A DNA stretch of 64,000 bases, taken from NCBI GenBank assembly GCA_024408855.1, contig JAKSUQ010000008.1, positions 3,072-67,071 on the forward strand, given 5' to 3'. Shown piece after piece: positions 1-64,000 of the stretch (positions within the stretch are counted from its first letter, which is position 1; every line of letters starts with the position of its first letter). The notes below the pieces were generated by a model. That model ran no database searches, had not been told where the DNA came from, and saw only the letters and a list, made by a program, of their open reading frames with translations. This stretch comes from a bacterium (GTDB lineage Bacteria > Cyanobacteriota > Vampirovibrionia > Gastranaerophilales > Gastranaerophilaceae). Position numbers and translations under genes: made by a program.

Positions 1-2
1 TT

Positions 3-935
3 AATTACGACAATAAATATAAAGAACTCGGAACTGCAATAGTTCATCCAAATGATCACCCATATGACAGCGATTTGCTCGAAATTAATGAAAAAAATTG
101 CATCATAAATATTATGCCAAAACCGCATAATGATGGTAATTATTATTCAAATTTGGTTAATGCGGCACTTTATATCTTTTCTCCAAAAATCTTTGATTAC
201 ATTGATAAGGACGTAATGCAAGATATCGGAAAAGATATTTTGCCGAAAATCTTGAAATCTGATGATAAAATAATTGCATACAAAACAGCTGAATATATTA
301 AAGACATGGGAACTTTAGACAGATTCGAAAAAGTAAAGCAAGATTACTTTTCCGGAAAAATTGCAAGATTGAACAAGATTAATAAACGAGCATGCATATT
401 TTTAGATAGGGATGGTGTTATTAATAAGAATATGGATAGTAACCCCTCCGTCGCAGGTTTTGAATTGTTGCCTGATGTAAAAGAAGCTATTAAGCTGATA
501 AACAATAGTGAATATTTGTCTGTTATTGTTACAAATCAACCCATGATTGCAAAAGGTTTTGTAAGTTTTTCCGAGATTAATGACATACATAAAAAAATGG
601 AAACTTTGCTTGGTGAATACGGTGCATACTTAAATGGGATTTATTTTTGTCCGCACCATCCTGAAAGTGGTTTTGCCGGGGAAATAAAAACATTGAAAAT
701 TGATTGCGATTGTAGAAAACCTAAAATCGGCATGCTTAAAGAGGCACAAGTTGAGATGAATATCGATTTTAGCAAATCTTGGATGATTGGTGATAGTGAA
801 AGAGATATTGTAGCCGGCAAAAATGCCGGATGCAAAACTGTTTCAATCGGGAATTCCAATCTCTGTGCCGATTATAATGCACAGAATTTGCTCGAAGCAG
901 TTGAATATATTATGCAAGACAATTCTAACAGTTAA
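3..935 (+). CDS. gmhB: Partial (5' truncated) sugar-phosphate nucleotidyltransferase (HddC-like) fused to D,D-heptose 1,7-bisphosphate phosphatase (GmhB, HAD family)
   Basis: Frame is open from the window edge (NYDNKYKELG...). NTP-transferase C-terminal motif YIKDMGTLDR, then HAD motifs FLDRDGVIN, VTNQP, CPHHP, CDCRKPKIGM, SWMIGDSERDI. Confidence 0.85.
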   Translation, partial: NYDNKYKELGTAIVHPNDHPYDSDLLEINEKNCIINIMPKPHNDGNYYSNLVNAALYIFSPKIFDYIDKDVMQDIGKDILPKILKSDDKIIAYKTAEYIKDMGTLDRFEKVKQDYFSGKIARLNKINKRACIFLDRDGVINKNMDSNPSVAGFELLPDVKEAIKLINNSEYLSVIVTNQPMIAKGFVSFSEINDIHKKMETLLGEYGAYLNGIYFCPHHPESGFAGEIKTLKIDCDCRKPKIGMLKEAQVEMNIDFSKSWMIGDSERDIVAGKNAGCKTVSIGNSNLCADYNAQNLLEAVEYIMQDNSNS

Positions 936-939
936 ATAT

Positions 940-967
940 TTGAACAAATCTTATTAAATGCTATAAT
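940..967 (+). promoter_or_regulatory. Putative sigma70 promoter for hddA-gmhA
   Basis: TTGAAC-16 nt-TATAAT with TGn extended -10, upstream of 1057. Confidence 0.45.
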
Positions 968-1056
968 TATAAATATTATACAAATAATATTCGGGATGTA
1001 TCGGCAAGGATTGCATATATAAATTGGAAATCAAATGTGGATGGAGATAAAGCAGA

Positions 1057-2052
1057 ATGATTATTACAAGAACACCTTTCAGGATAAGTTTTGCAGGTGG
1101 CGGTAGTGATATAAAAGATTACTATCAAGAGTACGGCGGTGCTGTTCTAAGTGTAACAATCGATAAGTACGTATATCTTTCTATGCATCCGTATTTTGAT
1201 GAAAATGCGTATTTATTAAAATATTTAAAAACAGAACAATGTAATGATGTCGAGGAAATTCAGCATCATATTATCAAGGATGTTTTTAAAAAATACAATA
1301 TAAAAGGGGTTGATTTTAATTCCAGTGCAGATATTCCGGCAGGTACAGGGTTAGCTTCATCCTCAGCATTTACCGTCGGGCTTGTTAACCTCTGCAATGC
1401 TTTTACCGGTAAATACATGGATAAAGAAGAAATTGCGGAACTTGCCTGCGAAATTGAAATTGAGGATTTGAACGAACCTATCGGTAAACAGGATCAGTAC
1501 GCTTGTTCGTGTGGCGGACTAAATTATATTGAATTTCAAAAAAATGGAAATGTTGATGTCGAAAAACTTTATTTGAGTAACGACTCCTACAAAAAACTGG
1601 AAAATAATCTATTAATGTTCTATACAGGAATTTCACGAAAAACAGGTTCAATTCTAACTGAACAAAAATCAAATATTCCAAATAAGGCGAAAACTTTGCA
1701 TAAAATGGTTCAACTTGCAAAAGATTTAAAAAAGGAATTGCTAAACGGTAATATCTCCGCAGCAGGTACTCTTTTAAATCAAGGTTGGTGCTATAAAAAA
1801 GAACTTGCTTCAAAAATAAGTAGCTCTGAGCTTGATGATATCTATAATACAGCTATACAGAACGGTGCTTTGGGCGGGAAGCTCTTAGGTGCAGGTGGCG
1901 GAGGCTTTTTTCTCTTTTATGTTGAGGATGATTATAAAGACAAAGTTAGAAAAGCGTTACTTAACTTAAAAGAAATCAATTTTAAATTTGACAATAAAGG
2001 TACAAATATAGTTTACTATAACAAGGTGGAGTTATATCGGAGTTTTGCTTAA
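1057..2052 (+). CDS. hddA: D-glycero-alpha-D-manno-heptose 7-phosphate kinase (GHMP kinase)
   Basis: MIITRTPFRISFAGGGSD, PAGTGLASSSA, GKQDQY, GGKLLGAGGGGF motifs; adjacent to gmhA. Confidence 0.88.
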   Translation: MIITRTPFRISFAGGGSDIKDYYQEYGGAVLSVTIDKYVYLSMHPYFDENAYLLKYLKTEQCNDVEEIQHHIIKDVFKKYNIKGVDFNSSADIPAGTGLASSSAFTVGLVNLCNAFTGKYMDKEEIAELACEIEIEDLNEPIGKQDQYACSCGGLNYIEFQKNGNVDVEKLYLSNDSYKKLENNLLMFYTGISRKTGSILTEQKSNIPNKAKTLHKMVQLAKDLKKELLNGNISAAGTLLNQGWCYKKELASKISSSELDDIYNTAIQNGALGGKLLGAGGGGFFLFYVEDDYKDKVRKALLNLKEINFKFDNKGTNIVYYNKVELYRSFA

Positions 2053-2670
2053 ATGAATTCATTTATTGATTGTTATTTTGAAAAAATTAAACAAACACTT
2101 GATAATATTGACAGAAACGAATTAAAAGATTTAGCAGAAATTCTTTTGTCCGCAAGAGATATGGGAAAACATATCTATATTATGGGAAATGGCGGGTCTG
2201 CATCTACCGCAAGTCATTTTGTATGTGATTTCAATAAGGGAATTCACACAAAAGATGATAAACATTTCAATGTAAGATGTCTTAATGACAATATCCCGAC
2301 TATGCTTGCTTATGCAAATGACCTCTCTTATGATGATTTGTTTGTTGAACAATTAAAGAATTTTCTTGAACCGTACGATGTTGTAATCGCTCTTTCCGGT
2401 AGCGGAAATTCAACTAATGTACTGAAAGCTATTGATTATGCAAATTCAAAAAGGGCTATTACTGTTGGAATTACAGGTTATAATGGCGGTAAACTTAAAG
2501 AAATTGCCTCAGTTTCGGTTAATACGAATATTGATGATATGCAAATTTCCGAAGATGTGCATTTAATAATTACTCATCTTCTTTTCCGTATAATTTCGGA
2601 AATGGATAGCTTGTCTGTTAGAACGTCAAATTATATGTCATCACCGGAATTAATACGGGGTATCAAATGA
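2053..2670 (+). CDS. gmhA: Phosphoheptose isomerase (SIS domain)
   Basis: GNGGSASTASHFVCD, AYAND, SGSGNSTN, QISEDVH motifs. Confidence 0.88.
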   Translation: MNSFIDCYFEKIKQTLDNIDRNELKDLAEILLSARDMGKHIYIMGNGGSASTASHFVCDFNKGIHTKDDKHFNVRCLNDNIPTMLAYANDLSYDDLFVEQLKNFLEPYDVVIALSGSGNSTNVLKAIDYANSKRAITVGITGYNGGKLKEIASVSVNTNIDDMQISEDVHLIITHLLFRIISEMDSLSVRTSNYMSSPELIRGIK

Positions 2671-4007
2671 AGTATACTATTTTAGGCGGTGGACTTTCCT
2701 CTATATCGTTAGCATATTTTTTACAAAATGATGATAGTGTTGATGAAATTAATATCTTAGAAAAAGAAGAAAACTTGGGTGGACTTTGTCGAACCTTTAA
2801 AAAAGAGGGGATAGAGTATGATGTAGGACCGCATATATTCTTTTCAAAAGATAAGGAAATTTTAGATTTCATGAATGGTTTGTTAGGTCAAAATGTGGAA
2901 ACCCACAGACGCTCAAACAAAATCATTCATAAAGGAAAATTTGTTCAATATCCGTTTGAAAATGATTTATCAAAATTGTCGCAAGAGGATATTGATTATT
3001 GTGTTAATACTTTTATGCACAATCCTTTCGAAAATTATAATGCAACAAATATGTTGCAATTTTTCTTAAAAACTTTTGGTGAGGGGATTACAAATATTTA
3101 TTTAAGACCATATAATGAGAAAATATGGAAATTTGATCCGTCTTTTATGGATACTCAAATGGTTGAAAGAATACCGAAACCGCCCAAAGAAGATATTATA
3201 AAGAGTGCAAACGGTGAAACTATTGACGGCTACTTGCATCAACTCTATTTTTCATATCCAAAAATTGGTGGTACGTTCTCTTTAATAAATGCCTTGATTT
3301 CAAAATTAAACAATAAGGTAAAATTTCATACAAATTGCTACATAAAAAAAGTAAAAAAAGTTAGTAGTGGTTTTGAAACACATACTTCTGGCAAAACATA
3401 CTATGCCGATAAAATTATTTCAACAATTCCTGTAAATGAGTTTTGTTATTTGTATGAGGATTTTTCAAAGCCAAAAGAAATTTTATCAGCGGCTGATAAT
3501 TTAAAGCACAATTCGATAGCAATATGCATAATAAATGTCAAAAAAGATTATGCAAAAGGTAATTATGCATTTACGATTGCAGATAAAAATGTAAAATTCC
3601 ATAGAATTTCAAAACTTGATTTTATGGGTGAAAATTATCATTTGGAAAATTCGGTAACTTATATGGCTGAGATTACATATAGAAAAAATGATTTAAACGA
3701 TAATGCAACAGATGAAGAATTGATTCGTGATGTAATAAGTGGGCTTAAATATATTGGTTTTATAGATTCTGAAACGGATGTTAATTTTACTGATATCAAG
3801 AGGTTTGAGTACGCGTATGTTATATATGATTTGAACCATAAAGAAAATATGAAAATTATAAAAAACTATTTTGATAATCAAGATGTTTATTTGAACGGTA
3901 GATTTGGTTCTTTTGAATATCTTAATATGGATTCAATTATTCGGCAATCAAAGAATTTAGCAAAATCGTTAATCGCTAAAAATGAATTAACTGCTTCAGT
4001 TCTATAA
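2667..4007 (+). CDS. FAD-dependent oxidoreductase (protoporphyrinogen oxidase / UDP-galactopyranose mutase-like) in a polysaccharide cluster
   Basis: N-terminal GGGLSS dinucleotide motif, LGGLCRT, DVGPHIFFS, C-terminal GRFGSFEYLNMD; 4-nt overlap with gmhA. Confidence 0.7.
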   Translation: MKYTILGGGLSSISLAYFLQNDDSVDEINILEKEENLGGLCRTFKKEGIEYDVGPHIFFSKDKEILDFMNGLLGQNVETHRRSNKIIHKGKFVQYPFENDLSKLSQEDIDYCVNTFMHNPFENYNATNMLQFFLKTFGEGITNIYLRPYNEKIWKFDPSFMDTQMVERIPKPPKEDIIKSANGETIDGYLHQLYFSYPKIGGTFSLINALISKLNNKVKFHTNCYIKKVKKVSSGFETHTSGKTYYADKIISTIPVNEFCYLYEDFSKPKEILSAADNLKHNSIAICIINVKKDYAKGNYAFTIADKNVKFHRISKLDFMGENYHLENSVTYMAEITYRKNDLNDNATDEELIRDVISGLKYIGFIDSETDVNFTDIKRFEYAYVIYDLNHKENMKIIKNYFDNQDVYLNGRFGSFEYLNMDSIIRQSKNLAKSLIAKNELTASVL

Positions 4008-4805
4008 TTCAATCAGTTTAGGTAAAGTTTGTAATTCATAGAAAACTTTAGCACTTTCGACAAAATTTTGTGGGGAAGCACTTACATAAAATTCCTTTCT
4101 GCCATTCGTTTTGTTATCGTTAAGTATAGATTTTTCGCATAAAGAATTTTTAATGTATTCAACAAAAATATCAGCAGGATCAATAAAAATGTCCTTTGAA
4201 ACGAAATTTGATAAAATTTTTGTCAAATACGGAAAATGTGTACATCCTAAAATTATTTTTTGCGGATTGTGTTTTAGCATTGTTTCAATTTGAAATTTTG
4301 TATCTAAAAGACATTCTTTAGACTCAATTGTCTTGTTTTCAACAAAATTAACCCAATTAGGGCAAGCTAATTGTATAACTTTTGTTTTTGGACTATATTT
4401 TTGAATTTCTTTTTCATAGATGTCTGATTTTATAGTTGCAGATGTTGCGAAAACACCGATAATTTCATAATTATATGAAGATATTACTTTTGTGCATGAT
4501 TGAATGATCGGATATATTTCAAAATCATATTCATTTTTAACCGTTTCATAAACAATTGCGGAGGAAGTATTACAAGCAATAACTACCGCTTTAACATTTT
4601 GTGTTTTGAAAAAGTCTAAAATTTTTCTTGCAAACATTAAAAGGTCGTTTTTAGATTTATTTCCATATGGTATATTTTTTAAATCACCAAAATAGATTGT
4701 ATTCTCATTCGGTAAAAGTTTTACAAATTTTGAATATACGGAAAGTCCACCTACTCCCGAATCAAAAAAACCTATTGGTAAATTTTTGTTTATTTCCTTA
4801 TTCAT
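4002..4805 (-). CDS. murI: Glutamate racemase
   Basis: FDSGVGGLSV, IACNTSS and LGCTHFP carry the two catalytic cysteines. Confidence 0.93.
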   Translation of the reverse strand: MNKEINKNLPIGFFDSGVGGLSVYSKFVKLLPNENTIYFGDLKNIPYGNKSKNDLLMFARKILDFFKTQNVKAVVIACNTSSAIVYETVKNEYDFEIYPIIQSCTKVISSYNYEIIGVFATSATIKSDIYEKEIQKYSPKTKVIQLACPNWVNFVENKTIESKECLLDTKFQIETMLKHNPQKIILGCTHFPYLTKILSNFVSKDIFIDPADIFVEYIKNSLCEKSILNDNKTNGRKEFYVSASPQNFVESAKVFYELQTLPKLIEL

Positions 4806-4824
4806 GTTTGCTAATTTCTTCTTT

Positions 4825-6747
4825 TTAAATTTTATTACTTTTAATAAATTCTATAATTCCATCGGCAATAGCGTTTGCCGTCTTTTGCTTTCTTTCATTT
4901 GTTAATAATTTGTTTCTTTCCGCTTCATTGGATAAAAATCCTATTTCACACAGGACTGCCGGTGCGGTTGTATGATTTATTACATAAAACATTGACTTAA
5001 ATAAGCCTCTGTCTTTAGCATCCGGAATTTCTTTCGTAAAATGTTTTTGTATAATTTCAGCTAACGGTTTACTTTGCTCATGGTACCAATGAGTTTCTAT
5101 TCCGTTAGGGTCGGTCGAAACCGTAGAATTAACGTGAATACTAACGAATACTTCAGGGTTTTCATTTTCTGTAAAAATTGTTCTGTCTTCTAATGAAACA
5201 TAACTGTCTTGTGTTCTTGTAAGTGCGACTTTGTATCCTTTGGATTTTAATAACGAAGCTACTCTCATAGTTACATCAAATGTTATGTCTTTTTCATTTA
5301 TACCTTCTCTAATGGCGCCATAGTCAGAACCTCCATGACCGGCATCTAAAACGATTTTGTTTTTTATCGGTTTTCGCTCCTTATCAATTTGTTCTACAAT
5401 TTGCGATTTTTGTTCAATTTCAGTTGAGTAGGATATTTTTAAATTCTTTGAATCAATACTTTCATCAATCTTTATTAAATCTCCCTTATGTAATGGCATA
5501 CTGATTTTTACCCCGTTTTTAGGTAAAAGTGATAACTTCATTTTTTGCAATAGAGAGCCTTTTATTGAATTTAAAAAGTTTTGTTCATTATAATTTTGTA
5601 CATTAAACAAATATATGTTAAGGTTTTCGTCATTTTTAACTATCGAATGAACAACAGGTGCAGTAAATGTAAACGTTATTTCTCCGTTTTTTGAATTAAT
5701 CTTTTTAGTTTGCGACCCTAATATATTAGATGGAGTTTGTTCTAATTTGGTATGGTCGAGGGAATCAATGTTGGCTATGAACAAAGATTGCAAGTCTTTT
5801 GAATATATGGGTATATATTTATTTGCATTAGGCGAAGTTATGACAATTCTTGCGGTATTATAATCGAATTGGCCTATCTTTGCGCTGTCCCCTCCGTTAA
5901 TCAAAGGTGCTAAAACAACTTCTTTATTTCTAAATGATTTATCGAGATATGTGTTTGGTAAATCTATTACCATTCGAGAAGGATTTTGTAAATAAAACAT
6001 TTTTGCAGCAGATACTTGTCCTATTCCGCTTACCAATAAGCCGTTATTTTTTGGAATGTACTGATTTATATAATATTTTGTTCTCAATTTCAGATTAGAG
6101 GATAAATCAACAGACGAAATTGAATCATACTTATTTCCGTCGGTGTTATTAAGTGTAGCTGTTCCAAACGCACTTTGAATTTCTTTAATAACATTTGGAT
6201 TTGTGCCGTTGGGAACTTCAAGAGGTATATTAGTTTTTTGTATTACTTGTGAACTTGATTTTATATGTGAATATTCTTCGTTTATAGAGTTGTCATTATA
6301 AATTGTATGATAATATTCGTTTTTTAATTTAAGAGAACCTATTTTGGCAATAATCAAATTATCGCTGGCAATCAAATTGATTTTTGAAGTATCAAAATCT
6401 TCTTGGAATGTAATAACTGTTCTGACAATGTTTGGATTTGTCGAAAATTGTGCTAATTTTATTCCTGTAATTGGACTGTTCTCAAAAACAAGTTGTTGTT
6501 TCTCCCCTAATAAAATTGCGTCATTGATGTCAAAATAAATCCGATTAGGATTAGTAAGCCTTACATACTTTTGAGTGGAAGCGGATAAAGCTCCTTTTGA
6601 ACCGTCTGTTGTAGAAATACAAATAACAGAAGACGAATTGTCATAATTTAACGACATTACTTTTAGCGGCGATTCATCCGCCATTACAGGAAATGTTGTA
6701 AATATGGTATATAAATATATAAGTATTAAAAAAAATAATCTCTTCAT
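4825..6747 (-). CDS. N-acetylmuramoyl-L-alanine amidase (Amidase_3) with N-terminal AMIN domains and signal peptide
   Basis: Signal peptide; two AMIN-like repeats (NPNRIYFDI, NPSRMVIDL); C-terminal LDAGHGGSD, SIHVNS, VLCEIGFLSN. Confidence 0.88.
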   Translation of the reverse strand: MKRLFFLILIYLYTIFTTFPVMADESPLKVMSLNYDNSSSVICISTTDGSKGALSASTQKYVRLTNPNRIYFDINDAILLGEKQQLVFENSPITGIKLAQFSTNPNIVRTVITFQEDFDTSKINLIASDNLIIAKIGSLKLKNEYYHTIYNDNSINEEYSHIKSSSQVIQKTNIPLEVPNGTNPNVIKEIQSAFGTATLNNTDGNKYDSISSVDLSSNLKLRTKYYINQYIPKNNGLLVSGIGQVSAAKMFYLQNPSRMVIDLPNTYLDKSFRNKEVVLAPLINGGDSAKIGQFDYNTARIVITSPNANKYIPIYSKDLQSLFIANIDSLDHTKLEQTPSNILGSQTKKINSKNGEITFTFTAPVVHSIVKNDENLNIYLFNVQNYNEQNFLNSIKGSLLQKMKLSLLPKNGVKISMPLHKGDLIKIDESIDSKNLKISYSTEIEQKSQIVEQIDKERKPIKNKIVLDAGHGGSDYGAIREGINEKDITFDVTMRVASLLKSKGYKVALTRTQDSYVSLEDRTIFTENENPEVFVSIHVNSTVSTDPNGIETHWYHEQSKPLAEIIQKHFTKEIPDAKDRGLFKSMFYVINHTTAPAVLCEIGFLSNEAERNKLLTNERKQKTANAIADGIIEFIKSNKI

Positions 6748-6821
6748 TTCTTACTTCTTTGTTATTTTGTACCAAAATAACAAAATCCCAAACCAATCAA
6801 TATATTAACAAAAAATAAACC

Positions 6822-6848
6822 AAAAAAAAAGCACCTTTTGCAAAGTGC
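6822..6848 (-). terminator. Putative intrinsic terminator after the small ORF at 6873-6998
   Basis: On the minus strand GCAC-TTTGCAAAAG-GTGC followed by T9. Confidence 0.5.
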
Positions 6849-6872
6849 CTTTGAGTAGATATTTAGATTTTT

Positions 6873-6998
6873 CTAAAAACTGAATAACCTTTCGAATTTA
6901 TACAACATGAATATTACCTGTTCTATTTTTTCCCTTATCCATAAATTAACAATTCCAATTTCATCATTAAAATTGTAACAACCCGGTAAATAATACAT
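6873..6998 (-). CDS. Small hypothetical protein, 41 aa (MYYLPGCYNFNDEIGIVNLWIREKIEQVIFMLYKFERLFSF)
   Basis: Translated by hand; AAGGAG Shine-Dalgarno 8 nt upstream of ATG; followed by a terminator. Below the ORF-track cutoff. Confidence 0.5.
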   Translation of the reverse strand: MYYLPGCYNFNDEIGIVNLWIREKIEQVIFMLYKFERLFSF

Positions 6999-7400
6999 GG
7001 CGTATGCTCCTTATAATTAATTCGACAATATCGTTAACGGCATTTTTTTGAAAAACTTTAGTAAATTTGCAATAATTGTTACAAAAATTTACATTTGCAT
7101 CTTTAAAAACTTGAAAATTTATGCGTAATTTTATGATTTGTCATGTGCCTATAATGTGCATTACAGTTGCATATTATAGATTTATCAGATTGATTTTATC
7201 TATAATAGACACTAATATTTGCGGAAACGATTTAACAATTATTGTACAAAGTACCCTTATTATCTTGACTCAAAATTTTGATGTAATACGATTATAGAAC
7301 ATGGTTTCATGTATATGGGATAATTATGTCCGAAATAGCAAAAATATAAATATTAATTTATAAACAGTGCGTACACCATTAGAATAGATGAGGTGAATTG

Positions 7401-10400
7401 ATGTCGACAAAATATGCAAAAAGAGTAACGCCAATGGGTATACCAAATACCAGACTTGACGATTTACCGGATTTAATTGACGTGCAAAAAAAATCATTTG
7501 AGTGGTTTTTAAAAGAGGGCTTGAAGGAAGAATTATTAGCATTTTCTCCAATCAAGGATTATACGGGGAGAATGGAATTGCATTTCTTGCCAAACTACAC
7601 ATTTGATAATGCAAAGTATACCGTAGAAGAAGCTCGTATTCATGATGCAACTTATGCAAAGCAGCTTCGTGTTATGGTAAGACTTGTTAACCGTGATAGC
7701 GGTGAAATAAAAGAACAGGAAGTTTATATCGGCGATATCCCGACTATGACTGAAAAGGGTACTTTTATTGTAAACGGTGCAGAGCGTGTAATCGTTTCTC
7801 AGATTGTTCGTTCTCCTGGCGTTTATTTCAAGAGGGAAGTATCTCCGACAGGTAAACGTTTGTACAATGCTACAATGATTCCTAACCGCGGGGCATGGTT
7901 GAAGTTCGAAACCGATTCAAATGATATAATTTATGTAAAGATAGATAAAAACAGAAAAATCCTTGCTACCACTTTGTTAAAAGCAATGGGCATTACTGTT
8001 TCTGAAATGGAATCTTTGTTTACTCACTTTGATTTCTTAAAGAAAACATTAGACAAAGACACAACAGAAACAACTGATGATGCATTGGTTGACTTATATA
8101 AAAAATTAAGACCGGGCGATCCTGCATCAGCTCAAGGCGGACGCCAAATTTTAGAATCAAGATTTTTTGATGACAAAAAATATGATATAGGTCGTGTAGG
8201 TCGTTATAAATTAAATAAAAAATTAAATTTAAATATTCCTAAAAACCAAAGAACATTGACTGTTCAAGACATAGTAGCATCTATCGAATATTTGATTAAT
8301 TTAACTTATGATGAAGGTTCTTTAGATGATATTGACCATTTAGGAAACAGAAGAATTCGTTCAGTAGGCGAACTTCTTCAAAACCAATTCAGAGTTGGTC
8401 TTTCGAGAGTTGAAAGAATCGTTAAAGAAAGAATGACTTTGCAGGATTCTGAAACTCTTACACCTTTGAATTTGTTAAATACTAAACCTTTAGTGGCTTC
8501 TTTAAAAGAATTTTTCGGAAGTTCACAATTATCTCAGTTTATGGATCAAATTAATCCTTTGGCTGAATTAACTCACAAAAGACGTGTTTCAGCATTAGGA
8601 CCAGGCGGTTTGCAGAGAGAAAGAGCAGGATTTGCTGTTCGTGATATTCATCCTTCTCACTACGGACGTATTTGTCCTATTGAAACCCCTGAAGGACCGA
8701 ATGCAGGTTTGATCGGTTCATTGGCAACTCATGCAAGAGTTAATGATTACGGTTTTGTAGAATCACCGTTCTTTGTTGTTAAAGACGGCGTTGTAACTGA
8801 TGAAGTTATTTATATGACAGCAGATGAAGATGAAAATTTCCGTTGTGCACCTGCTGATGTAAAATTAAATAAAGACAATACATTTAGAGACAGTCAAGTT
8901 CCAGTTCGATATCGTTCGGAATTTACGATGTGCGAAGCCTCAAAAGTTGACTACATTGGTGTTTGTCCTATTCAAATTATATCAGTTGCTACATCAATGA
9001 TTCCGTTTATTGAACATGATGATGCTAACCGTGCATTGATGGGTTCTAACATGCAACGTCAATCCGTTCCACTTTTGATAACTGAAAGACCTGTTGTTGG
9101 TACCGGTATGGAACGTCGAGTTGCAAAAGACTCCGGTATGGTTGTTTGTGCTAAAGTCGACGGTGTTGTTGAAAGAGTTGTCGGTGAAGAAATTATTATT
9201 ACTGATGTGAACGGAAAGCAACATCTGCATACATTAATGAAGTATGTTCGTTCAAACCAAGATACTTGTATTAACCAAAAACCTATTGTTAAAGAGGGTG
9301 ATAAGGTTAAAGCAGGTGATGTTATCGCGGATGGTGCATCTACCAGTTGCGGAGAACTTTCAATAGGTAAAAATATTTTAGTTGCATATATGCCTTGGGA
9401 AGGTTATAACTTCGAGGATGCTATTCTGCTTTCTGAAAGATGTGTTCATGATGATATTTTCACTTCAGTTCACATTGAGAAATTGGAAATAGATGCACGT
9501 CAGACAAAACTTGGACCTGAAGAAATTACTCGTGAAATACCTAATGTTTCAGAAGATGCGTTAAGACATTTGGATGAAAGAGGTATTGTACGTATTGGTG
9601 CCAGAGTTTATGCTGATGATATATTAGTTGGTAAGGTAACTCCAAAGGGAGAATCTGAACATCCGCCTGAAGAAAAATTGTTAAGAGCAATATTTGCTGA
9701 AAAAGCAAGAGATGTAAAAGATAATTCATTAAGAGTTCCTCATGGAGAAGGTGGTCGCGTACTTGATGTCAAGGTATTTGACAGAGAAAAGGGTGATGAA
9801 TTGCCACCTGGAGCAAATACTGTAATTAGAGTTTACATAGCACAAAAACGTAAGGTATCAGTAGGTGATAAACTTTCAGGGCGTCACGGAAATAAAGGTA
9901 TCGTTTCAAGAATACTTCCGAAAGAAGACATGCCATTCTTACCTGATGGGACTCCTGTTGATATAGTATTGAACCCACTTGGTGTTCCTTCCCGTATGAA
10001 CGTTGGTCAAACATATGAATGTTTATTAGGTTTGGCTGCATATTTAACGGGTGAACACTATGAGGCACCATCATTTGATGAAAGATATGGTGAAAATCAA
10101 TCTGAAATTGCTACAAAAGCTGAACTTATCAGAGGTATTAAAGAATCAGGTTGCGATTGGGTTAGAGAAGACGGTAAGGTATACTTAATTGACGGTAGAA
10201 CCGGTGAACCGTTTGATGAACCGATTGCAGTAGGTCTTTCTTATATTTTGAAACTTGTTCACTTGGTTGATGATAAAATTCACGCACGTTCAACCGGTCC
10301 TTACTCGTTGGTAACGCAACAACCTTTAGGTGGTAAGGCTCAATTTGGTGGACAGAGATTCGGAGAAATGGAAGTATGGGCGTTGGAAGCATATGGTGCG

Positions 10401-10715
10401 GCTTATACTCTTCAAGAAATGCTTACTATTAAGTCTGATGATGTCAACGGACGTAACAGAGCTTATGAAGCGATTGTTAAAGGTGATAATATTCCAAGAC
10501 CAGGTATTCCGGAATCATTCAAGGTTCTTGTAAGAGAATTACAAAGTATCGGTCTTGATATCACTGTTGCGAAGAAGAATGGTGTTGAAGTAGATTTGAT
10601 GAGTGATATGGACGATATGAGAAAAGCAACTCCAAAGAGAACTCTTTCGGATATTGATTCAGAGTTGTTAAATATAAACTTCTTTGAAACATCTACAACA
10701 CTCGGTGAAATATAA
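7401..10715 (+). CDS. rpoB: DNA-directed RNA polymerase beta subunit
   Basis: [46 protein letters not shown]; SD GAGGTG before ATG 7401 (TTG 7398 is an alternative start). Confidence 0.98.
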
Positions 10716-10727
10716 GGAGAATTAAAA

Positions 10728-12437
10728 TTGTCTACAAGTATTGATTATTTTGATTATATACGTATAAGCATCGCTTCACCGGAAAGGATTATGAAGTGGT
10801 CGTACGGAGAGGTTACAAAACCTGAAACGATTAATTATAGAACATTAAAACCTGAACGTGATGGTTTGTTCTGTGAAAGGATTTTCGGACCTACAAAGGA
10901 CTGGGAATGTTATTGTGGAAAGTATAAACGAGTTCGCCACAAAGGCATTATTTGTGAAAGATGCGGTGTTGAGGTTACGGATTCAAAAGTAAGACGGCAC
11001 AGAATGGGGCATATAAAACTTGCGGCTCCGGTTTCTCACATATGGTTCTTAAAAGGTATTCCATCTTATTTAGGTTTATTGTTGGATATGACCTTGAAAG
11101 ATTTGGAACAAGTTATTTATTTTAATAATTATGTAGTAATAGATCCTGCGGATAGCCAATTTAAGAAACTTCAGCTCTTAACAGAAGAAGAATATGAAGA
11201 TTTTGTTATGGAAAATGAAGATACCAAATTGGAAGTAGGTATCGGAGCCGAAGCGATTAAAAAACTTTTAAGTGAAATAAACACAAAAGAATTGGCTGAA
11301 GAAATCAGAACAGAACTTGCAAATGGTGTTACTTCCGTTCAAAAGAAAGGTAAGTTAATCAAAAGATTACGCTTATTGGATTCATTGATTTCATCTGAAA
11401 CGGAGCCTACTTGGATGGTAATGGATGTATTGCCGGTTACCCCTCCAGATTTAAGACCTATGGTTCAGTTAGACGGCGGAAGATTTGCTACATCTGACTT
11501 AAACGATTTGTATAGACGTGTTATTAACAGAAATAATCGTTTACAGAGATTGTTAGAAATGGGTGCTCCGGAAATCATTGTAAGAAACGAAAAACGTATG
11601 TTACAAGAAGCTGTTGACGCTCTTATTGATAATGGTCGCAGAGGAAGAACTGTTGTAGGTCCAAATAATCGTGCTTTAAAATCGTTATCTAATATTATTG
11701 AAGGTAAACAAGGTCGTTTTCGTCAAAACTTATTGGGTAAACGTGTTGATTATTCCGGTCGTTCAGTTATTGTTGTAGGTCCTACATTGAAACTTAATCA
11801 ATGCGGTTTGCCGAAAGAAATGGCAATTGAGTTGTTCAAACCGTTTGTTGTTAATAAACTTATCGAAAGGGGATATGTTCAAAACATCAAATCAGCTAAG
11901 AAAATGATTGAAAGATCTGATGCTAAAGTTTGGGATATCTTGGAAGAAATTATTGACGGACATCCGGTAATGCTGAACAGAGCACCAACTCTTCACAGAC
12001 TTGGTATACAAGCATTTGAACCAAAATTGGTTGAGGGTCGTGCAATTCAGTTACATCCGTTGGTATGTACAGCGTTCAATGCGGATTTTGACGGCGACCA
12101 GATGGCTGTTCACGTACCTTTGTCAATTGAAGCTCAAACCGAAGCAAGAATGTTAATGCTTTCTACAAATAATATCTTGGCTCCTGCAAACGGAAAACCT
12201 ATAATTACTCCGTCTCAGGATATGGTTTTGGGTATGTATTACCTTACAATCATGAAAGATCCTGAACAAAAGGTAGTAGGATATTTTTATAGCTTCCAAG
12301 ATGCAATTTCAGCATTAGAAGCCAACATTATTACTTTGCACGACAAAATTGTCGTTAGAGATGAAAAAGGTAAGAGAATTGAAACTACTGTTGGCAGAAT
12401 TATATTCAATGAAGCTGTAAGAAAAGCTCTTGCTTAG
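10728..12437 (+). CDS. rpoC1: RNA polymerase gamma subunit (N-terminal part of split beta')
   Basis: Zn finger CYCGKYK...CERC and catalytic NADFDGD; ends at the cyanobacterial split point ([14 protein letters not shown]). Confidence 0.97.
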
Positions 12438-12490
12438 TTTAAGGCAAACAGTTTCCAAAGAGAATTTATTAAGATAAAGGAAAAGATAAT

Positions 12491-15400
12491 ATGGAAAATA
12501 CTTATGCACACAAAAGTCATACACCGGATTTTATCAATAAGCAGATGGATAAGGGTGGATTGAAGAAGTTGTTAGCTCAAATGTATTTGGAATACGGCGG
12601 AGCAAAGACAGCAGAATTAGCTAATACTCTTAAGAATCTCGGTTACAAATATGCAACAAAATCAGGTGTTACGATTTCTATCGCAGACTTGACAGTTCCG
12701 GAAACAAAGAAAAATTTGTTGAAGGATGCTGAGGCTGAAATTGAAAAGTCTACAAACAGATATTTAAAAGGTGAAATTACAGAAGTTGAAAGATATACAA
12801 AAGTTATCGATACTTGGTCAGAAACAACGGCTAAGTTAACGGAACAGGTAGTTGAGAATTTTGATAAATTAAATCCTGTTTATATGATGGCATTCTCTGG
12901 AGCGAGAGGTAATTTATCACAGGTTTCTCAGTTAGTCGGGATGAGAGGTTTGATGGCAGACGCACAAGGTCAAATCGTTGACATGCCTATTACATCTAAC
13001 TTCAAAGAAGGTCTTTCTGTTACAGAGTATATTATTTCATCTTATGGTGCAAGAAAAGGTCTTGTAGATACTGCTCTTAAAACAGCTGACTCAGGTTACT
13101 TGACAAGAAGACTTGTTGACGTTGCTCAAGACGTAATTATAAGAGGCGAAGATTGTGGTGGTGATAAATATATCAATATGAAGCCGATTATGGAAGGGGA
13201 TACGGTTATAGTACCTCTTATTGACAGATTATTGGGCAGAACTGTTGCTCAAGATATATTCGATGAAGACGGTAAAACTATATTGGTTGCAAAGAATACA
13301 ACTCTTGATCGTAAAGATATTAAGAGAATTTCGCACCTCAATCTTACAGAACTGAAAGTGCGTTCAGGTTTAACTTGTAGTTTGGAATATGGAGTTTGCC
13401 AAAAATGTTATGGTTGGGCATTGACTACACAAAAATTGGTTGATGTAGGTGAAGCAATCGGTATTATAGCTGCTCAATCAATCGGTGAACCTGGTACTCA
13501 GTTAACAATGAGAACATTCCACACGGGTGGTGCTGTTGGTGTAAAAGAAGCTGCAAGAGAAGTTGTTTCTACCATAGCAGGTACTGTTGCAAGCAAGATT
13601 AAGACAAGAGAATTGAGAACAAGACACGGTGATATTGTTAGAGTTTCTATTTGTGAATCAGATGTTGAAATTTCTAACGGTAAAAAATCTGAGTCTTACC
13701 ATATTCCTGCAGGAGCAACTGTATTCATAGAAGAAGGTCAAAAAATCGAAAAGAATTTTGTATTGGCTGAATATAGACCAAGTTCAAATGAGTCCGGTCG
13801 TTTAACTGAAAAAGCTACAAAGGATATTAATTCTGATATGTCCGGGGAAGTGCTTTTTGAAGATTTTGTTGCAGATGAAAAGAAAGACAGACAAGGTAAT
13901 ATTTCAAGAACAGCTAATAAGAACGGTATAGTTTGGATTATCGGTGGTGATGTCTACAATCTCCCCGGTGGTTCAAAAGTATTGGTTGAGGATGAACAAA
14001 AAGTTAAATCCGGTGATAAATTAGCTGAAACTTTGATGATTTCTGAGCATGGTGGTGAAATCCGTTATACAGAAGATTTAGAAATCGAAACTGTTAAAAA
14101 TGGTAAAAATGTGATAAATAAAATCGTAAAAGGTAAAGAAGTTACAATTGTTATCGCGTCATTAACTCCAAAGAATGCAACTTTTGAACAAACGAAGAAA
14201 GAACAGCTTTGGACAGTTAAAAAAACCGGTGAAAAGTATATCGTTAAAGCACCGATTGATACAACTGTGGAAAATGGTATGATTATTGCCGAATTAGTTG
14301 ATGACGAATGTGCTGTTTCATCTTCAGGAGAGATAAGATATATAGATGTCGAAGTTGATGAAAATCAAATTGTAACAAAATCAGGTAATATAGTATTTGT
14401 TCCGGAAGAAATTCATCAAATCAACAAAGATGCAACCTTGAAGATGGTTGAAAACGGTACTTTTGTTACAGCAGGAACCGAAGTTGTAAAAGACGTATAT
14501 TGTCATATAGACGGTATTGTTGAATTTAAAGAATTTAATGAAGTAATTCATGAAGTTACTATCAGACCCGGTGAAGTTCATACTTTGTCAAGCATTTCCG
14601 AATTAAAGATTGAGGAAGGTACTGTTGTTGAAGCTGGTACTACAATCGCAAAAGGAATTAAGGCAAAAGAAACTTCTATCGTAACTTTGATGGAAATGGA
14701 TTTTGATGATTTAGATATTGATGATTTAGACGAAGAAATTGATACAACAATGTCTCTTGAAGAAGAATCATTGGAAGACAAGCCTGTTCAAATATTGATA
14801 AGACCTGTTCAACCGTTGTATATTGAACCAAAAGAAGTATCTATCAAGTTTAATACAACAGACGAATTAATAAACATTGTTCCTGTAACACAGTTACAGT
14901 TCAAAGATGGTGCACGAGTAAGAAATATCGACGGTGCAACATTAACAAGAACAAGTTTAGTTCTTCAAATGCAGGGTTATTTATCACACCTTAAAGGTTT
15001 GGTAGAACTTGATGCAAACGGAGAATTAAAAGTTGTTGTACTGGAAACTTTAATTGTACGTCGTGAACAAGAGGGTGGTGCAAAGGCAAGCTCGTCTTTG
15101 CAAACTTCTTTGCTTGTTGAAAACGGTCAAATTATTGAACCAAAGACTGCGGTTGCAAAAACTGAAGTTTTAGCAATTAATGATGGTGTAGCTTCAATAA
15201 AAGGTGATATTTCTGAATCAAGAAGATTATTAATTAATTGTTCTAAATATGAAACAGTTGTTCCAACCAAGAAGAAGCCTTCTGTTAAAAAAGGAACTTT
15301 CATAAAATTAGATACACCGCTTGCCGCTTCTGAGGAAGTAGCTCCTGTTTCAGGTATTATATCTGATGTAAGCGAGAAATCTGTTACAATCAGAAACGGT

Positions 15401-16360
15401 CGACCATACTTAATTAGCCCTGGTACTATGTTGCAGGTGAGCGAAGGTTCTTTGGTACTGAGAGGTGATATGTTAGCATCCTTGGTATTTGAAAGAGAAA
15501 AAACCGGTGATATCGTTCAAGGTTTGCCAAGAGTAGAAGAATTGCTCGAAGCAAGAAAACCTAAAGACTGTGCTATACTTGCAGAGCATGACGGTGTAGC
15601 TGAAATTGAAATTGAAGATGATGTACCAAGATTGTTCTTAGTAACTGATGAAGGTGCAAGAATTGAAATCAAGTTTGCAATTGATGCAAGCATAGTAGTT
15701 ACAAATAAACAAAAAATTAAAAAGGGTCAGCCGCTTACAAGCGGACCTCTGAATCCGCATGATGTAATAAGGTTATGCGGACCGGAAGAAGCTCAACAAT
15801 ATTTAGTTGATGAGGTTCAGAGGGTTTACCATTCTCAGGGTGTTGAAATCGCAGATAAACATATCGAAATAATTGTTCGTCAAATGACAAAGAAAGTTCG
15901 TGTTGTTGATTCCGGTGATACAAACTTATTACCTGGTGAATTGGTTGAAGTTCAGGTATTTGAAAATGAGAATAAAGCAGTAAGAGAACATGACGGACAA
16001 GAAGCAACTTGTGAGTACATGTTATTAGGTATTACAAAAGCATCTTTGAATACTGAAAGCTTCATTTCGGCTGCATCTTTCCAAGAAACTACAAGAATTC
16101 TTACAGAAGCTGCTGTTGACGGAAAGAAAGACTTATTAAGAGGTTTGAAAGAAAACGTTATTATAGGTCGTTTAATTCCTGCCGGAACGGGTTATCATCA
16201 TTTGTCTTTTGCAAATGAAGAACGTGATAAAGAAGCACAAAAACGTGCTGCTCAACGTAATCAGGCAAGAAAACCATCTGCAATATTGGAGGAAATCGAA
16301 GGAATGTTCGGTTCTCCGGAATTAGCAGAAGAAGCCGATAACTCTTCAAGTGAAGAATAA
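12491..16360 (+). CDS. rpoC2: RNA polymerase beta' subunit (C-terminal part) with a large trigger-loop insertion
   Basis: KTADSGYLTRRLVD, GEPGTQLTMRTFHTGG, long insert, then DIVQGLPRVEELLEAR and SFISAASFQETT. Confidence 0.96.
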   Translation: MENTYAHKSHTPDFINKQMDKGGLKKLLAQMYLEYGGAKTAELANTLKNLGYKYATKSGVTISIADLTVPETKKNLLKDAEAEIEKSTNRYLKGEITEVERYTKVIDTWSETTAKLTEQVVENFDKLNPVYMMAFSGARGNLSQVSQLVGMRGLMADAQGQIVDMPITSNFKEGLSVTEYIISSYGARKGLVDTALKTADSGYLTRRLVDVAQDVIIRGEDCGGDKYINMKPIMEGDTVIVPLIDRLLGRTVAQDIFDEDGKTILVAKNTTLDRKDIKRISHLNLTELKVRSGLTCSLEYGVCQKCYGWALTTQKLVDVGEAIGIIAAQSIGEPGTQLTMRTFHTGGAVGVKEAAREVVSTIAGTVASKIKTRELRTRHGDIVRVSICESDVEISNGKKSESYHIPAGATVFIEEGQKIEKNFVLAEYRPSSNESGRLTEKATKDINSDMSGEVLFEDFVADEKKDRQGNISRTANKNGIVWIIGGDVYNLPGGSKVLVEDEQKVKSGDKLAETLMISEHGGEIRYTEDLEIETVKNGKNVINKIVKGKEVTIVIASLTPKNATFEQTKKEQLWTVKKTGEKYIVKAPIDTTVENGMIIAELVDDECAVSSSGEIRYIDVEVDENQIVTKSGNIVFVPEEIHQINKDATLKMVENGTFVTAGTEVVKDVYCHIDGIVEFKEFNEVIHEVTIRPGEVHTLSSISELKIEEGTVVEAGTTIAKGIKAKETSIVTLMEMDFDDLDIDDLDEEIDTTMSLEEESLEDKPVQILIRPVQPLYIEPKEVSIKFNTTDELINIVPVTQLQFKDGARVRNIDGATLTRTSLVLQMQGYLSHLKGLVELDANGELKVVVLETLIVRREQEGGAKASSSLQTSLLVENGQIIEPKTAVAKTEVLAINDGVASIKGDISESRRLLINCSKYETVVPTKKKPSVKKGTFIKLDTPLAASEEVAPVSGIISDVSEKSVTIRNGRPYLISPGTMLQVSEGSLVLRGDMLASLVFEREKTGDIVQGLPRVEELLEARKPKDCAILAEHDGVAEIEIEDDVPRLFLVTDEGARIEIKFAIDASIVVTNKQKIKKGQPLTSGPLNPHDVIRLCGPEEAQQYLVDEVQRVYHSQGVEIADKHIEIIVRQMTKKVRVVDSGDTNLLPGELVEVQVFENENKAVREHDGQEATCEYMLLGITKASLNTESFISAASFQETTRILTEAAVDGKKDLLRGLKENVIIGRLIPAGTGYHHLSFANEERDKEAQKRAAQRNQARKPSAILEEIEGMFGSPELAEEADNSSSEE

Positions 16361-16383
16361 TTTAGTTATTAATAAATAAAAAT

Positions 16384-16413
16384 GAACGCTCAATAAAATG
16401 GGCGTTCTTTTTT
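16384..16413 (+). terminator. Intrinsic terminator of the rpoBC operon
   Basis: GAACGCTC-8 nt-GGGCGTTC followed by T6. Confidence 0.8.
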
Positions 16414-16448
16414 ATTGTAATAATCACTCAGTTTACAAATCTTTACAA

Positions 16449-16480
16449 AGCTCAAATATATATGTATATATATTTGAGCT
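16449..16480. repeat. 14-bp perfect inverted repeat
   Basis: AGCTCAAATATATA-TGTA-TATATATTTGAGCT. Confidence 0.8.
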
Positions 16481-16599
16481 CTGTATATAAAAATTTTTTT
16501 ATTCAAATGGTAATTTTTTATACGAAATAAACTTTATCAATATATGAGATTTTAAGAAAATAAACAGTTGGATATTAAGAAAAGAAAGCGAGGAAAATT

Positions 16600-17415
16600 A
16601 TGTGTAATGCAGATTTTAATTGTAGTTTGATAGCAGGATACAAAGGTTTGTATCAGGATACTTGGAAAGGACCAAATCAGTTATCAAAAGTTTATAGCAA
16701 TAATGCTATGTTTGGAGCAAAAGCAGAATTTAAAAATTTTGAGGCTAAGGCTTAAACGTGTTTTGGATGTAAAAATGATGATGGTGCTTTAGGAACGGAT
16801 AAAAGTAGAACTTTTGGCGCAAAAGGTGAAATTAATTACAATATACCTTTGATTAAGGATGAAAAAGGTTCAAATAAATTGTCTGCTAATGTTGGTGCTT
16901 TTGGTGAAATTAGTACTCGTTCAGATGAAAGCTCAAGATTTTATTCCGATGCGAGGGTATATTTCAGTATTGACCCTAATTCCAGACCTCCGAAGATGCC
17001 ATCAACTGAATCTTACTCTGTGAACGATAATAAAACTGTTTTTGCAGGTGCAAAAGCCGGTTTATGCTATAACCCTACTCCAAATGTAAAAATAGAGGCA
17101 GGTGTAAAAGGCGGCTACATTTCGGGAAACGGTAGTTTTAATGATGAAACAACAACCATTACTGTAAATAATTCGAGTACAAGTGAAGATCCATGGGTTG
17201 GAGGGTATGCAGGGGAGCATTCTGATAATTGGATGCCTCCAACAGCAAATCATGCAACAACCATCGTTGATAAACGTGAGATCTCTGCAACATATAAATG
17301 GAATAATTGTGGTATTACTCCGTACGGTGAGGTTGAGGTTAAATGCGACCGTATAGGTTTAGGAGCTGCAGTGGATAAGAACAGCATTTCAGCAGGATTA
17401 AATATTTATTTGTAA
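16600..17415 (+). pseudogene. Probable beta-barrel/outer-membrane-like protein interrupted by an in-frame TAA
   Basis: ATG 16600 with SD GAGG; 51 codons; TAA at 16753-16755; same frame continues without stops into ORF 16849-17415. Repeated FGAKAE/FGAKGE/FAGAKAG strand-like motifs and C-terminal AGLNIYL. Confidence 0.6.
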
Positions 17416-17434
17416 AAATCCTTTTTATATATGC

Positions 17435-17464
17435 AAAAAGATGTTCTTATATGAACATCTTTTT
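17435..17464. terminator. Probable bidirectional terminator between convergent genes
   Basis: AAAAGATGTTC-TTATAT-GAACATCTTTT with A/T tails. Confidence 0.7.
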
Positions 17465-17485
17465 GTTTTATATAAATACAAACTG

Positions 17486-18142
17486 TTAATTATTTGCTGA
17501 GGTTTCGGCAAGTTTTTCTTTTAATTCTTGAATTTCATATTTAAGTCTGTTAAGTTCGCATTTAATCGGATCAGGAATTCTGTTATGCATAAGAACTCCA
17601 TCTTTGTTAAGTACTTGCTGCTGTACGATTCTTCCGGGAATTCCTACGACAGTCGAGTTATCAGGTACATCATCAATAACAACAGAACCTGCGCCGACTC
17701 TTACATTATCGCCAAGTGTAATGTTTCCCAATACTTTAGCTCCTGCTCCAATGATAACATTATTTCCGATTGTGGGGTGTCTTTTTGCGTGTTGTGCACC
17801 TGTTCCGCCAAGGGTTACTTGTTGGTAGATTAAAACATCATCCCCGATAATTGTTGTTTCGCCAATTACAACACCTTCGCCGTGGTCAATAAAAAATCTT
17901 TTGCCTATTCTTGCTTTTGGATGAATTTCTATTCCGGTGAATATTCTTGACCAGTACGAAATTAATCTTGGGATAAAAGGAATATTCCAATATGCCAGTT
18001 TGTGTGCAATTCTGTGAAATATGAGGGCTTGTAAGCCCGGGTAGCAAAAAATAACTTCTGCTAAATTGTTTGCGGCAGGATCTTTTTCGTAAATGACCTT
18101 TATATCTTCTTTTATTTGTTTTATGGCTCGCGCTAATAACAT
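17486..18142 (-). CDS. cysE: Serine O-acetyltransferase
   Basis: DPAA...[38 protein letters not shown] hexapeptide repeats. Confidence 0.93.
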
Positions 18143-18191
18143 AAATTTAATCCTTTAATTTTATTATAATATTAAATTTTTATATTACATT

Positions 18192-19058
18192 CTACCAAAC
18201 GGATAAATATCTGTCGCCACCGTCCGGAATTATTGTAACTATCAATCTTTGAGGATATTTTTTAGATAGTTCTTTCGCGGCTGCAAGATTGGCACCGCCC
18301 GATATTCCTATAAATAGTCCTTTTTCTTTTGCAATCGCTTTAGCTTCTTCCATGGCTCTATCTGTGCTTATGGTTAAAATTCCATCAAGAGTTTTTCCTT
18401 GACATAAATCCGGAATAAAGTTGGCACCAATTCCCTGTATTCCGTGAATGCCGGATTTTCCTTCCGTAAATAAAGGACTTTCTTTCGGCTCAACACCAAA
18501 AACCATAGAATGTTTTAAATATTTTTTTAGACCAAATGCTGTTCCGCCTGTACCTATTCCTGCCACAACTATGTCGACTGTATTGCCGGTATCATCCAAA
18601 ATTTCTTTTGCAGTTTGTTTGTGGGCTTCTAAATTATCAGGATTAGAAAATTGCATAGGAATAAAGCTATTTGAATATGTATTTTTTAATTCGTTTGCTT
18701 TATCAACAGCTCCTTGCATACCAAGCTCTTTTGGAGTTAAAACAAGTTCTGCTCCGTATGAAGCTATGCTTTTTTTTCTTTCCTCTGACATATTTTCAGG
18801 CATACAAATGATTAGTTTTAAATTAAGAACTGCACAAACCATAGCCAAACCAATTCCTGTATTTCCGCTGGTAGGCTCAATTATTACAGTGTTCTCATTT
18901 ATTTCATCCCTGTCAAATGCTGATTGTATCATTGAATAAGCAACGCGGTCTTTTATTGAGCCGGCCGGATTGAATTGCTCCAATTTTAACCAAATGTTAT
19001 CATCATAAATAAACATTGGTGTATTACCGATTAATTCAAGTACATTATTATATAACAT
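18192..19058 (-). CDS. cysK: Cysteine synthase A (PLP)
   Basis: KLEQFNPAGSIKDR, EPTSGNTGIG, GTGGT, HGIQGIG, PDGGDRYLS. Confidence 0.93.
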   Translation of the reverse strand: MLYNNVLELIGNTPMFIYDDNIWLKLEQFNPAGSIKDRVAYSMIQSAFDRDEINENTVIIEPTSGNTGIGLAMVCAVLNLKLIICMPENMSEERKKSIASYGAELVLTPKELGMQGAVDKANELKNTYSNSFIPMQFSNPDNLEAHKQTAKEILDDTGNTVDIVVAGIGTGGTAFGLKKYLKHSMVFGVEPKESPLFTEGKSGIHGIQGIGANFIPDLCQGKTLDGILTISTDRAMEEAKAIAKEKGLFIGISGGANLAAAKELSKKYPQRLIVTIIPDGGDRYLSVW

Positions 19059-19068
19059 AGATTAATTC

Positions 19069-20301
19069 CTAAACTAATTTTGCAAACTTACGTTTTCCTG
19101 CTTGAAGAACTTTGTTTAATCCGGAAGGTATACTTAAACTCATATCTAAAATCTTTTCGCCGTCTAATTTAACACCTCCGCCCTGTATTAATCTTTTTGC
19201 TTCCCCTTTACTTTGTACGAAGTTTAATTTTACAAGCAAGTCTAAAATATTGATTTCAGCATCAATTTTGATGTCTTCAATATCATCAGGAATGCCTTTA
19301 TTTGAAACGACATTTATAAAATCTTCTTGAGCCTTATCTGCCCCTTCTTTACCGTGATATTCCTCTGTTATAAGATGGGCTAATTTCATTTTTAAATCTC
19401 TCGGATTAATAGCTTTAGTTTCAATTTGTTTATCCATCGTTTCCAATTCATATTTTCCGACATCCGTCAATAATGAGAAATATCTTGTAATTATGTTATC
19501 AGGTATGCTCATTAATTTACCGAACATATCTTTAGCACTGTCAGTCAGAGAAATGCAATGTTCAGGATAAGTTTTTGACATTTTGACAACACCGTCAGTT
19601 CCCTCTAATAAAGGCAACATCATTACTAATTGAGGATATTTTTTCCCGTATGCGGTTTGAATATCACGTCCGAGTAAAGTATTAAACCTTTGGTCAGTTC
19701 CGCCTAATTCAATGTCAGAGTCTATGGCAACAGAGTCATATGCTTGCATTAAAGGGTAGAAAAATTCATGAATTGCAATAGGTTTGCCTTCTGCGTACCT
19801 TTTTGCAAAATCATCTCTTGTCATCATTTGTGCAACAGTAACTTTTCCTGCCAACTGCAAAAGCTCCATAAAAGAAAGTTTATGCAACCAATCCGCATTG
19901 TTTGTAATTTCAGCATCTGTAACATCCAAAACCTTAGCCATTTGTTCTAAATAGGTGTTTGCATTTTTATCTACTTGTTCTTTGGTAAGAGCCGGACGTG
20001 TTTCAGATTTGCCGGACGGATCCCCTATCATTGCGGTTGCACCGCCTACAATTAAAACTATTTTATGACCTAACTTTTGAAATTCTTTTAATTTACGCAT
20101 AACAACCGTATGCCCCAAGTGCAAATCCGGTCGGGTAGGGTCCATTCCAAGTTTAATACGCAAAGGTTTTTGTGTGTCGTGTGCATATTGTAATTTAGCG
20201 GCTAATTCACCAATTCCGCCATCATTGCCGGATGGCAAAACCTCTGCATTACGCGTTAATTGTTTTGCTTGTTCAATAAACTCAGATCTTATTTCTGTCA
20301 T
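19069..20301 (-). CDS. tyrS: Tyrosine--tRNA ligase
   Basis: GMDPTRPDLHLGH (HIGH), ELGGTDQRFN, KMSKT (KMSKS), C-terminal S4 domain. Confidence 0.95.
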   Translation of the reverse strand: MTEIRSEFIEQAKQLTRNAEVLPSGNDGGIGELAAKLQYAHDTQKPLRIKLGMDPTRPDLHLGHTVVMRKLKEFQKLGHKIVLIVGGATAMIGDPSGKSETRPALTKEQVDKNANTYLEQMAKVLDVTDAEITNNADWLHKLSFMELLQLAGKVTVAQMMTRDDFAKRYAEGKPIAIHEFFYPLMQAYDSVAIDSDIELGGTDQRFNTLLGRDIQTAYGKKYPQLVMMLPLLEGTDGVVKMSKTYPEHCISLTDSAKDMFGKLMSIPDNIITRYFSLLTDVGKYELETMDKQIETKAINPRDLKMKLAHLITEEYHGKEGADKAQEDFINVVSNKGIPDDIEDIKIDAEINILDLLVKLNFVQSKGEAKRLIQGGGVKLDGEKILDMSLSIPSGLNKVLQAGKRKFAKLV

Positions 20302-20370
20302 ACTATCTCCTTTAAAACATATGATGTAATGATAACAGAAATATGGTTTAAAGTCTATTTTTAAAGCAAA

Positions 20371-20535
20371 CTAACCTGCTCTTCTCATTAAATCTGATAG
20401 TTTAACATTTTTGTTTTTAATGGACGGCTCAATCTTTTTGACAACAGGTTTTGCTTTTAATTGTGATAAACCTATTGTTTGAGGTTCTTTTTCAAAAATC
20501 AGTACTTTTTGTATAAGTGATAAAACTAAGTCCAT
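20371..20535 (-). CDS. Small basic hypothetical protein, 54 aa (MDLVLSLIQKVLIFEKEPQ...KLSDLMRRAG)
   Basis: Translated by hand; GGAG SD upstream; fills the gap upstream of tyrS. Confidence 0.55.
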   Translation of the reverse strand: MDLVLSLIQKVLIFEKEPQTIGLSQLKAKPVVKKIEPSIKNKNVKLSDLMRRAG

Positions 20536-20663
20536 ATTTTATTCTCCATAATCATATTATATCGTCATATAAAATAAACTTTTCATTCATTAAACCTATT
20601 TTTTAAGTAAAAAACAATATCTGTTGTGATAAGATATTAATATAACAATAAGGATATTATAAT

Positions 20664-21371
20664 TTGAATTCAGGGTTTTATAAAGATGTAAGTACAAATT
20701 ATGAATATGCTTGCGAAATTATGGAAGAAAATTTTTCGCATGCAGCTCTTATTGAAATGCTTCAAAATGGTAATATTCCGCAAAAACAGATCGCTGCATT
20801 TAAGCTAAAAACTTTGAAAACAGAACATGACGGAAAAGTTCTTATTTCCAATTTGACTGGATGCGACGGTAAAATTAGGGAAGCTGTTGCATTTAAAATT
20901 AACAATCTTTTGAAAGAAAAATCGTGTTATTCTGAGTTTTTAAACTTTCCTGAAGTATTTGCAAATGCAACGGTTGATATAAACGGTAACATTTGCCGAC
21001 TTGTAATAGACTCGGTAAACATTTTAAAAATGAATAAAGAGTTTTCGGATGCTTACTTGAATAAAGTTCTATTAACAGTGAATGAAGCGTTTGATGGGTT
21101 GGATAAAATTATTTATAAGGATAAAAAATACGCTATAAATAAACATTTATTCAAACTGTATTGGTGTCTTGAAGCAATAAAACTTTTTACGGATTATATT
21201 TCGGAAGAAAAATTATTAAAAATATTATTGAGAGCTTCTCAAGAAAGTGAATATACAATAAGAGAAAAAGTTGCACAAATACTAATTATACTTTCATCTC
21301 CAAAGTTCGACGATTTAAAAAACACTTTAATTCACGATAGTAACTATTATGTAAGAACGGTTTTTGGATAA
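20664..21371 (+). CDS. Hypothetical helical protein with C-terminal HEAT-like repeats
   Basis: 235-aa ORF with TTG start; ESEYTIREKVAQIL...DSNYYVR is HEAT-like. Confidence 0.55.
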   Translation: MNSGFYKDVSTNYEYACEIMEENFSHAALIEMLQNGNIPQKQIAAFKLKTLKTEHDGKVLISNLTGCDGKIREAVAFKINNLLKEKSCYSEFLNFPEVFANATVDINGNICRLVIDSVNILKMNKEFSDAYLNKVLLTVNEAFDGLDKIIYKDKKYAINKHLFKLYWCLEAIKLFTDYISEEKLLKILLRASQESEYTIREKVAQILIILSSPKFDDLKNTLIHDSNYYVRTVFG

Positions 21372-21379
21372 CAACAATT

Positions 21380-22288
21380 CTATATCATCCAATTATCCTC
21401 AATTACATCCATATGACCGTCTTGTAAAAATTCTGCAAATTTATGAGTATCAATTTGTGCGCCTACTGCTGCCAGTAAGTCAGGAGGAAGTTTAGACACC
21501 ATTTTAATTAATGTATCCGTATTTAGCATTATCATAGGTTTTATCATGTCTGGCTTTTGTAATGTCGCAAGCATATTAACATATGTTTCATTTTGAAATA
21601 AAGTTAAATTTTTTGGTTCTTCTTTTGTAAGTTGAAATATAAGTTGGCGTTGTACATCCGGATCAATACCTGCCATAAATTCCCGAAATTTATCATCAGG
21701 TAAATTAGATATATTTGAAAATACTTCGCTGTGATCAACGTCTTCCGATGGTTGACCTGTTACATTTTCAATAAATTTTTGTAAAACATCAGCCGGCATT
21801 GCTTGCAGTTGTTCCATAACCTTAAATCTGTTTAAGTCATCATTCATAAAGAAATTAGCCATGTCATCTTCCGTATACATTAATACTATTTGTTCTAATG
21901 GAAATGCAGCCATAGCAACCCTTGCAAGTTCCTTTATGTTAACTTTCATCAACATTTTTAACAAGGCTTCTTGTTTGAAAAAATACAAACCCATAACTAA
22001 TTCATCATCTTTTAATAAAGGTAATATTTTTTGCCTTGTTTCTTCATCCATATGATGAATTAGTGTAAACTTGTTCTCAACGCTTGCTAATCTGAAAACA
22101 TTTATCAATTTTTCCGGAGAACTATAATACTCTCTTGCAAAATTGATAGCTTTGGAATTTCCTTTTTTTGTTTCTTCTTCTATAATCTTTTCTATATTTG
22201 CAAGTCCATAATCCCTTATCATCCTTGATGAAGTGATATCAAGCCTTTCTGCAAATAATTTCATGTTCGCATCAATAACCGGTGCCAT
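21380..22288 (-). CDS. Hypothetical alpha-helical repeat protein (MgtE-N/FliG-like helices, tentative)
   Basis: 302-aa ORF, SD AGGAG; Met/Leu-rich short helical repeats. Confidence 0.55.
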   Translation of the reverse strand: MAPVIDANMKLFAERLDITSSRMIRDYGLANIEKIIEEETKKGNSKAINFAREYYSSPEKLINVFRLASVENKFTLIHHMDEETRQKILPLLKDDELVMGLYFFKQEALLKMLMKVNIKELARVAMAAFPLEQIVLMYTEDDMANFFMNDDLNRFKVMEQLQAMPADVLQKFIENVTGQPSEDVDHSEVFSNISNLPDDKFREFMAGIDPDVQRQLIFQLTKEEPKNLTLFQNETYVNMLATLQKPDMIKPMIMLNTDTLIKMVSKLPPDLLAAVGAQIDTHKFAEFLQDGHMDVIEDNWMI

Positions 22289-22415
22289 AGAAACTCCTAA
22301 TAATTGTTCTTATATATATAAAGTATGTATAAATGAAATAATTGCTTTTTTTTTAAGTTTTGTTAAGCAATTTTTTTTGTAATTTACCCACGATATATGA
22401 TATAATGCTCTCATT

Positions 22416-23189
22416 ATGAAAAAGTTTGTATTAATAATAACAATTTTATCATTATTTTTCTGTTTTATAAATACTTTTGCTTATGCAAAAGAAAATTATG
22501 TAAAGAAAGATATTTCTGTTGTCGCAGATGACGGATTTAGTTTGAAAGCAACTTTAACTTATCCGAAAGATAAAACGAAAAAAGATTTTTATACAGTTGT
22601 GCTTCTTCATTCATTGGGTACAAGTTCTCAATGGTGGAGTGATTTACCGGAATTGCTTTTAAGTAAAGGCTATGCGGTTTTAGCTATTGATCTAAGAGGA
22701 CATGGTGCAAGTATTTATAACAAAAGTTTGAAAAAAGTTTCATGGACCGGGCTCACTAATACCGGCTACTCTAAAATGCCAAGTGATGTAATGACAATTA
22801 TCAATGATGTAAAAGAAGAAAATTTGCAAAAGACTTTTTTTAATAAATGGGCAATTGTAGGCTCTGATCTTGGTGGTATTGTTGGTGTAATTGCTGCTGA
22901 TAAGTTGAATTATAAGCCTGAAACGATCGTATTACTTTCCCCGGTTGTATCGGTAAAAGGGTTATATGTACCGGTAAAAATTGCACAGCTTGATAGAACT
23001 GATTTTTTAACAATATCCAGTGTTGCTGATAATAAGGCTATTGAGTCTGCAAATTATTTGAAGAAATTTGCTCAATGTGGTTTTACAACATATATAACTC
23101 AAACAAATTCAACAGGTATGGTTTTACTTAAAAATGATCCGGAGTTGACAAAGTTTATTTCAGCTTGGATTGAGCAATATTTAAAATAA
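22416..23189 (+). CDS. Exported alpha/beta-hydrolase-fold protein with degenerate catalytic motifs
   Basis: Signal peptide; LLHSLG, AIDLRGHGAS, VGSDLGG elbow; no His in the C-terminal half. Confidence 0.7.
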   Translation: MKKFVLIITILSLFFCFINTFAYAKENYVKKDISVVADDGFSLKATLTYPKDKTKKDFYTVVLLHSLGTSSQWWSDLPELLLSKGYAVLAIDLRGHGASIYNKSLKKVSWTGLTNTGYSKMPSDVMTIINDVKEENLQKTFFNKWAIVGSDLGGIVGVIAADKLNYKPETIVLLSPVVSVKGLYVPVKIAQLDRTDFLTISSVADNKAIESANYLKKFAQCGFTTYITQTNSTGMVLLKNDPELTKFISAWIEQYLK

Positions 23190-23190
23190 T

Positions 23191-23892
23191 TTACAAATTA
23201 GCACCGGAGTTTTTCATTTTTTCGAGGGCTGATTTTGAAGCTTCGTATTGCCTGCATAATTTAAAAACAAATTCAATTGATGATTTATCTTGTTTTATCG
23301 CATCCTTTAGTTTATAGATTTCTGCTAATTGAAGTTTCTTTATTTCGTCATCTGAGGCGTTATATAGGTATTTATTTAAAGTATCCACTGTTTCTCCGTC
23401 TAAACCCGATATTCCGTGTTTAAAAGCATACCAATTATAAAAATGGTAAATAAAGTAGTATTTGTTTATATTTTCACTTTTATTGGTCATTATAAAACAT
23501 TCAGGAAATTTTAAAGAGAATTTTTTTTCTGTTAAAAGAGATAGGTATAACGCTTTACCTCCTTTTTGCGGATAAATAAATCCCTCATTTTCTCCTACGG
23601 AATTTAATACATTAGCTGAGTCTATGTAAAAAATTTTGGTTCCTTGTTTTGAAATGTACTCCAATATTTTAGACGGTTCATAATCGTATGTTTTAAGAAT
23701 TAATTTAAGTTCTTCTTCCATACGTTTTTTTTCATTTTCTGCAATGCTGTCAAGCGTTAATAAACAACCGCTTCTGTAATAAAATTTGCGTTTTGATTTC
23801 GGTTTTGCATGCAACGTATCACGCAAACTTTCTCTCAAACCAACTTCTTGTAATGATAATATAAAATAGATAATTTTCTTTACAAAATCCAT
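23191..23892 (-). CDS. Hypothetical protein
   Basis: 233-aa ORF; no recognised motif. Confidence 0.6.
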   Translation of the reverse strand: MDFVKKIIYFILSLQEVGLRESLRDTLHAKPKSKRKFYYRSGCLLTLDSIAENEKKRMEEELKLILKTYDYEPSKILEYISKQGTKIFYIDSANVLNSVGENEGFIYPQKGGKALYLSLLTEKKFSLKFPECFIMTNKSENINKYYFIYHFYNWYAFKHGISGLDGETVDTLNKYLYNASDDEIKKLQLAEIYKLKDAIKQDKSSIEFVFKLCRQYEASKSALEKMKNSGANL

Positions 23893-23934
23893 AATACAAT
23901 TATTGCACTAAAAGTAAAATCGTACAAGCAAAGG

Positions 23935-25782
23935 CTATTTTTTAGTACTTTGCTGTATTTTTTCTTTAAGCTTTTTACTGGTATCATGACCTAACATTGC
24001 CAGAAGTTTCGAGGTAGGGCTTACTTCTCTGTTTATAACTGCCTCAATCGAGAAGTTCTTAGGTAAGAAAGGTGCAATATATTCTTTCATTGTTTTTGGT
24101 AATTTGCAGAATAATTTAAATGCATCTTTTTTAGCCTTATCTTCTCCTTTTTTCATGTCATTAATCATCTTTTTGATAAATGAACATTTTTCTTCTTCTT
24201 TGGAACAGCAATTGTTTGAATTTTTATTATAAGTAATTTGGGGTAAAGGCTCTTGTTGTTCAGGTGGTAAGTTTAAAAATTCTTCTACGTTAGGGGTATG
24301 ATAATATAATTCATTATTGTTTGAATAGTATTGCTCGTTAGCTCCCCATTCAGTATACGATCTATTGGTGTTACTTTGTCCTGTTGTTAAATCTGTAACA
24401 GTCCCGTTTCCTAAATCATTACAAACAGTTTGATAATTACCGTAAGTAATTTTGTTAAGAATTGTGTTTAATGTGTCAGGGTCTGTATCAAGAATTTCCG
24501 GATGTTTTGTTGCAATCCGATTAATTTTTTCTAAGATTTCACGATAATTTGGTTTATCAATGATGTAATCTGATATATTTCTTAAGATAGCATCTTTATC
24601 TTTATCTGCAATCCTTGTATTATCTATGATACCAACAAGTTCACCGCTTAATAAAGGCGAATAGAAATCACTTATTATTTCCAGGACTTTAGTTTCTTCT
24701 TCGGTAAGTTCTTCGTTGTTTTCTTTCTTTTTTCTTGCTCTTGCAATAATTTCTGCATTATCTTTCAAAAACTTACCAAAATCCGTCTTTGATTCTTCTA
24801 CAAAATCTTCAACGCTCTTTTTATCTTTATATTTGACAGCATCTGTAATTAGAACACTCAATTCTTCATCACTGATTTTTGCACCGGTAATATCTTCTTT
24901 GGCTAAATCTTTTATATCTTCCATATCGATATTATTGTGAAATTCTGTTCTTTTCTCATCATCTTCAAAACTATCTGAAGTGTGTTTTAATGCATTGCAT
25001 TTGTTTTCCGGCATTAATGTTTTGATAATTTCCATGAATAATAATTTTTCTTCATCAGAAGAGTTTGCCAGCATCAAGCAAAACTCTCGGGCTTGTTTCC
25101 CGATAGCTTCTTCTCTTGTGATTTTGCCGGATTGAACATCCTTTTGCAGAGTTTCGTACTTTTGTACAAAATAATTTTTTATTGTTTCTGCAATTTTTTC
25201 AGGAGAGTTGCTTTTAAAGAAATCTTCTTCCAAATTATATTCTTTGGTTAACGTTGCAAACAGACCGTCCGGATTTTCCTCTTGGTCTTTTTGAAATTCT
25301 TCAACACTGTTCCAACCGCTATGTAATGCAATGTTATAGTCGATAGTGCAGTGTCTTATTTTTTTGATTAATTCATCATCTTTTCTAAGATCGCTATTTC
25401 TTTCAGAGCTTAATATATTTTGCAAATCATCAGGTGTTTTACCTGTTTCAGAAAGAATTTTGTCAATAGTGGCACTTAATGCTTCAACCAATTTATCAAC
25501 ATCTTCTTCTTTCCAGTTCAATAATCTGGTTACAGAAACGCCTGTTAAGTTTTTTAACCATTCATAATCAAATGAATTCGGACTAAGTCCTAACTTTTTA
25601 AGAATGTTATTGAATTTATTTTTTAATTTTACTTCCGGACTAATTTTTACTTCCGTAACAATTTCTTCACTGGAAACGGTAGTACCATTCCCGCCAATAG
25701 GAATGTTTTTTTGCGTTTGGCTTGCCTCTTTTGGTGCCGTTACCGCTGTTGAATTAGTGTAGGAAACTGCTATATCTGACAT
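23935..25782 (-). CDS. Large acidic helical hypothetical protein (about 615 aa)
   Basis: SD GAGG 6 nt before ATG 25782 (MSDIAVS...); E/D/K-rich. Confidence 0.65.
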   Translation of the reverse strand: MSDIAVSYTNSTAVTAPKEASQTQKNIPIGGNGTTVSSEEIVTEVKISPEVKLKNKFNNILKKLGLSPNSFDYEWLKNLTGVSVTRLLNWKEEDVDKLVEALSATIDKILSETGKTPDDLQNILSSERNSDLRKDDELIKKIRHCTIDYNIALHSGWNSVEEFQKDQEENPDGLFATLTKEYNLEEDFFKSNSPEKIAETIKNYFVQKYETLQKDVQSGKITREEAIGKQAREFCLMLANSSDEEKLLFMEIIKTLMPENKCNALKHTSDSFEDDEKRTEFHNNIDMEDIKDLAKEDITGAKISDEELSVLITDAVKYKDKKSVEDFVEESKTDFGKFLKDNAEIIARARKKKENNEELTEEETKVLEIISDFYSPLLSGELVGIIDNTRIADKDKDAILRNISDYIIDKPNYREILEKINRIATKHPEILDTDPDTLNTILNKITYGNYQTVCNDLGNGTVTDLTTGQSNTNRSYTEWGANEQYYSNNNELYYHTPNVEEFLNLPPEQQEPLPQITYNKNSNNCCSKEEEKCSFIKKMINDMKKGEDKAKKDAFKLFCKLPKTMKEYIAPFLPKNFSIEAVINREVSPTSKLLAMLGHDTSKKLKEKIQQSTKK

Positions 25783-25891
25783 CTTATACCTCATATATAT
25801 AAAGTATATAAAAACGTTTCAATTTTAATGTTTTTAAAAATTTTTACAAAACTTAACATTCTAAGCAATATTTATGTGCTAATTTTAATAT

Positions 25892-28800
25892 ATGGCTAAG
25901 TTTGTTCCGCTACATATTCACACGGAGTATTCGCTTTTAGATGGTATGATAAGGGTAAAAGATTTGGTTTCATATGCCAAGGAGAATGAGTTACCTGCGA
26001 TTGCCATTACTGACCATGGCGTTATGTATTCTGCTGTTGAATTTTATGAACAAGCGATAAAAGAGGGCATAAATCCGCTTATCGGATGTGAGTTTTATGT
26101 GCATGACGGAGATATTCATATACAGGACAGTCATAACAATCCTCTTTATCACTTAATTTTGATTGCTAAAAATTCAATAGGTTATAAAAATCTTATCAAA
26201 TTGGTTTCTACGGCTTGGTGTGAGGGATTTTACTATAAGCCGAGAGTTAACTTTGAACTTATTGAACAGTACCATGAGGGTTTAATATGTACTTCAGCAT
26301 GTCTTGGCGGTGAAATCTTAAAAAATCTTGTATCAGGTGAAAGGGAAAAAGCAAAAGAAGTTGCGAAAAAATATAAAAATCTTTTCGGGGATGACTATTA
26401 TATTGAGCTTCAAGACCACGGACTTGAAGAACAAAAAAGAACGAATCCTGATTTGATACGAATTGCAAAAGAACTCGATATTAAAGTTATTATAACAAAT
26501 GATTCGCACTATTTAAAAAAAGAAGATGCTGATGCTCAGGATACGCTGTTATGTTTACAAACAAATGCAAGAAAAGATGATGCAAACAGGTTTCAATTTC
26601 CGAATAATGAATTTTATGTAAAATCTCAGGATGAAATGCGAAAGGCTTTTTCGTGGATGGATGATGAAACCTTTGAACAATGCGTTATGAATACGGAAGA
26701 AATCGCGAATAAGTGTAAAGTTGAAATTGAACTTCATAACGCACCGCTGCCACATTATGATGTGCCTGATGAATTTATTTTTACCTCAGATGATGTTGAT
26801 GAAAAAATTGTTGAGCGTCTGCTTACAAAATTACGAAAAAATGATGAAAATGCGACCGAAAAAGACGTTATGGAGGAAGCTAAATATATTCAGGGGATTG
26901 AAAATTATCTTGAACATATCGTAATAGAAGGGTTAAAAAAACGTTATGGCGACCCGATACCGCCTGAAATTCTTGAACGTGCAAAATATGAATTAGGCGT
27001 AATCAATCATATGGGTTTTCCTGCATACTTTATGATTACTTGGGATTTTATTCATTTTGCAAAAACGCATGATATTCCGGTAGGTCCAGGTCGTGGTTCG
27101 GCTGCTGGTTCGGTAGTAGCTTATGCGTTGGAAATTACCGATATAGATCCGATTTATCACAAATTATTGTTTGAAAGATTCTTAAATCCTGAACGTTTTA
27201 CAATGCCCGATATAGATATCGATTTTTGCATTGAGAAACGTGGTGATGTAATTAAGTATGTAACTGATAAATATGGTGAAGATAAGGTTTGTCAAATTAT
27301 AACTTTTTCTACTTATGCTCCGAAAGCTGCTTTTAAAGGGGTCGGACGAGTTTTGCAGGTTCCTTTCTCTGAAAGTAACCGTTTAACAGGATTGATTGAG
27401 CCGGCAATAGATATTGCAAAAGCTACAAATGATAAAGCAGAATGGCTTAGAGATGCTGTTCTGGCAAATGGTTCTGAATTTAAGCAGTTGTATGACGAAG
27501 ATTACCAAATTCCTAATCAAGAAACCGGAAATACGGTAAGTTTTAAACGTTGGGTTGATATGGCAATCGCAATTGAGGGATTAAAATGCGGAACAGGAAC
27601 GCATGCTGCGGGAGTTATTATTTCTCATGCACCGTTAGACACTATTCTTCCGGTACAGCCGTCAAAAGACGGTATTGTACAAACCGGGTATCCTAAGCAT
27701 GAAGCAACGGAAGTTCTTGACCTTTTAAAAATGGACTTTTTGGGTTTAAGAAACTTAACAATGATTACTAAAACTGTCAAGATGATAGAAAAGTATAGAG
27801 GAGAAACGGTTGATATAAATCACATACCGTTAGATGATGTGGAAACCTATAAAATGTTGGTTCGTGGAGAAACCGTTGGAGTATTTCAACTTGAGTCTCA
27901 GGGAATGATGAATTTAGTACGGAGATTAAAACCTGACGTATTTGAGGATTTAGGTGCTTTAGTGGCTTTATTCCGTCCGGGGCCTTTGGGTTCCGGCATG
28001 GTTGACGATTTTGTCGCAAGAAAACATGGTGAACAAAAAATTACCTATGCTCATCCGTTGTTGGAACCTGTTTTAAAAGATACATACGGTACGATTGTTT
28101 ATCAGGAACAAATCATGCAGGTCTTTCAGGTTTTGGCGGATTATTCTTTAGGTCAAGCTGACCAAGTCAGAAGAATGATGGGTAAAAAAGACCTAAAAAC
28201 AATGGAAGAACAAAGGGGTAAATTTATAGAAGCCTCTGCAAAGCATGATATGTCAAAAGAAGATGCAGAAAGATTATTTAATCAGATTTTGGCATTTGCT
28301 TCTTACTGCTTTAATAGAAGTCATTCAGCCGCATATGCTTTTGTTGCATATCAAACAGCTTATTTAAAATGTCATTATCCGGTGGAATATCTGTCAGCTT
28401 TGCTTTCAAGTGTTTCTGATAACAAAGAACAAACTCAGTTATATATTGAAGAAGCTAATAAATACGGAATAAAAGTGCTTCCTCCGGATATTAATAAATC
28501 TGTACTTGAGTATTCTCCGGACGGCGAAAATATAAGATTTGGAATGGCGGCAATTAAACAAGTCGGGGCACCTGTTGTGGAAACTATTATAAAAGAACGA
28601 ACAGAGAATGGAGAATTTAAGAGTATTTTTGATTTTTGCAAAAGAGTTGATCAAAAATATGTTAATAAAAAATCTCTTGAAGGTTTGATAAAAGCCGGTG
28701 CTTTTTCAGGAATTGAAAAAAGCCGTAAACAGTTGTTTGATAATATAGAACATATTTTAGACGTAACTTCAAAGGAAGCAAAAGACAGAGCTGTCGGTCA

Positions 28801-29536
28801 AGTTAGTCTGTTTGCATCATTGGGAGATGATAGCGATTTTTCAAATGTTCAGTATCAACTTATCGGAAATGATGAAGAGTATACAGATCGTGAAATTCAG
28901 CTTTTTGAAAAAGAGTTTTTGGGGTTCTATGTAACCTCGCATCCGTTATTTTCTATAAGGGATAAAATTCCGTATCTCATAACTCACCGAATTGTTGAAC
29001 TAAACGAAGCAAAGGAGGATGAGCAAGTTACAATATGCGGCTTAGTAACTGCAACAAGACAAATTCCAACAAAGAAAGATCCGTCAAAATTTATAAGATT
29101 TGTAACTATTGAAGATTTAACAGGAAAAATGGATGCGATTTGTTTTACAAAACCTCTTTTGGAATATGGCGATATTTTACAAAATGATTGCAGAGTCGTT
29201 ATAACAGGAAGATTGCAACATAGAAGCGAAGAACAGTTAAGTCTTGTTATAGAAAATGCAAAGTCTATTGATAATTCAAATATTTTTATTGTTGATTTAA
29301 AAGAAGAAATGGCTTATGAAGAACTTTTCGGCCTTAAAAATATATTGGCAAAACATCACGGAGATGATCCTGTTATGATAAAATTTGCAGGAGAGAACGG
29401 ACAAAGTACAAAAATTATTACGTCTTCAATATTTTGGGTAAAATCAACTAATGACTTAGTAAATAATATTAAAAATTGTTTTCCGCAAAGGGTGGACGCA
29501 AATATAGATTCTTTGGAAACGCCGTTGGAAGTTTAA
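25892..29536 (+). CDS. dnaE: DNA polymerase III alpha subunit
   Basis: PHP motifs LHIHTEYSLLDG and TDHG, GPGRGSAAGS, PDIDID, KMDFLGLRNL, YCFNRSH, OB fold. Confidence 0.97.
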   Translation: MAKFVPLHIHTEYSLLDGMIRVKDLVSYAKENELPAIAITDHGVMYSAVEFYEQAIKEGINPLIGCEFYVHDGDIHIQDSHNNPLYHLILIAKNSIGYKNLIKLVSTAWCEGFYYKPRVNFELIEQYHEGLICTSACLGGEILKNLVSGEREKAKEVAKKYKNLFGDDYYIELQDHGLEEQKRTNPDLIRIAKELDIKVIITNDSHYLKKEDADAQDTLLCLQTNARKDDANRFQFPNNEFYVKSQDEMRKAFSWMDDETFEQCVMNTEEIANKCKVEIELHNAPLPHYDVPDEFIFTSDDVDEKIVERLLTKLRKNDENATEKDVMEEAKYIQGIENYLEHIVIEGLKKRYGDPIPPEILERAKYELGVINHMGFPAYFMITWDFIHFAKTHDIPVGPGRGSAAGSVVAYALEITDIDPIYHKLLFERFLNPERFTMPDIDIDFCIEKRGDVIKYVTDKYGEDKVCQIITFSTYAPKAAFKGVGRVLQVPFSESNRLTGLIEPAIDIAKATNDKAEWLRDAVLANGSEFKQLYDEDYQIPNQETGNTVSFKRWVDMAIAIEGLKCGTGTHAAGVIISHAPLDTILPVQPSKDGIVQTGYPKHEATEVLDLLKMDFLGLRNLTMITKTVKMIEKYRGETVDINHIPLDDVETYKMLVRGETVGVFQLESQGMMNLVRRLKPDVFEDLGALVALFRPGPLGSGMVDDFVARKHGEQKITYAHPLLEPVLKDTYGTIVYQEQIMQVFQVLADYSLGQADQVRRMMGKKDLKTMEEQRGKFIEASAKHDMSKEDAERLFNQILAFASYCFNRSHSAAYAFVAYQTAYLKCHYPVEYLSALLSSVSDNKEQTQLYIEEANKYGIKVLPPDINKSVLEYSPDGENIRFGMAAIKQVGAPVVETIIKERTENGEFKSIFDFCKRVDQKYVNKKSLEGLIKAGAFSGIEKSRKQLFDNIEHILDVTSKEAKDRAVGQVSLFASLGDDSDFSNVQYQLIGNDEEYTDREIQLFEKEFLGFYVTSHPLFSIRDKIPYLITHRIVELNEAKEDEQVTICGLVTATRQIPTKKDPSKFIRFVTIEDLTGKMDAICFTKPLLEYGDILQNDCRVVITGRLQHRSEEQLSLVIENAKSIDNSNIFIVDLKEEMAYEELFGLKNILAKHHGDDPVMIKFAGENGQSTKIITSSIFWVKSTNDLVNNIKNCFPQRVDANIDSLETPLEV

Positions 29537-29639
29537 TTCGCAAAACTTATAAACAGGTTTAGGATTATTTTATTGTAGTACATAATGTTATATTTGCTTA
29601 TTGCTTTTAAAATCAGCTATTTTGAAGTATAATACTTTT

Positions 29640-30083
29640 ATGGATAAAAAAGTTGTTTCAACAAATCGAAAAGCATTTCATGACTATTTAATTTTTGACA
29701 AATTTGATGCGGGCGTCGTACTAACCGGAACTGAAATCAAATCTGTTCGCAAGGGCATGCTCAATTTGAAAGACAGTTTCGCAAAAATTGAGGACGGAGA
29801 AGTTTTGTTATATAACATGCATATTTCACCATATGAGCACGGTAATCGTTATAACCACGAGTCTGATAGAGTCAGAAAGCTTCTCTTACATAAAAATGAA
29901 ATAATGAAAATTCTCGGTAAAATAAAAAAGGAAAACTTTACAATTGTACCGTTAGAATTGTATTTATCGCATGGTTTTGCTAAAATACAAATAGGCTTGG
30001 CAAAAGGTAAAAAACTTTACGATAAGCGTGAAGCAATTACTAAAAAAACGCAGGAACGTGATATTGCAAGAAAAGTCAGGTAG
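29640..30083 (+). CDS. smpB: SsrA-binding protein
   Basis: NRKAFHDY, GTEIKS, RKLLLHK, GKKLYDKRE; ATG 29640 preferred over TTG 29601. Confidence 0.95.
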   Translation: MDKKVVSTNRKAFHDYLIFDKFDAGVVLTGTEIKSVRKGMLNLKDSFAKIEDGEVLLYNMHISPYEHGNRYNHESDRVRKLLLHKNEIMKILGKIKKENFTIVPLELYLSHGFAKIQIGLAKGKKLYDKREAITKKTQERDIARKVR

Positions 30084-30115
30084 TTGTCGTTAATTCAGTT
30101 GGTTAGGAGTATAAA

Positions 30116-30733
30116 ATGTTTAACAGAGATTCAATTTTGCAAAACTTGAATGCGGAAAACTATTATATTGATAAGCACTCTTTGGATTTATTTTTGAATG
30201 ATTGGAAAATTGATTCGATATATGAAGATGAGGATGGTTTGGAATTTTATGATGACTTATCCTTAGATAAAATTAAAAAGGGTATTTCTCTAAAATCGCA
30301 AGGATACAGTGATGAACAAATAATTGCGAAATTGCAAAAAATGGAAGCAAGATGTGAAAAAACATCCGATATTATTCAGCCGATTTTGGTAAAAGACTTT
30401 TTAGAGCCGAACAGTCGTCAAGTTGAGTCAACTGAAGAAGTTATTGTAACTGATTTGACACCAACTCCGGATAAAAAATTTACACTTGATGTAACTTCTC
30501 AAACTTTGCAAATGCTTGCCGAAGCTGTTGCAAAAAAAATCAGTGATGATATCACGAACTCCGATTTATCAAAAAAATTAATAGAAGCAGGCGGTTATAA
30601 GCGGGATAACGAAATTATGGCAAAACAAATAGAAGAACTTCTCGAGCATAACAAAGAATTGTCTGACAGAATAGCTCAGCTTGAAAATCATTCTTCTCAA
30701 AGTTTTTGGCAAAGGATCTGGGGACAAAGATAA
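30116..30733 (+). CDS. Hypothetical protein with MerR-like N-terminus and C-terminal coiled coil
   Basis: FYDDLSLDKIKKGISLKSQGYSDEQI resembles the MerR wing/helix; heptad region ends in SFWQRIWG; SD AGGAG. Confidence 0.55.
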   Translation: MFNRDSILQNLNAENYYIDKHSLDLFLNDWKIDSIYEDEDGLEFYDDLSLDKIKKGISLKSQGYSDEQIIAKLQKMEARCEKTSDIIQPILVKDFLEPNSRQVESTEEVIVTDLTPTPDKKFTLDVTSQTLQMLAEAVAKKISDDITNSDLSKKLIEAGGYKRDNEIMAKQIEELLEHNKELSDRIAQLENHSSQSFWQRIWGQR

Positions 30734-30810
30734 ATTTCCGTTATGTATATTGAGAGTACAAAATAGCTGTGAAAAAATTAATCAATTTATTGATATTTAA
30801 ATATAAAAAC

Positions 30811-31887
30811 ATGAAGTTGCTTGATAAGTATATATTAAAGCAACTTGTCGCAATGTTTTTAATGGGAGTTGCAGTCTTTACTTCAATTATATTTGCATCA
30901 GATACCTTTATAACTTTAATTAAACAGATTTCGACTTATGGAATACCGTTTAATGTAGCATTTATAATGATTATACTGCATTTGCCGTCGGTTTTTGTGA
31001 TGACAATACCTATGGGAGTTTTGTTGGCGACGGTAATGACATTGAACAGCCTAAGTTTAAATTCTGAAATTACAGTAATGAGAGCGTGTGGAATTAGTTT
31101 GTCCAGAATTGCAAAGCCTATTTTTATATTTGCAATAGTAATGTCTTTTCTTGGATTTTTTATAAACGAAACTGTCGTTCCGGTTATGACTAAGCAGGCA
31201 ACGGATTTAGCTTTGTATGCTTTTGGGAAGAAGAATATACCGGAGGGCAAAGAAAATTTTACTTTTAAGGAAACAAAACAAGGCGGAACATTGAAACGAC
31301 TTTTTTATGTCGGTAATTGCACGAATAAGACCTTGCATAATATAACGGTTTTTGATGCATCTAAAGATGACGTTATTCAAATCCTGCAAGCAAGAGAGGG
31401 GGTAACTGCTCCTGACGGTTGGAAGTTCCAAAAAGGTGCAATTTATACGGTAACAGACAACGGGAAAGCTCTTGATACAACTTTGTTCAATAATACGACA
31501 ATTTCTTTTGGCATGGATTTGTCAAAAGAGATGGAACGAAATATTGCTAATGAACATAATTTTACGCAACTCCTCAAATATATTACAAAATCAAATCGAC
31601 CGGATTTGCGAATTGATCTTTATGATAAAATAGCACTGCCATTGATGACAATAGTATTAGTTTTGCTTGGTGTGCCTCTTGCGATAACTCCGCCAAGAGT
31701 GCGGTATAATCGTGGATTTTTGTTTAGCATTTTAATTATTTTTGCATTTTATTTAATTAGAGCTTTATCAATCTCTTTTGGTGTAGCAGGAACATTGATA
31801 CCTGTATTTGCTGCATTTATGCCTAATATAATTTTGTCGATTGTCGGAGTGTTTCTATATTACAGGAAAGTTTATACGATTTGTTAA
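30811..31887 (+). CDS. LptF/LptG family LPS export permease
   Basis: MKLLDKYI, LNSEITVMRACGIS, six TM segments with a periplasmic beta domain; GTG 30769 is an alternative start. Confidence 0.85.
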   Translation: MKLLDKYILKQLVAMFLMGVAVFTSIIFASDTFITLIKQISTYGIPFNVAFIMIILHLPSVFVMTIPMGVLLATVMTLNSLSLNSEITVMRACGISLSRIAKPIFIFAIVMSFLGFFINETVVPVMTKQATDLALYAFGKKNIPEGKENFTFKETKQGGTLKRLFYVGNCTNKTLHNITVFDASKDDVIQILQAREGVTAPDGWKFQKGAIYTVTDNGKALDTTLFNNTTISFGMDLSKEMERNIANEHNFTQLLKYITKSNRPDLRIDLYDKIALPLMTIVLVLLGVPLAITPPRVRYNRGFLFSILIIFAFYLIRALSISFGVAGTLIPVFAAFMPNIILSIVGVFLYYRKVYTIC

Positions 31888-32246
31888 ATTTTTAATCAAG
31901 TTTGATTTATATATTTTACAGATTTTGCAAAACTTTTATGTACTCAGTTAATATTGAAAGTCAGCTCTTGATTTGATGATTATTAATATTTGGTTTGAGA
32001 ATATTGTAAGTAATTTATAATAATCAGGTAATTTTGAGGTAAATGTAACGAATTGTAAAGACGAATTTTTAGGGATTAAAACAAGGCTGAAACCCTCGAA
32101 AATTTGCTATATGATATGAGGCAAGCTGTGTTTGTGTTAGGTAATTCTTAAGTTTCACATGTTTTATTTATTGTATAATATGGTTTAAAGTAGTGCGATA
32201 GGAGGAATTATTAAAATGAAGACGAATGGATTAAGCGCAACAATGT

Positions 32247-33200
32247 GTGGTTATTAATATAGAACAAGCCTCTGAATTATACCTTAATAACTATGCAAAA
32301 GTTTATTGCAAAAAATCAACTTGGAAAGGTTACGAGGGCTATTTGAAACATCACATATACGAATACTTAGGCGATTTAAAACTAATCGAAATGAGGCCAT
32401 TGCATGTACAAAATTTTATTAAAGATATGACTCAAACAGGTCTTGCTAATTCAACTATAAATCACTTAAAAAAGACTATTGGAGCTGTTTTTAATTTTAT
32501 GATTGATTCAGGTGTAATTTATCAAAATCCTGTTAATAGAATCAAATGTTTAAAAGTTAAAAATAATACTTTAATGCACCCACTAACAATTAAAGAAACC
32601 AACAAATTATTGAATGTTACTAAAAAGCATTACCCTGATTTTTATCCATTGCTATATATCGCAGTTAATACAGGCTTAAGACAGGGTGAATTGTTTGCTC
32701 TCACTTGGGATTGTGTTAATTTTGTTGAAAATTATATTGTTGTTAATAAAAGTTATACACATGGTGTCTTGGGCTCAACTAAAACAGGTGAAAACAGAAA
32801 CGTTAAAATATCTCTTATAGTTACAAAGTTTTTAAAAGAATGGAAAATGGCTTGTCCTAAAAGTGAGTTAAATCTTGTTTTTCCTAACGCAAACGGAAAT
32901 TATATGGACTCGCAAAATATGATGAAACGAAGATTTAAACCTGCTTTGGCTCTTGCCGGTATTGATAGTATAAGATTCCACGATTTAAGACATACTTATG
33001 CAAGCACACTTATTATTCAACAAGTGCCATTACCTTATATTTCAAAGCAATTAGGCCATTCAACAAACAAAGTTACACTTGATACTTATGTTCACTTAAT
33101 GCCGGAATCTGCTCAATTTGGTGATTCATTGCTTGAAAACTTGTATGAAGAAAAGGGCGCCGGACTAGAAGAATCAAATGTTAGAATGTTTGGCACATAA
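32247..33200 (+). pseudogene. N-terminally truncated tyrosine integrase (element B), paralog of 48531-49649
   Basis: Homology to the full integrase begins near ELYLNNYAK; about 63 N-terminal residues are missing; catalytic motifs TGLRQGE, FHDLRH, QLGHS, LDTY are intact. Confidence 0.8.
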
Positions 33201-33215
33201 ATATTTAGCCAATTA

Positions 33216-34355
33216 TCATTTGGAATTTTTATATATTAGTCCACAATTTTGTAACTCCAAAATCAAGTCTTTAACATCACTAATATCAGTTTTAGAGACG
33301 TCAAATGCAATTGCTAAAACATAGTTACTAGGTTTCTTAGAATCGAATTTATTAACATCAATGATACCAAAAGACAAGCCGTTTGTATAATCATATAAGT
33401 TAATACTATCTTTTTTGCATGAGAATTTGTCTTTATACTGTGTAAGTAGAGATGATATTTCAATATTACTTCTTAGGCTTGTATAATTATTATTGAAATA
33501 TAAATGTAACCACATATCATCTTTTCCAAAATCTGATACAGAAATTATTTCTTTTAATAATTCAAATGATTCAACAAAATTCAATGTTGACACTGTTATT
33601 GACATAAAATAATTATTAACACCAATGGTTTTGTCGTCTGGTTTTCGTTCATGTCCATGTATGTCAATTCTGATACCATTTACTAGGATTGTTTTTGAAA
33701 TCTCGCTCATTGAAAACCGAGGTTCATTAACAGAATAACTGATTTTCTTTGAATCTAAAAAATTCTTAATATCTGCGTAGTATTTTTCAATGTTGTATTT
33801 TTTTACCTCTCCAAAAATTTCATGTACTTCAGCATCGATTGTATAATTTGCGAAGGAAAACATATTATGAATATCAAAAACATTAGGTAACCCGAGCAAA
33901 TTTTTAATAAGGTCGTTATAATCTTCTTCAATAAAGCATTCTTCAAATTCTAAATTAAATTTGTCATTTATTGTTGAAATAAAGTTATTTAGACTGTCAT
34001 GAGAATTGATGTCAAATCCTTGGAGTAAATTTAATGGTGGTTTTAAATGTCCTATATTTATTCCTAGGCCAACAGGAATTACTTTGATTTTTTTTGCATA
34101 AGCGAAACCTGCTTCAAAATAAATCCAAGAAGAATTAATTGATGTAGGAGTAACAAAAACAAACATAATCTCCGCTTTGTCTAGTCCTTCTTCAATTTTA
34201 TGAACCCAATTTCTTCCTAAAGGAATACTTTGTCCATCACTTGACATAAATATATCAATAGATTTAGAAGTGATTTTTTCTATTTTATTCTTAATTGGGA
34301 TAATTACTTCTTTATCTTTACTTGAATGGCTAAAAAATATTGTAGGTTTACCCAT
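33216..34355 (-). CDS. TIR-domain protein (TIR_2-like) with an uncharacterised C-terminal domain
   Basis: MGKPTIFFSHSSKDKE, FMSSDG.SI..G..W, TPTSINSSWIYFEAG (catalytic Glu position), VIPVGL; SD AGGGAG before ATG 34355. Confidence 0.82.
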   Translation of the reverse strand: MGKPTIFFSHSSKDKEVIIPIKNKIEKITSKSIDIFMSSDGQSIPLGRNWVHKIEEGLDKAEIMFVFVTPTSINSSWIYFEAGFAYAKKIKVIPVGLGINIGHLKPPLNLLQGFDINSHDSLNNFISTINDKFNLEFEECFIEEDYNDLIKNLLGLPNVFDIHNMFSFANYTIDAEVHEIFGEVKKYNIEKYYADIKNFLDSKKISYSVNEPRFSMSEISKTILVNGIRIDIHGHERKPDDKTIGVNNYFMSITVSTLNFVESFELLKEIISVSDFGKDDMWLHLYFNNNYTSLRSNIEISSLLTQYKDKFSCKKDSINLYDYTNGLSFGIIDVNKFDSKKPSNYVLAIAFDVSKTDISDVKDLILELQNCGLIYKNSK

Positions 34356-34411
34356 TAACACATACTCCCTAGTTGGCATAACAATATTATTATAGTGCAT
34401 ATTAAAAAGAT

Positions 34412-34437
34412 TTTTGCAACTTTTTTGCAACTTTTTG
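34412..34437. repeat. 26-bp tandem TTGCAAC repeat, identical to 50435-50460
   Basis: TTTTGCAACTTTTTTGCAACTTTTTG at both loci; the first TTGCAAC is 77 bp from the att core in both. Confidence 0.85.
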
Positions 34438-34455
34438 AAAAAAAGGCACAAAAAA

Positions 34456-34497
34456 TACGCCTGCCGCGATTCGAACGCGGGACCCTCTGCTTAGAAG
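34456..34497 (-). other. att junction: 3' half of tRNA-Arg(UCU) starting at the anticodon loop
   Basis: Minus strand CTTCTAA GCAGA GGGTC CCGCG TTCGAAT CGCGG CAGGCGTA; identity with the tRNA starts exactly at CTTCTAA. Confidence 0.9.
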
Positions 34498-34847
34498 AAG
34501 CTGAAAGCCCATTTATCAGTAGTTTTCAGGGTTTATTAGAATTTATCACAATTGATTACAGTGCAAACATTTGAGGCTGATTTTATTCTCAATTTTAAGC
34601 ACAATTTGTTGGAGCTTATCAGAACTTTTGCAACCAATTTGCAACCTTCCCCCTTTATATATGTCCACTCAACGCCACTTTTAAGGGGCGGGGAGGGGAC
34701 AAAAACATAAAACAGCCCCTCTCAATCTGAGCCACAAAAAAATTCCGTAAATTTTGAAGAATTAAAAGTTTGCAAACCTTTGCTACAAAGTGGTGTACAT
34801 AGGATTCTTACTCGATATAATTCATTTATAAATTGAGAGGTTTAAAA

Positions 34848-35033
34848 ATGGAACGAAAAATTATACACAATAGAATCAAATGTAAAAATTGCGGGGATAT
34901 AATAGAATCAATAAGTACACACGATTTTAAATTTTGTTCTTGTGGTAAAGTTGCAATAGACGGAGGTAAATCATACCTAAAACGAACAGGTAATCCAAAC
35001 GATTGGGAAGAATTAAGCAAATTTGAAAACTAA
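34848..35033 (+). CDS. Small Zn-ribbon protein (resembles DUF7695-type phage/MGE proteins)
   Basis: NRIKCKNCGDIIES..HDFKFCSCGKVAIDGG..YLKR; SD GAGG. Confidence 0.7.
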   Translation: MERKIIHNRIKCKNCGDIIESISTHDFKFCSCGKVAIDGGKSYLKRTGNPNDWEELSKFEN

Positions 35034-35614
35034 TATATTTTTATAACATTACTTGCAAGATGAGGTTTTAAATTTTCAATAAAGTTGGGAACTCTTGCAG
35101 CAAACATTTCTATTAATTCTTCTTTTTCTATTGGTGGATTAATTAATGATTTTTGCATTTCAATAAATGAATCATATACTTTATCTTTTGATAGGTAAAA
35201 AAGATTAATTAAAAAATCGTCAGGCGATTGAGCTTCTATATTGTATTCAAACAAAACTTCATTTGGAAAATCTTTTATATTGTTAGTAACAATAACTTGT
35301 GCATTACTTGAAATTGCAGCAGCTAATACGTGTCTATCTTTTTCATTGATACGTGGTTCATCTATTTTGGGTAATGTGGAATAATCATCAATAATAGCTT
35401 CCGGAAATGCTCCATTAAGGACTTTAATAAGTTTATCCACTTTTTCAATGGCAATCCTTTGAGATAAGTTACGTCTTAATTCTTCGCAAATCACTTTACT
35501 CCAAACTGGTTGATACAATTCTTTTTCAGCTAATCTTAATAAAATATCTCTCAATAAGGCATCATATAAAATACAAGTATCAATAACTACGGTAAAATTT
35601 CCTAATTTAATCAT
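35030..35614 (-). CDS. PIN-domain (PIN_3/VapC-like) protein
   Basis: VVIDTCILY, WS..I.EEL, KDRHVLAAA, IVTNNIKDF acidic PIN motifs. Confidence 0.85.
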   Translation of the reverse strand: MIKLGNFTVVIDTCILYDALLRDILLRLAEKELYQPVWSKVICEELRRNLSQRIAIEKVDKLIKVLNGAFPEAIIDDYSTLPKIDEPRINEKDRHVLAAAISSNAQVIVTNNIKDFPNEVLFEYNIEAQSPDDFLINLFYLSKDKVYDSFIEMQKSLINPPIEKEELIEMFAARVPNFIENLKPHLASNVIKIY

Positions 35615-36056
35615 ATAGCCCCAATTCTTGAGATAATTTAGACATTTCCTCTATATTTGCACGTCTATTTTCTGCTCTTTTGTCTCGATACTCAATTAAA
35701 TCTTGCATTAAAACTTTTCTATGAGTACCTGTTTTTCTGAATTTAATTGTACCATTTTCTAATAATTTTATAAAATAAGGTCTTGATACATTTAAAATAT
35801 CAGCAGCCTGTTGTGTTGTTAATTCTTTGTCCATAGGAATTAATGTTACAGAATCCCCATTATTTAATGTTTTAACAACTTCTGTTAATGCAACATAAAT
35901 AATCGAAGGAACTTCTATTTCTTGTCCATTAACAACGAGAGCAATTTTGCCAACACCAGATAAATTGTCAACCAAATTTGAAAGTTCCTTTTTTTCATTA
36001 TCAGAACTTGGTGGTTGAAATATATAACTACTTGCAAGATTTTGTCTACTGATCAT
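35607..36056 (-). CDS. Excisionase-family HTH (HTH_17) protein, putative antitoxin/regulator of the PIN gene
   Basis: LTTQQAADILNVSRPYFIKLLENGTIKFRKTGTHRKV; 8-nt overlap with the PIN gene. Confidence 0.82.
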   Translation of the reverse strand: MISRQNLASSYIFQPPSSDNEKKELSNLVDNLSGVGKIALVVNGQEIEVPSIIYVALTEVVKTLNNGDSVTLIPMDKELTTQQAADILNVSRPYFIKLLENGTIKFRKTGTHRKVLMQDLIEYRDKRAENRRANIEEMSKLSQELGLYD

Positions 36057-36229
36057 AGTACCTCACTTTCATTTATATTATAACACATAAACGAAATAAA
36101 TGCAATATTCGAAATAAACGAAATAAACAAAAATTTACATTACTAACAATCGCAAACATTTTTTAGCTACTTGCTTATCCTAAGTTTCTTTCTCGATAAA
36201 ATTATTTTTATGCAATTTAAGGAGGAAGA

Positions 36230-36445
36230 ATGGTTGAAGTTAAGGATGAAGAACAAGAAGAAAAATTGCGAGAGGCTGGACACCTTTTATTAGAGATTAA
36301 GTGCTTGGCAAGATTAGGAGCATTAGCTTCAGACTCTTGTATTATTGATGATGAACTACAAATGCAAGATAATCTTGAATATTATTTTGCCTTACGACAA
36401 GTTGTAAAGTTAGTTATTCAAATCGAATATTTACTCTTTGATTAG
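36230..36445 (+). CDS. Hypothetical protein, 71 aa
   Basis: Strong SD AAGGAGG; acidic helical sequence. Confidence 0.55.
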   Translation: MVEVKDEEQEEKLREAGHLLLEIKCLARLGALASDSCIIDDELQMQDNLEYYFALRQVVKLVIQIEYLLFD

Positions 36446-36454
36446 AAATCTACC

Positions 36455-37576
36455 TTATGAATTAGTTGTAAAAGTTAATTCTTCTTGTGGTATTAGGATT
36501 CCACGTTTTGGATCGTGCTGATATGTAAACATTACTTTTTCCATAACCTCTTCTTCGCCAATAATATCATTAATTTTGTTCATCAATCTTTCTTGTGTTT
36601 CTTCATTATGATAATAAATATTTATTTTAGAATTCGAATTTATAAGAAGAATGTGTTTTAAAATATTTTCATCTGTATTATCAAGTGAATGTCCAATTAC
36701 GTGAAATACTGGCATCGATTTAGATTTTTTAATTCTTCGCAATAAATCTTGATATGGCTCTATGGTTCCATATTTATGTCTTTGGTTATGTTTTTTAAAT
36801 ACATTAAAATCCATAGGCATAGTATAGGGTGGTAATTTATCAAAGCTTTGTGTACCTAATATTAAATTACATTCATTATTATTGTTTTCAACTTTTCCAT
36901 GTACATAAACAGGTTTTATATTTATATCACAATATCCACTAAACTTTGCTTTATAAAATCTTTCACAAGTATCAGTATAATTAAAATTAAGAATATGTAC
37001 ATCCTTGCTACCTTCTGTTACGCCTATTGATTTCAATGAAAGTTTATATTTAGACTCAGACTCAATATGATTTAATACCTCATTTATCAAATAATTTTCA
37101 AATAATTTAGTAAATTCTCTTAATTGGTCATATAAAAAATTAACCACCCCTCTTGGCGTTTTAAAATATAATTTAAGTTGTATTTCGTTATAAGGATCGC
37201 ATTTTAAATATCCTTTTTCTGCTGAAGTAGAACCCATAGGTTCAATAAGATATTTTGTAAAATTATAAAAATTAAAAATCCCATCATCATAATTCATATT
37301 GAATATTCTCTGATAATTCGATGAATTTATTATAGGAAGTTGAGAGATATGTTGAATAACTTTGAATATTTCTTTTTCTAAGTCTATCCAAGTATCCCCC
37401 ATTTTTTGTTGAACATTTATAAAATGTCTTATCCATAAATTATTATAATATTTATCAGTAGGTTTATAAGTCGGGAATTTATGAAATTGATTACAGCAAT
37501 AATTTAAAAAATCACTATACTTGGTCTTTAATCCATGTGCTAAATCAAATCCATTACCTAAAATCAAAATATTCAT
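36455..37576 (-). CDS. AbiH family abortive-infection protein
   Basis: Signature MNILILGNGFDLAHGLKTKYSDF, LNFNYT, YVHG, GHSL..TD motifs. Confidence 0.85.
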   Translation of the reverse strand: MNILILGNGFDLAHGLKTKYSDFLNYCCNQFHKFPTYKPTDKYYNNLWIRHFINVQQKMGDTWIDLEKEIFKVIQHISQLPIINSSNYQRIFNMNYDDGIFNFYNFTKYLIEPMGSTSAEKGYLKCDPYNEIQLKLYFKTPRGVVNFLYDQLREFTKLFENYLINEVLNHIESESKYKLSLKSIGVTEGSKDVHILNFNYTDTCERFYKAKFSGYCDINIKPVYVHGKVENNNNECNLILGTQSFDKLPPYTMPMDFNVFKKHNQRHKYGTIEPYQDLLRRIKKSKSMPVFHVIGHSLDNTDENILKHILLINSNSKINIYYHNEETQERLMNKINDIIGEEEVMEKVMFTYQHDPKRGILIPQEELTFTTNS

Positions 37577-37580
37577 ATTA

Positions 37581-39359
37581 TTACCTTATATACGGCGTCT
37601 TAAAACCGAGATTTTTTAGACGGATGTTCATTGCCAGTGGATTTACATCAAAATGTTTTGCACATTCTTTTATAAATTTTTCGTCTAAAAATTCTTTGTC
37701 TGTCTTATTTTCATCTTGCACATACTGTAAAACATATTCTTCCGGCATGAGAATTTCAGCAGCTAAACTATCTGCTTCATATTCCATCAACTTTGAGCCA
37801 GATTCTTCGGATTTTCTGCCAAGTGTTCCATTTTTTAATTCTTTTTTGTGTTTCAGAATATGACCAATTTCGTGTGCAATAGTAAAGTTATCTCTCGGAT
37901 CTTTTACTGCAATCTCGTATAAGTCTTTTTCTTTGTTATACGAAACAGCACCTTTTTTTTGTTCATTATCTTTGTATACTAAAATCCCATTTTCTCTTGC
38001 AAATTGATCAATATTCATCTTGCCATGGGTTTGCCAAAACTCTAAAGATTTTTCAATAATTTTATCTTCAGATAAATCATCCTCATCAGAAACCATAACT
38101 GTGATTTGGCCATTCATAAGCATTGGTAGCAAAAAATCTCTTAAATTTGCAAGTGATAAATTTTCTTGCTTACACAAAATCATTTGTTTATAGATATCTT
38201 TAACTTTTTCAGTGTATTTATTTATTAGTTCTGTGGGCGGTATTACAATCTTGCTTTGTTCAAGATGGTCGGTTGTAATATGTCCCATCGTTGTTTTCCT
38301 AGCTTCTGCAATTCTTACAAAGTTATTGACATAAGCCGAAAGTTGCTGATAAACATATTCTTTTGTATACGACTCTTTAGGTACAACTTTAAATATATGT
38401 TGATTTAAACCGGCATCCACCCCTGTCCATAACATCACTTCTAGAGTAGCAGACCAAGAAAAGAGGATATCTCCAGCATAAATTTTATTTTTGTCAGGAA
38501 TATTTTTTCTTACAAACTCTGTTTCTTCTGTTATACCATTATGCATTTCTCCGATTTTAACAACAGGCATATATTCTTCATTTTCTTTTGGACGGTATTT
38601 TTGACAGGCTAAACCATTAAAAAAATCTGCAATTCTATACAAATTATCAATTTCCCAATCAATAGGTATTTCTTTTTTTAAAACTTCATTGTAAATCATC
38701 GTTCCGCCATTGGATTTATATGGCTTTCCATGAATATTAGGAAAATCAAATTGAACAAACCAATAATCATATATAGTTTTTGTAATATTTTCTAATATAC
38801 AATAGATGTTATTATTTGTATTTATTTTTTCATCTATTGTATATAAAATATTTGCAATATTTTTTTGAGTTGATATATCCGGATATTCAATTGATAAATC
38901 TTGTTGATCAAGGATTCCAATATAGGCTCTTGTAGATCCGCAGCCTGCATATTTTTTTATTCTTTTTTGGAACGTTGGAGAATCAAAATAATATTTTAAA
39001 TACACATTATTGAGGACATTTGGATCTTTTATCCGATAATATGTTACTTGTGGAGTAAGCATTATATAATCATCTTTTATATTGCTAACAATCGCAGTTC
39101 TTCCAATTGTTGCTTTATGAGTTAATAAAACATCTCCTTCTATCGCAAAGCCTTTTGGTAATGTTAAAGATTGTTCTTTGGTAATATATTTGCAAGTTTT
39201 ATAATTTATCAAACCATTATTAATATCAGAAGCCATAATAAACGGGATTCCCGATGTTACATAATCACTAGCTTTTGGGTGATATTCCCCATGATTACCA
39301 TCAATAGGTTGAAATAAAATATTCTCATCTATTAATTCAGAAATTGTTTTATTGTTCAT
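37581..39359 (-). CDS. hsdS: Type I RM specificity subunit fused to a C-terminal ImmA/IrrE-type metallopeptidase
   Basis: Two TRDs with central conserved region YDYWFVQFDFP...GKPYKSNGG...EIPIDW and the usual HsdS end LRDFLLPMLMNGQITV; then 171 extra aa with FTIAHEIGH and EYEADSLAAEILMP. Confidence 0.85.
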   Translation of the reverse strand: MNNKTISELIDENILFQPIDGNHGEYHPKASDYVTSGIPFIMASDINNGLINYKTCKYITKEQSLTLPKGFAIEGDVLLTHKATIGRTAIVSNIKDDYIMLTPQVTYYRIKDPNVLNNVYLKYYFDSPTFQKRIKKYAGCGSTRAYIGILDQQDLSIEYPDISTQKNIANILYTIDEKINTNNNIYCILENITKTIYDYWFVQFDFPNIHGKPYKSNGGTMIYNEVLKKEIPIDWEIDNLYRIADFFNGLACQKYRPKENEEYMPVVKIGEMHNGITEETEFVRKNIPDKNKIYAGDILFSWSATLEVMLWTGVDAGLNQHIFKVVPKESYTKEYVYQQLSAYVNNFVRIAEARKTTMGHITTDHLEQSKIVIPPTELINKYTEKVKDIYKQMILCKQENLSLANLRDFLLPMLMNGQITVMVSDEDDLSEDKIIEKSLEFWQTHGKMNIDQFARENGILVYKDNEQKKGAVSYNKEKDLYEIAVKDPRDNFTIAHEIGHILKHKKELKNGTLGRKSEESGSKLMEYEADSLAAEILMPEEYVLQYVQDENKTDKEFLDEKFIKECAKHFDVNPLAMNIRLKNLGFKTPYIR

Positions 39360-40995
39360 AACAAATTAGCTCCATTTGTTTTTGAATTTTTTGTTCTAAT
39401 GTATGAGAATTACTGTACAATTTTGTAAGATTTTCATTATATTCATCTATTTTACTTTTAAATTGTTCTTGGGTAAGGTCAATATATTCAGTTTTTATTT
39501 CAAAATATTGACCTGCAGAAAATGAATAATTCTTTTTTTCTATTTCATGAAAAGAAACATGAGTTGAAAAATCTTCTATTTCTTCTTTATTCTGAAAAAC
39601 TCTAATAATTTTATTTTCTTCTTCCACTGATAGAATAGTCTTTTGTTTATCGTCTTCTTTTATTGTAGTTCCTAAATTTGAAGCATCTACCAATAAGACT
39701 TTTTCAGAATTACATACTTTGTCGATAAATAAAACAGAAACATTAGTTCCAGTATTAGCAAAAATATTCGAAGGCATAGAGACTACACCCTTTAACCATT
39801 TTTCATCTATTAGTTTTTTTCTTATATTATATGCTATCTTATTGCTTCTTTTAGACGCTGCTAAAAAACCAGTTGGAACAACAACAGCTGCTTTTCCTTC
39901 TGTACTCAAAGAATATAAAATGTGCTGCAAAAAACATAAATATATTGCCATATCATCTAAATCTTTTGGAGGTATTTTAGGAATTCCTCCAAAAAATCTT
40001 TCTGTACTATTTGTTTGTGTTGTTAATTCATTTCTATATTCTGAAAAATCAAGTTTAAAAGGAGGATTAGAAACAATATAATCGAATTTCTTTAATTGAT
40101 TATTTTCCTTATGTTCAGGGTTAGTTAGAGTATTCCCTTTAATAATATTAGCAATAGAACTCACTAAATTATTTAAAATCAAATTTAACCTTAGCATTGT
40201 TGATGATTTTTGTGATATATCTTGAGAATAAATTGCACATTTATCTTCACCTATCGCGTGAGCTAAACTCATTAGTAAAGATCCGGTTCCAGCAGATGGA
40301 TCATAGCAAGTTACATTTCTAACATCATCATCCCCGACAAGAATCTTAGCCATAATTTCGGCAACACTATGAGGGGTATAGTACTCCGCATATTTTCCGC
40401 CGCCGTCTTTATTATAATCTTTGATTAAGTATTCAAAAATTGTTGCAAAAAAATCAAATTTTTGAGTAAACATTTTTTCAAAACTAAAATCAACAACGGC
40501 GTTTATTAATGATCTTGCGAAATTATCGCGCTCAGAAACATCAGTTATATAATTACTAATGGTTTCAAATAGTTGAATTTTTTCACCTTTAGCCGTTTTT
40601 ACAGCAAAAATATCATTATTTTTAACTGCAATATCAATCAAAGTATCGTCTAAAAGTTTTGCAAATTCAGGATTGTTTTGATTATTAAACAAGTGCGAAA
40701 TATAATGTTCCCTTTGTAATTGTGCAGAACTTTCATTTATTCGATACAATAATTTTTTGTATTCTTCATCAGAATATTTTTTAATTTCATCTTCCCATTT
40801 TTCTGCATTTCGGAGTCTTGGTTCAAGCTCCTTTATCTCATAAGCGAATTTATCATTTAAAAATTTATATAAAAATATTTGTACTATAATCTTATATTCG
40901 TTACCATCATTGCCTAAACCATAAATTCCACATATTGATTTTAATTTATCAACTAGAGCTTTAGTTTGTTCCACAAAAAACTGCATATCAGTCAT
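39349..40995 (-). CDS. hsdM: Type I RM N6-adenine methyltransferase
   Basis: AEYYTPHSVA, YDPSAGTGSLL (motif I), VSNPPF (motif IV). Confidence 0.92.
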   Translation of the reverse strand: MTDMQFFVEQTKALVDKLKSICGIYGLGNDGNEYKIIVQIFLYKFLNDKFAYEIKELEPRLRNAEKWEDEIKKYSDEEYKKLLYRINESSAQLQREHYISHLFNNQNNPEFAKLLDDTLIDIAVKNNDIFAVKTAKGEKIQLFETISNYITDVSERDNFARSLINAVVDFSFEKMFTQKFDFFATIFEYLIKDYNKDGGGKYAEYYTPHSVAEIMAKILVGDDDVRNVTCYDPSAGTGSLLMSLAHAIGEDKCAIYSQDISQKSSTMLRLNLILNNLVSSIANIIKGNTLTNPEHKENNQLKKFDYIVSNPPFKLDFSEYRNELTTQTNSTERFFGGIPKIPPKDLDDMAIYLCFLQHILYSLSTEGKAAVVVPTGFLAASKRSNKIAYNIRKKLIDEKWLKGVVSMPSNIFANTGTNVSVLFIDKVCNSEKVLLVDASNLGTTIKEDDKQKTILSVEEENKIIRVFQNKEEIEDFSTHVSFHEIEKKNYSFSAGQYFEIKTEYIDLTQEQFKSKIDEYNENLTKLYSNSHTLEQKIQKQMELICYEQ

Positions 40996-43900
40996 TATGC
41001 TACATCTCCATTATATTCTTTCATATATTCATCTACTATTAAATTATTAATAGATTCAGTTGTTTTGGTATCTATATTAATGTTTTTAGAATCAAACACC
41101 AGTGTTATGAATCGCATTATCATCCGTTTAAAAAAACCTTCATTTTTTACAACTGCACTATTATTCATGATATTTTCATCTGCTTGCTGTTTTATATCCT
41201 GCAAAGCTTCAGAAATTTTCATTTCCTCCTTTGGAGTTGAAGGGCTTCTTTTTTGCATTATGCGTTTATGCACTCTTGCATATTTTTTGTCATTATCATA
41301 TTTTGCAAGTAATAGATTATTTCTTCTATTTAAATCAACAACTCTATGATAAATATCTTCGATTAAACTTATATTTTGCTGCATTTCTTCTTGAGAAACT
41401 TCATATATATCACGTTTAGCAAAAATTCTTTCTAGTTCTTCTTTTAGGGAACACCACTCCGGATCTTTCTTATCAAAGTTGCTGTTAATAGCTTCTCTTG
41501 TTCTTGCAAGAGTATTTCTTAAATTATCTGCAATTTTAAGTTCTGCTTCACCTATCTTTGAAAATTTGAAAACAATATCTTCCATAGCAACATTTAAAAG
41601 CTCTGAGATATCGACATTATTTTCAATCTTTTCCATATAGTTAATATCTGCTATACGAAGCTCTACCATCTTTAAAAGGTCAGCATATTTTCTAAAATCA
41701 AGCCTTTGCAGTAATTCTTCATTGCCCTGGCATCGAATAATATTTTGTAATTCTTTTGCTAAAATTAATGCTTTTCTTAAACCTAAAAGAATTTTCTTAT
41801 CTTCAATTTCATTAATCTGTTGATTAAATATTTCTAAATTTCTTGTTTCGTAAGGATATAAAACTGTTTTTATTTCATCAATATCATTTTTAATATCTTC
41901 TTCTGATTTAAATATTTGAGAGAATTTTGCAACTTCATCGCCCAATTCATTCTGCAATTCATCCCAGTATGCTTTATTTACTTTATCAAATTCATCTCGG
42001 ATGTCCGTAAAATCAACAACATAGCCGTATCTGAATTCATTATATGGTCTATTAACTCTTGTCAGAGTTTGTAGTAAATTATGTTCTTTAATTTCTCTAT
42101 CCATATACAATTTTTTAAGACGAGGAGCATCAAAGCCTGTTAGGAGCATATTGTATACAAATAAAATATCGATTTTGCCATTTTTAAAATCATCTACGTA
42201 GCCTTTTCTGATTTCTTTGTCATCAATATCACATAAAATTAATGCAGCAGTTTTAATTGAGTTTTTATCAGTAGCTTTGTCTTTATAATGTTCCTCAAAA
42301 ATTTTAAAAAACATTTTTGCCTGTTCGGAACTACTACAGACAACCATTCCCCCAATTGTACTATCATTATATGCAATTCGCGATTTTCTCATATCCTCTG
42401 CAATATATTCAAGCATAGGTGTGACAAATTTTTCGTCAGCATAAACTTTCTTTTCTACAACATCGCCATGTTTAACAAGAATTGTATCTAAAACTTCTTT
42501 TAACTTTGCCTTGTATTGAGTTTCAATATCTTCACGAATTAGTTTTAATGTGTATCCATCAGCAATAGATGAATTGTAATAATACTGATGAATATAATCG
42601 CCCCATAATTCTTTTGAAGCAGCTCTATTCTTTCCTGCAAGTAACGGTGTTCCTGTCAAAGATATGAATATAGCATTTTTATCAAGGCTCATAAGATTTG
42701 CAAAATAAGAGCCTGTTGGTTTGTAGCTTCTATGGGCTTCATCAATAAAGTAAATCCTTTGAATATTAATACCATAATCACTTGGTTTAATGGTTGTATC
42801 CGGTGGAATTTTTTGAATGTTAATAACCGTTATTTCATCTTTTCCGATATCATTCTCAATAGCACCCTTTTTATTTTCAAATTCTTTTGCCAAGTCACTT
42901 TTTGAATTAACTGTATGAACTGTTAAACCACGACTTCTAAATTCTTTTTCTGCCTGCGCTTTTAAATCAAGTCTGTCTACTATAAAGTAGAACTTAGGAA
43001 TAACGCCTTTTTTGCTAAAATAATCTTTTAAAAGTTTGACATTATAATAAGCTAAAGCAGTTTTTCCTGAACCTTGGGTATGCCAAACTATGCCACGCTT
43101 AATATCTGAATCAAGTTTATTTTGAATCGCTTTTGATGCGAAGTACTGAGGATAACGCATTATGTGTTTTTCTATATGAATATTATCGTCATCGTCTTTT
43201 CTTTCAACATAAACCAAAGAATATTGTAAAAAATCTTTCAAGCGCTCTTTTGAAAACAAAGATAAAAGCATTCTATTTGTCGGTGTTGAGATTTGTTTAT
43301 TTGTTTTAAATTCTGCAGAGTGCTTAATTACAGTATTGTTTGTATCTTTTAGAATAAAGTTTTCATCATCTTCATTTAGCGGTTTTAGCTTTAAAGATAA
43401 TCTTTCAAGTTCTTCTGGTTTATCTCTAAAACAGTTGAAGAAAGCTTTTGAAGTAGATGTTGTTCCATAAAATGCACCATGTACCGGAGTAATAGATTCG
43501 TTATCATAGTCCATATTATTAGAAAACATCATAATTTGAGTTATGTTTATAAATTTCTTAAATTTTTTATTTGCAAAACGCATATTCATTCTGTTACGTT
43601 CTGCCATAATTCCTTCTCTGTTGTGGGGTTTTTTCACTTCAATAAAACATAAAGGCATACCATTGATTAATAATGTTATATCCGGTCTAAATTCTTCTTC
43701 ATCTTTCTTGCACTCTAATTCTGTTACAACATTAAAGCTATTTTTATCAAAGTTATCAAAATCTATTAACTTGATTCCTGATTGAGGGAGCAACATTTTT
43801 TCATAAAAACTTCTGCCTAAATCATCATTATCTAATTTCAGGTTTATGTCTTGTAATAATCGTTTTATATCATCATCTGACAAATTTTTGTCATGGTTGA

Positions 43901-44048
43901 TTCGCTTTATGCTATCTGAAAAAATATCCATAAAGATATTCATTTCAGTATCTATGTTGGCTTTTTTCAAAGATATATAGCTATAACCCAATCTTGTTAA
44001 TGTCAAAATTGCAGGTATTTTTACTCTTGTGTCTTCATTAAAAGCCAT
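40995..44048 (-). CDS. hsdR: Type I RM restriction subunit
   Basis: FRPDITLLINGMPLCFIEVKK nuclease motif, WHTQGSGKT, IDEAHRS, LTGTP, MLLTGFDAP, QTLTRVNR. Confidence 0.92.
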   Translation of the reverse strand: MAFNEDTRVKIPAILTLTRLGYSYISLKKANIDTEMNIFMDIFSDSIKRINHDKNLSDDDIKRLLQDINLKLDNDDLGRSFYEKMLLPQSGIKLIDFDNFDKNSFNVVTELECKKDEEEFRPDITLLINGMPLCFIEVKKPHNREGIMAERNRMNMRFANKKFKKFINITQIMMFSNNMDYDNESITPVHGAFYGTTSTSKAFFNCFRDKPEELERLSLKLKPLNEDDENFILKDTNNTVIKHSAEFKTNKQISTPTNRMLLSLFSKERLKDFLQYSLVYVERKDDDDNIHIEKHIMRYPQYFASKAIQNKLDSDIKRGIVWHTQGSGKTALAYYNVKLLKDYFSKKGVIPKFYFIVDRLDLKAQAEKEFRSRGLTVHTVNSKSDLAKEFENKKGAIENDIGKDEITVINIQKIPPDTTIKPSDYGINIQRIYFIDEAHRSYKPTGSYFANLMSLDKNAIFISLTGTPLLAGKNRAASKELWGDYIHQYYYNSSIADGYTLKLIREDIETQYKAKLKEVLDTILVKHGDVVEKKVYADEKFVTPMLEYIAEDMRKSRIAYNDSTIGGMVVCSSSEQAKMFFKIFEEHYKDKATDKNSIKTAALILCDIDDKEIRKGYVDDFKNGKIDILFVYNMLLTGFDAPRLKKLYMDREIKEHNLLQTLTRVNRPYNEFRYGYVVDFTDIRDEFDKVNKAYWDELQNELGDEVAKFSQIFKSEEDIKNDIDEIKTVLYPYETRNLEIFNQQINEIEDKKILLGLRKALILAKELQNIIRCQGNEELLQRLDFRKYADLLKMVELRIADINYMEKIENNVDISELLNVAMEDIVFKFSKIGEAELKIADNLRNTLARTREAINSNFDKKDPEWCSLKEELERIFAKRDIYEVSQEEMQQNISLIEDIYHRVVDLNRRNNLLLAKYDNDKKYARVHKRIMQKRSPSTPKEEMKISEALQDIKQQADENIMNNSAVVKNEGFFKRMIMRFITLVFDSKNINIDTKTTESINNLIVDEYMKEYNGDVA

Positions 44049-44564
44049 TCTTTAATCACTCCTATTACTATTTTAGTATAGCATGAACAAAACTATCACT
44101 AATTTGTGTAATTCAATGTTTGCATATATAAGTCTGGGCGCCAATGACTCCAAGAATCAACTAGTTATACGCTTATATTTACAAGCGTCGATAAATTTAA
44201 ATGCGTTATTTCTTTGTTTAATTTATCAGTATTATATCAATTTGTTAATTTAACTAATTTTTTATGATTATTTGGTCTAAATTCACTGCTAACCTTTCCC
44301 CGTTTAGTAACGGTGCCCCTGATAAATAATAATCTTATATATAACTAAGTACAAAGACCATATATCTATATTTTCAATATGTTTATTAACCCAATTTTTC
44401 TAGATATGAATATAGACAAGGTTATAAAATTTAATTTTTTTAATATTGATATGAATGTTTTAATTTTTTTTAAAAAATAAATATAAAGACAATTTGTCTC
44501 ATTTCTAACTATAAAACATGTAGTATGATAGTTAAACAATCTTAAAAAAGAAAGGATAAATAAT

Positions 44565-44975
44565 ATGTTTGAATCACCATACCTATTAAAGTTTGAACCT
44601 CAAAAACTTGATGTTGAAGATGTAATGTGGTTGCATGCCGATCCTTTATGGATTTATGAGCATGCTTTATATTTTGATATCAAATTTGGGAAAAAATTTC
44701 TTAGTTACAAAAATGTAAAAATACCTTTAACTCCAAGGCTTTTTAAAGCAGCTCTTGAAATGGCGTCTGAACCATACAAGCCACATAAATTTTCGAACTA
44801 TAACAATGATAATGGGGCTGCACCTGATTCTGATAAAAAAATTGTAAGTAGAATAAATAAAACCTTCAAAAAAGTTGGTTTTAATGAAATATTATTTAAA
44901 AAAGAAAGAGGTGTGGAAGGTTACCAAATAGATTTAAAGGTTATTCCAAAACATTTAATTGTAATTTGTGAATAA
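44565..44975 (+). CDS. Putative winged-helix (OmpR/PhoB C-terminal-like) regulator
   Basis: IPLTPRLFKAALEM and DKKIVSRINKTF...ERGVEGYQID resemble Trans_reg_C; no receiver domain; SD AAGGA. Confidence 0.5.
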   Translation: MFESPYLLKFEPQKLDVEDVMWLHADPLWIYEHALYFDIKFGKKFLSYKNVKIPLTPRLFKAALEMASEPYKPHKFSNYNNDNGAAPDSDKKIVSRINKTFKKVGFNEILFKKERGVEGYQIDLKVIPKHLIVICE

Positions 44976-45084
44976 TATGTTGTCACCAAACTGTCACGAT
45001 TTTGTATATCGCAGTATTAGAGCTTATTTGTTCTAATTAAGATTATAAAAAGTCGTTTAGAAAAAACGAAGAAAGGATAAAATC

Positions 45085-45471
45085 ATGGCAGAATTTAAAA
45101 ATGTAATGACAACAGAAAATTTGGTTGATTTTTTAGACCAAAAACCAAGAGTAGATAAGGACAATGGAAATATATATTTCAGTTGCCCTTATTGCAGAGA
45201 AGAAGCTTTAGAAAAATTAAAGAATGTGCTTCGAAAAAAAGACTTTGAGAATGTTGCAAATTTAGATTTGGAATTTGGAACATTAATTTTCAATCCTGAA
45301 ACCCATGACATTGCATGTAGCTCAAGACCTAATAGTCATTATGATGATGAACATGCAATTGAAATTGAAGCAGAAATGGTAAAGTGGCATTTGCCTAGTA
45401 TGGATTATGGGGAATATTTAGATGCAAAATTTAATAACATCTTTATTACAAATAAATGCCAAAGCCAATAA
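45085..45471 (+). CDS. Hypothetical protein with a CxxC motif (possible Zn-binding)
   Basis: FSCPYCRE...IACSSRPNSH; SD AAGGA. Confidence 0.55.
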   Translation: MAEFKNVMTTENLVDFLDQKPRVDKDNGNIYFSCPYCREEALEKLKNVLRKKDFENVANLDLEFGTLIFNPETHDIACSSRPNSHYDDEHAIEIEAEMVKWHLPSMDYGEYLDAKFNNIFITNKCQSQ

Positions 45472-45486
45472 TACTTACTAGTTATC

Positions 45487-45603
45487 GGTTAATACGGTTA
45501 ATAAAGTTATTAAATTTTTTATAAAAAAATAAAAATAAAATATATAGCGATAGAAAATAATAAAAATAAAAAACTTTTAAAATTTTTATTAACCGTATTA
45601 ACC
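45487..45603. repeat. 19-bp perfect inverted repeat flanking a 79-bp AT-rich spacer (candidate element origin)
   Basis: GGTTAATACGGTTAATAAA (45487-45505) and TTTATTAACCGTATTAACC (45585-45603). Confidence 0.85.
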
Positions 45604-45642
45604 TCTTTTATTGTTGATACATAGCTAAAAGGAGATAATTTA

Positions 45643-48219
45643 ATGAAAAAATATAAAAAACTTCTCTTGGCGTTAAGTGCAGCTTCGAAAGTAATTACCA
45701 AACCGGAGGACGCCGAGACAATTAAAACAATTAAGAATATTACAAAAGACCACTTTAACAAATTAAGTGTACAACACTTATTAGGGAAAACAAGATTAGG
45801 TGTTACCCCTGAAATTTTAGGGCAAGAAGATAAAGTTATGTTTGGTGGTATAGATATTGACTGTCAAGACATATCACATGAAGAAAAATATAACATAGCT
45901 TTGGATTTACAAGACAAATTATTTGAAGATTACAGACTTAAAGCAGTTATTGAAACTTCAAAGTCAAAAGGTTTTCACGTTTGGATGCCTTTTGGGATTC
46001 CGCAAGAAAGAATTTTTATAAAAAATATATTACAAGATGTTATCAGCACTGCAACAGACAAAAAAATTGCAAATGGTGAAATTGAAGTTTTTCCAAAGGG
46101 GGATAAAGGCAATGCCATATTCCTACCATTCTATGGAATGTTTAAAGATGAAAACACAATTGACGTGAATTATTACGCACAAATGAAGAATGTTTTTGTT
46201 GAAGGTAAGAATATGGAGGCTATTCAAAATCCTTTAGAAGCAATTCATCAAGCAATGCGACAAAATGATTCAATGTTGCCTATACTCAAAGAATTTAGCA
46301 TATACCCAAAATGTATAAGAAAAGCCCTTTTTGTTTGGAAGAAAGGCGACCGTCACTATTTGTCTATGGCAATAGCTGCTATTTTAAAAAAAGTTTGTAA
46401 GGCATCAGAAGCTGAGGCAATAAGTTTAATAAAATCCATTGCACAATTTAATTGTGATGAAGAAATTAACGACAGAATCAGTGCTGTAAAAAGCACATAT
46501 AGAAGTGAAGAAATTGCAGGTTGTTCAATTATGCAGGGCAAAAATGAAAACATTGCAATAACGAATGTGCTATGTTCTGAAAACTGCGATTTGATAGAAA
46601 AGTCATATACTGTTAAAGATAAAGTGAGAAAATTGCAAGCTAATAATAAAGGCTTAGTGTTAAAAGAAAAAGTTGCAGAATTAATAAAATCTATTATTGA
46701 TGAATCTGGCAAAATGTTTAGGTCAAATTGCAAATTTTACCTTTTTTTGAAAGATGAAAAACAACTAATTGCCTTAACGGAAGATTCAAGAGAATTTAAA
46801 AATCTTTTAACAAAGTGGGGTATTAATGCTTCTGAAACACTATTCAAATACGTTAAAGAAGAATTATATGTTCATTGCGCAGAGCATGCTACAGATGTAA
46901 ATATACATAAATTTGCGTATTTTAATAGTGAAAATTATGCACTATACATATACAATGCTTCAAATTCAATATTAAAGGTAACAGAAAACTCTGTAACCAC
47001 AATAGAAAATGGTGATGAGGGTGTCTTGTTCGAAGAATTGAATGACTATACACCTTTTAAACTTGTTGATTTTGATAAAGGAAAAAACTACCTTTCGGAA
47101 TATCTTATTAAAAATCTGAATCTAGAGTCTGACGAGTACAACATAGATGTATTCAAACTTGTTGAAATATGGTTTTACAGTTTATTCTTTGAATCAATAA
47201 TGCCTACAAAACCAATATTTGTACTTATTGGGGAAAAAGGAAGCGGGAAAACATCATTTTTAAGACGCTCAGGTCAAATCTTAATGGGTGAAAAATTCAA
47301 TGTAACTTCTATAACTTCAGACTATAAAAATCTTATAACACTTATCACAAACAACTATTTTGTTGTTATAGATAACTTGGATTCACCTACAACGCAAATA
47401 AATGATACACTGGCAAGAATATCAACAGGACAAGTAATAAAAATACGCGATTATTACACTACAAATCAGCAAGTTGATTTTGAAGCAAAATGTTTTGTTG
47501 CTCTTACATCAAGAAAACCTCATTTTACCAGAGATGATGTATCTGACAGGTTAATATGTGTTTTCTTAAAAAGATTTGAATCCTTTGAGAGCGAAAACAA
47601 ACTTAAAGCTAATACATCAAAAAAGCGTGATGAAATAATGAGCTATATTATTTCACAAGTGCAAATTATTATTAGTAACTTAAAAAAGAATAAAGGCAAA
47701 ATTTTTAAGACTTCCTTTCGTATGGCTGATTTTGCTGAATTTGCATTTAAAATGGCATCAAGTGAAAAAGAAATTAAACAACTTGAAGATATGTTTTCTT
47801 CACTATCAAGGCAACAAAAAGATTTTGCAATAAGAGATGATATTGTTTACATAATTTTAAAGGAAATTGTAGGAGAAAAATGGAATCAAGGTACAAAATT
47901 TTCAACTACTTCATTACTTGAAAAATTCCGTAATAAAGCTGAGGAACTAGGACTTGAAAGAATTTTTAATAGTTTATATATTAATCCTAAATCTCTTACA
48001 AGTCATTTGATGAACATTAAAGATAATATTTCAAATGAAATTATTATTGACCGACAAAAAGCCCATGGAAATGCATATGTTTATTCATTCTATCTTGTTG
48101 ATGAAACGAAACCAATATCACAGGCGCAAGCTATTGAAATGTTAATGAATAAGAGTATTGAAGAATTAACTGATGCATATGACAAATATATGAATAAAGA
48201 AGGGGGTAAAGATGAATAA
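45643..48219 (+). CDS. Archaeo-eukaryotic primase (AEP) fused to a PriCT-like domain and a P-loop helicase
   Basis: GGIDID (motif I), SKSKGFHVW (motif II), EVFPK...GNAIFLP; KGDRHYLSM PriCT-like; GEKGSGKTS Walker A and VVIDN Walker B. Confidence 0.8.
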   Translation: MKKYKKLLLALSAASKVITKPEDAETIKTIKNITKDHFNKLSVQHLLGKTRLGVTPEILGQEDKVMFGGIDIDCQDISHEEKYNIALDLQDKLFEDYRLKAVIETSKSKGFHVWMPFGIPQERIFIKNILQDVISTATDKKIANGEIEVFPKGDKGNAIFLPFYGMFKDENTIDVNYYAQMKNVFVEGKNMEAIQNPLEAIHQAMRQNDSMLPILKEFSIYPKCIRKALFVWKKGDRHYLSMAIAAILKKVCKASEAEAISLIKSIAQFNCDEEINDRISAVKSTYRSEEIAGCSIMQGKNENIAITNVLCSENCDLIEKSYTVKDKVRKLQANNKGLVLKEKVAELIKSIIDESGKMFRSNCKFYLFLKDEKQLIALTEDSREFKNLLTKWGINASETLFKYVKEELYVHCAEHATDVNIHKFAYFNSENYALYIYNASNSILKVTENSVTTIENGDEGVLFEELNDYTPFKLVDFDKGKNYLSEYLIKNLNLESDEYNIDVFKLVEIWFYSLFFESIMPTKPIFVLIGEKGSGKTSFLRRSGQILMGEKFNVTSITSDYKNLITLITNNYFVVIDNLDSPTTQINDTLARISTGQVIKIRDYYTTNQQVDFEAKCFVALTSRKPHFTRDDVSDRLICVFLKRFESFESENKLKANTSKKRDEIMSYIISQVQIIISNLKKNKGKIFKTSFRMADFAEFAFKMASSEKEIKQLEDMFSSLSRQQKDFAIRDDIVYIILKEIVGEKWNQGTKFSTTSLLEKFRNKAEELGLERIFNSLYINPKSLTSHLMNIKDNISNEIIIDRQKAHGNAYVYSFYLVDETKPISQAQAIEMLMNKSIEELTDAYDKYMNKEGGKDE

Positions 48220-48391
48220 TGCTCTCTTTAATATCCAAGAAACGGCTAGTTACCTACGTATTTCTACAAGTACGCTTTATCGTTGGGTACATCAAAAGAA
48301 GATAAAATTTGTCAAAATCGGTTCAAGAGTTCTATTTGCGCAGGAAACACTTGAAGAATTTATTAAAAGTAAAACAGTAAACACGGAATGA
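48212..48391 (+). CDS. Excisionase (HTH_17), 59 aa
   Basis: Translated by hand: MNNALFNIQETASYLRISTSTLYRWVHQKKIKFVKIGSRVLFAQETLEEFIKSKTVNTE; overlaps the primase stop; directly upstream of int. Confidence 0.85.
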   Translation: MNNALFNIQETASYLRISTSTLYRWVHQKKIKFVKIGSRVLFAQETLEEFIKSKTVNTE

Positions 48392-48405
48392 AGCTAATAA
48401 CCAGA

Positions 48406-48445
48406 AGCACTGTCGGCACCGTGCCGGCACCGTGCTCGCGGTGCT
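48406..48445. repeat. GC-rich palindromic/tandem repeat between xis and int
   Basis: CGGCACCGTGC twice; palindrome CGGCAC-C-GTGCCG; hairpin GCACCG-6 nt-CGGTGC. Confidence 0.7.
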
Positions 48446-48530
48446 ACTCAAAATTTTCATTTGCAAAAGTTTGCAAATGGGCTTACAAAAGCTCAATAAC
48501 ACGTTAAATTAAATATAGGAGACATTAAAA

Positions 48531-49649
48531 ATGCCAGCAGTAAGAAAAAATAAACAGAAAAACAAATGGGAATTTGATTACAAAGACTTAAGAGGAAATC
48601 GCAAAACAAAAGGCGGTTTTCTTACCAAAGTTGAAGCAGAAAAAGCCCAAGCAAAGATGATTGATGAACTTAATAAAGGTTTGTTTATTGCAAATGACAA
48701 GCTGACTTTTAGAGAAGCTGCTGAATTATACCTTAATAACTATGCAAAAGTTTATTGCAAAAAATCAACTTGGAAAGGTTACGAGGGCTATTTGAAACAT
48801 CACATATACGAATACTTAGGCGATTTAAAACTAATCGAAATGAGGCCATTGCATGTACAAAATTTTATTAAAGATATGACTCAAACAGGTCTTGCTAATT
48901 CAACTATAAATCACTTAAAAAAGACTATTGGAGCTGTTTTTAATTTTATGATTGATTCAGGTGTAATTTATCAAAATCCTGTTAATAGAATCAAATGTTT
49001 AAAAGTTAAAAATAATACCTTAATGCACCCACTAACAATAAAAGAGACAAATAAGTTATTAACCGTTACTAAAAAACATTATCCTGATTTTTATCCATTG
49101 CTTTATATTGCAGTTAATACAGGTTTAAGAGAGGGTGAATTATTTGCTCTCACTTGGGATTGTGTTAATTTTGTTGAAAATTATATTGTTGTAAATAAAA
49201 GTTATACCCATGGTGTCTTGGGCTCAACAAAAACAGGCAAAGACAGGAAAGTTAAAATATCTAACTCAGTTACAAAATTTTTAAAAGAATGGAAAATGGC
49301 TTGCCCTAAAAGTGAATTAAATCTCGTTTTCCCTAATGCAAACGGGAATTATATGGATTCACAAAATATGATGAAAAGAAGATTTAAACCTGCTTTAGCT
49401 CTTGCAGGCATTGATAGTATAAGATTTCACGATTTAAGGCATACATACGCAAGCACACTTATTATTCAACAAGTGCCAATCCCTTATATTTCAAAACAAT
49501 TAGGACACTCAACAAACAAAGTTACTCTTGATACGTACATTCATTTAATGCCTGAATCTGCTCAATTTGGTGATTCATTGCTTGAAAACTTATATGAAAT
49601 AAGGGACGCAGAACTAGAAGAATCAAATGTTAAAAGGTTTGGTACATAA
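48531..49649 (+). CDS. Tyrosine integrase with N-terminal arm-binding domain
   Basis: N-terminal KWEFDYKDLRGNRKTKGGFLTK; catalytic TGLREGE, FHDLRH, QLGHS, LDTY; SD AGGAG. Confidence 0.93.
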   Translation: MPAVRKNKQKNKWEFDYKDLRGNRKTKGGFLTKVEAEKAQAKMIDELNKGLFIANDKLTFREAAELYLNNYAKVYCKKSTWKGYEGYLKHHIYEYLGDLKLIEMRPLHVQNFIKDMTQTGLANSTINHLKKTIGAVFNFMIDSGVIYQNPVNRIKCLKVKNNTLMHPLTIKETNKLLTVTKKHYPDFYPLLYIAVNTGLREGELFALTWDCVNFVENYIVVNKSYTHGVLGSTKTGKDRKVKISNSVTKFLKEWKMACPKSELNLVFPNANGNYMDSQNMMKRRFKPALALAGIDSIRFHDLRHTYASTLIIQQVPIPYISKQLGHSTNKVTLDTYIHLMPESAQFGDSLLENLYEIRDAELEESNVKRFGT

Positions 49650-50381
49650 TTAATCGTGGTATTGAACAGGATTTGCTGAACCTTTTTTTGAATATTTTTC
49701 AGGTATTCGTTTATTAACAAAATAATCTCTGATTTCATTTGGAGCAACTTTACCTTCAAATGCGTAACGTATTCCGTCATCAGACAAATACCAATTATCT
49801 ACTTCATAAACTTCTTTAACAATACCGCCAATAACTCCAAGTACATACTTAATCTTATCTACTCTATTTTTGCTAACTTTCCAATGATACCTAACAGCGT
49901 CATATAAATTACCATTGCAATCATTATAAACTCTGTCATAGGTTGTTTTAATTATCATATATTTAATATCATCTGGCTCTTTATACATTCCTAAAGAATA
50001 CATTTGCTGAAGTGTTTCGGCATTACTTGCCCCATATTCATTATTATGACCTGATTGTAAATTTGTTAGTCCGGGAAAGCAATCAATTAAAGCTGCTTCA
50101 ACCTCAAATGCTTCTGATTCGGTTAGCCCATGTCTTTGAATAACATGAATAACTTCTAAGCCTGCATTTTTAATTTCATATATTTGCTTATATTTTGTAG
50201 ATGTTTCATCATCAGCACTATTTTCTAAATCAAACTCTTTTAAAGCACATTCAACGTGTGCAAAGACTCTATTACCTTTTCCTTTGCCAACATAAAATGT
50301 TTGTCCATTTCTGGGGTCAATTAATCTATAAACATAATATCCAAGTTTTTCACATACTTCAGGACTAAAACACTTTATCAT
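49650..50381 (-). CDS. GIY-YIG (LEM-3-like) nuclease
   Basis: GYYVYRLIDPRNGQTFYVGKG.GNRVFAH, EVEAALID, LTN motifs; ATG 50381 preferred. Confidence 0.78.
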   Translation of the reverse strand: MIKCFSPEVCEKLGYYVYRLIDPRNGQTFYVGKGKGNRVFAHVECALKEFDLENSADDETSTKYKQIYEIKNAGLEVIHVIQRHGLTESEAFEVEAALIDCFPGLTNLQSGHNNEYGASNAETLQQMYSLGMYKEPDDIKYMIIKTTYDRVYNDCNGNLYDAVRYHWKVSKNRVDKIKYVLGVIGGIVKEVYEVDNWYLSDDGIRYAFEGKVAPNEIRDYFVNKRIPEKYSKKGSANPVQYHD

Positions 50382-50434
50382 ATATAAACCCCCAACAATA
50401 CCCTTATTAGGAGATTTTAAAATAACAAAATTAA

Positions 50435-50460
50435 TTTTGCAACTTTTTTGCAACTTTTTG
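50435..50460. repeat. 26-bp tandem TTGCAAC repeat (copy 2)
   Basis: Identical to 34412-34437. Confidence 0.85.
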
Positions 50461-50478
50461 GGTTTTGGCATGAAAAAA

Positions 50479-50552
50479 TACGCCCGGCGCGATTCGAACG
50501 CGCGACCCTCTGCTTAGAAGGCAGATGCTCTATCCAGCTGAGCTACGGACGC
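50479..50552 (-). tRNA. trnR: tRNA-Arg(UCU), no encoded CCA, 3' half probably supplied by element A
   Basis: GCGTCCG TA GCTC AGCTGGATA GAGC A TCTGC CTTCTAA GCAGA GGGTC GCGCG TTCGAAT CGCGC CGGGCGT A folds as a 74-nt cloverleaf. Confidence 0.93.
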
Positions 50553-50595
50553 ATAAGTTATGTTTATTTAATTGTCAAATTTTTGTTTTTTCTGT

Positions 50596-50650
50596 GCCCC
50601 TGACCCACCGCTTAGAAGGCAGATGCTCTATCCAGCTGAGCTACGGACGC
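50596..50650 (-). pseudogene. Duplicated 5' half of tRNA-Arg(UCU) joined to a truncated divergent 3' arm
   Basis: 50610-50650 is identical to 50512-50552 (41 bp, 98-bp offset); then GGTGGGTCAGGGG, with no T loop. Confidence 0.85.
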
Positions 50651-50662
50651 ATCACATCTTCT

Positions 50663-50689
50663 ATTCTATCACAAAAATATATTTTGCAA
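50663..50689 (-). promoter_or_regulatory. Putative promoter for the tRNA-Arg locus
   Basis: TGn-TAGAAT extended -10; TTGCAA 15 nt upstream (short spacing). Confidence 0.45.
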
Positions 50690-50726
50690 GTAATCCGTTT
50701 GCCATTTATTGTAAATATATTTCCCA

Positions 50727-51344
50727 TTATTTATCATCCGTAAAATCACGTTTTAAAACATTATTCATTCTTATTTCCGCTTGTTCGGCATTTCCTGTTT
50801 TATAATACAACCTTGCTAACAAAATTTCTAATTCGGTAGACGGTTTTTCGTTATATGCTTTTTGTGCGTTTGCTAATGCCTTTCCGTACCTTTTCATGTA
50901 AGCGTAGGTAAGTGCAATTTCTTTATAGTATTCGGATTTTTTAGATATGTCATTTTCTGTTTCTGCTAATTTTTCAAATTCTTCAATCGCACTTTCGTAT
51001 TTCCCCTCATTTCTTAATGAAATAGCGTTTTCTAAATCATTTTGTGAGCTTGCACTATTCTTGTTTGGCTCTGTAATAACATTTTCTTCGTCTTTGCTAT
51101 CGGATTCCAATGACTCTTCTTCTTCATCATTGCTAATCTCATCTTCGTTATCTTCCAAATGTTCATCAGATTTACTTTTATCTTGGTTAAAGGACTCATT
51201 TTCTTGTGCAATTGACGGAATATCCTCTCTGATTGTTTTATTAGCAGTTAAATTATATGCAACGATAACTAACATCAAAAAAGCAAAAGCAATTAATACT
51301 GCAATAATTGCATACTTATAGTTTTTCAAATCAAATTTATCCAT
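50727..51344 (-). CDS. Membrane-anchored TPR protein with an acidic linker
   Basis: N-terminal TM, D/E-rich region, TPR helices; ATG overlaps the upstream stop. Confidence 0.7.
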   Translation of the reverse strand: MDKFDLKNYKYAIIAVLIAFAFLMLVIVAYNLTANKTIREDIPSIAQENESFNQDKSKSDEHLEDNEDEISNDEEEESLESDSKDEENVITEPNKNSASSQNDLENAISLRNEGKYESAIEEFEKLAETENDISKKSEYYKEIALTYAYMKRYGKALANAQKAYNEKPSTELEILLARLYYKTGNAEQAEIRMNNVLKRDFTDDK

Positions 51345-52110
51345 TTTCAGTGTTCCCTTTCTTATTAGATTGTACTCCAAAAGCAAACATTGCGAAATCA
51401 TATTTTACAGGATCCTCAGGGCAAAACTCCCGAAGTGGTTGCATAAGTTCTATGACTGCTTTGTAGTCATTATTCTTTCTTTTAAGAAGTCCCATGGCTC
51501 TCGAAACCCTTGAAACGTGTACGTCAAGCGGAATTAACAATTTGCTTTTATCAACACTATTCCAAATCCCCAAATCAACCTCAGAGCTTCTAACCATCCA
51601 TCTTAAAAACATATTCATACGTTTCATTGCTCCGCCTTTTGCAGGGTTTGGTATCATATGATAAAAACCATGCCCGACTTGGTTATTACAATTTGCATAA
51701 AAATAGTCGACAAGGCATTTTATTCCATGCTCAACGGTCAAATTGTTATTGTAACCGTACATAAAGAGTTCTTCAAGTCCGTTTGAAGTGTTATAAAGTT
51801 TGCTCAAAATTTTGAAAATCATTATAATATCGTTATCTTTTGAAAATCTGTATTCAATATTTTTTAGGTTTCCAAAATCGCCGTTTTTTATGTATCCGAC
51901 TATATCATTTTCAGCTTTTGAGAAAATTTCGTTTAATTTTGAAATAAATATTTTTCTGTTGCCATAAGCAAACATTGATGAAATAAAACCATAAAGTTCA
52001 ATTTCTTTTTTGCAGTTTCCACGATAAGGGAATTGTATAGGGTCATCTTTTATAAACTCTTTTGTTTCGTAGTATTTAGCAAGTTTGTCAAGTTCTGTTT
52101 TTGTAATCAT
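51337..52110 (-). CDS. TIGR02757/DUF2400 family protein
   Basis: DDPIQFP, KRMNMFLRWMVR, DLGIW, IPLDVHV, DPVKYDFAMF. Confidence 0.8.
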   Translation of the reverse strand: MITKTELDKLAKYYETKEFIKDDPIQFPYRGNCKKEIELYGFISSMFAYGNRKIFISKLNEIFSKAENDIVGYIKNGDFGNLKNIEYRFSKDNDIIMIFKILSKLYNTSNGLEELFMYGYNNNLTVEHGIKCLVDYFYANCNNQVGHGFYHMIPNPAKGGAMKRMNMFLRWMVRSSEVDLGIWNSVDKSKLLIPLDVHVSRVSRAMGLLKRKNNDYKAVIELMQPLREFCPEDPVKYDFAMFAFGVQSNKKGNTENG

Positions 52111-52529
52111 TTCCGAATTTCCTCAAAAAACTTATCTAACAATATTTTACATTCATTTTCCGCTATTCCTCCATATGTTTTTATTTTGGAATTCGCTAAT
52201 TTAGGGAGATTTAAAGCTGATTCTATTCCGCCGTATTGAGTGTTATATGCACCAAAATATAAGGTGTCGATACCACTTTGAAGAATTGCCCAAGAACACA
52301 TAGGACAAGGCTCAAGGGTTACATACATATTGCAACCGTTTAGATGGGAGGTATTGAGTTTTTTTTGTGCTTCTTTTATGGCTATCATTTCAGCATGAGC
52401 CGTAATGTCATTTATGGATTCACGCATGTTGTGTGCGTATGCAATTATTTCTCCGTCTTTTTCAATAATGCAGCCTATTGGAACATCTTTTTTACATTTT
52501 TTAGCCTCTTCGAGGGCAAGATTCATCAA
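52107..52529 (-). CDS. tadA: tRNA adenosine deaminase
   Basis: DVPIGC, TAHAEM, TLEPCPMC. Confidence 0.85.
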   Translation of the reverse strand: MMNLALEEAKKCKKDVPIGCIIEKDGEIIAYAHNMRESINDITAHAEMIAIKEAQKKLNTSHLNGCNMYVTLEPCPMCSWAILQSGIDTLYFGAYNTQYGGIESALNLPKLANSKIKTYGGIAENECKILLDKFFEEIRK

Positions 52530-53098
52530 TTTGCATTCTCCGTTCTGTCAACATTATATAAATAACATTCTTTTTCGTGATCATTGATTATTCCGATTGC
52601 CTGTAAATAAGAATATATTATAACAGTGCCGACATATTTCATTCCTCTTTTTTTTAAATCTGCGGAAATTTTGTCTGATAAATCAGAAGACGTTGGAATT
52701 TTACAGCAACCGTTGTGTTTAACTATTTTATTGTCGGAAAAGTTCCATATATATTTTGAAAAACTTCCGAATTCTTTTTGTATTTCTTTAAAAATTTTGG
52801 CATTGTTTATTGTAGATATTATTTTATTTTTGTTTCTGATAATTTTATCATTATTGAGCAAAGCGGTAACTTTTTGCGGTGTATATTCCATAATTTTATT
52901 TACATCAAAATTATCAAAAGCATTTCTGAAATCTTCTCTTTTATTTAATACGGAAAGCCACGATAACCCTGCTTGAAATCCTTCTAATATAAGCAGTTCA
53001 AAGAGTTTTTTGTCGTCGTAAAGGGGAATTCCCCACTCTGTATCATGATACTTTTTATACAACTCAGACTTGCAATTTACCCAAGAACATCTTTTCAT
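52526..53098 (-). CDS. tag: DNA-3-methyladenine glycosylase I
   Basis: RCSWV, YHDTEWG, LEGFQAGLSW, IIRNKNKI, HEKEC. Confidence 0.92.
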   Translation of the reverse strand: MKRCSWVNCKSELYKKYHDTEWGIPLYDDKKLFELLILEGFQAGLSWLSVLNKREDFRNAFDNFDVNKIMEYTPQKVTALLNNDKIIRNKNKIISTINNAKIFKEIQKEFGSFSKYIWNFSDNKIVKHNGCCKIPTSSDLSDKISADLKKRGMKYVGTVIIYSYLQAIGIINDHEKECYLYNVDRTENAN

Positions 53099-53101
53099 AG
53101 A

Positions 53102-54217
53102 TTAATTAAAAAACTTCCTTATAATACTTTCGATTTTTGCAGATGCCGTTCCGTCTCCGTATGGATTTTGAACGGAAAGCCTGGATTTGTCTTTTGGTAA
53201 TGAAAGGATTTTTTCACTTTCTGTAATGATTTTATCGTAATCAGCTCCGACAAGTTTAGATACTCCGGCTTCAATTCCCTCAGTTCTTTCTGTTTCATAT
53301 CTCATGACGAGAGTCGGGCATGCAAATGTCGGAGCTTCTTCTTGAATACCGCCTGAGTCTGTAAGAATAAGTTTAGCTTGTTTCATAAGATAAACTAAAT
53401 TAGGATAATCAAGTGGTTCAAGTAAGTGAATGTTCTCAAAATTTTCCAATTTTTCGTGGATTTTAATTCTTACGTTTGGATTGGGGTGAACAGGAATTAC
53501 AAAAGTATGGTCATTGTATTTTTTAGCCAAATAAGAAAGTGCTTTAATTATTCTATCAAGTCTTTCGCCGTGGTTTTCTCTTCTGTGAGCAGTTACTAAA
53601 ATTAGTTTTTCATCAATACTAACACCTTTTTTAGAATAAAAGGTTTTTGTATTTTCAATAACTTCACCTGAAAGGCAAAATAGTGCATCAATAACAGTAT
53701 TACCGGTTACAAATATTTTATCTTCCAAAATGTTTTCTTTTAATAACGCTTTTTTATTAACATCAGTTGGAGCAAAGTGTAATTGTGCAACTCTTGATGT
53801 CATTTGACGCATAACTTCTTCCGGAAATGGCTCATAAATATCATAGGAACGTAAACCTGCTTCTACATGGAACACCGGTATTTTATGGTAAAAGGAGGTT
53901 AATGCACCGCAGAGGACGGTCATTGTATCTCCTTGAACGACTGTGGCGTCGATTTTATTATCATTAAATATTCTATCCAATGATGTAAGTATTCTTGCTT
54001 GAACCGAGGATAACGACTGATTTTCCCTCATGCAATCAAGATTGATATCCGCAGTAAGTCCGAAATATTTCAATGTCTGGTTTGAAAGCTCTTTCTGTTG
54101 TTCCGTATTGCATACGATTACGTTATAATCGTTCGGATATTTCTTTAATTCAAGTATTACCGGAGCAAGTTTAATTATTTCAGGACGAGTTCCCAATATA
54201 AAAATAATATTTTTCAT
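53102..54217 (-). CDS. wecB: UDP-N-acetylglucosamine 2-epimerase (non-hydrolysing)
   Basis: GTRPEIIK, VQGDT, HVEAGLRS, TAHRREN, TDSGGIQEEAP, NPYGDG. Confidence 0.93.
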   Translation of the reverse strand: MKNIIFILGTRPEIIKLAPVILELKKYPNDYNVIVCNTEQQKELSNQTLKYFGLTADINLDCMRENQSLSSVQARILTSLDRIFNDNKIDATVVQGDTMTVLCGALTSFYHKIPVFHVEAGLRSYDIYEPFPEEVMRQMTSRVAQLHFAPTDVNKKALLKENILEDKIFVTGNTVIDALFCLSGEVIENTKTFYSKKGVSIDEKLILVTAHRRENHGERLDRIIKALSYLAKKYNDHTFVIPVHPNPNVRIKIHEKLENFENIHLLEPLDYPNLVYLMKQAKLILTDSGGIQEEAPTFACPTLVMRYETERTEGIEAGVSKLVGADYDKIITESEKILSLPKDKSRLSVQNPYGDGTASAKIESIIRKFFN

Positions 54218-54293
54218 AACGTAATTATACAATAAAAGTTTTTTAATATATAATAAGACAGCTTATATTTGATTTTATTTGTAAAGGAGAGAT

Positions 54294-55661
54294 ATGCGAC
54301 AAAAACAAAAAGAACAAGATATGTTTGAACGCAGAAAGAATTTTAATGCGGTAGAGGAAAATTTAACGGCGGAACAAGTTAAATCCGAGGCTTCAAGATG
54401 TTTGGGTTGTAAAAATCCAAAATGTGTTTCCGGTTGTCCTGTTAATATAAAGATTCCTGATTTTATCAAAGCTCTAAAAGAGGACGACTTGGAAAAAGCA
54501 GGTGAAATTATCAGGGAAACAAGCATGCTTCCGTCTGTATGCGGAAGAATTTGTCCGCAAGAAAAACAATGCGAAGGGAATTGCGTTCTTGGGATTAAAG
54601 GAGAACCGGTTGCAATTGGAGCATTGGAAAGGTATGTCGGTGATAATGCTAAAGCAAAAAATCCAGAAATAAAGTCGCAATATAAAAAGGTAGCCATTAT
54701 AGGTTCAGGATGTGCCGGTATGACTGCTGCTGCTGATATAAGAAAAGCAGGTTACGAAGTTACAGTTTTTGAAGCATTACACGAATTAGGAGGTGTTCTT
54801 AGGTATGGAATTCCACCATTCAGACTTCCGAGAAATATACTTGATAAGGAAATCGAAAACCTGAAATCTATTGGTGTAAAATTTGAAAAAAATGTAGTTG
54901 TAGGTAAATCAATAACGCTGAAACAACTTAAAAATGACGGTTTTGATGCAATATTCATATGCTCTGGTGCAGGTTTGCCCAAAATGATGAATATTAACGG
55001 TGAAAACTTGAATGGAGTATTTTCAGCCAATGAATTTCTGACAAGAGTAAATTTGATGCATGCAAATGAAGAAAATTCTGTAACACCGCTCAGAATCGGT
55101 AAATCAGTAGTTGTTATCGGAGGCGGAAATGTTGCAATGGATGCTGCAAGAACAGCCGTAAGGGTCGGTTTTGAAAATGTTTGTATTGCATACAGAAGAA
55201 CTGAAAAAGAGCTTCCGGCAAGGTTAGAAGAAATCAGACATGCAAAAGAAGAAGGGGTTATTTTTAAATTTTTACTTGCACCTGATGAAATCATTGGTAA
55301 AGACGGTTATGTTGATAAAATGAGATTTGAGGTAATGGAGTTAGGTGAACCTGACAGTTCAGGCAGGCAAAGACCGATTGGTACAGGTCTTTTTGAAGTT
55401 ATGGATGCTGATACGGTAATTGTTGCTCTTGGTACAGGTCCGAATCCGATAATTCAGAAGTCGGCGTTATCAGAAGATATTAATTTTGAGATAAATCAAA
55501 AAGGGTATTTTATTGTCAATGAAGATACCAGAGAAACGTCAATAAGCGGTATATATGCCGGTGGGGATGTGGCACCTGTTGGGACTTCAAATGCAATAAA
55601 TGCAATGGGCGCCGGGAAAAAAGCTGCAAAAAGCATAATCGAATTTTTAAAAAGTTTGTAA
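54294..55661 (+). CDS. NADPH-dependent glutamate synthase small-subunit homolog (GltD/NfnB/SudA family)
   Basis: EASRCLGC..PKCVSGCP, CGRICPQEKQCE Fe-S motifs; GSGCAG, GGGNVAMD, AGGDV. Confidence 0.88.
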   Translation: MRQKQKEQDMFERRKNFNAVEENLTAEQVKSEASRCLGCKNPKCVSGCPVNIKIPDFIKALKEDDLEKAGEIIRETSMLPSVCGRICPQEKQCEGNCVLGIKGEPVAIGALERYVGDNAKAKNPEIKSQYKKVAIIGSGCAGMTAAADIRKAGYEVTVFEALHELGGVLRYGIPPFRLPRNILDKEIENLKSIGVKFEKNVVVGKSITLKQLKNDGFDAIFICSGAGLPKMMNINGENLNGVFSANEFLTRVNLMHANEENSVTPLRIGKSVVVIGGGNVAMDAARTAVRVGFENVCIAYRRTEKELPARLEEIRHAKEEGVIFKFLLAPDEIIGKDGYVDKMRFEVMELGEPDSSGRQRPIGTGLFEVMDADTVIVALGTGPNPIIQKSALSEDINFEINQKGYFIVNEDTRETSISGIYAGGDVAPVGTSNAINAMGAGKKAAKSIIEFLKSL

Positions 55662-55775
55662 ATAGTTTGTTATTATGTACCTTTTTTACAAAATTAACCC
55701 AATAGCTTGCATTATAAAAGGATTTGTATTAGGATAATTTTGTACAATATGCTATAAAGGTGGTGAATATAAAAA

Positions 55776-55949
55776 ATGGCAGAAGTTAAAGTTGGTGAAA
55801 ACGAAAGTATCGAAAGTGCTTTACGCAGATTTAAGAAAAAAATTCAAAAAGCAGGTATCTTGTCTGAAGTAAAGAAACGTGAAAGATATGAAAAACCAAG
55901 CGTAAAGAGAAAACGCAAATCTGAAGCTGCTCGCAAACGCAAGGTATAA
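55776..55949 (+). CDS. rpsU: 30S ribosomal protein S21, 57 aa
   Basis: Translated by hand: [57 protein letters not shown]. Confidence 0.95.
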
Positions 55950-55958
55950 GGTTTATAT

Positions 55959-55989
55959 AAGGGATGTTTTTTTTAAGCATCCCTTTTTT
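55959..55989 (+). terminator. Intrinsic terminator after rpsU
   Basis: AAGGGATG-loop-CATCCCTT followed by a T tract. Confidence 0.75.
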
Positions 55990-56018
55990 AGTATTCTATT
56001 TTATTTTAAATTTGTTAC

Positions 56019-56047
56019 TTGCAAAAGTGTTTTTTTTATCGTATTAT
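56019..56047 (+). promoter_or_regulatory. Putative sigma70 promoter for tRNA-Cys (possibly also dnaA)
   Basis: TTGCAA-17 nt-TATTAT, 10 nt before the tRNA. Confidence 0.55.
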
Positions 56048-56056
56048 ACATGATAC

Positions 56057-56128
56057 GGCGACATGGCCAAGTGGTAAGGCAGAAGCCTGCAAAGCTTTTA
56101 TCCCCCAGTTCGAATCTGGGTGTCGCCT
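56057..56128 (+). tRNA. trnC: tRNA-Cys(GCA)
   Basis: GGCGACA...GAAGC CTGCAAA GCTTT...CCCAG TTCGAAT CTGGG TGTCGCC T; U73 discriminator. Confidence 0.95.
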
Positions 56129-56163
56129 TTTTTAATTTACAAGCTGATCACAAATTTATTTAT

Positions 56164-57549
56164 ATGGAAAATATTGAATTAAAGCGTTTATGGGAGCAAA
56201 TTAAAGGGGAAATAGTAAGGGAATTGCCTGACTGTGCATTGCCATGGGTGGAGCCCTTGGAAATCACAGGGTTTGATAATGGGGTGTTGTCCGTAGTAAC
56301 CGGTCAATTAATGGGCAGAGATATCCTTCGCAGAAATTATTATTCTCAAATAGTTGAAATTATTAAAAAAGTAACCAATAATCCTAACTCCGATTTTGTT
56401 ATTATTTATGATGAAAAAGCAACAAAATCCATAAAAAAAGAAAACGAGAAAATTCAAAAAAAGATTGTAGAAACCGCATTAAAGGAGCAGGCTATGGAAA
56501 ATTTGTCCTATATGCAATCTGCTTCCAATCTGAATTTAAAATATAAATTTGAAAATTATGTTGTAGGAAAAAATAATGAGTTTGCTTACAAGGTTGCAAA
56601 GTCTGTTGCTGAATATCCGGCAGAAAAATACAATCCGTTATTTATATACGGAAAGTCAGGCTTGGGAAAAACACATTTAATGCAGGCAATCGGACATTAT
56701 ACATTATTTAAAAATTCAAAATTTAAAGTCAAATATACTAAAACCGAAGACTATGTCAATGATTTTATTTCTAACAGCCGTAAAGGAAAAGATACCATTG
56801 AAAATATGTCTAAATTTTATAAAAAATATTCGAATATTGATATAATTCTAATTGATGATATTCAGTTTATAGAATCGAAAAATAAGACTATGCTTCAAAT
56901 GCAGCATACATTTGACAGTCTTTATAATAAAGGAAAGCAAATCGTAATAACATCAGACAGACTCCCAAAAGATATACCGACATTAACTTCAGCTTTATGT
57001 ACAAGGTTTGAAATGGGGTTGATGGTAGAGCTTGTAACCCCTGAATATCAAAATCGATTTGATATTCTTAAAAAACTTTCTGAGGATAGCGGGCTGAAGT
57101 ATACTGATGATGCTTTGGAATATATAGCTAATAATTACGTAAATAATGTACGCGAATTAGAAGGTGCGTTTCATAAAGCAGCGGCTTTTGCTGAAATTAA
57201 TGCAACCGATTTAACTTTGGATGTGGTGAAAACTGTTTTAAAGTGCAGTGAAAATACCGCAAAAAATACATTTGAAGATATTGTTGGAGTAACGGCAAAA
57301 TTTTATGAAGTAAGTCCAGAAGATATTAAAGGTACGGCAAGAGGTCAAAAAGTTGCAAATGCAAGACATATGTCGATTTATTTATCAAGAGAGTTGACAG
57401 GGAAAAGTTTTGTGTCGATTGCGGAATATTTTAACAAAAAGCATACTACAATTATGTATTCTTATGAAAAAATCAATAAAGAGCTCCGCACAAATAATGA
57501 ATTAGGTAATGCCGAACGAGAGATTAGACAAGCATTAAGATTAATATAG
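56164..57549 (+). CDS. dnaA: Chromosomal replication initiator
   Basis: LKYKFENYVVG, YNPLFIYGKSGLGKTHL, LIDDIQF, NVRELEGA, domain IV HTT; ATG 56164 (the track start lies in the tRNA region). Confidence 0.92.
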   Translation: MENIELKRLWEQIKGEIVRELPDCALPWVEPLEITGFDNGVLSVVTGQLMGRDILRRNYYSQIVEIIKKVTNNPNSDFVIIYDEKATKSIKKENEKIQKKIVETALKEQAMENLSYMQSASNLNLKYKFENYVVGKNNEFAYKVAKSVAEYPAEKYNPLFIYGKSGLGKTHLMQAIGHYTLFKNSKFKVKYTKTEDYVNDFISNSRKGKDTIENMSKFYKKYSNIDIILIDDIQFIESKNKTMLQMQHTFDSLYNKGKQIVITSDRLPKDIPTLTSALCTRFEMGLMVELVTPEYQNRFDILKKLSEDSGLKYTDDALEYIANNYVNNVRELEGAFHKAAAFAEINATDLTLDVVKTVLKCSENTAKNTFEDIVGVTAKFYEVSPEDIKGTARGQKVANARHMSIYLSRELTGKSFVSIAEYFNKKHTTIMYSYEKINKELRTNNELGNAEREIRQALRLI

Positions 57550-57616
57550 CCTAACTTGTTAGTCGTTATTAAATTAATTTCATGATATTTTGTTTATTGA
57601 AAGGATAAAGGAAATA

Positions 57617-58645
57617 ATGCTTGATAACATAAGATATCATATGCTTTTGAAATCTATTGATAAAAATATTCAGGAGAATTTGTTTGATGTTGCTTTGGGT
57701 AAATTAAACGAATTGGTCAAAAAAGATTTTAAACCGGCTTTAACTTATCTAAAACGAGGCAGATTATGCAAAAAATTACTTATGTATTCGGATGCTTATT
57801 CTGATTTTACTTATGTAATTGAGCACTGTGCAAAAAAAGAGGAAGCATATTATGAGAGAGTCTTTCTTAATTTTGAAATCGCAAATTTTTACGAAGCAAT
57901 TTTAGATGCAGAGACAATTTTGTCCTTTGATAAATCTAATTTTGATGTAAAAAGAATAAAATTTTTATCTTTAGCATATTCTAATCGTGAAAGCGAGTCT
58001 TGTGAATACATTTTAGGGATATTTAATAATAACAAATATAAAACAATTCAGTTTATTTTTAATGAAGTAGCTATCGTTTTGGCAAAGGACGAGTTTTCCA
58101 GAGGTCTAAAATTATTGGAAATAATAGAACTTCTTGATCCGAACAATCCTATTAAACTCTTGAAAGAGGCTACAATATATGGTTATGTTGGTGATACAAA
58201 TTCACAAAATTCTATACTAAAAAAATTGGATAATATTTTCCCGAAGTATTTTGTATCTCATTTTAAATTTACGGATATGTATCAAGAAAAGGATTTGTTA
58301 GAAATTTCTTTTTTATTGGAATTATCAATTTTTGATAAAAAAAATATTTTTGTTTATCCTTTGAAAATTTTAGAGGGGTATAAAAAACACATGGAGGGGC
58401 ATATTACGGAATCCAAAATGTGTTTTGAAGATGCTATAAAAATAAACTCTTCAAGACCGGAAGCCTATGTGCTTTTGGCACAAACTTTACAGTTAATGTC
58501 CGGTTATGATAAAGCTGAATACAGAAATGAAGCTGAAAAAAATTATAAATTGGCAGAAGAAATATATTTAAGAGAAAACTTACCGCAAAAAGCCGAAACC
58601 ATGCGAAGACAGCTGCAACACCTAAATTCCCCAATTAAATTATAG
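57617..58645 (+). CDS. TPR-repeat protein
   Basis: Multiple TPR patterns (LTYLKRGRL...DAYSDFTYVI; EAYVLLAQ). Confidence 0.7.
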   Translation: MLDNIRYHMLLKSIDKNIQENLFDVALGKLNELVKKDFKPALTYLKRGRLCKKLLMYSDAYSDFTYVIEHCAKKEEAYYERVFLNFEIANFYEAILDAETILSFDKSNFDVKRIKFLSLAYSNRESESCEYILGIFNNNKYKTIQFIFNEVAIVLAKDEFSRGLKLLEIIELLDPNNPIKLLKEATIYGYVGDTNSQNSILKKLDNIFPKYFVSHFKFTDMYQEKDLLEISFLLELSIFDKKNIFVYPLKILEGYKKHMEGHITESKMCFEDAIKINSSRPEAYVLLAQTLQLMSGYDKAEYRNEAEKNYKLAEEIYLRENLPQKAETMRRQLQHLNSPIKL

Positions 58646-60415
58646 TTATTTTTCAAATAACTTTGCAATATCTTCTGCAGATTTTTCTTTATAATCAATT
58701 CTTGATGTTAATGGATGTTTGTAAATTGCTTTATTTATTGAATAATCTCCAATAATAACAGATGGAGGCATTATTGACCATTTATATAATGCGGATGACA
58801 TCCTTTTGAAAAATTTGTCAATCCATTCTTTTTTTTGTTCTTTTGTAATTTTTGTATGGGTTTCATACAGAAAATCTGACTTTAAAATTTCCGTATAAGT
58901 TTGTTTCTTGGTTTCAATTCTCCATATAATTTCGTCTAAAAATTCATATGGCATAAGTGCATCTTCTGCCAAAAGGGGTTTTCCTGTTTTAATATCGATG
59001 GCAAGTTCGGCTCCCGGTTTTTTAAGTATAATGTTTTCGGGAATTGCGTTCTTTTCATCTCTGTTTTTGTTTAGCCATTTCGCAAGAGCAAATAGCTTTG
59101 TTTTTGTAATGTCTGCTATTGGGGCATAGCCGCCGGACATATCTCCGTTAATTGTTGCATAGCCCATATATAATTCTGACTTATCAGAAGTTGCAATAGG
59201 GATGCAGGAGTCAAATTCATTACTTATTCCCCATAAATATACCGCTCTTGAACGTGCTTGAACATTGTCTTGAGTATACGATTTGTCGTAACGGCAATTC
59301 CATTTTGTTTCAATATCGGAGAACATCTTATTAAATATTGAATTTACCGTATTCACAACAGGCTTAATTTCATATTCAAAATAATTAATGTCCAAATTTT
59401 CGGCTAAATTTTTTGCATCTGATTTACTTTCATTTCCGGTTAATGCTGACGGCATTGAAATTCCTAAAACATTGTCTTTTCCAAGTGCATCTGTTAAAAG
59501 CACAGCACAAATTGAGGAATCTAAGCCTCCCGATAACCCTAAAACGGCTCTTTTTAAATTGTTTTTTGCAAAATAATCTCGAATACCTTTGATTAAAGTT
59601 TTGTATGTCCGTTCCAAATCGTACTCATAGTTTAATGAAAATTCACTTGTATTTTTGTAAGTTATGTTTATCAATTCTTTTTCAAAGCAATTATAAATAT
59701 CTGCTGATAAAATTTCTTCATCTGAGTTTGCGACTGCTATAAGTTTCCCTTTTTTGCTATAAATACAACTTTCGCCGTCAAAGAGAAAATTGTCGCTTAG
59801 TCCGGATTGGTTTATATGGGCAATTGCCAGATTGTATTTCATACTCAAATTCGACAAAATTTCATGTTTTTTATAGCTCGCAGCTTCTCCGGTTTTTAAT
59901 GATTTGCAGATGATAATGATATCTGTATTTGTAGTGTTGAATTTATTAATATTTTTTTCAATATTTTCAATATCTGAATTTAAAAACAAATATTTAGTTC
60001 CGTTTATTTCATAAGTATTATCAGAGCATAAGTTCATTGTATTTTGTTGAAGCGGAGATAAATTAATGATTTTTTCGATTTTTTTATTTCTAATGATTGC
60101 TAAAGAATTGTAATAAACAGTCTCATTGTTAATATTTTCTGTATTTACAAATCCGATAGCAACGGCTGTTTTTCCGGAATGTTTTGCTAATTCATTTATC
60201 CATTTTAAATTTTGTTGTACTAAAAAAGGGAAACGTGAAATTAAGTTTCCGATAGGGAGTCCAAATAGCGCTAATTCAGGAAAGATTATTATATCTGCTG
60301 ATTTTGAATTCTCTGACGACATAAATTCAAATATTTTTTTTGAATTTTGTTCATAATCACCGATTGTTGGGTTAATTTGAGCAAGACTAACTGTACAATG
60401 AAGTTTATTATTCAT
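58646..60415 (-). CDS. nadE: NAD+ synthetase with an N-terminal nitrilase-fold domain (degenerate)
   Basis: AQINPTIGD and FPEL at the N-terminus; synthetase VLGLSGGLDSS, DNVQAR, TSDKSE..MGYAT..GD, PGAEL. Confidence 0.9.
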   Translation of the reverse strand: MNNKLHCTVSLAQINPTIGDYEQNSKKIFEFMSSENSKSADIIIFPELALFGLPIGNLISRFPFLVQQNLKWINELAKHSGKTAVAIGFVNTENINNETVYYNSLAIIRNKKIEKIINLSPLQQNTMNLCSDNTYEINGTKYLFLNSDIENIEKNINKFNTTNTDIIIICKSLKTGEAASYKKHEILSNLSMKYNLAIAHINQSGLSDNFLFDGESCIYSKKGKLIAVANSDEEILSADIYNCFEKELINITYKNTSEFSLNYEYDLERTYKTLIKGIRDYFAKNNLKRAVLGLSGGLDSSICAVLLTDALGKDNVLGISMPSALTGNESKSDAKNLAENLDINYFEYEIKPVVNTVNSIFNKMFSDIETKWNCRYDKSYTQDNVQARSRAVYLWGISNEFDSCIPIATSDKSELYMGYATINGDMSGGYAPIADITKTKLFALAKWLNKNRDEKNAIPENIILKKPGAELAIDIKTGKPLLAEDALMPYEFLDEIIWRIETKKQTYTEILKSDFLYETHTKITKEQKKEWIDKFFKRMSSALYKWSIMPPSVIIGDYSINKAIYKHPLTSRIDYKEKSAEDIAKLFEK

Positions 60416-60464
60416 GTTTAAAATTTCTCCGACATTTGATGTTGCTTGCATTTTTTGCACTATC

Positions 60465-61499
60465 CTATTCTTTTGACAAAAGTTGAATTTTTTTATAAAG
60501 TTCTTTTATTTCATTTGTATAATTTTTCGGAACAACAATTTTAATTTTAGCATTCAAATCTCCAAAACCATTTGAAGTTTGTAAGCCAAGACCTTTTAAT
60601 CTTAAAGATTGTCCGCTGGATACATCGACCGGAATTTTTATGTTAATATCTCCGTGCAAAGTTTTGATTTTTTTAGAACAACCCAAAACGGCTTCCGGCG
60701 GCGTAATTTCAATATCTTTTGTCAAATTAGGGCCGTCTATCTCATATTCGCTGTCTTTAAAATTTATTACAAGGTACAAATCGCCCTTTTTACCGTTAAT
60801 TCCGGTTTTGCCTTCTCCTTTAAGTCTGACCTTTGAACCTTTTGTTACTTCTTTTGGAAGTTTTACATTAACAGTTTTTTGTTCGGAAACTATTCCTGTT
60901 CCACCGCAATGAGAACAATATCCGCCACCGTTACAATAACCGCATTTATCCATTAGAGTATAGGTTACTGAAATCGGTTTTTTATCAAAAATTTCTTTTG
61001 CTGTAACATTAAGGGTTTTTGTTATATCCAAATCTTCTTTAGAATTTTGTCTTGTCCCGGATGTGCGCGACCTGTTGGTTGTGTTTTGGGCAAAGTCAAA
61101 ACCGTCAAAACCTCCGAAACGGCTGTAAGTGCTGCCGGAAGCTCCTGCTCCGTTCATCATATCACCGAATAATGATGAAAAGAAATCCGAAAAACCACCA
61201 CCAAAACCAAAGCCTTCGCCACCGTTTTGGTTAAAACTGAAGTTTTCAAATCCGGGAGGAGGAGTATAATCCGCACCGCCTTGCCAATTTGCCCCCAAAC
61301 TGTCATATCTTTGGCGTTTTGTTTTATCTCCCAAAACTTCGTAGGCTTCATTGATATCTTTAAATTTTTCTTCTGCTTCTTTTGTTTTATTAACGTCAGG
61401 ATGAAACTTTCTTGCCAATTTTCTGTATGCGGATTTTATTTCGGTTTCAGTTGCATCTCTTTTTATACCAAGTGTTTCGTAATAATCTTTGTATTTCAT
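60465..61499 (-). CDS. DnaJ-class co-chaperone (CbpA-like) with a short Cys motif
   Basis: J domain with HPD, G/F-rich linker, [18 protein letters not shown]-terminal DnaJ_C. Confidence 0.88.
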
Positions 61500-61616
61500 T
61501 AATATTTTCCCTTACTTATTTTATACTAATACAAAAAACATAATTTCATCATAAATTTAATTATTTCTTAAACATTGACTTTTTGATTTTTAAAATTAAA
61601 CAGAGAAAAGAAAGGT

Positions 61617-62000
61617 ATGAATATGTTTTTAACAGATTTGTTTAATTTTAAAAAGAGATGTAACCATGAAAAAATTACTCCGGATATGGAATGTGGGTAT
61701 TGTCCGGATTGTGGTTGTTTTGTACAAAATGAATGGTATATTACGAGGTGTGCTTGTTGTGGTGTAAAACTAAAAACGGCTATTATTAAAGATGAAATTG
61801 TTCCGCAAAATCATTATTGTACAAATTGTGGGAACGATACTTACATTGTCGAAAAACTTGAAAAGATTAATTTTATTGATATAAATTTTGCAGTGTTGAA
61901 AAAAATTGTAACAAAGTCCGTTCAAAATTTACCAATGACTACGCAATGTTGGGAAGAAAGAAATATCTTGCAACCAAAACTGCCAATATTATCCCTGTAA
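61617..62000 (+). CDS. Cys-rich Zn-ribbon hypothetical protein
   Basis: CNH, CPDCG, CACCG, CTNCG motifs. Confidence 0.65.
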   Translation: MNMFLTDLFNFKKRCNHEKITPDMECGYCPDCGCFVQNEWYITRCACCGVKLKTAIIKDEIVPQNHYCTNCGNDTYIVEKLEKINFIDINFAVLKKIVTKSVQNLPMTTQCWEERNILQPKLPILSL

Positions 62001-62475
62001 TATCAGCAATGATACCGGCTAATATTGCATATCTGAATTTCTTAATTCCGATTGAACCAAAATAAACAGAAAGTACATAAAAAGTAGTTTCAGAACTTCC
62101 GACCATGACTGCTGCCATCATAGCTGCATATGATTCTGCTCCGTTTTTTGTTACAATTTCTGCGAATATTCCTAATGTTGCAGAACCGGACAGTGAACGA
62201 GTTATCATTATAGGAATGACATCAACTGGTATTGAAAGAGTATTTAACAAACTACTGAGTGTATTTGCAATTAAATCTATCGCTCCTGATGCTCTGAACA
62301 TTGATATCCCGACAATCAAAGCTACCAAATACGGAATTATAGATATAGCTACATTAAAACCGTCCTTAGCACCTTCTGTAAATTCTTCATATATCGGGAC
62401 TTTTTTGAGCATGCCGACAGTTAAAACAGTTATTATAAAAATTGGTAATATTAGCAGAGAAAGTTTTTCAAACAT
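61939..62475 (-). CDS. spmB: SpmB-like membrane protein (nucleoside recognition Gate domain)
   Basis: YEEFTEGAKDG, IIPYLV, FRASG, RSLSGS, GSSETTFYVL..YFG. Confidence 0.82.
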   Translation of the reverse strand: MFEKLSLLILPIFIITVLTVGMLKKVPIYEEFTEGAKDGFNVAISIIPYLVALIVGISMFRASGAIDLIANTLSSLLNTLSIPVDVIPIMITRSLSGSATLGIFAEIVTKNGAESYAAMMAAVMVGSSETTFYVLSVYFGSIGIKKFRYAILAGIIADITGIILAVLVARYFFLPNIA

Positions 62476-63065
62476 TATGCTTTCTCCTTTTTATTCCAAA
62501 TCTTGCACAGTATATAAGCCGATAAGATAGCGACAATAAATGAAATTGAAGTTACAATAAGAGTCGGCAAAATTATTTCTGTTGGATTTTTTGCTCCTGC
62601 ACCAACTAATATTGCAATAACAGTCGCAGGTATAATTTGAAATCCGGCAGTATTCATTGCGAGAAACATGCACATGCTGTCCGTTGCAATTTCCTTTTTC
62701 GGATTACTTTCTTGAAGCTCTTTCATTACTTTAATTCCGATAGGTGTTGCGGCATTTGTAAGACCTAATGCGTTGGCACTTATACTCATACATATGTCTC
62801 CGAGTGCAGGAGAATCTTCTTTTGTGTCTTTAAAAATTATTTTTGTAAACGGATGTAAAAGTCCGGATATTGTATTTACTAATCCGGACTTCTCGGCAAT
62901 TCTCATAAGTCCCAACCAAAATGCCATAATACCGATAAGTGAAAAAGCTATTTTTACGGATGTTTCACAGGCAGAAAATAATTCGCTCATTACTTTGTCA
63001 ATATTACCGTTAAAAATACCCAAAATTACTGATGATAAAATTAAAAAGAAAAATATGTAATTCAT
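62475..63065 (-). CDS. spmA: SpmA-like membrane protein
   Basis: FWLGLMRIAEKSGL, ANALGLTNAATPIGIK.M.ELQ, NTAGFQIIP. Confidence 0.85.
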   Translation of the reverse strand: MNYIFFFLILSSVILGIFNGNIDKVMSELFSACETSVKIAFSLIGIMAFWLGLMRIAEKSGLVNTISGLLHPFTKIIFKDTKEDSPALGDICMSISANALGLTNAATPIGIKVMKELQESNPKKEIATDSMCMFLAMNTAGFQIIPATVIAILVGAGAKNPTEIILPTLIVTSISFIVAILSAYILCKIWNKKEKA

Positions 63066-63165
63066 GACTACAATATTAAGAAAAAAAATAAAATTTGTCA
63101 CCATGTTTGTATTATTATATAATTAATATGTAGTAATATTAAGTAAGATGTGGGATAGTGAGAAA

Positions 63166-64000
63166 ATGACAGATACAGACGATTTGACAGTAATTAACGA
63201 GAATTTTGATACCATTAAAACTTTGTTGAATTCAATAAGAGCTCAAGGTATTTTGAATACTTCAGATGTTGATAAATTGTTGAACGGTATTAACTCAAAA
63301 CTTGAGAAAATTAATACAGACGAGGATATTGATATCATAAAGGTATTCTTATCTGAGTTGAAACAAAATCTTGATGAAAGGCATGGCGTAATTGTTTCTA
63401 AATTTGGAGCAATTGAATCATTATTTTCGAACTTGCTTAAAAATAGCAATGAACTTCCTAAATCGGATGATTTGAAAAAACTCTTTGATGTTGTTGCTAC
63501 AAATATATCTGTATTTTCTCGTGAAATTGTTTCTCAAAAAGAATCTCTTACTGACATTATGCTAAGAATAGATGCCATGCGTTCTGATGATACTGTAAAG
63601 AAAGATATAATTAAAAACATAGCACTTTTAAAACCGGACTTGGAGAGAGTTAGCAACGGTTTTGATACAATAGTGTTGAGTTTGAATGACAATTTTAAAA
63701 CTGTGGTTAAGACTATCACCTCTCTTGATAATCCGGAGTTAATTGAAAAACTTTCTGTTGGATTAAATGAAATGAAAATGTCCACAAACACCTTGTTGTC
63801 TGCGATTGATGTGATTGACAAGAAAGCAGATTCTATTGATGTATTAATAAAGGATTTGGTTACAAAATCTGATTTAATGGATACAGAAAAAGCTATTGGC
63901 GAAATTAAGGTGTTAAATCAAGATATTAGCAGTAATATTGTTGATATAAGCGACAGATACAATAAAATTGACAATTTAGCAGAAAAAATAGATGCGTCTG
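63166..64000 (+). CDS. Partial (3' truncated) large coiled-coil hypothetical protein
   Basis: MTDTDDLTVINENFDTIKTLLNSIRAQG... stays open to the window end; heptad-rich; absent from the track because no stop falls in the window. Confidence 0.7.
   Translation, partial: MTDTDDLTVINENFDTIKTLLNSIRAQGILNTSDVDKLLNGINSKLEKINTDEDIDIIKVFLSELKQNLDERHGVIVSKFGAIESLFSNLLKNSNELPKSDDLKKLFDVVATNISVFSREIVSQKESLTDIMLRIDAMRSDDTVKKDIIKNIALLKPDLERVSNGFDTIVLSLNDNFKTVVKTITSLDNPELIEKLSVGLNEMKMSTNTLLSAIDVIDKKADSIDVLIKDLVTKSDLMDTEKAIGEIKVLNQDISSNIVDISDRYNKIDNLAEKIDAS

Follow-up and report, generated by a model that had tools for sequence, protein, structure and literature searches.

A compact, variable accessory slot rich in defence-related genes beside the integrase of small integrative elements in Gastranaerophilaceae

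The window analysed here, a 64,000-nucleotide stretch of a Gastranaerophilaceae genome, probably contains a tandem array at a tRNA-Arg(TCT) gene, in which an intact 16-kb integrative element (element A, 34498-50520) follows the right-hand stump of an older sibling (remnant B, 32266-34497). The integration target lies at 50478..50553 on the minus strand (ARAGORN; Rfam tRNA, 66.9 bits), and element A supplies the 3′ 43-48 nt of this gene. A second copy of the tRNA-Arg 3′ part, which serves as the att core (34450..34497, minus strand), lies where remnant B meets element A; together with 50473-50520 it forms a 48-nt direct repeat of 94% identity ending in the anticodon loop. Outside the element lies a pseudo-copy of the tRNA-Arg 5′ half (50602..50652, minus strand; a 96% repeat of 50504-50554), and such a pseudo-copy is also found in the related loci L134, L138, L143 and L007. 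A synteny comparison of 10 genomes of the same genus yielded no empty attB.

Element A encodes a 372-aa tyrosine recombinase with an arm-binding domain (48531..49649, plus strand; Pfam Phage_integrase, Phage_int_SAM_3 and Arm-DNA-bind_4), homologues of which occur in 72 of 401 genomes of Gastranaerophilaceae. Upstream lies a backbone (44565..48391, plus strand) in which Pfam identifies an 858-aa VapE-like/primase-helicase-like protein and an HTH_17 (AlpA/Xis-like) protein, but gives no match for two small ORFs (44565-44975 and 45085-45471). Relatives conserve this backbone partially: their Xis proteins are 51-75% identical, and their replication proteins are 35% identical or give no match. A and B are likely members of one family of small elements; its basic set is an integrase, an AlpA/Xis-like HTH protein and a primase-helicase-like protein, and it is common in Candidatus Gastranaerophilaceae. 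The original prediction had spoken of two elements, a description that fits the intact element A; B is a remnant consisting solely of a 5′-truncated integrase gene, cargo and att site. Homology of the B integrase (32266..33200, plus strand) to that of A (48715-49649) and to every relative starts only at 32266, equivalent to codon 62 of the A integrase, and B has therefore lost the ~61-aa arm-binding N-terminus and everything upstream; consistent with this, Pfam finds Phage_integrase in the B protein and no Arm-DNA-bind_4. The whole remnant (32266-34497) is 94% identical to the metagenome locus L138, where the integrase is intact. The two integrase genes of the window share a putative recombination tract, identical at 298 of 300 nt, beyond which identity is 87-95%.

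Downstream of the integrase genes the two elements part company. When 33100-34520 is aligned with 49549-50560, the two sequences are near-identical as far as the integrase stop codons (TAA at 33198-33200 in B and 49647-49649 in A), and similarity falls to random level beyond them. The longest exact run common to both before the tRNA is 26 bp, TTTTGCAACTTTTTTGCAACTTTTTG, a TTGCAAC double repeat forming the right arm of B (34412..34437) and of A (50435..50460), on the plus strand in each. This alignment and exact-repeat comparison bear out the original observation that homology ends at the integrase stop and returns at the repeat. So, too, does the gene content between these points: one gene in each element, unrelated to the other, on the minus strand and convergent with the integrase.

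In remnant B, the slot holds a stand-alone TIR-domain protein of 379 aa (33216..34355, minus strand), recognised by Pfam TIR_2 at 49.4 bits (cut-off 28; E 7.7e-13); its C-terminal ~260 aa have no match, NCBIfam included. PADLOC ThsB/TIR profiles match it weakly (ThsB E 6e-8), and assignment as a Thoeris ThsB was rejected, as the slot contains no second gene for a ThsA effector, whether SIR2/SLOG or Macro. L138 holds the same TIR gene (98% aa identity) in its own slot. In element A, the slot encodes a GIY-YIG protein (49650..50381, minus strand) whose stop codon directly adjoins that of the integrase. This protein is a homologue of PD-T4-3, displaying both the full-length profile match (PADLOC PDLC04031, E 1.6e-72, residues 2-242 of 243 on profile positions 3-253 of 256) and the GIY-YIG nuclease domain (Pfam LEM-3_GIY-YIG, 62.9 bits) that define the system.

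The repeats that close the slot are probably arm-type binding sites of the integrase. TTGCAACN4TTGCAAC occurs three times in the window against 0.01 expected; the third instance (34628..34645, plus strand) lies in the left arm of element A, such that both ends of the element bear TTGCAAC pairs, and its integrase carries an arm-binding domain. Our census of related slots in genomes and metagenomes of Gastranaerophilaceae comprises 68, all delimited by the integrase stop on one side and a convergent tRNA gene (Arg, Met or Ala) on the other. The motif TTGC[AG]AC precedes the tRNA at fixed spacing in 48 of the 68 loci compared with one of 68 control segments. In the Arg lineage the distance to the tRNA is 30 nt, as for the last copy in element A, and in the Met lineage it is 67-68 nt. 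The integrase is transcribed toward the att site and tRNA in all 68.

Twenty-two of these slots are empty, comprising ~270 nt of integrase terminator hairpin and spacer; 40 hold a single gene, and six hold two or three, among them a CBASS + ApeA set and a type II restriction-modification system. The predicted single-gene hotspot thus proved rich in defence genes but not strictly single-gene, one gene being present in 40 of 46 occupied slots and two or three in the other six. Single genes are convergent with the integrase, and thus oriented like the tRNA, in 36 of 40 cases (binomial p 1.9e-7, indicative only because the loci are phylogenetically non-independent). The 55 cargo proteins fall into ~46 families; blastp grouped 61 ORFs into 46 clusters, one of them false, as ORFs were called mechanically and some starts were over-extended into the arm. 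Content changes rapidly: 18 loci with integrases at least 90% identical to that of A display 10 different occupied states in addition to the empty one, and L127 and L128 encode identical integrases beside different cargo. Over 4.1 kb of backbone, L134 and L138 share 96.4% identity. Conversely, related cargo (63-87% aa identity) is found in elements with ~50% identical integrases and different tRNA targets, consistent with exchange between lineages.

The edges of the slot can be located with some precision. In five further independent pairs with flanks 88-99% identical, homology ends between -10 and +7 nt of the integrase stop and returns 47-110 nt before the tRNA. On the left, the edge is the integrase stop or the end of its ~50-nt terminator hairpin; on the right, it falls immediately before the TTGCAAC repeat or ~100 nt earlier. 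Across cargos, all four possible states occur: hairpin and ~100-nt spacer block both present, either one alone, or neither. The precise bounds claimed for the slot are therefore sharp for the pair in the window, but relatives do not use one fixed nucleotide. What these comparisons reveal is, probably, a compact accessory slot that extends from the stop codon of the integrase as far as the P′ arm sites.

Such abrupt breaks, within a few nucleotides of the integrase stop in many pairs, could evoke an integron-like system, in which the integrase or another recombinase moves cassettes at defined sites by the integrase stop and the arm. That cargos are mostly single genes in one orientation, and that the right edge has conserved TTGCRAC sites, would sit comfortably with this idea. 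Nevertheless, we regard it as very improbable: insertion points vary between cargos on both sides, as the hairpin and spacer combinations attest; no common repeat or attC-like element is seen on the integrase side of the compared slots; the slot carries no second recombinase; and a left edge at the stop codon is expected anyway from selection for an intact integrase. Because the junctions are not one fixed site, recombination is the more likely route. Beyond the demonstrated slot boundaries, content diversity, defence-family enrichment and turnover between near-identical backbones, we envisage that elements exchange cargo through homologous recombination within their conserved flanks, namely integrase and backbone on one side, and arm and tRNA on the other. 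Since the junctions vary from one cargo to another, the initial capture of a new gene may occur by illegitimate recombination into the spacer.

What, then, does the slot carry? Strong PADLOC matches (E<=1e-9) to known or candidate defence families were obtained for 19 of 55 cargo proteins and for none of 29 chromosomal ORFs of similar size in this window (Fisher p 1.8e-4, likewise indicative in view of the relatedness of the loci). Among the defence-related hits of the cargo are PD-T4-3, bSEFIR (E 1e-101), Old, CBASS cyclase + NucC, ApeA/PDC-S58 and PD-T7-4, as well as PDC-S20, PDC-S66, ThsB TIRs, SoFic-like Fic, DUF4365 REase and a C5-MTase + HNH RM system. A further 14 proteins have defence-type domains. 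The remaining 22 of 55 (~40%) have no match in Pfam, PADLOC or NCBIfam, and it is for these proteins lacking a recognisable domain that we infer a defence role. One 465-aa family, at first among the unknowns, turned out to be a putative distant ApeA-like HEPN: an invariant R-x4-H is present, three of 12 members match HEPN_Apea (best E 2.7e-4), and distant homologues elsewhere adjoin HEPN, Mrr and RM genes. Anti-phage activity of slot genes is thus predicted from homology and neighbourhood. Tabulating the slots of integrase homologues and testing them for defence enrichment had been proposed with the original prediction, which also named two outcomes that would speak against it: that relatives hold just these two genes, or mostly non-defence genes. 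Neither was observed, because the cargo comprises ~46 families, none of them recognisably housekeeping or metabolic. By the operational definition of PMC9122126, an MGE-borne defence hotspot combines unrelated content between conserved flanks in close relatives, enrichment in known anti-phage systems and experimentally demonstrated anti-phage activity of its genes; the first two are found here, and the activity is predicted. This family does possess a hypervariable, defence-rich slot that, when filled, usually carries one putative anti-phage gene.

Two other readings of this content merit consideration. Slot genes could be unselected debris, decayed tandem neighbours brought beside the integrase by deletion and tolerated at a neutral site; tandem accretion and decay are visible in the window in the form of remnant B, slot genes are oriented like the distal cargo of a downstream neighbour, and one third of slots are empty. 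Yet the cargo always lies within its own arm sites and core, which a deletion spanning an att junction would remove, and its ORFs are intact and packed tightly against the integrase stop (-24 to +54 nt). Moreover, complete defence genes are strongly enriched, and remnant B shares identical junctions and intact cargo with L138, leaving the debris scenario quite improbable. Somewhat less remote, although still unlikely, is that the cargo mainly serves the element, as addiction or stabilisation toxins against element loss or, as in satellites, by interfering with a helper phage. Many of the effectors are potentially toxic (TIR, HEPN, Fic and nucleases, with PIN elsewhere in element A), and the backbone of integrase, AlpA-like HTH and primase-helicase-like protein resembles that of minimal satellites. 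However, PD-T4-3, bSEFIR, Old, CBASS and RM, of which several cargos are homologues, are systems named for broad anti-phage activity, single-gene slots lack an antitoxin partner, and element A yielded no gene for packaging or capsid remodelling; element-serving and host-defence roles can in any case coexist. Under the host-defence reading that we favour, slot genes would be expressed while the element is integrated and would shield the host, and thereby the element, from phages.

The slot is just one half of a larger accessory region flanking attP. Distal, attL-side cargo of element A (35030..44048, minus strand) comprises PIN + HTH_17, AbiH and a type I RM system, the last consisting of HsdS fused to an M78 peptidase, HsdM and HsdR (Pfam), and PADLOC recovers AbiH + Specificity_I; in three relatives, too, the distal cargo is defence-related. 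In the circular form, slot and distal cargo would lie on opposite sides of attP and, since they flank it, may represent one accessory region split by integration. Temperate phages likewise carry non-essential, host-benefiting "moron" or lysogenic-conversion genes beside attP, in the lambda b region and at prophage ends, which are expressed when integrated. By analogy, host-benefiting genes here would build up beside the attachment site and be expressed from the integrated element, although the element is not a phage, and its locus spans a few hundred bases, with almost exclusively defence-like content. A bolder proposal, and in our estimation an unlikely one, is that the slot is an integration-dependent expression site and, separately, that most of the ~20 unannotated cargo families are new single-gene anti-phage systems. 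Cargo directly downstream of, and co-directional with, the tRNA gene would be transcribed by read-through or from an arm-embedded promoter, the latter suggested by the palindromic TTGCAA and its likeness to a -35 box; a promoter-like match in the arm was no better than chance. Integrase bound to TTGCRAC arm sites would gate transcription, and single-gene immunity would therefore be switched by the state of the element.

The slot is real, and is a new example of the already known defence hotspot principle. The closest parallels are the hotspots of P4-like satellites (between psu and int) and P2-like phages: small integrative elements with a conserved core and one locus by int, where near-identical elements hold different known, candidate or unknown anti-phage systems, swapping is rapid, pseudogenes are few and more than one third of content is unknown (Rousset et al. 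2022, PMC9122126; Moura de Sousa et al. 2026, PMC13586616). Those hotspots occur in Enterobacteria, on the inner side of int next to cos, whereas the slot in Melainabacteria lies on the att side, from integrase stop to arm sites, is much smaller, usually a single 0.5-1.5 kb gene with one orientation strongly dominant, and belongs to lineages targeting tRNA-Arg, tRNA-Met or tRNA-Ala. The suggested tie to P4/P2-like satellites and PICIs accordingly holds for the hotspot principle but not for P4 hallmark genes. P4-like satellites are defined by a psu-delta-sid operon, alpA, epsilon, alpha primase and cos (PMC10085698); Pfam searches of all larger ORFs of element A returned just the integrase, the AlpA-like HTH_17 and the VapE-like/helicase-like protein, no Psu, Sid, Delta or cos was detected in the element, and assignment as a P4-like satellite was rejected. 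PICIs combine int, alpA and pri-rep with hijacking genes (terS, ppi/rpp or capsid morphogenesis), and int + AlpA + primase/replicase by itself is a "Type C PICI", treated as an unreliable set (PMC10085698). Element A resembles the latter in backbone genes, size, chromosomal integration and defence genes aboard, but has the three core functions only, with two small ORFs lacking a Pfam match and no terS, ppi/rpp, capsid-morphogenesis or other hijacking gene found.

Tycheposons of Prochlorococcus, from a host clade related to that considered here through the Cyanobacteria, offer another comparison (Hackl et al., bioRxiv 10.1101/2020.12.28.424599). They too employ a tyrosine recombinase, integrate at tRNA genes and leave partial tRNAs, as the tRNA-targeting integrase does here; they carry small replication modules (primase/helicase, xis) with cargo, and form tandem arrays and decaying remnants in islands. 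Their cargo serves nutrient acquisition rather than defence. The inward-facing terminal integrase of tycheposons is not seen, the integrase of our loci facing outward without exception, with the slot in between.

Satellite and prophage defence hotspots are the most productive source of new anti-phage systems, but nearly all those charted so far are, to our knowledge, from Proteobacteria and Firmicutes. The slot provides a search rule for the poorly studied, uncultured gut Gastranaerophilaceae/Melainabacteria: from the stop codon of this integrase family to the TTGCRAC arm before tRNA-Arg, tRNA-Met or tRNA-Ala. Being mostly single genes of 0.5-1.5 kb, the cargos are easy to synthesise and test, and the ~20 unannotated families are candidate immunity genes; one has proved to be a likely remote ApeA-like HEPN. 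Because fast swapping of cargo on identical backbones is seen here just as reported for P4, our findings suggest that it is general among small integrative elements.

As judged from sequence, the slot between an integrase stop codon and its convergent tRNA is a real, well-bounded and hypervariable locus, enriched in homologues of defence genes, and the elements that carry it are a family of the Gastranaerophilaceae that integrates into tRNA genes. The window holds a tandem array of such elements at a single tRNA. Chromosomal genes (DnaE, SmpB and LptF/G) end at 31887 and precede remnant B, which consists of a 5'-truncated integrase, int B (32266-33200, + strand), a TIR gene as cargo (33216-34355, - strand), a 26-bp TTGCAAC double repeat (34412-34437) and a 48-nt copy of the 3' part of tRNA-Arg (34450-34497). 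Element A occupies approximately 34498-50520. A second TTGCAAC pair (34628-34645) marks its left end, followed by DUF7695, PIN plus HTH_17, and AbiH; a type I restriction-modification (RM) system of HsdS fused to an M78 peptidase, HsdM and HsdR; two small ORFs and an 858-aa VapE-like/helicase-like protein; an HTH_17 Xis/AlpA-like protein; and int A, a 372-aa tyrosine integrase with an arm-binding domain (Arm-DNA-bind_4; 48531-49649). The GIY-YIG gene that is the cargo of A (49650-50381, - strand), the second copy of the 26-bp repeat (50435-50460) and the intact tRNA-Arg(TCT) (50478-50553, - strand) complete the array. The original prediction counted two elements, but of B, an older sibling, just the right-hand end survives: its integrase lacks the first ~61 codons, and all DNA upstream of them is gone. 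What is left of it (32266-34497) is 94% identical to a metagenomic element, L138, in which the same TIR gene follows a complete integrase.

The sharp slot edges that had been predicted are borne out in the window. The A and B copies align almost perfectly up to the integrase stop codon and not at all past it; ahead of the tRNA, the longest exact match is the 26-bp repeat (34412-34437 and 50435-50460), and there are three occurrences of TTGCAACN4TTGCAAC in the 64 kb, where 0.01 would be expected. The intervening genes are, as proposed, unrelated: TIR_2 with an unassigned C-terminus in B, and in A a full-length homologue of PD-T4-3 (PADLOC E 1.6e-72) with a LEM-3-like GIY-YIG domain, whose stop codon directly abuts that of int A. 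The two integrase genes agree at 298 of 300 nt across 48715-49014 (versus 32266-32565) and are 87-95% identical over the remainder. By this alignment, the near-identical stretch is a recombination tract preserved in the window itself; it looks like recent gene conversion or recombination between tandem siblings, and ends exactly at the truncation of B.

Other features of the array merit mention. The HsdS-M78 fusion (37581-39359) matches Pfam Methylase_S and Peptidase_M78 (IrrE/ImmA-type), and AbiH is immediately downstream of the RM operon. Outside the element, 48 nt past the intact tRNA, the 5' half of tRNA-Arg is present a second time as a 51-nt copy (50602-50652; 96% identical to 50504-50554); this copy recurs after the tRNA in the unrelated contigs L134, L138, L143 and L007 (33.8 bits by Rfam in L007) and is probably left over from an old integration or excision event. 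A weak tmRNA-like Rfam match at 45447-45502, just upstream of the primase-helicase gene, falls far under threshold (17.4 bits versus a gathering score of 47; E 0.0017) and is probably due to chance.

Homologues of int A were found in 50 of 401 sampled genomes of the class and 72 of 401 of the family, with record titles naming the family Candidatus Gastranaerophilaceae or Melainabacteria, and 15 further loci, each above 90% identity to int A, came from a metagenome scan. Loci were drawn mainly from these two sources; among the matches listed from an integrase-alignment scan of genome contigs, most were 25-35% identical and from other phyla, with six (L034-L039) being useful. Slots were delimited, after longer flanks had been fetched, from the integrase stop codon to the next convergent tRNA or tRNA 3' fragment, and ORFs were called mechanically. 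Tabulating the genes between integrase and tRNA, as the original prediction had suggested, yielded 68 bounded slots in which defence families are enriched; the loci are related to one another, and slot statistics are indicative only. The proposal of a single-gene hotspot holds for the 40 slots with one gene, but not for the six with two or three (up to 3.45 kb) or the 22 that are empty (mostly 234-390 nt). Orientation is strongly biased, with 36 of the 40 single genes convergent with the integrase and thus co-directional with the tRNA (binomial p 1.9e-7, uncorrected for relatedness). The targets are tRNA-Arg(TCT) at 30 loci, tRNA-Met(CAT) at 27, tRNA-Ala(TGC) at three and tRNA fragments at six. 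In a quick integrase tree, target groups by clade; cargo does not.

The slots hold 61 ORFs in 46 blastp clusters, one of them artefactual: cluster 1 (L012, L036, L176) was rejected because its ORF starts extend into the arm, and the common peptide, KSCKKV, is the translated TTGCAAC repeat. Pfam, PADLOC and NCBIfam were queried with concatenates of three or four proteins and matches assigned back by coordinates, a procedure in which a second match to the same family inside one concatenate could be masked. Among 55 cargo proteins, 19 matched PADLOC models at E<=1e-9, 14 others carried defence-type domains and 22 had no match. Identical treatment of 29 same-size chromosomal ORFs from the window gave none at E<=1e-9 and two weak partial matches (19/55 versus 0/29, Fisher p 1.8e-4, indicative only, since loci are related). 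Known or candidate defence families matched by Pfam and PADLOC in bounded slots include Old-type ATPase-TOPRIM, bSEFIR (E 1e-101), PD-T7-4, PD-T4-3, the PDC-S20 KAP NTPase, the PDC-S66 TIR and several ThsB-type TIRs. Other bounded slots carry a CBASS cyclase and NucC followed by an ApeA-type HEPN protein, two C5 methylases with an MTaX1-HNH endonuclease, a SoFic-like Fic protein, or a DUF4365 restriction-type nuclease; defence-type domains are represented by DUF3800, HNH_5, DUF2971, an NDT/TIR-like protein and a Polbeta nucleotidyltransferase. In loci that could not be followed as far as a tRNA, the genes immediately behind the integrase include bSEFIR, PDC-S06 (AAA_13), PDC-S02, NsnA/GmrSD-HNH and GajB plus Mrr. 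NCBIfam, applied to 27 unannotated cargo proteins, returned a single match (LPO_1073/Vpar_1526, for L117).

Two of the ThsB-type TIR cargos are paired with a TPR-S/MAP3K_TRAF_bd protein. In the slots of L127 and L182, a ~458-aa protein with these domains (38% aa identity between the two) stands beside a small ThsB-type TIR, and the two genes may together form a TIR system whose sensor is the TPR protein. Among unannotated cargos, the commonest family comprises proteins of 176-194 aa that are 25-60% identical to one another (L025, L128 and L192 in bounded slots; L131, L168 and L169 without a tRNA reached), with only a weak PADLOC match to PDC-S35 (E 2.6e-5). Three loci have a further conserved gene, of 113 aa, between the family gene and the integrase; its product has a predicted membrane helix at the C-terminus.

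A 465-aa cargo protein (L145, 4734-6128, - strand; also in L116 and L167) has a small family: 13 clusters among 5.8 billion proteins, none of them named. Its predicted structure (confident, pLDDT 80) combines a beta-rich N-terminal part with a helical C-terminal domain, in which R406-x4-H411 is invariant in the family. Distant homologues adjoin HEPN_LA2681, DUF4238, Mrr, RM genes and a serine recombinase, and three of 12 members weakly match Pfam HEPN_Apea (best E 2.7e-4). A fold search of the PDB gave nothing significant (best E 0.04), nor did hhalign against the ApeA of L143. Most likely, the family is a remote ApeA-like HEPN protein, in which case at least part of the "dark" cargo would be defence-like.

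Cargo turns over on closely related backbones. The 18 loci with integrases at least 90% identical to int A display, besides the empty state, ten occupied ones: PD-T4-3, a TIR protein, a nucleotidyltransferase, a ~190-aa family, unknown proteins of 180 and 199 aa, an RM trio, CBASS plus ApeA, the 465-aa HEPN-like protein and PDC-S02. Five more pairs of loci repeat the pattern of the window, with homology ending -10 to +7 nt from the integrase stop and restarting 47-110 nt ahead of the tRNA: L127/L128 (identical integrase proteins), L163/L166, L134/L138 (backbone 96.4% identical over 4.1 kb), L134/L135 and L030/L126. Conversely, related cargo occurs across elements with ~50% identical integrases and different tRNA targets, at amino acid identities of 87% (L145, Arg/L116, Met), 65% (L134/L188) and 63% (L019/L170).

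The empty spacer of the int A clade comprises an integrase terminator hairpin (CCTGTCAAGAAATTGACAGG) plus a T run, a conserved block of ~100 nt, an A-rich stretch and the TTGCRAC repeat; an Rfam search of it for RNA elements returned tRNAs only. Cargo replaces the whole spacer in A, B/L138, L134 and L145, while L005, L192 and L142 keep the hairpin alone, L006 the block alone and L143 both. Insertion points thus differ by cargo, which fits illegitimate entry followed by homologous exchange via the conserved flanks, and we favour recombination over a cassette mechanism. New cargo would enter the spacer by illegitimate recombination and spread by exchange; the left edge at the stop codon would then be the final position tolerated by selection for a working integrase.

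The pair L127 (G320) and L128 (G393) comes from species representatives and is 98.7% identical at the nucleotide level through the integrase gene, with unlike slot contents: ThsB, TPR-S/MAP3K_TRAF_bd and ThsB in the former, a ~190-aa family gene and small ORFs in the latter. In L128, a second tRNA-Met with TTGCAAC pairs 2.3 kb beyond suggests a tandem array.

On its tRNA side the slot is closed by TTGC[AG]AC, which lies within 120 nt of the tRNA at 48 of 68 loci (two copies in 27) versus one of 68 control segments. Since its spacing from the tRNA is fixed (30 nt in the Arg lineage, 67-68 nt in the Met lineage), a pair stands at the left end of A and the integrase has an Arm-DNA-bind_4 domain, these copies are most likely arm-type integrase sites, which would place the cargo inside the mobile unit. 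A role for the arm as cargo promoter was also considered: TTGCAA-17-TAAAAT is present in A and missing in B, and promoter-like matches are no commoner than in shuffles, leaving an arm-borne promoter as speculation.

In the circular form, slot and distal cargo—the accessory genes at the far, attL end—would flank attP on its two sides, making them a single accessory region split by integration. The distal half is defence-rich as well, with PIN/HTH, AbiH and type I RM in element A, a C5-methylase RM module in genome G620 and a methylase plus AbiH in G261. In the G386 element, whose integrase is 91% identical to int A, the sole large distal gene (L196, 1036-4980) encodes a 1314-aa KAP NTPase with PifA/QatA-like matches. 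Replication proteins of these elements are barely related, whereas their integrases are 90-92% identical.

An empty attB was sought by synteny in ten same-genus genomes without the integrase (L198-L217) and not found. In none of them does LptF/G (left flank) or TPR plus DUF2400 (right flank) adjoin tRNA-Arg, and what follows LptF/G there does not match any part of the window. The island flanks are 7 kb apart in one of the ten and mostly unlinked elsewhere (on separate contigs, or ~87 kb apart in G332), so local synteny of the island is not conserved within the genus.

The same swapping of cargo on identical cores, with a large unknown fraction, is seen at the psu-int hotspot of P4-like satellites and in P2 hotspots (PMC9122126, PMC13586616). 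Because Pfam searches of the larger ORFs of element A turned up no psu, sid or delta, the element is no P4-like satellite. Its integrase, AlpA-like protein and primase-helicase-like protein are just the three functions of a "Type C PICI", a set that SatelliteFinder's authors call unreliable (PMC10085698). Like tycheposons, it targets a tRNA gene, leaves partial tRNAs, occurs in a tandem array and has a small replication module; unlike them, it has an outward-facing integrase and carries defence genes, whereas tycheposon cargo serves nutrient uptake (bioRxiv 10.1101/2020.12.28.424599). No published description of this Gastranaerophilaceae family was found in the literature searched. What sets the slot apart is that it is small, strongly biased in orientation and placed between the integrase and the integrase's own putative arm sites. 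Its value lies chiefly in offering a clean source of single-gene defence candidates from an under-sampled phylum.

Follow-up and report, generated by a model that had tools for sequence, protein, structure and literature searches.

A Type I restriction–modification (RM) operon, hsdR-hsdM-hsdS::M78, was found in the window (the whole stretch of 64,000 nucleotides that was analysed). It is predicted to be functional, and its specificity subunit HsdS bears a catalytically intact Peptidase_M78 domain (hereafter, the tail) on a flexible linker, the fusion being old and selected; we assign a probability of about 95% to this reading as a whole. The operon is carried on a ~16-kb tRNA-Arg island. Full-text literature searches gave no description of an HsdS-M78 architecture, which is apparently undescribed; the first-pass annotation of this DNA, too, had known of no described HsdS-peptidase fusion. 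The features of the operon and the island, with window coordinates, are the following:

34455..34497, no strand assigned: distal att repeat, a 43-nt copy of the 3′ half of tRNA-Arg with 3 mismatches (repeat comparison)
36455..37576, minus strand: abiH, 373 aa, its start 4 nt beyond the stop codon of hsdS::M78 (Pfam AbiH, E 4.3e-32)
37581..39359, minus strand: hsdS::M78 fusion gene, a single ORF of 592 aa plus stop codon
37584..38069, minus strand: Peptidase_M78 domain of the CapP/IrrE type, aa 431-592, without GAF (PF06114, PADLOC CapP, AF2, Foldseek)
37782..37784, minus strand: E526, the leading E of MEYEAD and by prediction the third zinc ligand (conserved in ≥90% of the sequences of a 66-sequence alignment)
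37860..37874, minus strand: HEIGH zinc-binding/catalytic motif, H496 E497 H500 (invariant in the 66-sequence alignment)
38070..38114, minus strand: flexible acidic linker, aa 416-430, NGQITVMVSDEDDLS, roughly 10 residues (AF2, homologue comparison)
38097..39359, minus strand: HsdS module, aa 1-421, with TRD1, central helix, TRD2 and a C-terminal helix ending LLPMLMNGQITV (Pfam, PADLOC, AF2, Foldseek)
39349..40995, minus strand: hsdM, Type I N6-adenine methyltransferase, 548 aa (Pfam N6_Mtase, PADLOC MTase_I)
40995..44048, minus strand: hsdR, Type I restriction/translocase subunit, 1017 aa (Pfam HSDR_N, SWI2_SNF2, ResIII, T1R_D3-like; PADLOC REase_I)
48531-49649, strand not given: integrase gene of the tRNA-Arg island
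50478..50553, minus strand: tRNA-Arg(TCT), integration site of the ~16-kb island (Rfam and repeat comparison)

The nearest solved relative of the hsdR product was EcoR124I HsdR. Its gene overlaps hsdM by 1 nt, and hsdM overlaps hsdS by 11 nt. HsdM matched N6_Mtase of Pfam (E 1.9e-66) and, over the full length, the PADLOC profile MTase_I PDLC03033 (E 8e-251). An Rfam scan of the entire window found nothing beyond two tRNAs, and in the promoter/terminator scan of the operon matches were fewer than, or similar to, those in shuffled sequence.

Reading frame and domains of the fused protein

Two stretches of the 592-aa ORF matched Methylase_S (Pfam, E 9.8e-18), and aa 17-425 aligned with positions 16-401 of 403 of the PADLOC profile Specificity_I PDLC03068 (E 3.6e-100). 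The arrangement that defines a Type I HsdS, two TRDs split by two long conserved helices, was present: the long helices occupied aa 162-203 and 376-415 of the AF2 model, and the fold was matched by Foldseek to the HsdS structures 1yf2, 2y7c, 3okg, and 5ybb. The final stretch of the module, LLPMLMNGQITV, corresponds to aa 410-421 (38097-38132) and is followed by Met422, the ATG at 38096. This residue is V, L, I or S in homologues; because it is unconserved, no hidden second start is expected there. The first-pass annotation had reported a complete two-TRD HsdS continuing in frame into an M78 peptidase; the single ORF agrees with this, and the positions given there for the end of LLPMLMNGQITV, for the ATG (38096), and for HEIGH (37860-37874) were exact.

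The junction was in frame and free of indels in contigs of four independent runs. Run X1 contained an identical 15.6-kb contig with the junction in frame; a ~95%-identical 13-kb contig of run X2, from another study, had no indel across 37600-39359; contigs of runs X3 and X4 spanned position 38096 gap-free. The linker following the HsdS module had pLDDT <50 at aa 422-427 in the AF2 model of the full-length fusion (pTM 0.43), and its sequence differed among homologues.

The tail domain, 160 aa long, scored 51.1 bits with Peptidase_M78 (PF06114, threshold 22 bits) at aa 487-582 (E 1.4e-13). The HEIGH motif and the downstream motif EYEADSLAAEILMP, which contains E526, are intact. The assignment to the ImmA/IrrE (M78) type made at first pass holds. 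E526 aligned to the ligand Glu of CapP (E128 in 10.64898/2026.05.16.725639), and the catalytic residues were intact in all M78 tails compared. The AF2 model of the tail alone had pLDDT 91.6; its fold matches in Foldseek were CapP (7t5t, E 7.6e-6, TMq 0.63) and IrrE/PprI (3dti, 3dte, 8sln). The PADLOC CapP profile matched the tail with E 4.8e-21 over positions 11-153 of 242. Both the HExxH with a downstream Glu and the fold thus place the tail in family M78, where CapP and IrrE are its nearest relatives as judged from profile and fold matches.

Recurrence and selection of the fusion

The HsdS-M78 fusion is genuine, being neither an artefact nor a singleton. The same fusion was found in 23 other 90%-identity clusters of gut MAGs of the Gastranaerophilales/Vampirovibrio type, and about a dozen 50%-identity representatives share the architecture. 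Across the 23 clusters the tail was 78-96% identical, whereas the TRDs were exchanged; it was still 80-87% identical in loci where HsdR and HsdM fall to 59-67%. With dN/dS of 0.04-0.09, the tail of this widespread fusion is under strong purifying selection. The overlapping hsdR-hsdM-hsdS order was kept in L001-L005, L048, L054, L113, L116, and L118, and in L113, L116, and L118 the RM-M78 cassette was the cargo of Tn7/Tn5053-like transposons. A tblastn search of PLSDB plasmids with the tail recovered no more than two ImmA/IrrE genes, both free-standing and distant.

Tails at a greater distance (36-53% identity) were located on HsdS of differently organised Type I operons (L050 and L051, with another gene order or family) and on a half-HsdS (P0128). 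A Type IIG MTase-TRD enzyme partnered by a PLD-helicase (P0129/L052) also bears one. In neighbour-joining analysis the RM-fused tails clustered together: the exact split was recovered in 47 of 100 bootstraps, and a split with at most one taxon misplaced in 85 of 100. We regard the fusion as an old trait, kept by selection, of a clade of RM-tethered peptidases. Other distant M78 matches (L006-L042 from genomes, L058-L112 from metagenomes) were dropped, as they were uninformative or no hsd was detectable with the window proteins.

The fusion could also be accidental or non-functional, produced by stop-codon loss between hsdS and an M78 gene or by misassembly, with a tail that has no role. A split arrangement of this kind does exist in L044, where hsdS is followed after 39 nt by a separate 175-aa M78 gene and then by a 2TM gene, and degraded remnants were present in L056 and L057. 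The in-frame junction in four runs, the recurrence of the architecture, the low dN/dS with invariant catalytic residues, and the retention of the tail while TRDs were exchanged leave this reading barely credible and already largely refuted. The first-pass annotation had considered that the fusion might be a singleton with homologues encoded as separate genes: the former is contradicted by the 23 other clusters, while for the latter at least one split version was found. Among the closest relatives, a split such as that of L044 is exceptional.

Within the same RM family, close HsdS relatives at 55-65% identity (for example P0003-P0011 and L120) had no M78 domain, and the domain is therefore dispensable for this family. 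The free-standing M78 relatives nearest to the tail (L045-L047) had small two-TM proteins as partners, and most of their contigs, which are short, carried no RM gene; the ancestral role of the peptidase looks toxin/effector-linked rather than RM-linked.

Sensory parts, neighbouring genes and candidate targets

CapP and CapH are an ssDNA-activated peptidase/repressor pair regulating CBASS and other defence operons. CapP was the top profile match, the top sequence match among solved structures, and the top fold match (7t5t) of the tail; both share the HExxH...E active site with a small helical subdomain after it, and both are tied to defence loci. The differences concern sensing and gene arrangement. 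Unlike CapP, the tail has no C-terminal GAF domain and stops after the short helical subdomain (comparison with the CapP profile); GAF forms half of the ssDNA groove in the domain map of CapP/IrrE (10.64898/2026.05.16.725639). The cysteine-switch residue in the loop between HExxH and the Glu ligand is absent from the tail, whose sole Cys is residue 145 (C566), outside the switch loop. The R-x-R conserved in CapP and in free-standing relatives is replaced by x-D-N in the RM-tethered clade. Because these ssDNA-sensing parts are missing, homology gives no ground for assuming a DNA-damage trigger, and activation by damage or ssDNA, which the first-pass annotation had named for this family, is not transferable from CapP/IrrE. 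CapP and CapH are encoded divergently upstream of their operons, whereas in the window the tail forms one same-strand gene with HsdS and has no CapH-like gene next to it. ImmA/ImmR and IrrE(PprI)/DdrO belong to the same Pfam family, PF06114, have the same fold (3dti, 3dte, 8sln), and follow the common logic of a protease with a DNA-binding partner. Their partner is an XRE repressor; that of the tail is the covalently attached Type I specificity subunit.

Transcriptional control of the CapP kind, in which the tail would cleave an XRE-type repressor encoded elsewhere and thereby induce the RM operon, the defence genes that follow it, or both, appears quite unlikely. The best profile and fold match to CapP is in its favour, as are the ~90-aa HTH_3 gene immediately 5′ of hsdR in L113 and L118, the HTH_3 gene after the fusion in L048, and the presence in L050 of the fusion together with CBASS and with DUF2188, both of which have been reported alongside CapH/CapP-like pairs. 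However, the island of the window contained no XRE gene (Pfam on the listed ORFs, tblastn with four HTH proteins of sister loci), in agreement with the first-pass view that no classic XRE repressor is visible in the element; none was found in L001-L005, L054, and L116 either, and no XRE partner of the fusion was conserved across the sister loci. Besides L113 and L118, an HTH gene upstream of hsdR was present only in the unfused L120 (HTH_26), so the upstream HTH gene is a feature of the RM family rather than of M78. The missing GAF domain and cysteine switch also argue against this kind of control.

The gene 3′ of M78, fused or free-standing, was on the same strand and overlapping or within 87 nt, usually within 15 nt, in 15 of the 16 loci examined, and in each of these 15 it encoded a known or plausible effector. 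AbiH occupied this slot in the window, L001, L005, and L116, HamA and HamB (Hachiman) in L002-L004, L054, and L113, and a 2TM CBASS effector with SMODS in L050. TM proteins were encoded there in L051, L052, L118 (a 112-aa membrane protein), and, with free-standing M78, in L043-L047; the AbiH of the window had no similarity to a 367-aa protein of L043 and no match among solved structures. The next same-strand gene after the fusion in L048 was HTH_3, 343 nt downstream. Candidate defence genes (PDC-S32) directly followed hsdS in the unfused L120; hence, the slot exists without M78. Since downstream and HTH genes both vary among loci, neither is a conserved substrate. The first-pass annotation had suggested that the peptidase might activate or restrain AbiH, release a PIN toxin, or induce excision. 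None of these links is conserved: AbiH is replaced by Hachiman or a small membrane protein in sister loci, and the HTH_17-PIN pair and the integrase of the window are absent from them. Links of the fusion to this pair, to the integrase, and to a TIR protein, likewise absent, were rejected.

The tight placement of a same-strand effector at 15 of the 16 loci suggests a further possibility, rather improbable in our view: the tethered peptidase would guard the RM complex by reporting its state, as when a DNA-mimic anti-restriction protein occupies the complex or phage DNA makes it stall, and would activate or release the downstream abortive-infection protein. Among characterised proteins, the peptidase is most closely related to CapP and RmrA, which serve defence systems as regulators or antitoxins. 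The C-terminal extension of the sister HsdS P0012 is of another kind and matches the SocA/Panacea antitoxin domain weakly, though over its full length (E 0.23). RmrA of RosmerTA (HTH plus M78) matched the tail with several profiles (E 1e-10 to 1e-6), aligning over the catalytic core only (profile positions ~188-270 of 363). The free-standing M78 genes that precede a small putative membrane toxin resemble RosmerTA in their TA-like layout. The fusion tail, however, has no HTH domain, and the window has no RmrT-like gene (no PADLOC match to the RmrT toxin).

Such a guard would parallel, by proteolytic means, the holding of PrrC by EcoprrI. There, as with other effectors embedded in Type I operons, an abortive-infection gene is co-transcribed with the hsd genes, a hint that RM status is coupled to a second line of response. 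PrrC is a nuclease that the RM complex keeps masked; neither a protease nor an HsdS fusion is involved. The start of abiH 4 nt after hsdS::M78 resembles this layout, which alone does not show coupling. AbiH, Hachiman, and CBASS, however, are each known to be self-sufficient, no M78 enzyme is known to target such effectors, and a single protease would need to serve unrelated ones; the occupied slot of unfused L120 and the 343-nt gap in L048 also weigh against it. It is doubtful that the HsdS-tethered peptidase is a signal transducer making the Type I complex an infection sensor, one that fires upon anti-restriction block or stalling and switches on the downstream module (AbiH, Hachiman, CBASS, or a membrane toxin). 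If it were, it would constitute a modular proteolytic relay from first-line to second-line defence.

The peptidase may instead protect restriction: placed on the DNA-groove subunit, it would degrade docking Ocr-, ArdA- or ArdB-like inhibitors and keep the RM enzyme active. M78 is tied to a target-recognition module in three architectures (Type I HsdS, half-HsdS, and Type IIG TRD), and the tether is flexible in the AF2 model. The tail is better conserved than HsdR and HsdM, as expected of a domain tracking a conserved class of foreign proteins, and DNA mimics are known to fill the M2S groove (PDB 2y7c and 7bst were among the fold matches). We nevertheless consider it unlikely, as no inhibitor is known for these hosts and the M78 enzymes characterised so far each act with high specificity on a single cognate repressor rather than on wide classes of inhibitor. 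A known link between such a fold and restriction is ArdC, an anti-restriction protein of plasmids. Its IrrE/Spartan-like metalloprotease domain is functionally tied to Type I hsdRMS, but the anti-restriction function did not need the protease activity (PMC7213743). ArdC is invader-encoded and acts against restriction; it shares the gluzincin fold class with the tail and has no further sequence relationship to it.

Possible self-control of the RM complex

The constant partners of the M78 clade across all loci are RM modules only. To our knowledge, every characterised M78 enzyme (ImmA, IrrE, CapP) cleaves its cognate DNA-binding partner. Since the partner of the tail is the RM recognition module, we tentatively favour, by analogy, post-translational control of the RM complex by its own tethered peptidase. 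Cleavage of a cognate DNA-binding protein by M78 enzymes has been described (10.1101/2022.04.27.489752), Type I restriction is shut off by ClpXP proteolysis of HsdR (PMC4231737), and Lon-like proteases act on HsdR and HsdMS to the same effect (10.1101/2024.10.21.619520). Of the subunits that make up its own complex, the tethered peptidase would cut one (HsdR, HsdM or HsdS) when the RM enzyme engages host DNA that is unmodified or damaged or, alternatively, when the cassette has newly arrived in an unmethylated genome. The outcome would be restriction alleviation that needs no host ClpXP or Lon, and an RM cassette that moves on islands and transposons may in this way carry its own self-immunity brake along with it. 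The likeness to alleviation by ClpXP (EcoKI HsdR) and by Lon-like proteases (P. aeruginosa) is a functional analogy only: these are host-encoded, ATP-dependent enzymes of unrelated fold, whereas the tail protease would belong to the RM complex itself.

In weighing self-control, RM-only constancy, tail clustering, low dN/dS, intact catalytic residues, mobility, variable neighbours, and the published precedents were counted for it; close HsdS relatives without M78, free-standing M78s with two-TM partners, and the lack of ssDNA-sensing parts were counted against it. The toxic or abortive-infection gene that almost always directly follows M78 is left by this model as a coincidence.

Type I RM enzymes endanger their own host, and proteolysis is the known way to tame them; as far as we know, this has so far been a task of host ATP-dependent proteases only. 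If it acts as a brake, the HsdS-borne protease would be the first self-contained, portable restriction brake; alternatively, it would provide a direct molecular link from restriction to abortive infection or counter-counter-defence. A protease on RM enzymes is conserved across Type I and Type IIG, and a function found here would extend to a whole clade of orphan M78 peptidases that lack both an HTH partner and a GAF sensor.

Structure and integrity of hsdS::M78

The hsdS::M78 gene encodes a Type I specificity subunit carrying a C-terminal Peptidase_M78 tail. The first-pass annotation had proposed this fusion, and recomputation on the window reproduced all of its coordinates. The features of the gene are:

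37581–39359, minus strand: hsdS::M78, a single ORF of 592 codons
aa ~431–592 of the product, minus strand: Peptidase_M78 domain (PF06114; score 51.1 bits, cut-off 22)
37860–37874, minus strand: H496-E497-I-G-H500 motif within the tail
37782–37784, minus strand: ligand E526 of the tail

Residues 1–421 form a complete specificity subunit. Two Methylase_S stretches were found with Pfam, the PADLOC model Specificity_I (PDLC03068) aligned with the HsdS part over its whole length (E 3.6e-100), and the HsdS structures 1yf2, 2y7c, 3okg, and 5ybb were matched by Foldseek. The AlphaFold2 model of this part has two globular TRDs with long helices (162–203 and 376–415) between them. After the usual HsdS C-terminus, LLPMLMNGQITV (aa 410–421), comes an acidic linker, MVSDEDDLS. 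In the full-length AlphaFold2 model, the linker had a pLDDT below 50 and the whole chain a pTM of only 0.43; thus, the linker is probably a flexible tether between HsdS and M78.

The fusion is real and under selection. The gene was covered by contigs of four public gut-metagenome runs: one contig was identical, another, from a different study, was ~95% identical without indels across 37600–39359, and contigs of two further runs crossed codon 422 gap-free. None of them contained the stop or frameshift at the junction that the first-pass annotation had considered. Its other concern, a singleton fusion with homologues as separate genes, was borne out in part, by at least one split hsdS/M78 pair (locus L044), whereas PF01420 and PF06114 occurred together in 23 other 90%-identity clusters (562–600 aa) among the 120 best HsdS homologues. 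The TRDs of the fused clusters are completely different; their HsdS part is 28–37% identical (tblastn), and the tail 78–96%. Between two sub-lineages, the tail is 80–87% identical, and HsdR and HsdM down to 59–67%. Pairwise dN/dS of the tail was 0.04–0.09 at dS of 0.5–2.3. Met422 is not conserved among the fused homologues, so the junction does not conceal a cryptic second gene. The reads, the recurrence, and the dN/dS values all speak against an accident or artefact, which is hardly credible.

The genome matches were MAGs labelled Gastranaerophilales, Vampirovibrio, 'Cyanobacteria UBA1221', or uncultured rumen/gut bacteria; accordingly, the host of hsdS::M78 is a gut melainabacterium, whose G+C content is ~32%. 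Two short low-coverage contigs (L056 and L057) contained truncated or frameshifted hsdS::M78 remnants, with an hsdR N-terminal fragment joined to M78 tail fragments in L057.

A clade of RM-tethered M78 peptidases

An exhaustive HMMER search with the tail against 1.84 billion representatives gave 1523 matches at E ≤ 1e-3, of which 72 had E ≤ 1e-10. The top matches were mostly 546–665-aa proteins aligned at the C-terminus; Methylase_S was confirmed with Pfam in P0121, P0123–P0125, P0128, P0130–P0132, P0137, and P0141. P0128 is a one-TRD half-HsdS with an M78 tail, and P0129 (1286 aa), encoded after a PLD-SNF2 helicase gene, combines an Eco57I/MmeI-type MTase and a TaqI_C specificity domain with the same tail. 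The operons of these tailed proteins are organised differently:

L048: hsdR-hsdM-hsdS, with M78-tailed HsdS
L050: hsdM-x-hsdS::M78-[CBASS 2TM effector, SMODS, DUF2188, DUF4917/PDC-S21]-hsdR-YgjP
L051: EcoEI-type hsdR-AAA_15-hsdM-RhuM-x-hsdS::M78

In L050 (5831–16265), a gene of a 130-aa protein also lies between hsdS::M78 and hsdR, and the YgjP/SprT-like metalloprotease gene follows hsdR.

In a neighbour-joining tree of 84 M78 domains (100 bootstraps), one group held all 18 RM-fused tails; 47 bootstraps reproduced this bipartition exactly, and 85 did so with no more than one misplaced taxon. Among free-standing relatives, the closest is P0126 (40% identity), encoded 39 nt downstream of hsdS in L044; this hsdS and P0126 make a split/fused pair with hsdS::M78. 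Each of the five free-standing relatives examined has ~175 aa and no HTH domain, and a small DUF6471 gene lies upstream in one of the five loci. In L043–L047, the gene after each ~175-aa M78 gene overlaps it or starts within 9 nt and encodes a 92–106-aa protein with two predicted TM helices; this uncharacterised two-gene module (e.g., L043 224–1039) directly follows hsdS in L044. Another HsdS relative, P0012 (644 aa, 56% identity), has a different C-terminal extension of ~210 aa, whose only Pfam match, full-length and weak (E 0.23), was the SocA/Panacea antitoxin domain; HsdS C-termini may thus accept several accessory domains.

The best PADLOC match of the tail was CapP (E 4.8e-21), but over profile positions 11–153 of 242 only; RmrA profiles of RosmerTA matched its catalytic core more weakly. 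A profile of 66 relatives matched solved structures including CapP (7t5t), 9vzy, and IrrE (3dte, 8slm). For the AlphaFold2 model of the tail (pLDDT 91.6), CapP was the closest structure (E 7.6e-6, TMq 0.63), followed by IrrE/PprI. As described in a 2026 preprint, CapP consists of peptidase (1–141), HTH-like (142–182), and GAF (182–288) domains, with a single-stranded DNA site in the peptidase–GAF groove and a cysteine-switch loop blocking the zinc (10.64898/2026.05.16.725639). In contrast, the HsdS tail comprises only the peptidase and a short helical part, and its one cysteine is outside the loop. Immediately before [ST]-I-A-H-E, CapP and the free-standing relatives have R-x-R-F, whereas the fused clade has x-D-N-[FWY]. 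By spacing, the first Arg of R-x-R-F would correspond to R90 of E. coli CapP, which contacts ssDNA; hsdS::M78 of the window retains this Arg as R489, and most other fused members do not. With the HExxH/E site intact and sensor parts missing, the protease chemistry is conserved and the known sensor apparatus is not. A CapP-like role, in which the tail would cleave a trans-encoded XRE repressor, is quite unlikely, since most loci have no XRE gene and the tail has lost the CapP sensor parts. Fold and chemistry place the tail in the CapP/IrrE branch of M78 peptidases, and the system is Type I RM. A cognate XRE substrate, a GAF sensor, and HTH+M78/RmrT were absent; therefore, we did not assign it to the CapH/CapP, ImmR/ImmA, or Rosmer systems.

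Only one of the fused proteins checked was named at its source, by the JGI label 'Zn-dependent peptidase ImmA'. A literature search found no paper combining M78 or ImmA with a specificity subunit, in agreement with the first-pass annotation, which knew of no described HsdS–peptidase fusion. We regard the system as RM of Type I (and Type IIG) into which a peptidase is built.

Operon, neighbouring genes, and mobility

The hsdS::M78 and hsdM genes overlap by 11 nt, hsdM and hsdR share 1 nt, and the start of abiH (AbiH in Pfam, E 4.3e-32) lies 4 nt past the hsdS::M78 stop codon. Because of this tight spacing, the four genes look like one operon; a scan of it for consensus promoters and terminators was uninformative.

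The gene after the fusion varies: AbiH in the window, L001, and L005/L116; HamA and HIRAN-containing HamB in L002–L004, L054/L055, and L113; and, in L118, a protein of 112 aa anchored at its C-terminus. L048 has no same-strand gene within 343 nt after the fusion. In 15 of 16 loci examined, with M78 fused or free-standing, an effector-like gene comes next after M78, as would be expected if M78 were a guard or trigger of a downstream effector. However, these effectors are autonomous and diverse, and the same slot is occupied in the unfused operon L120 (HsdS 65% identical), where candidate defence genes (PDC-S32) follow hsdS; we consider this role possible, though doubtful. Immediately upstream of hsdR, a ~90-aa HTH_3 gene was found only in L113 and L118; L120 also has an upstream HTH_26 gene.

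The Hachiman-like pair directly following hsdS::M78 (L002 10523–14888; also L003, L004, L054, and L113) encodes HamA (274 aa) and the helicase HamB (1182 aa), which has a HIRAN domain at its C-terminus. AbiH (36455–37576) and the L050 DUF4917/PDC-S21 protein (11403–12539) share collinear LxxGNGF, NYD, and GHSLDxxDxxI motifs (BLASTP E 0.006 and 0.011), which suggests distant homology.

The operon lies in an integrated island of ~16 kb bounded by:

34455–34497: 43-nt imperfect copy of the tRNA-Arg 3' half
50478–50553: intact tRNA-Arg(TCT) gene

The island encodes a small orf66, an HTH_17-PIN_3 pair, abiH, hsdS::M78, hsdM, hsdR, two unknown ORFs, a VapE-like 858-aa protein, a tyrosine integrase, and a GIY-YIG protein. 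The 5' half of tRNA-Arg is also present as a separate copy, ~60 nt past the intact gene (~50610–50655). The overlapping HTH_17-PIN_3 pair (35030–36056) consists of an HTH_17/excisionase-type protein of 149 aa and a PIN_3 protein matching the RSP_2648 family (E 5e-34), and looks like a toxin–antitoxin module. Just outside the island, 32247–34451 encodes another tyrosine integrase, shorter than the first at 317 aa, whose gene shares a 29-nt identical stretch with the island integrase gene, and a 411-aa TIR-domain protein with a ThsB-like N-terminus, a C-terminal two-thirds without known match, and no ThsA partner present; these genes may be left over from a tandem island. At 56050–57549, the mechanical ORF of a DnaA-like protein starts 7 nt before tRNA-Cys (56057–56128) and runs through it, so the true start must be downstream.

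The HTH_17-PIN pair, the TIR protein, and the island integrase did not recur in the sister loci. In sister genomes, the hsdR-hsdM-hsdS::M78 cassette adjoins TnsB-like (Mu-transpos_C) and TniB-like (AAA_22) genes, from which we infer that it is Tn7/Tn5053-like transposon cargo there. TnsB-like, TniB-like, and Phage_int_SAM_3 genes lie beside it in L113 (99–3677), L116 (13629–16667), and L118 (387–3820). No fusion was found in the plasmids of PLSDB.

Proposed role of the tethered peptidase

The protease is intact and selected, it is tethered to a DNA-recognition module, and its only constant partners are RM subunits; any mechanism beyond these we infer. Our tentative reading, at roughly one chance in three, is self-directed proteolysis, i.e., restriction alleviation. 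The tail would cut its own RM complex, in the way that characterised M78 enzymes cleave the DNA-binding protein cognate to them (10.1101/2022.04.27.489752). Type I enzymes are disarmed by proteolysis: ClpXP acts on translocating HsdR (PMC4231737), and Lon-like proteases act on HsdR and HsdMS (10.1101/2024.10.21.619520). Cleavage by M78 of anti-restriction proteins docking on the specificity module is unlikely. With self-directed proteolysis, a genome-hopping RM cassette would gain from carrying its own brake.
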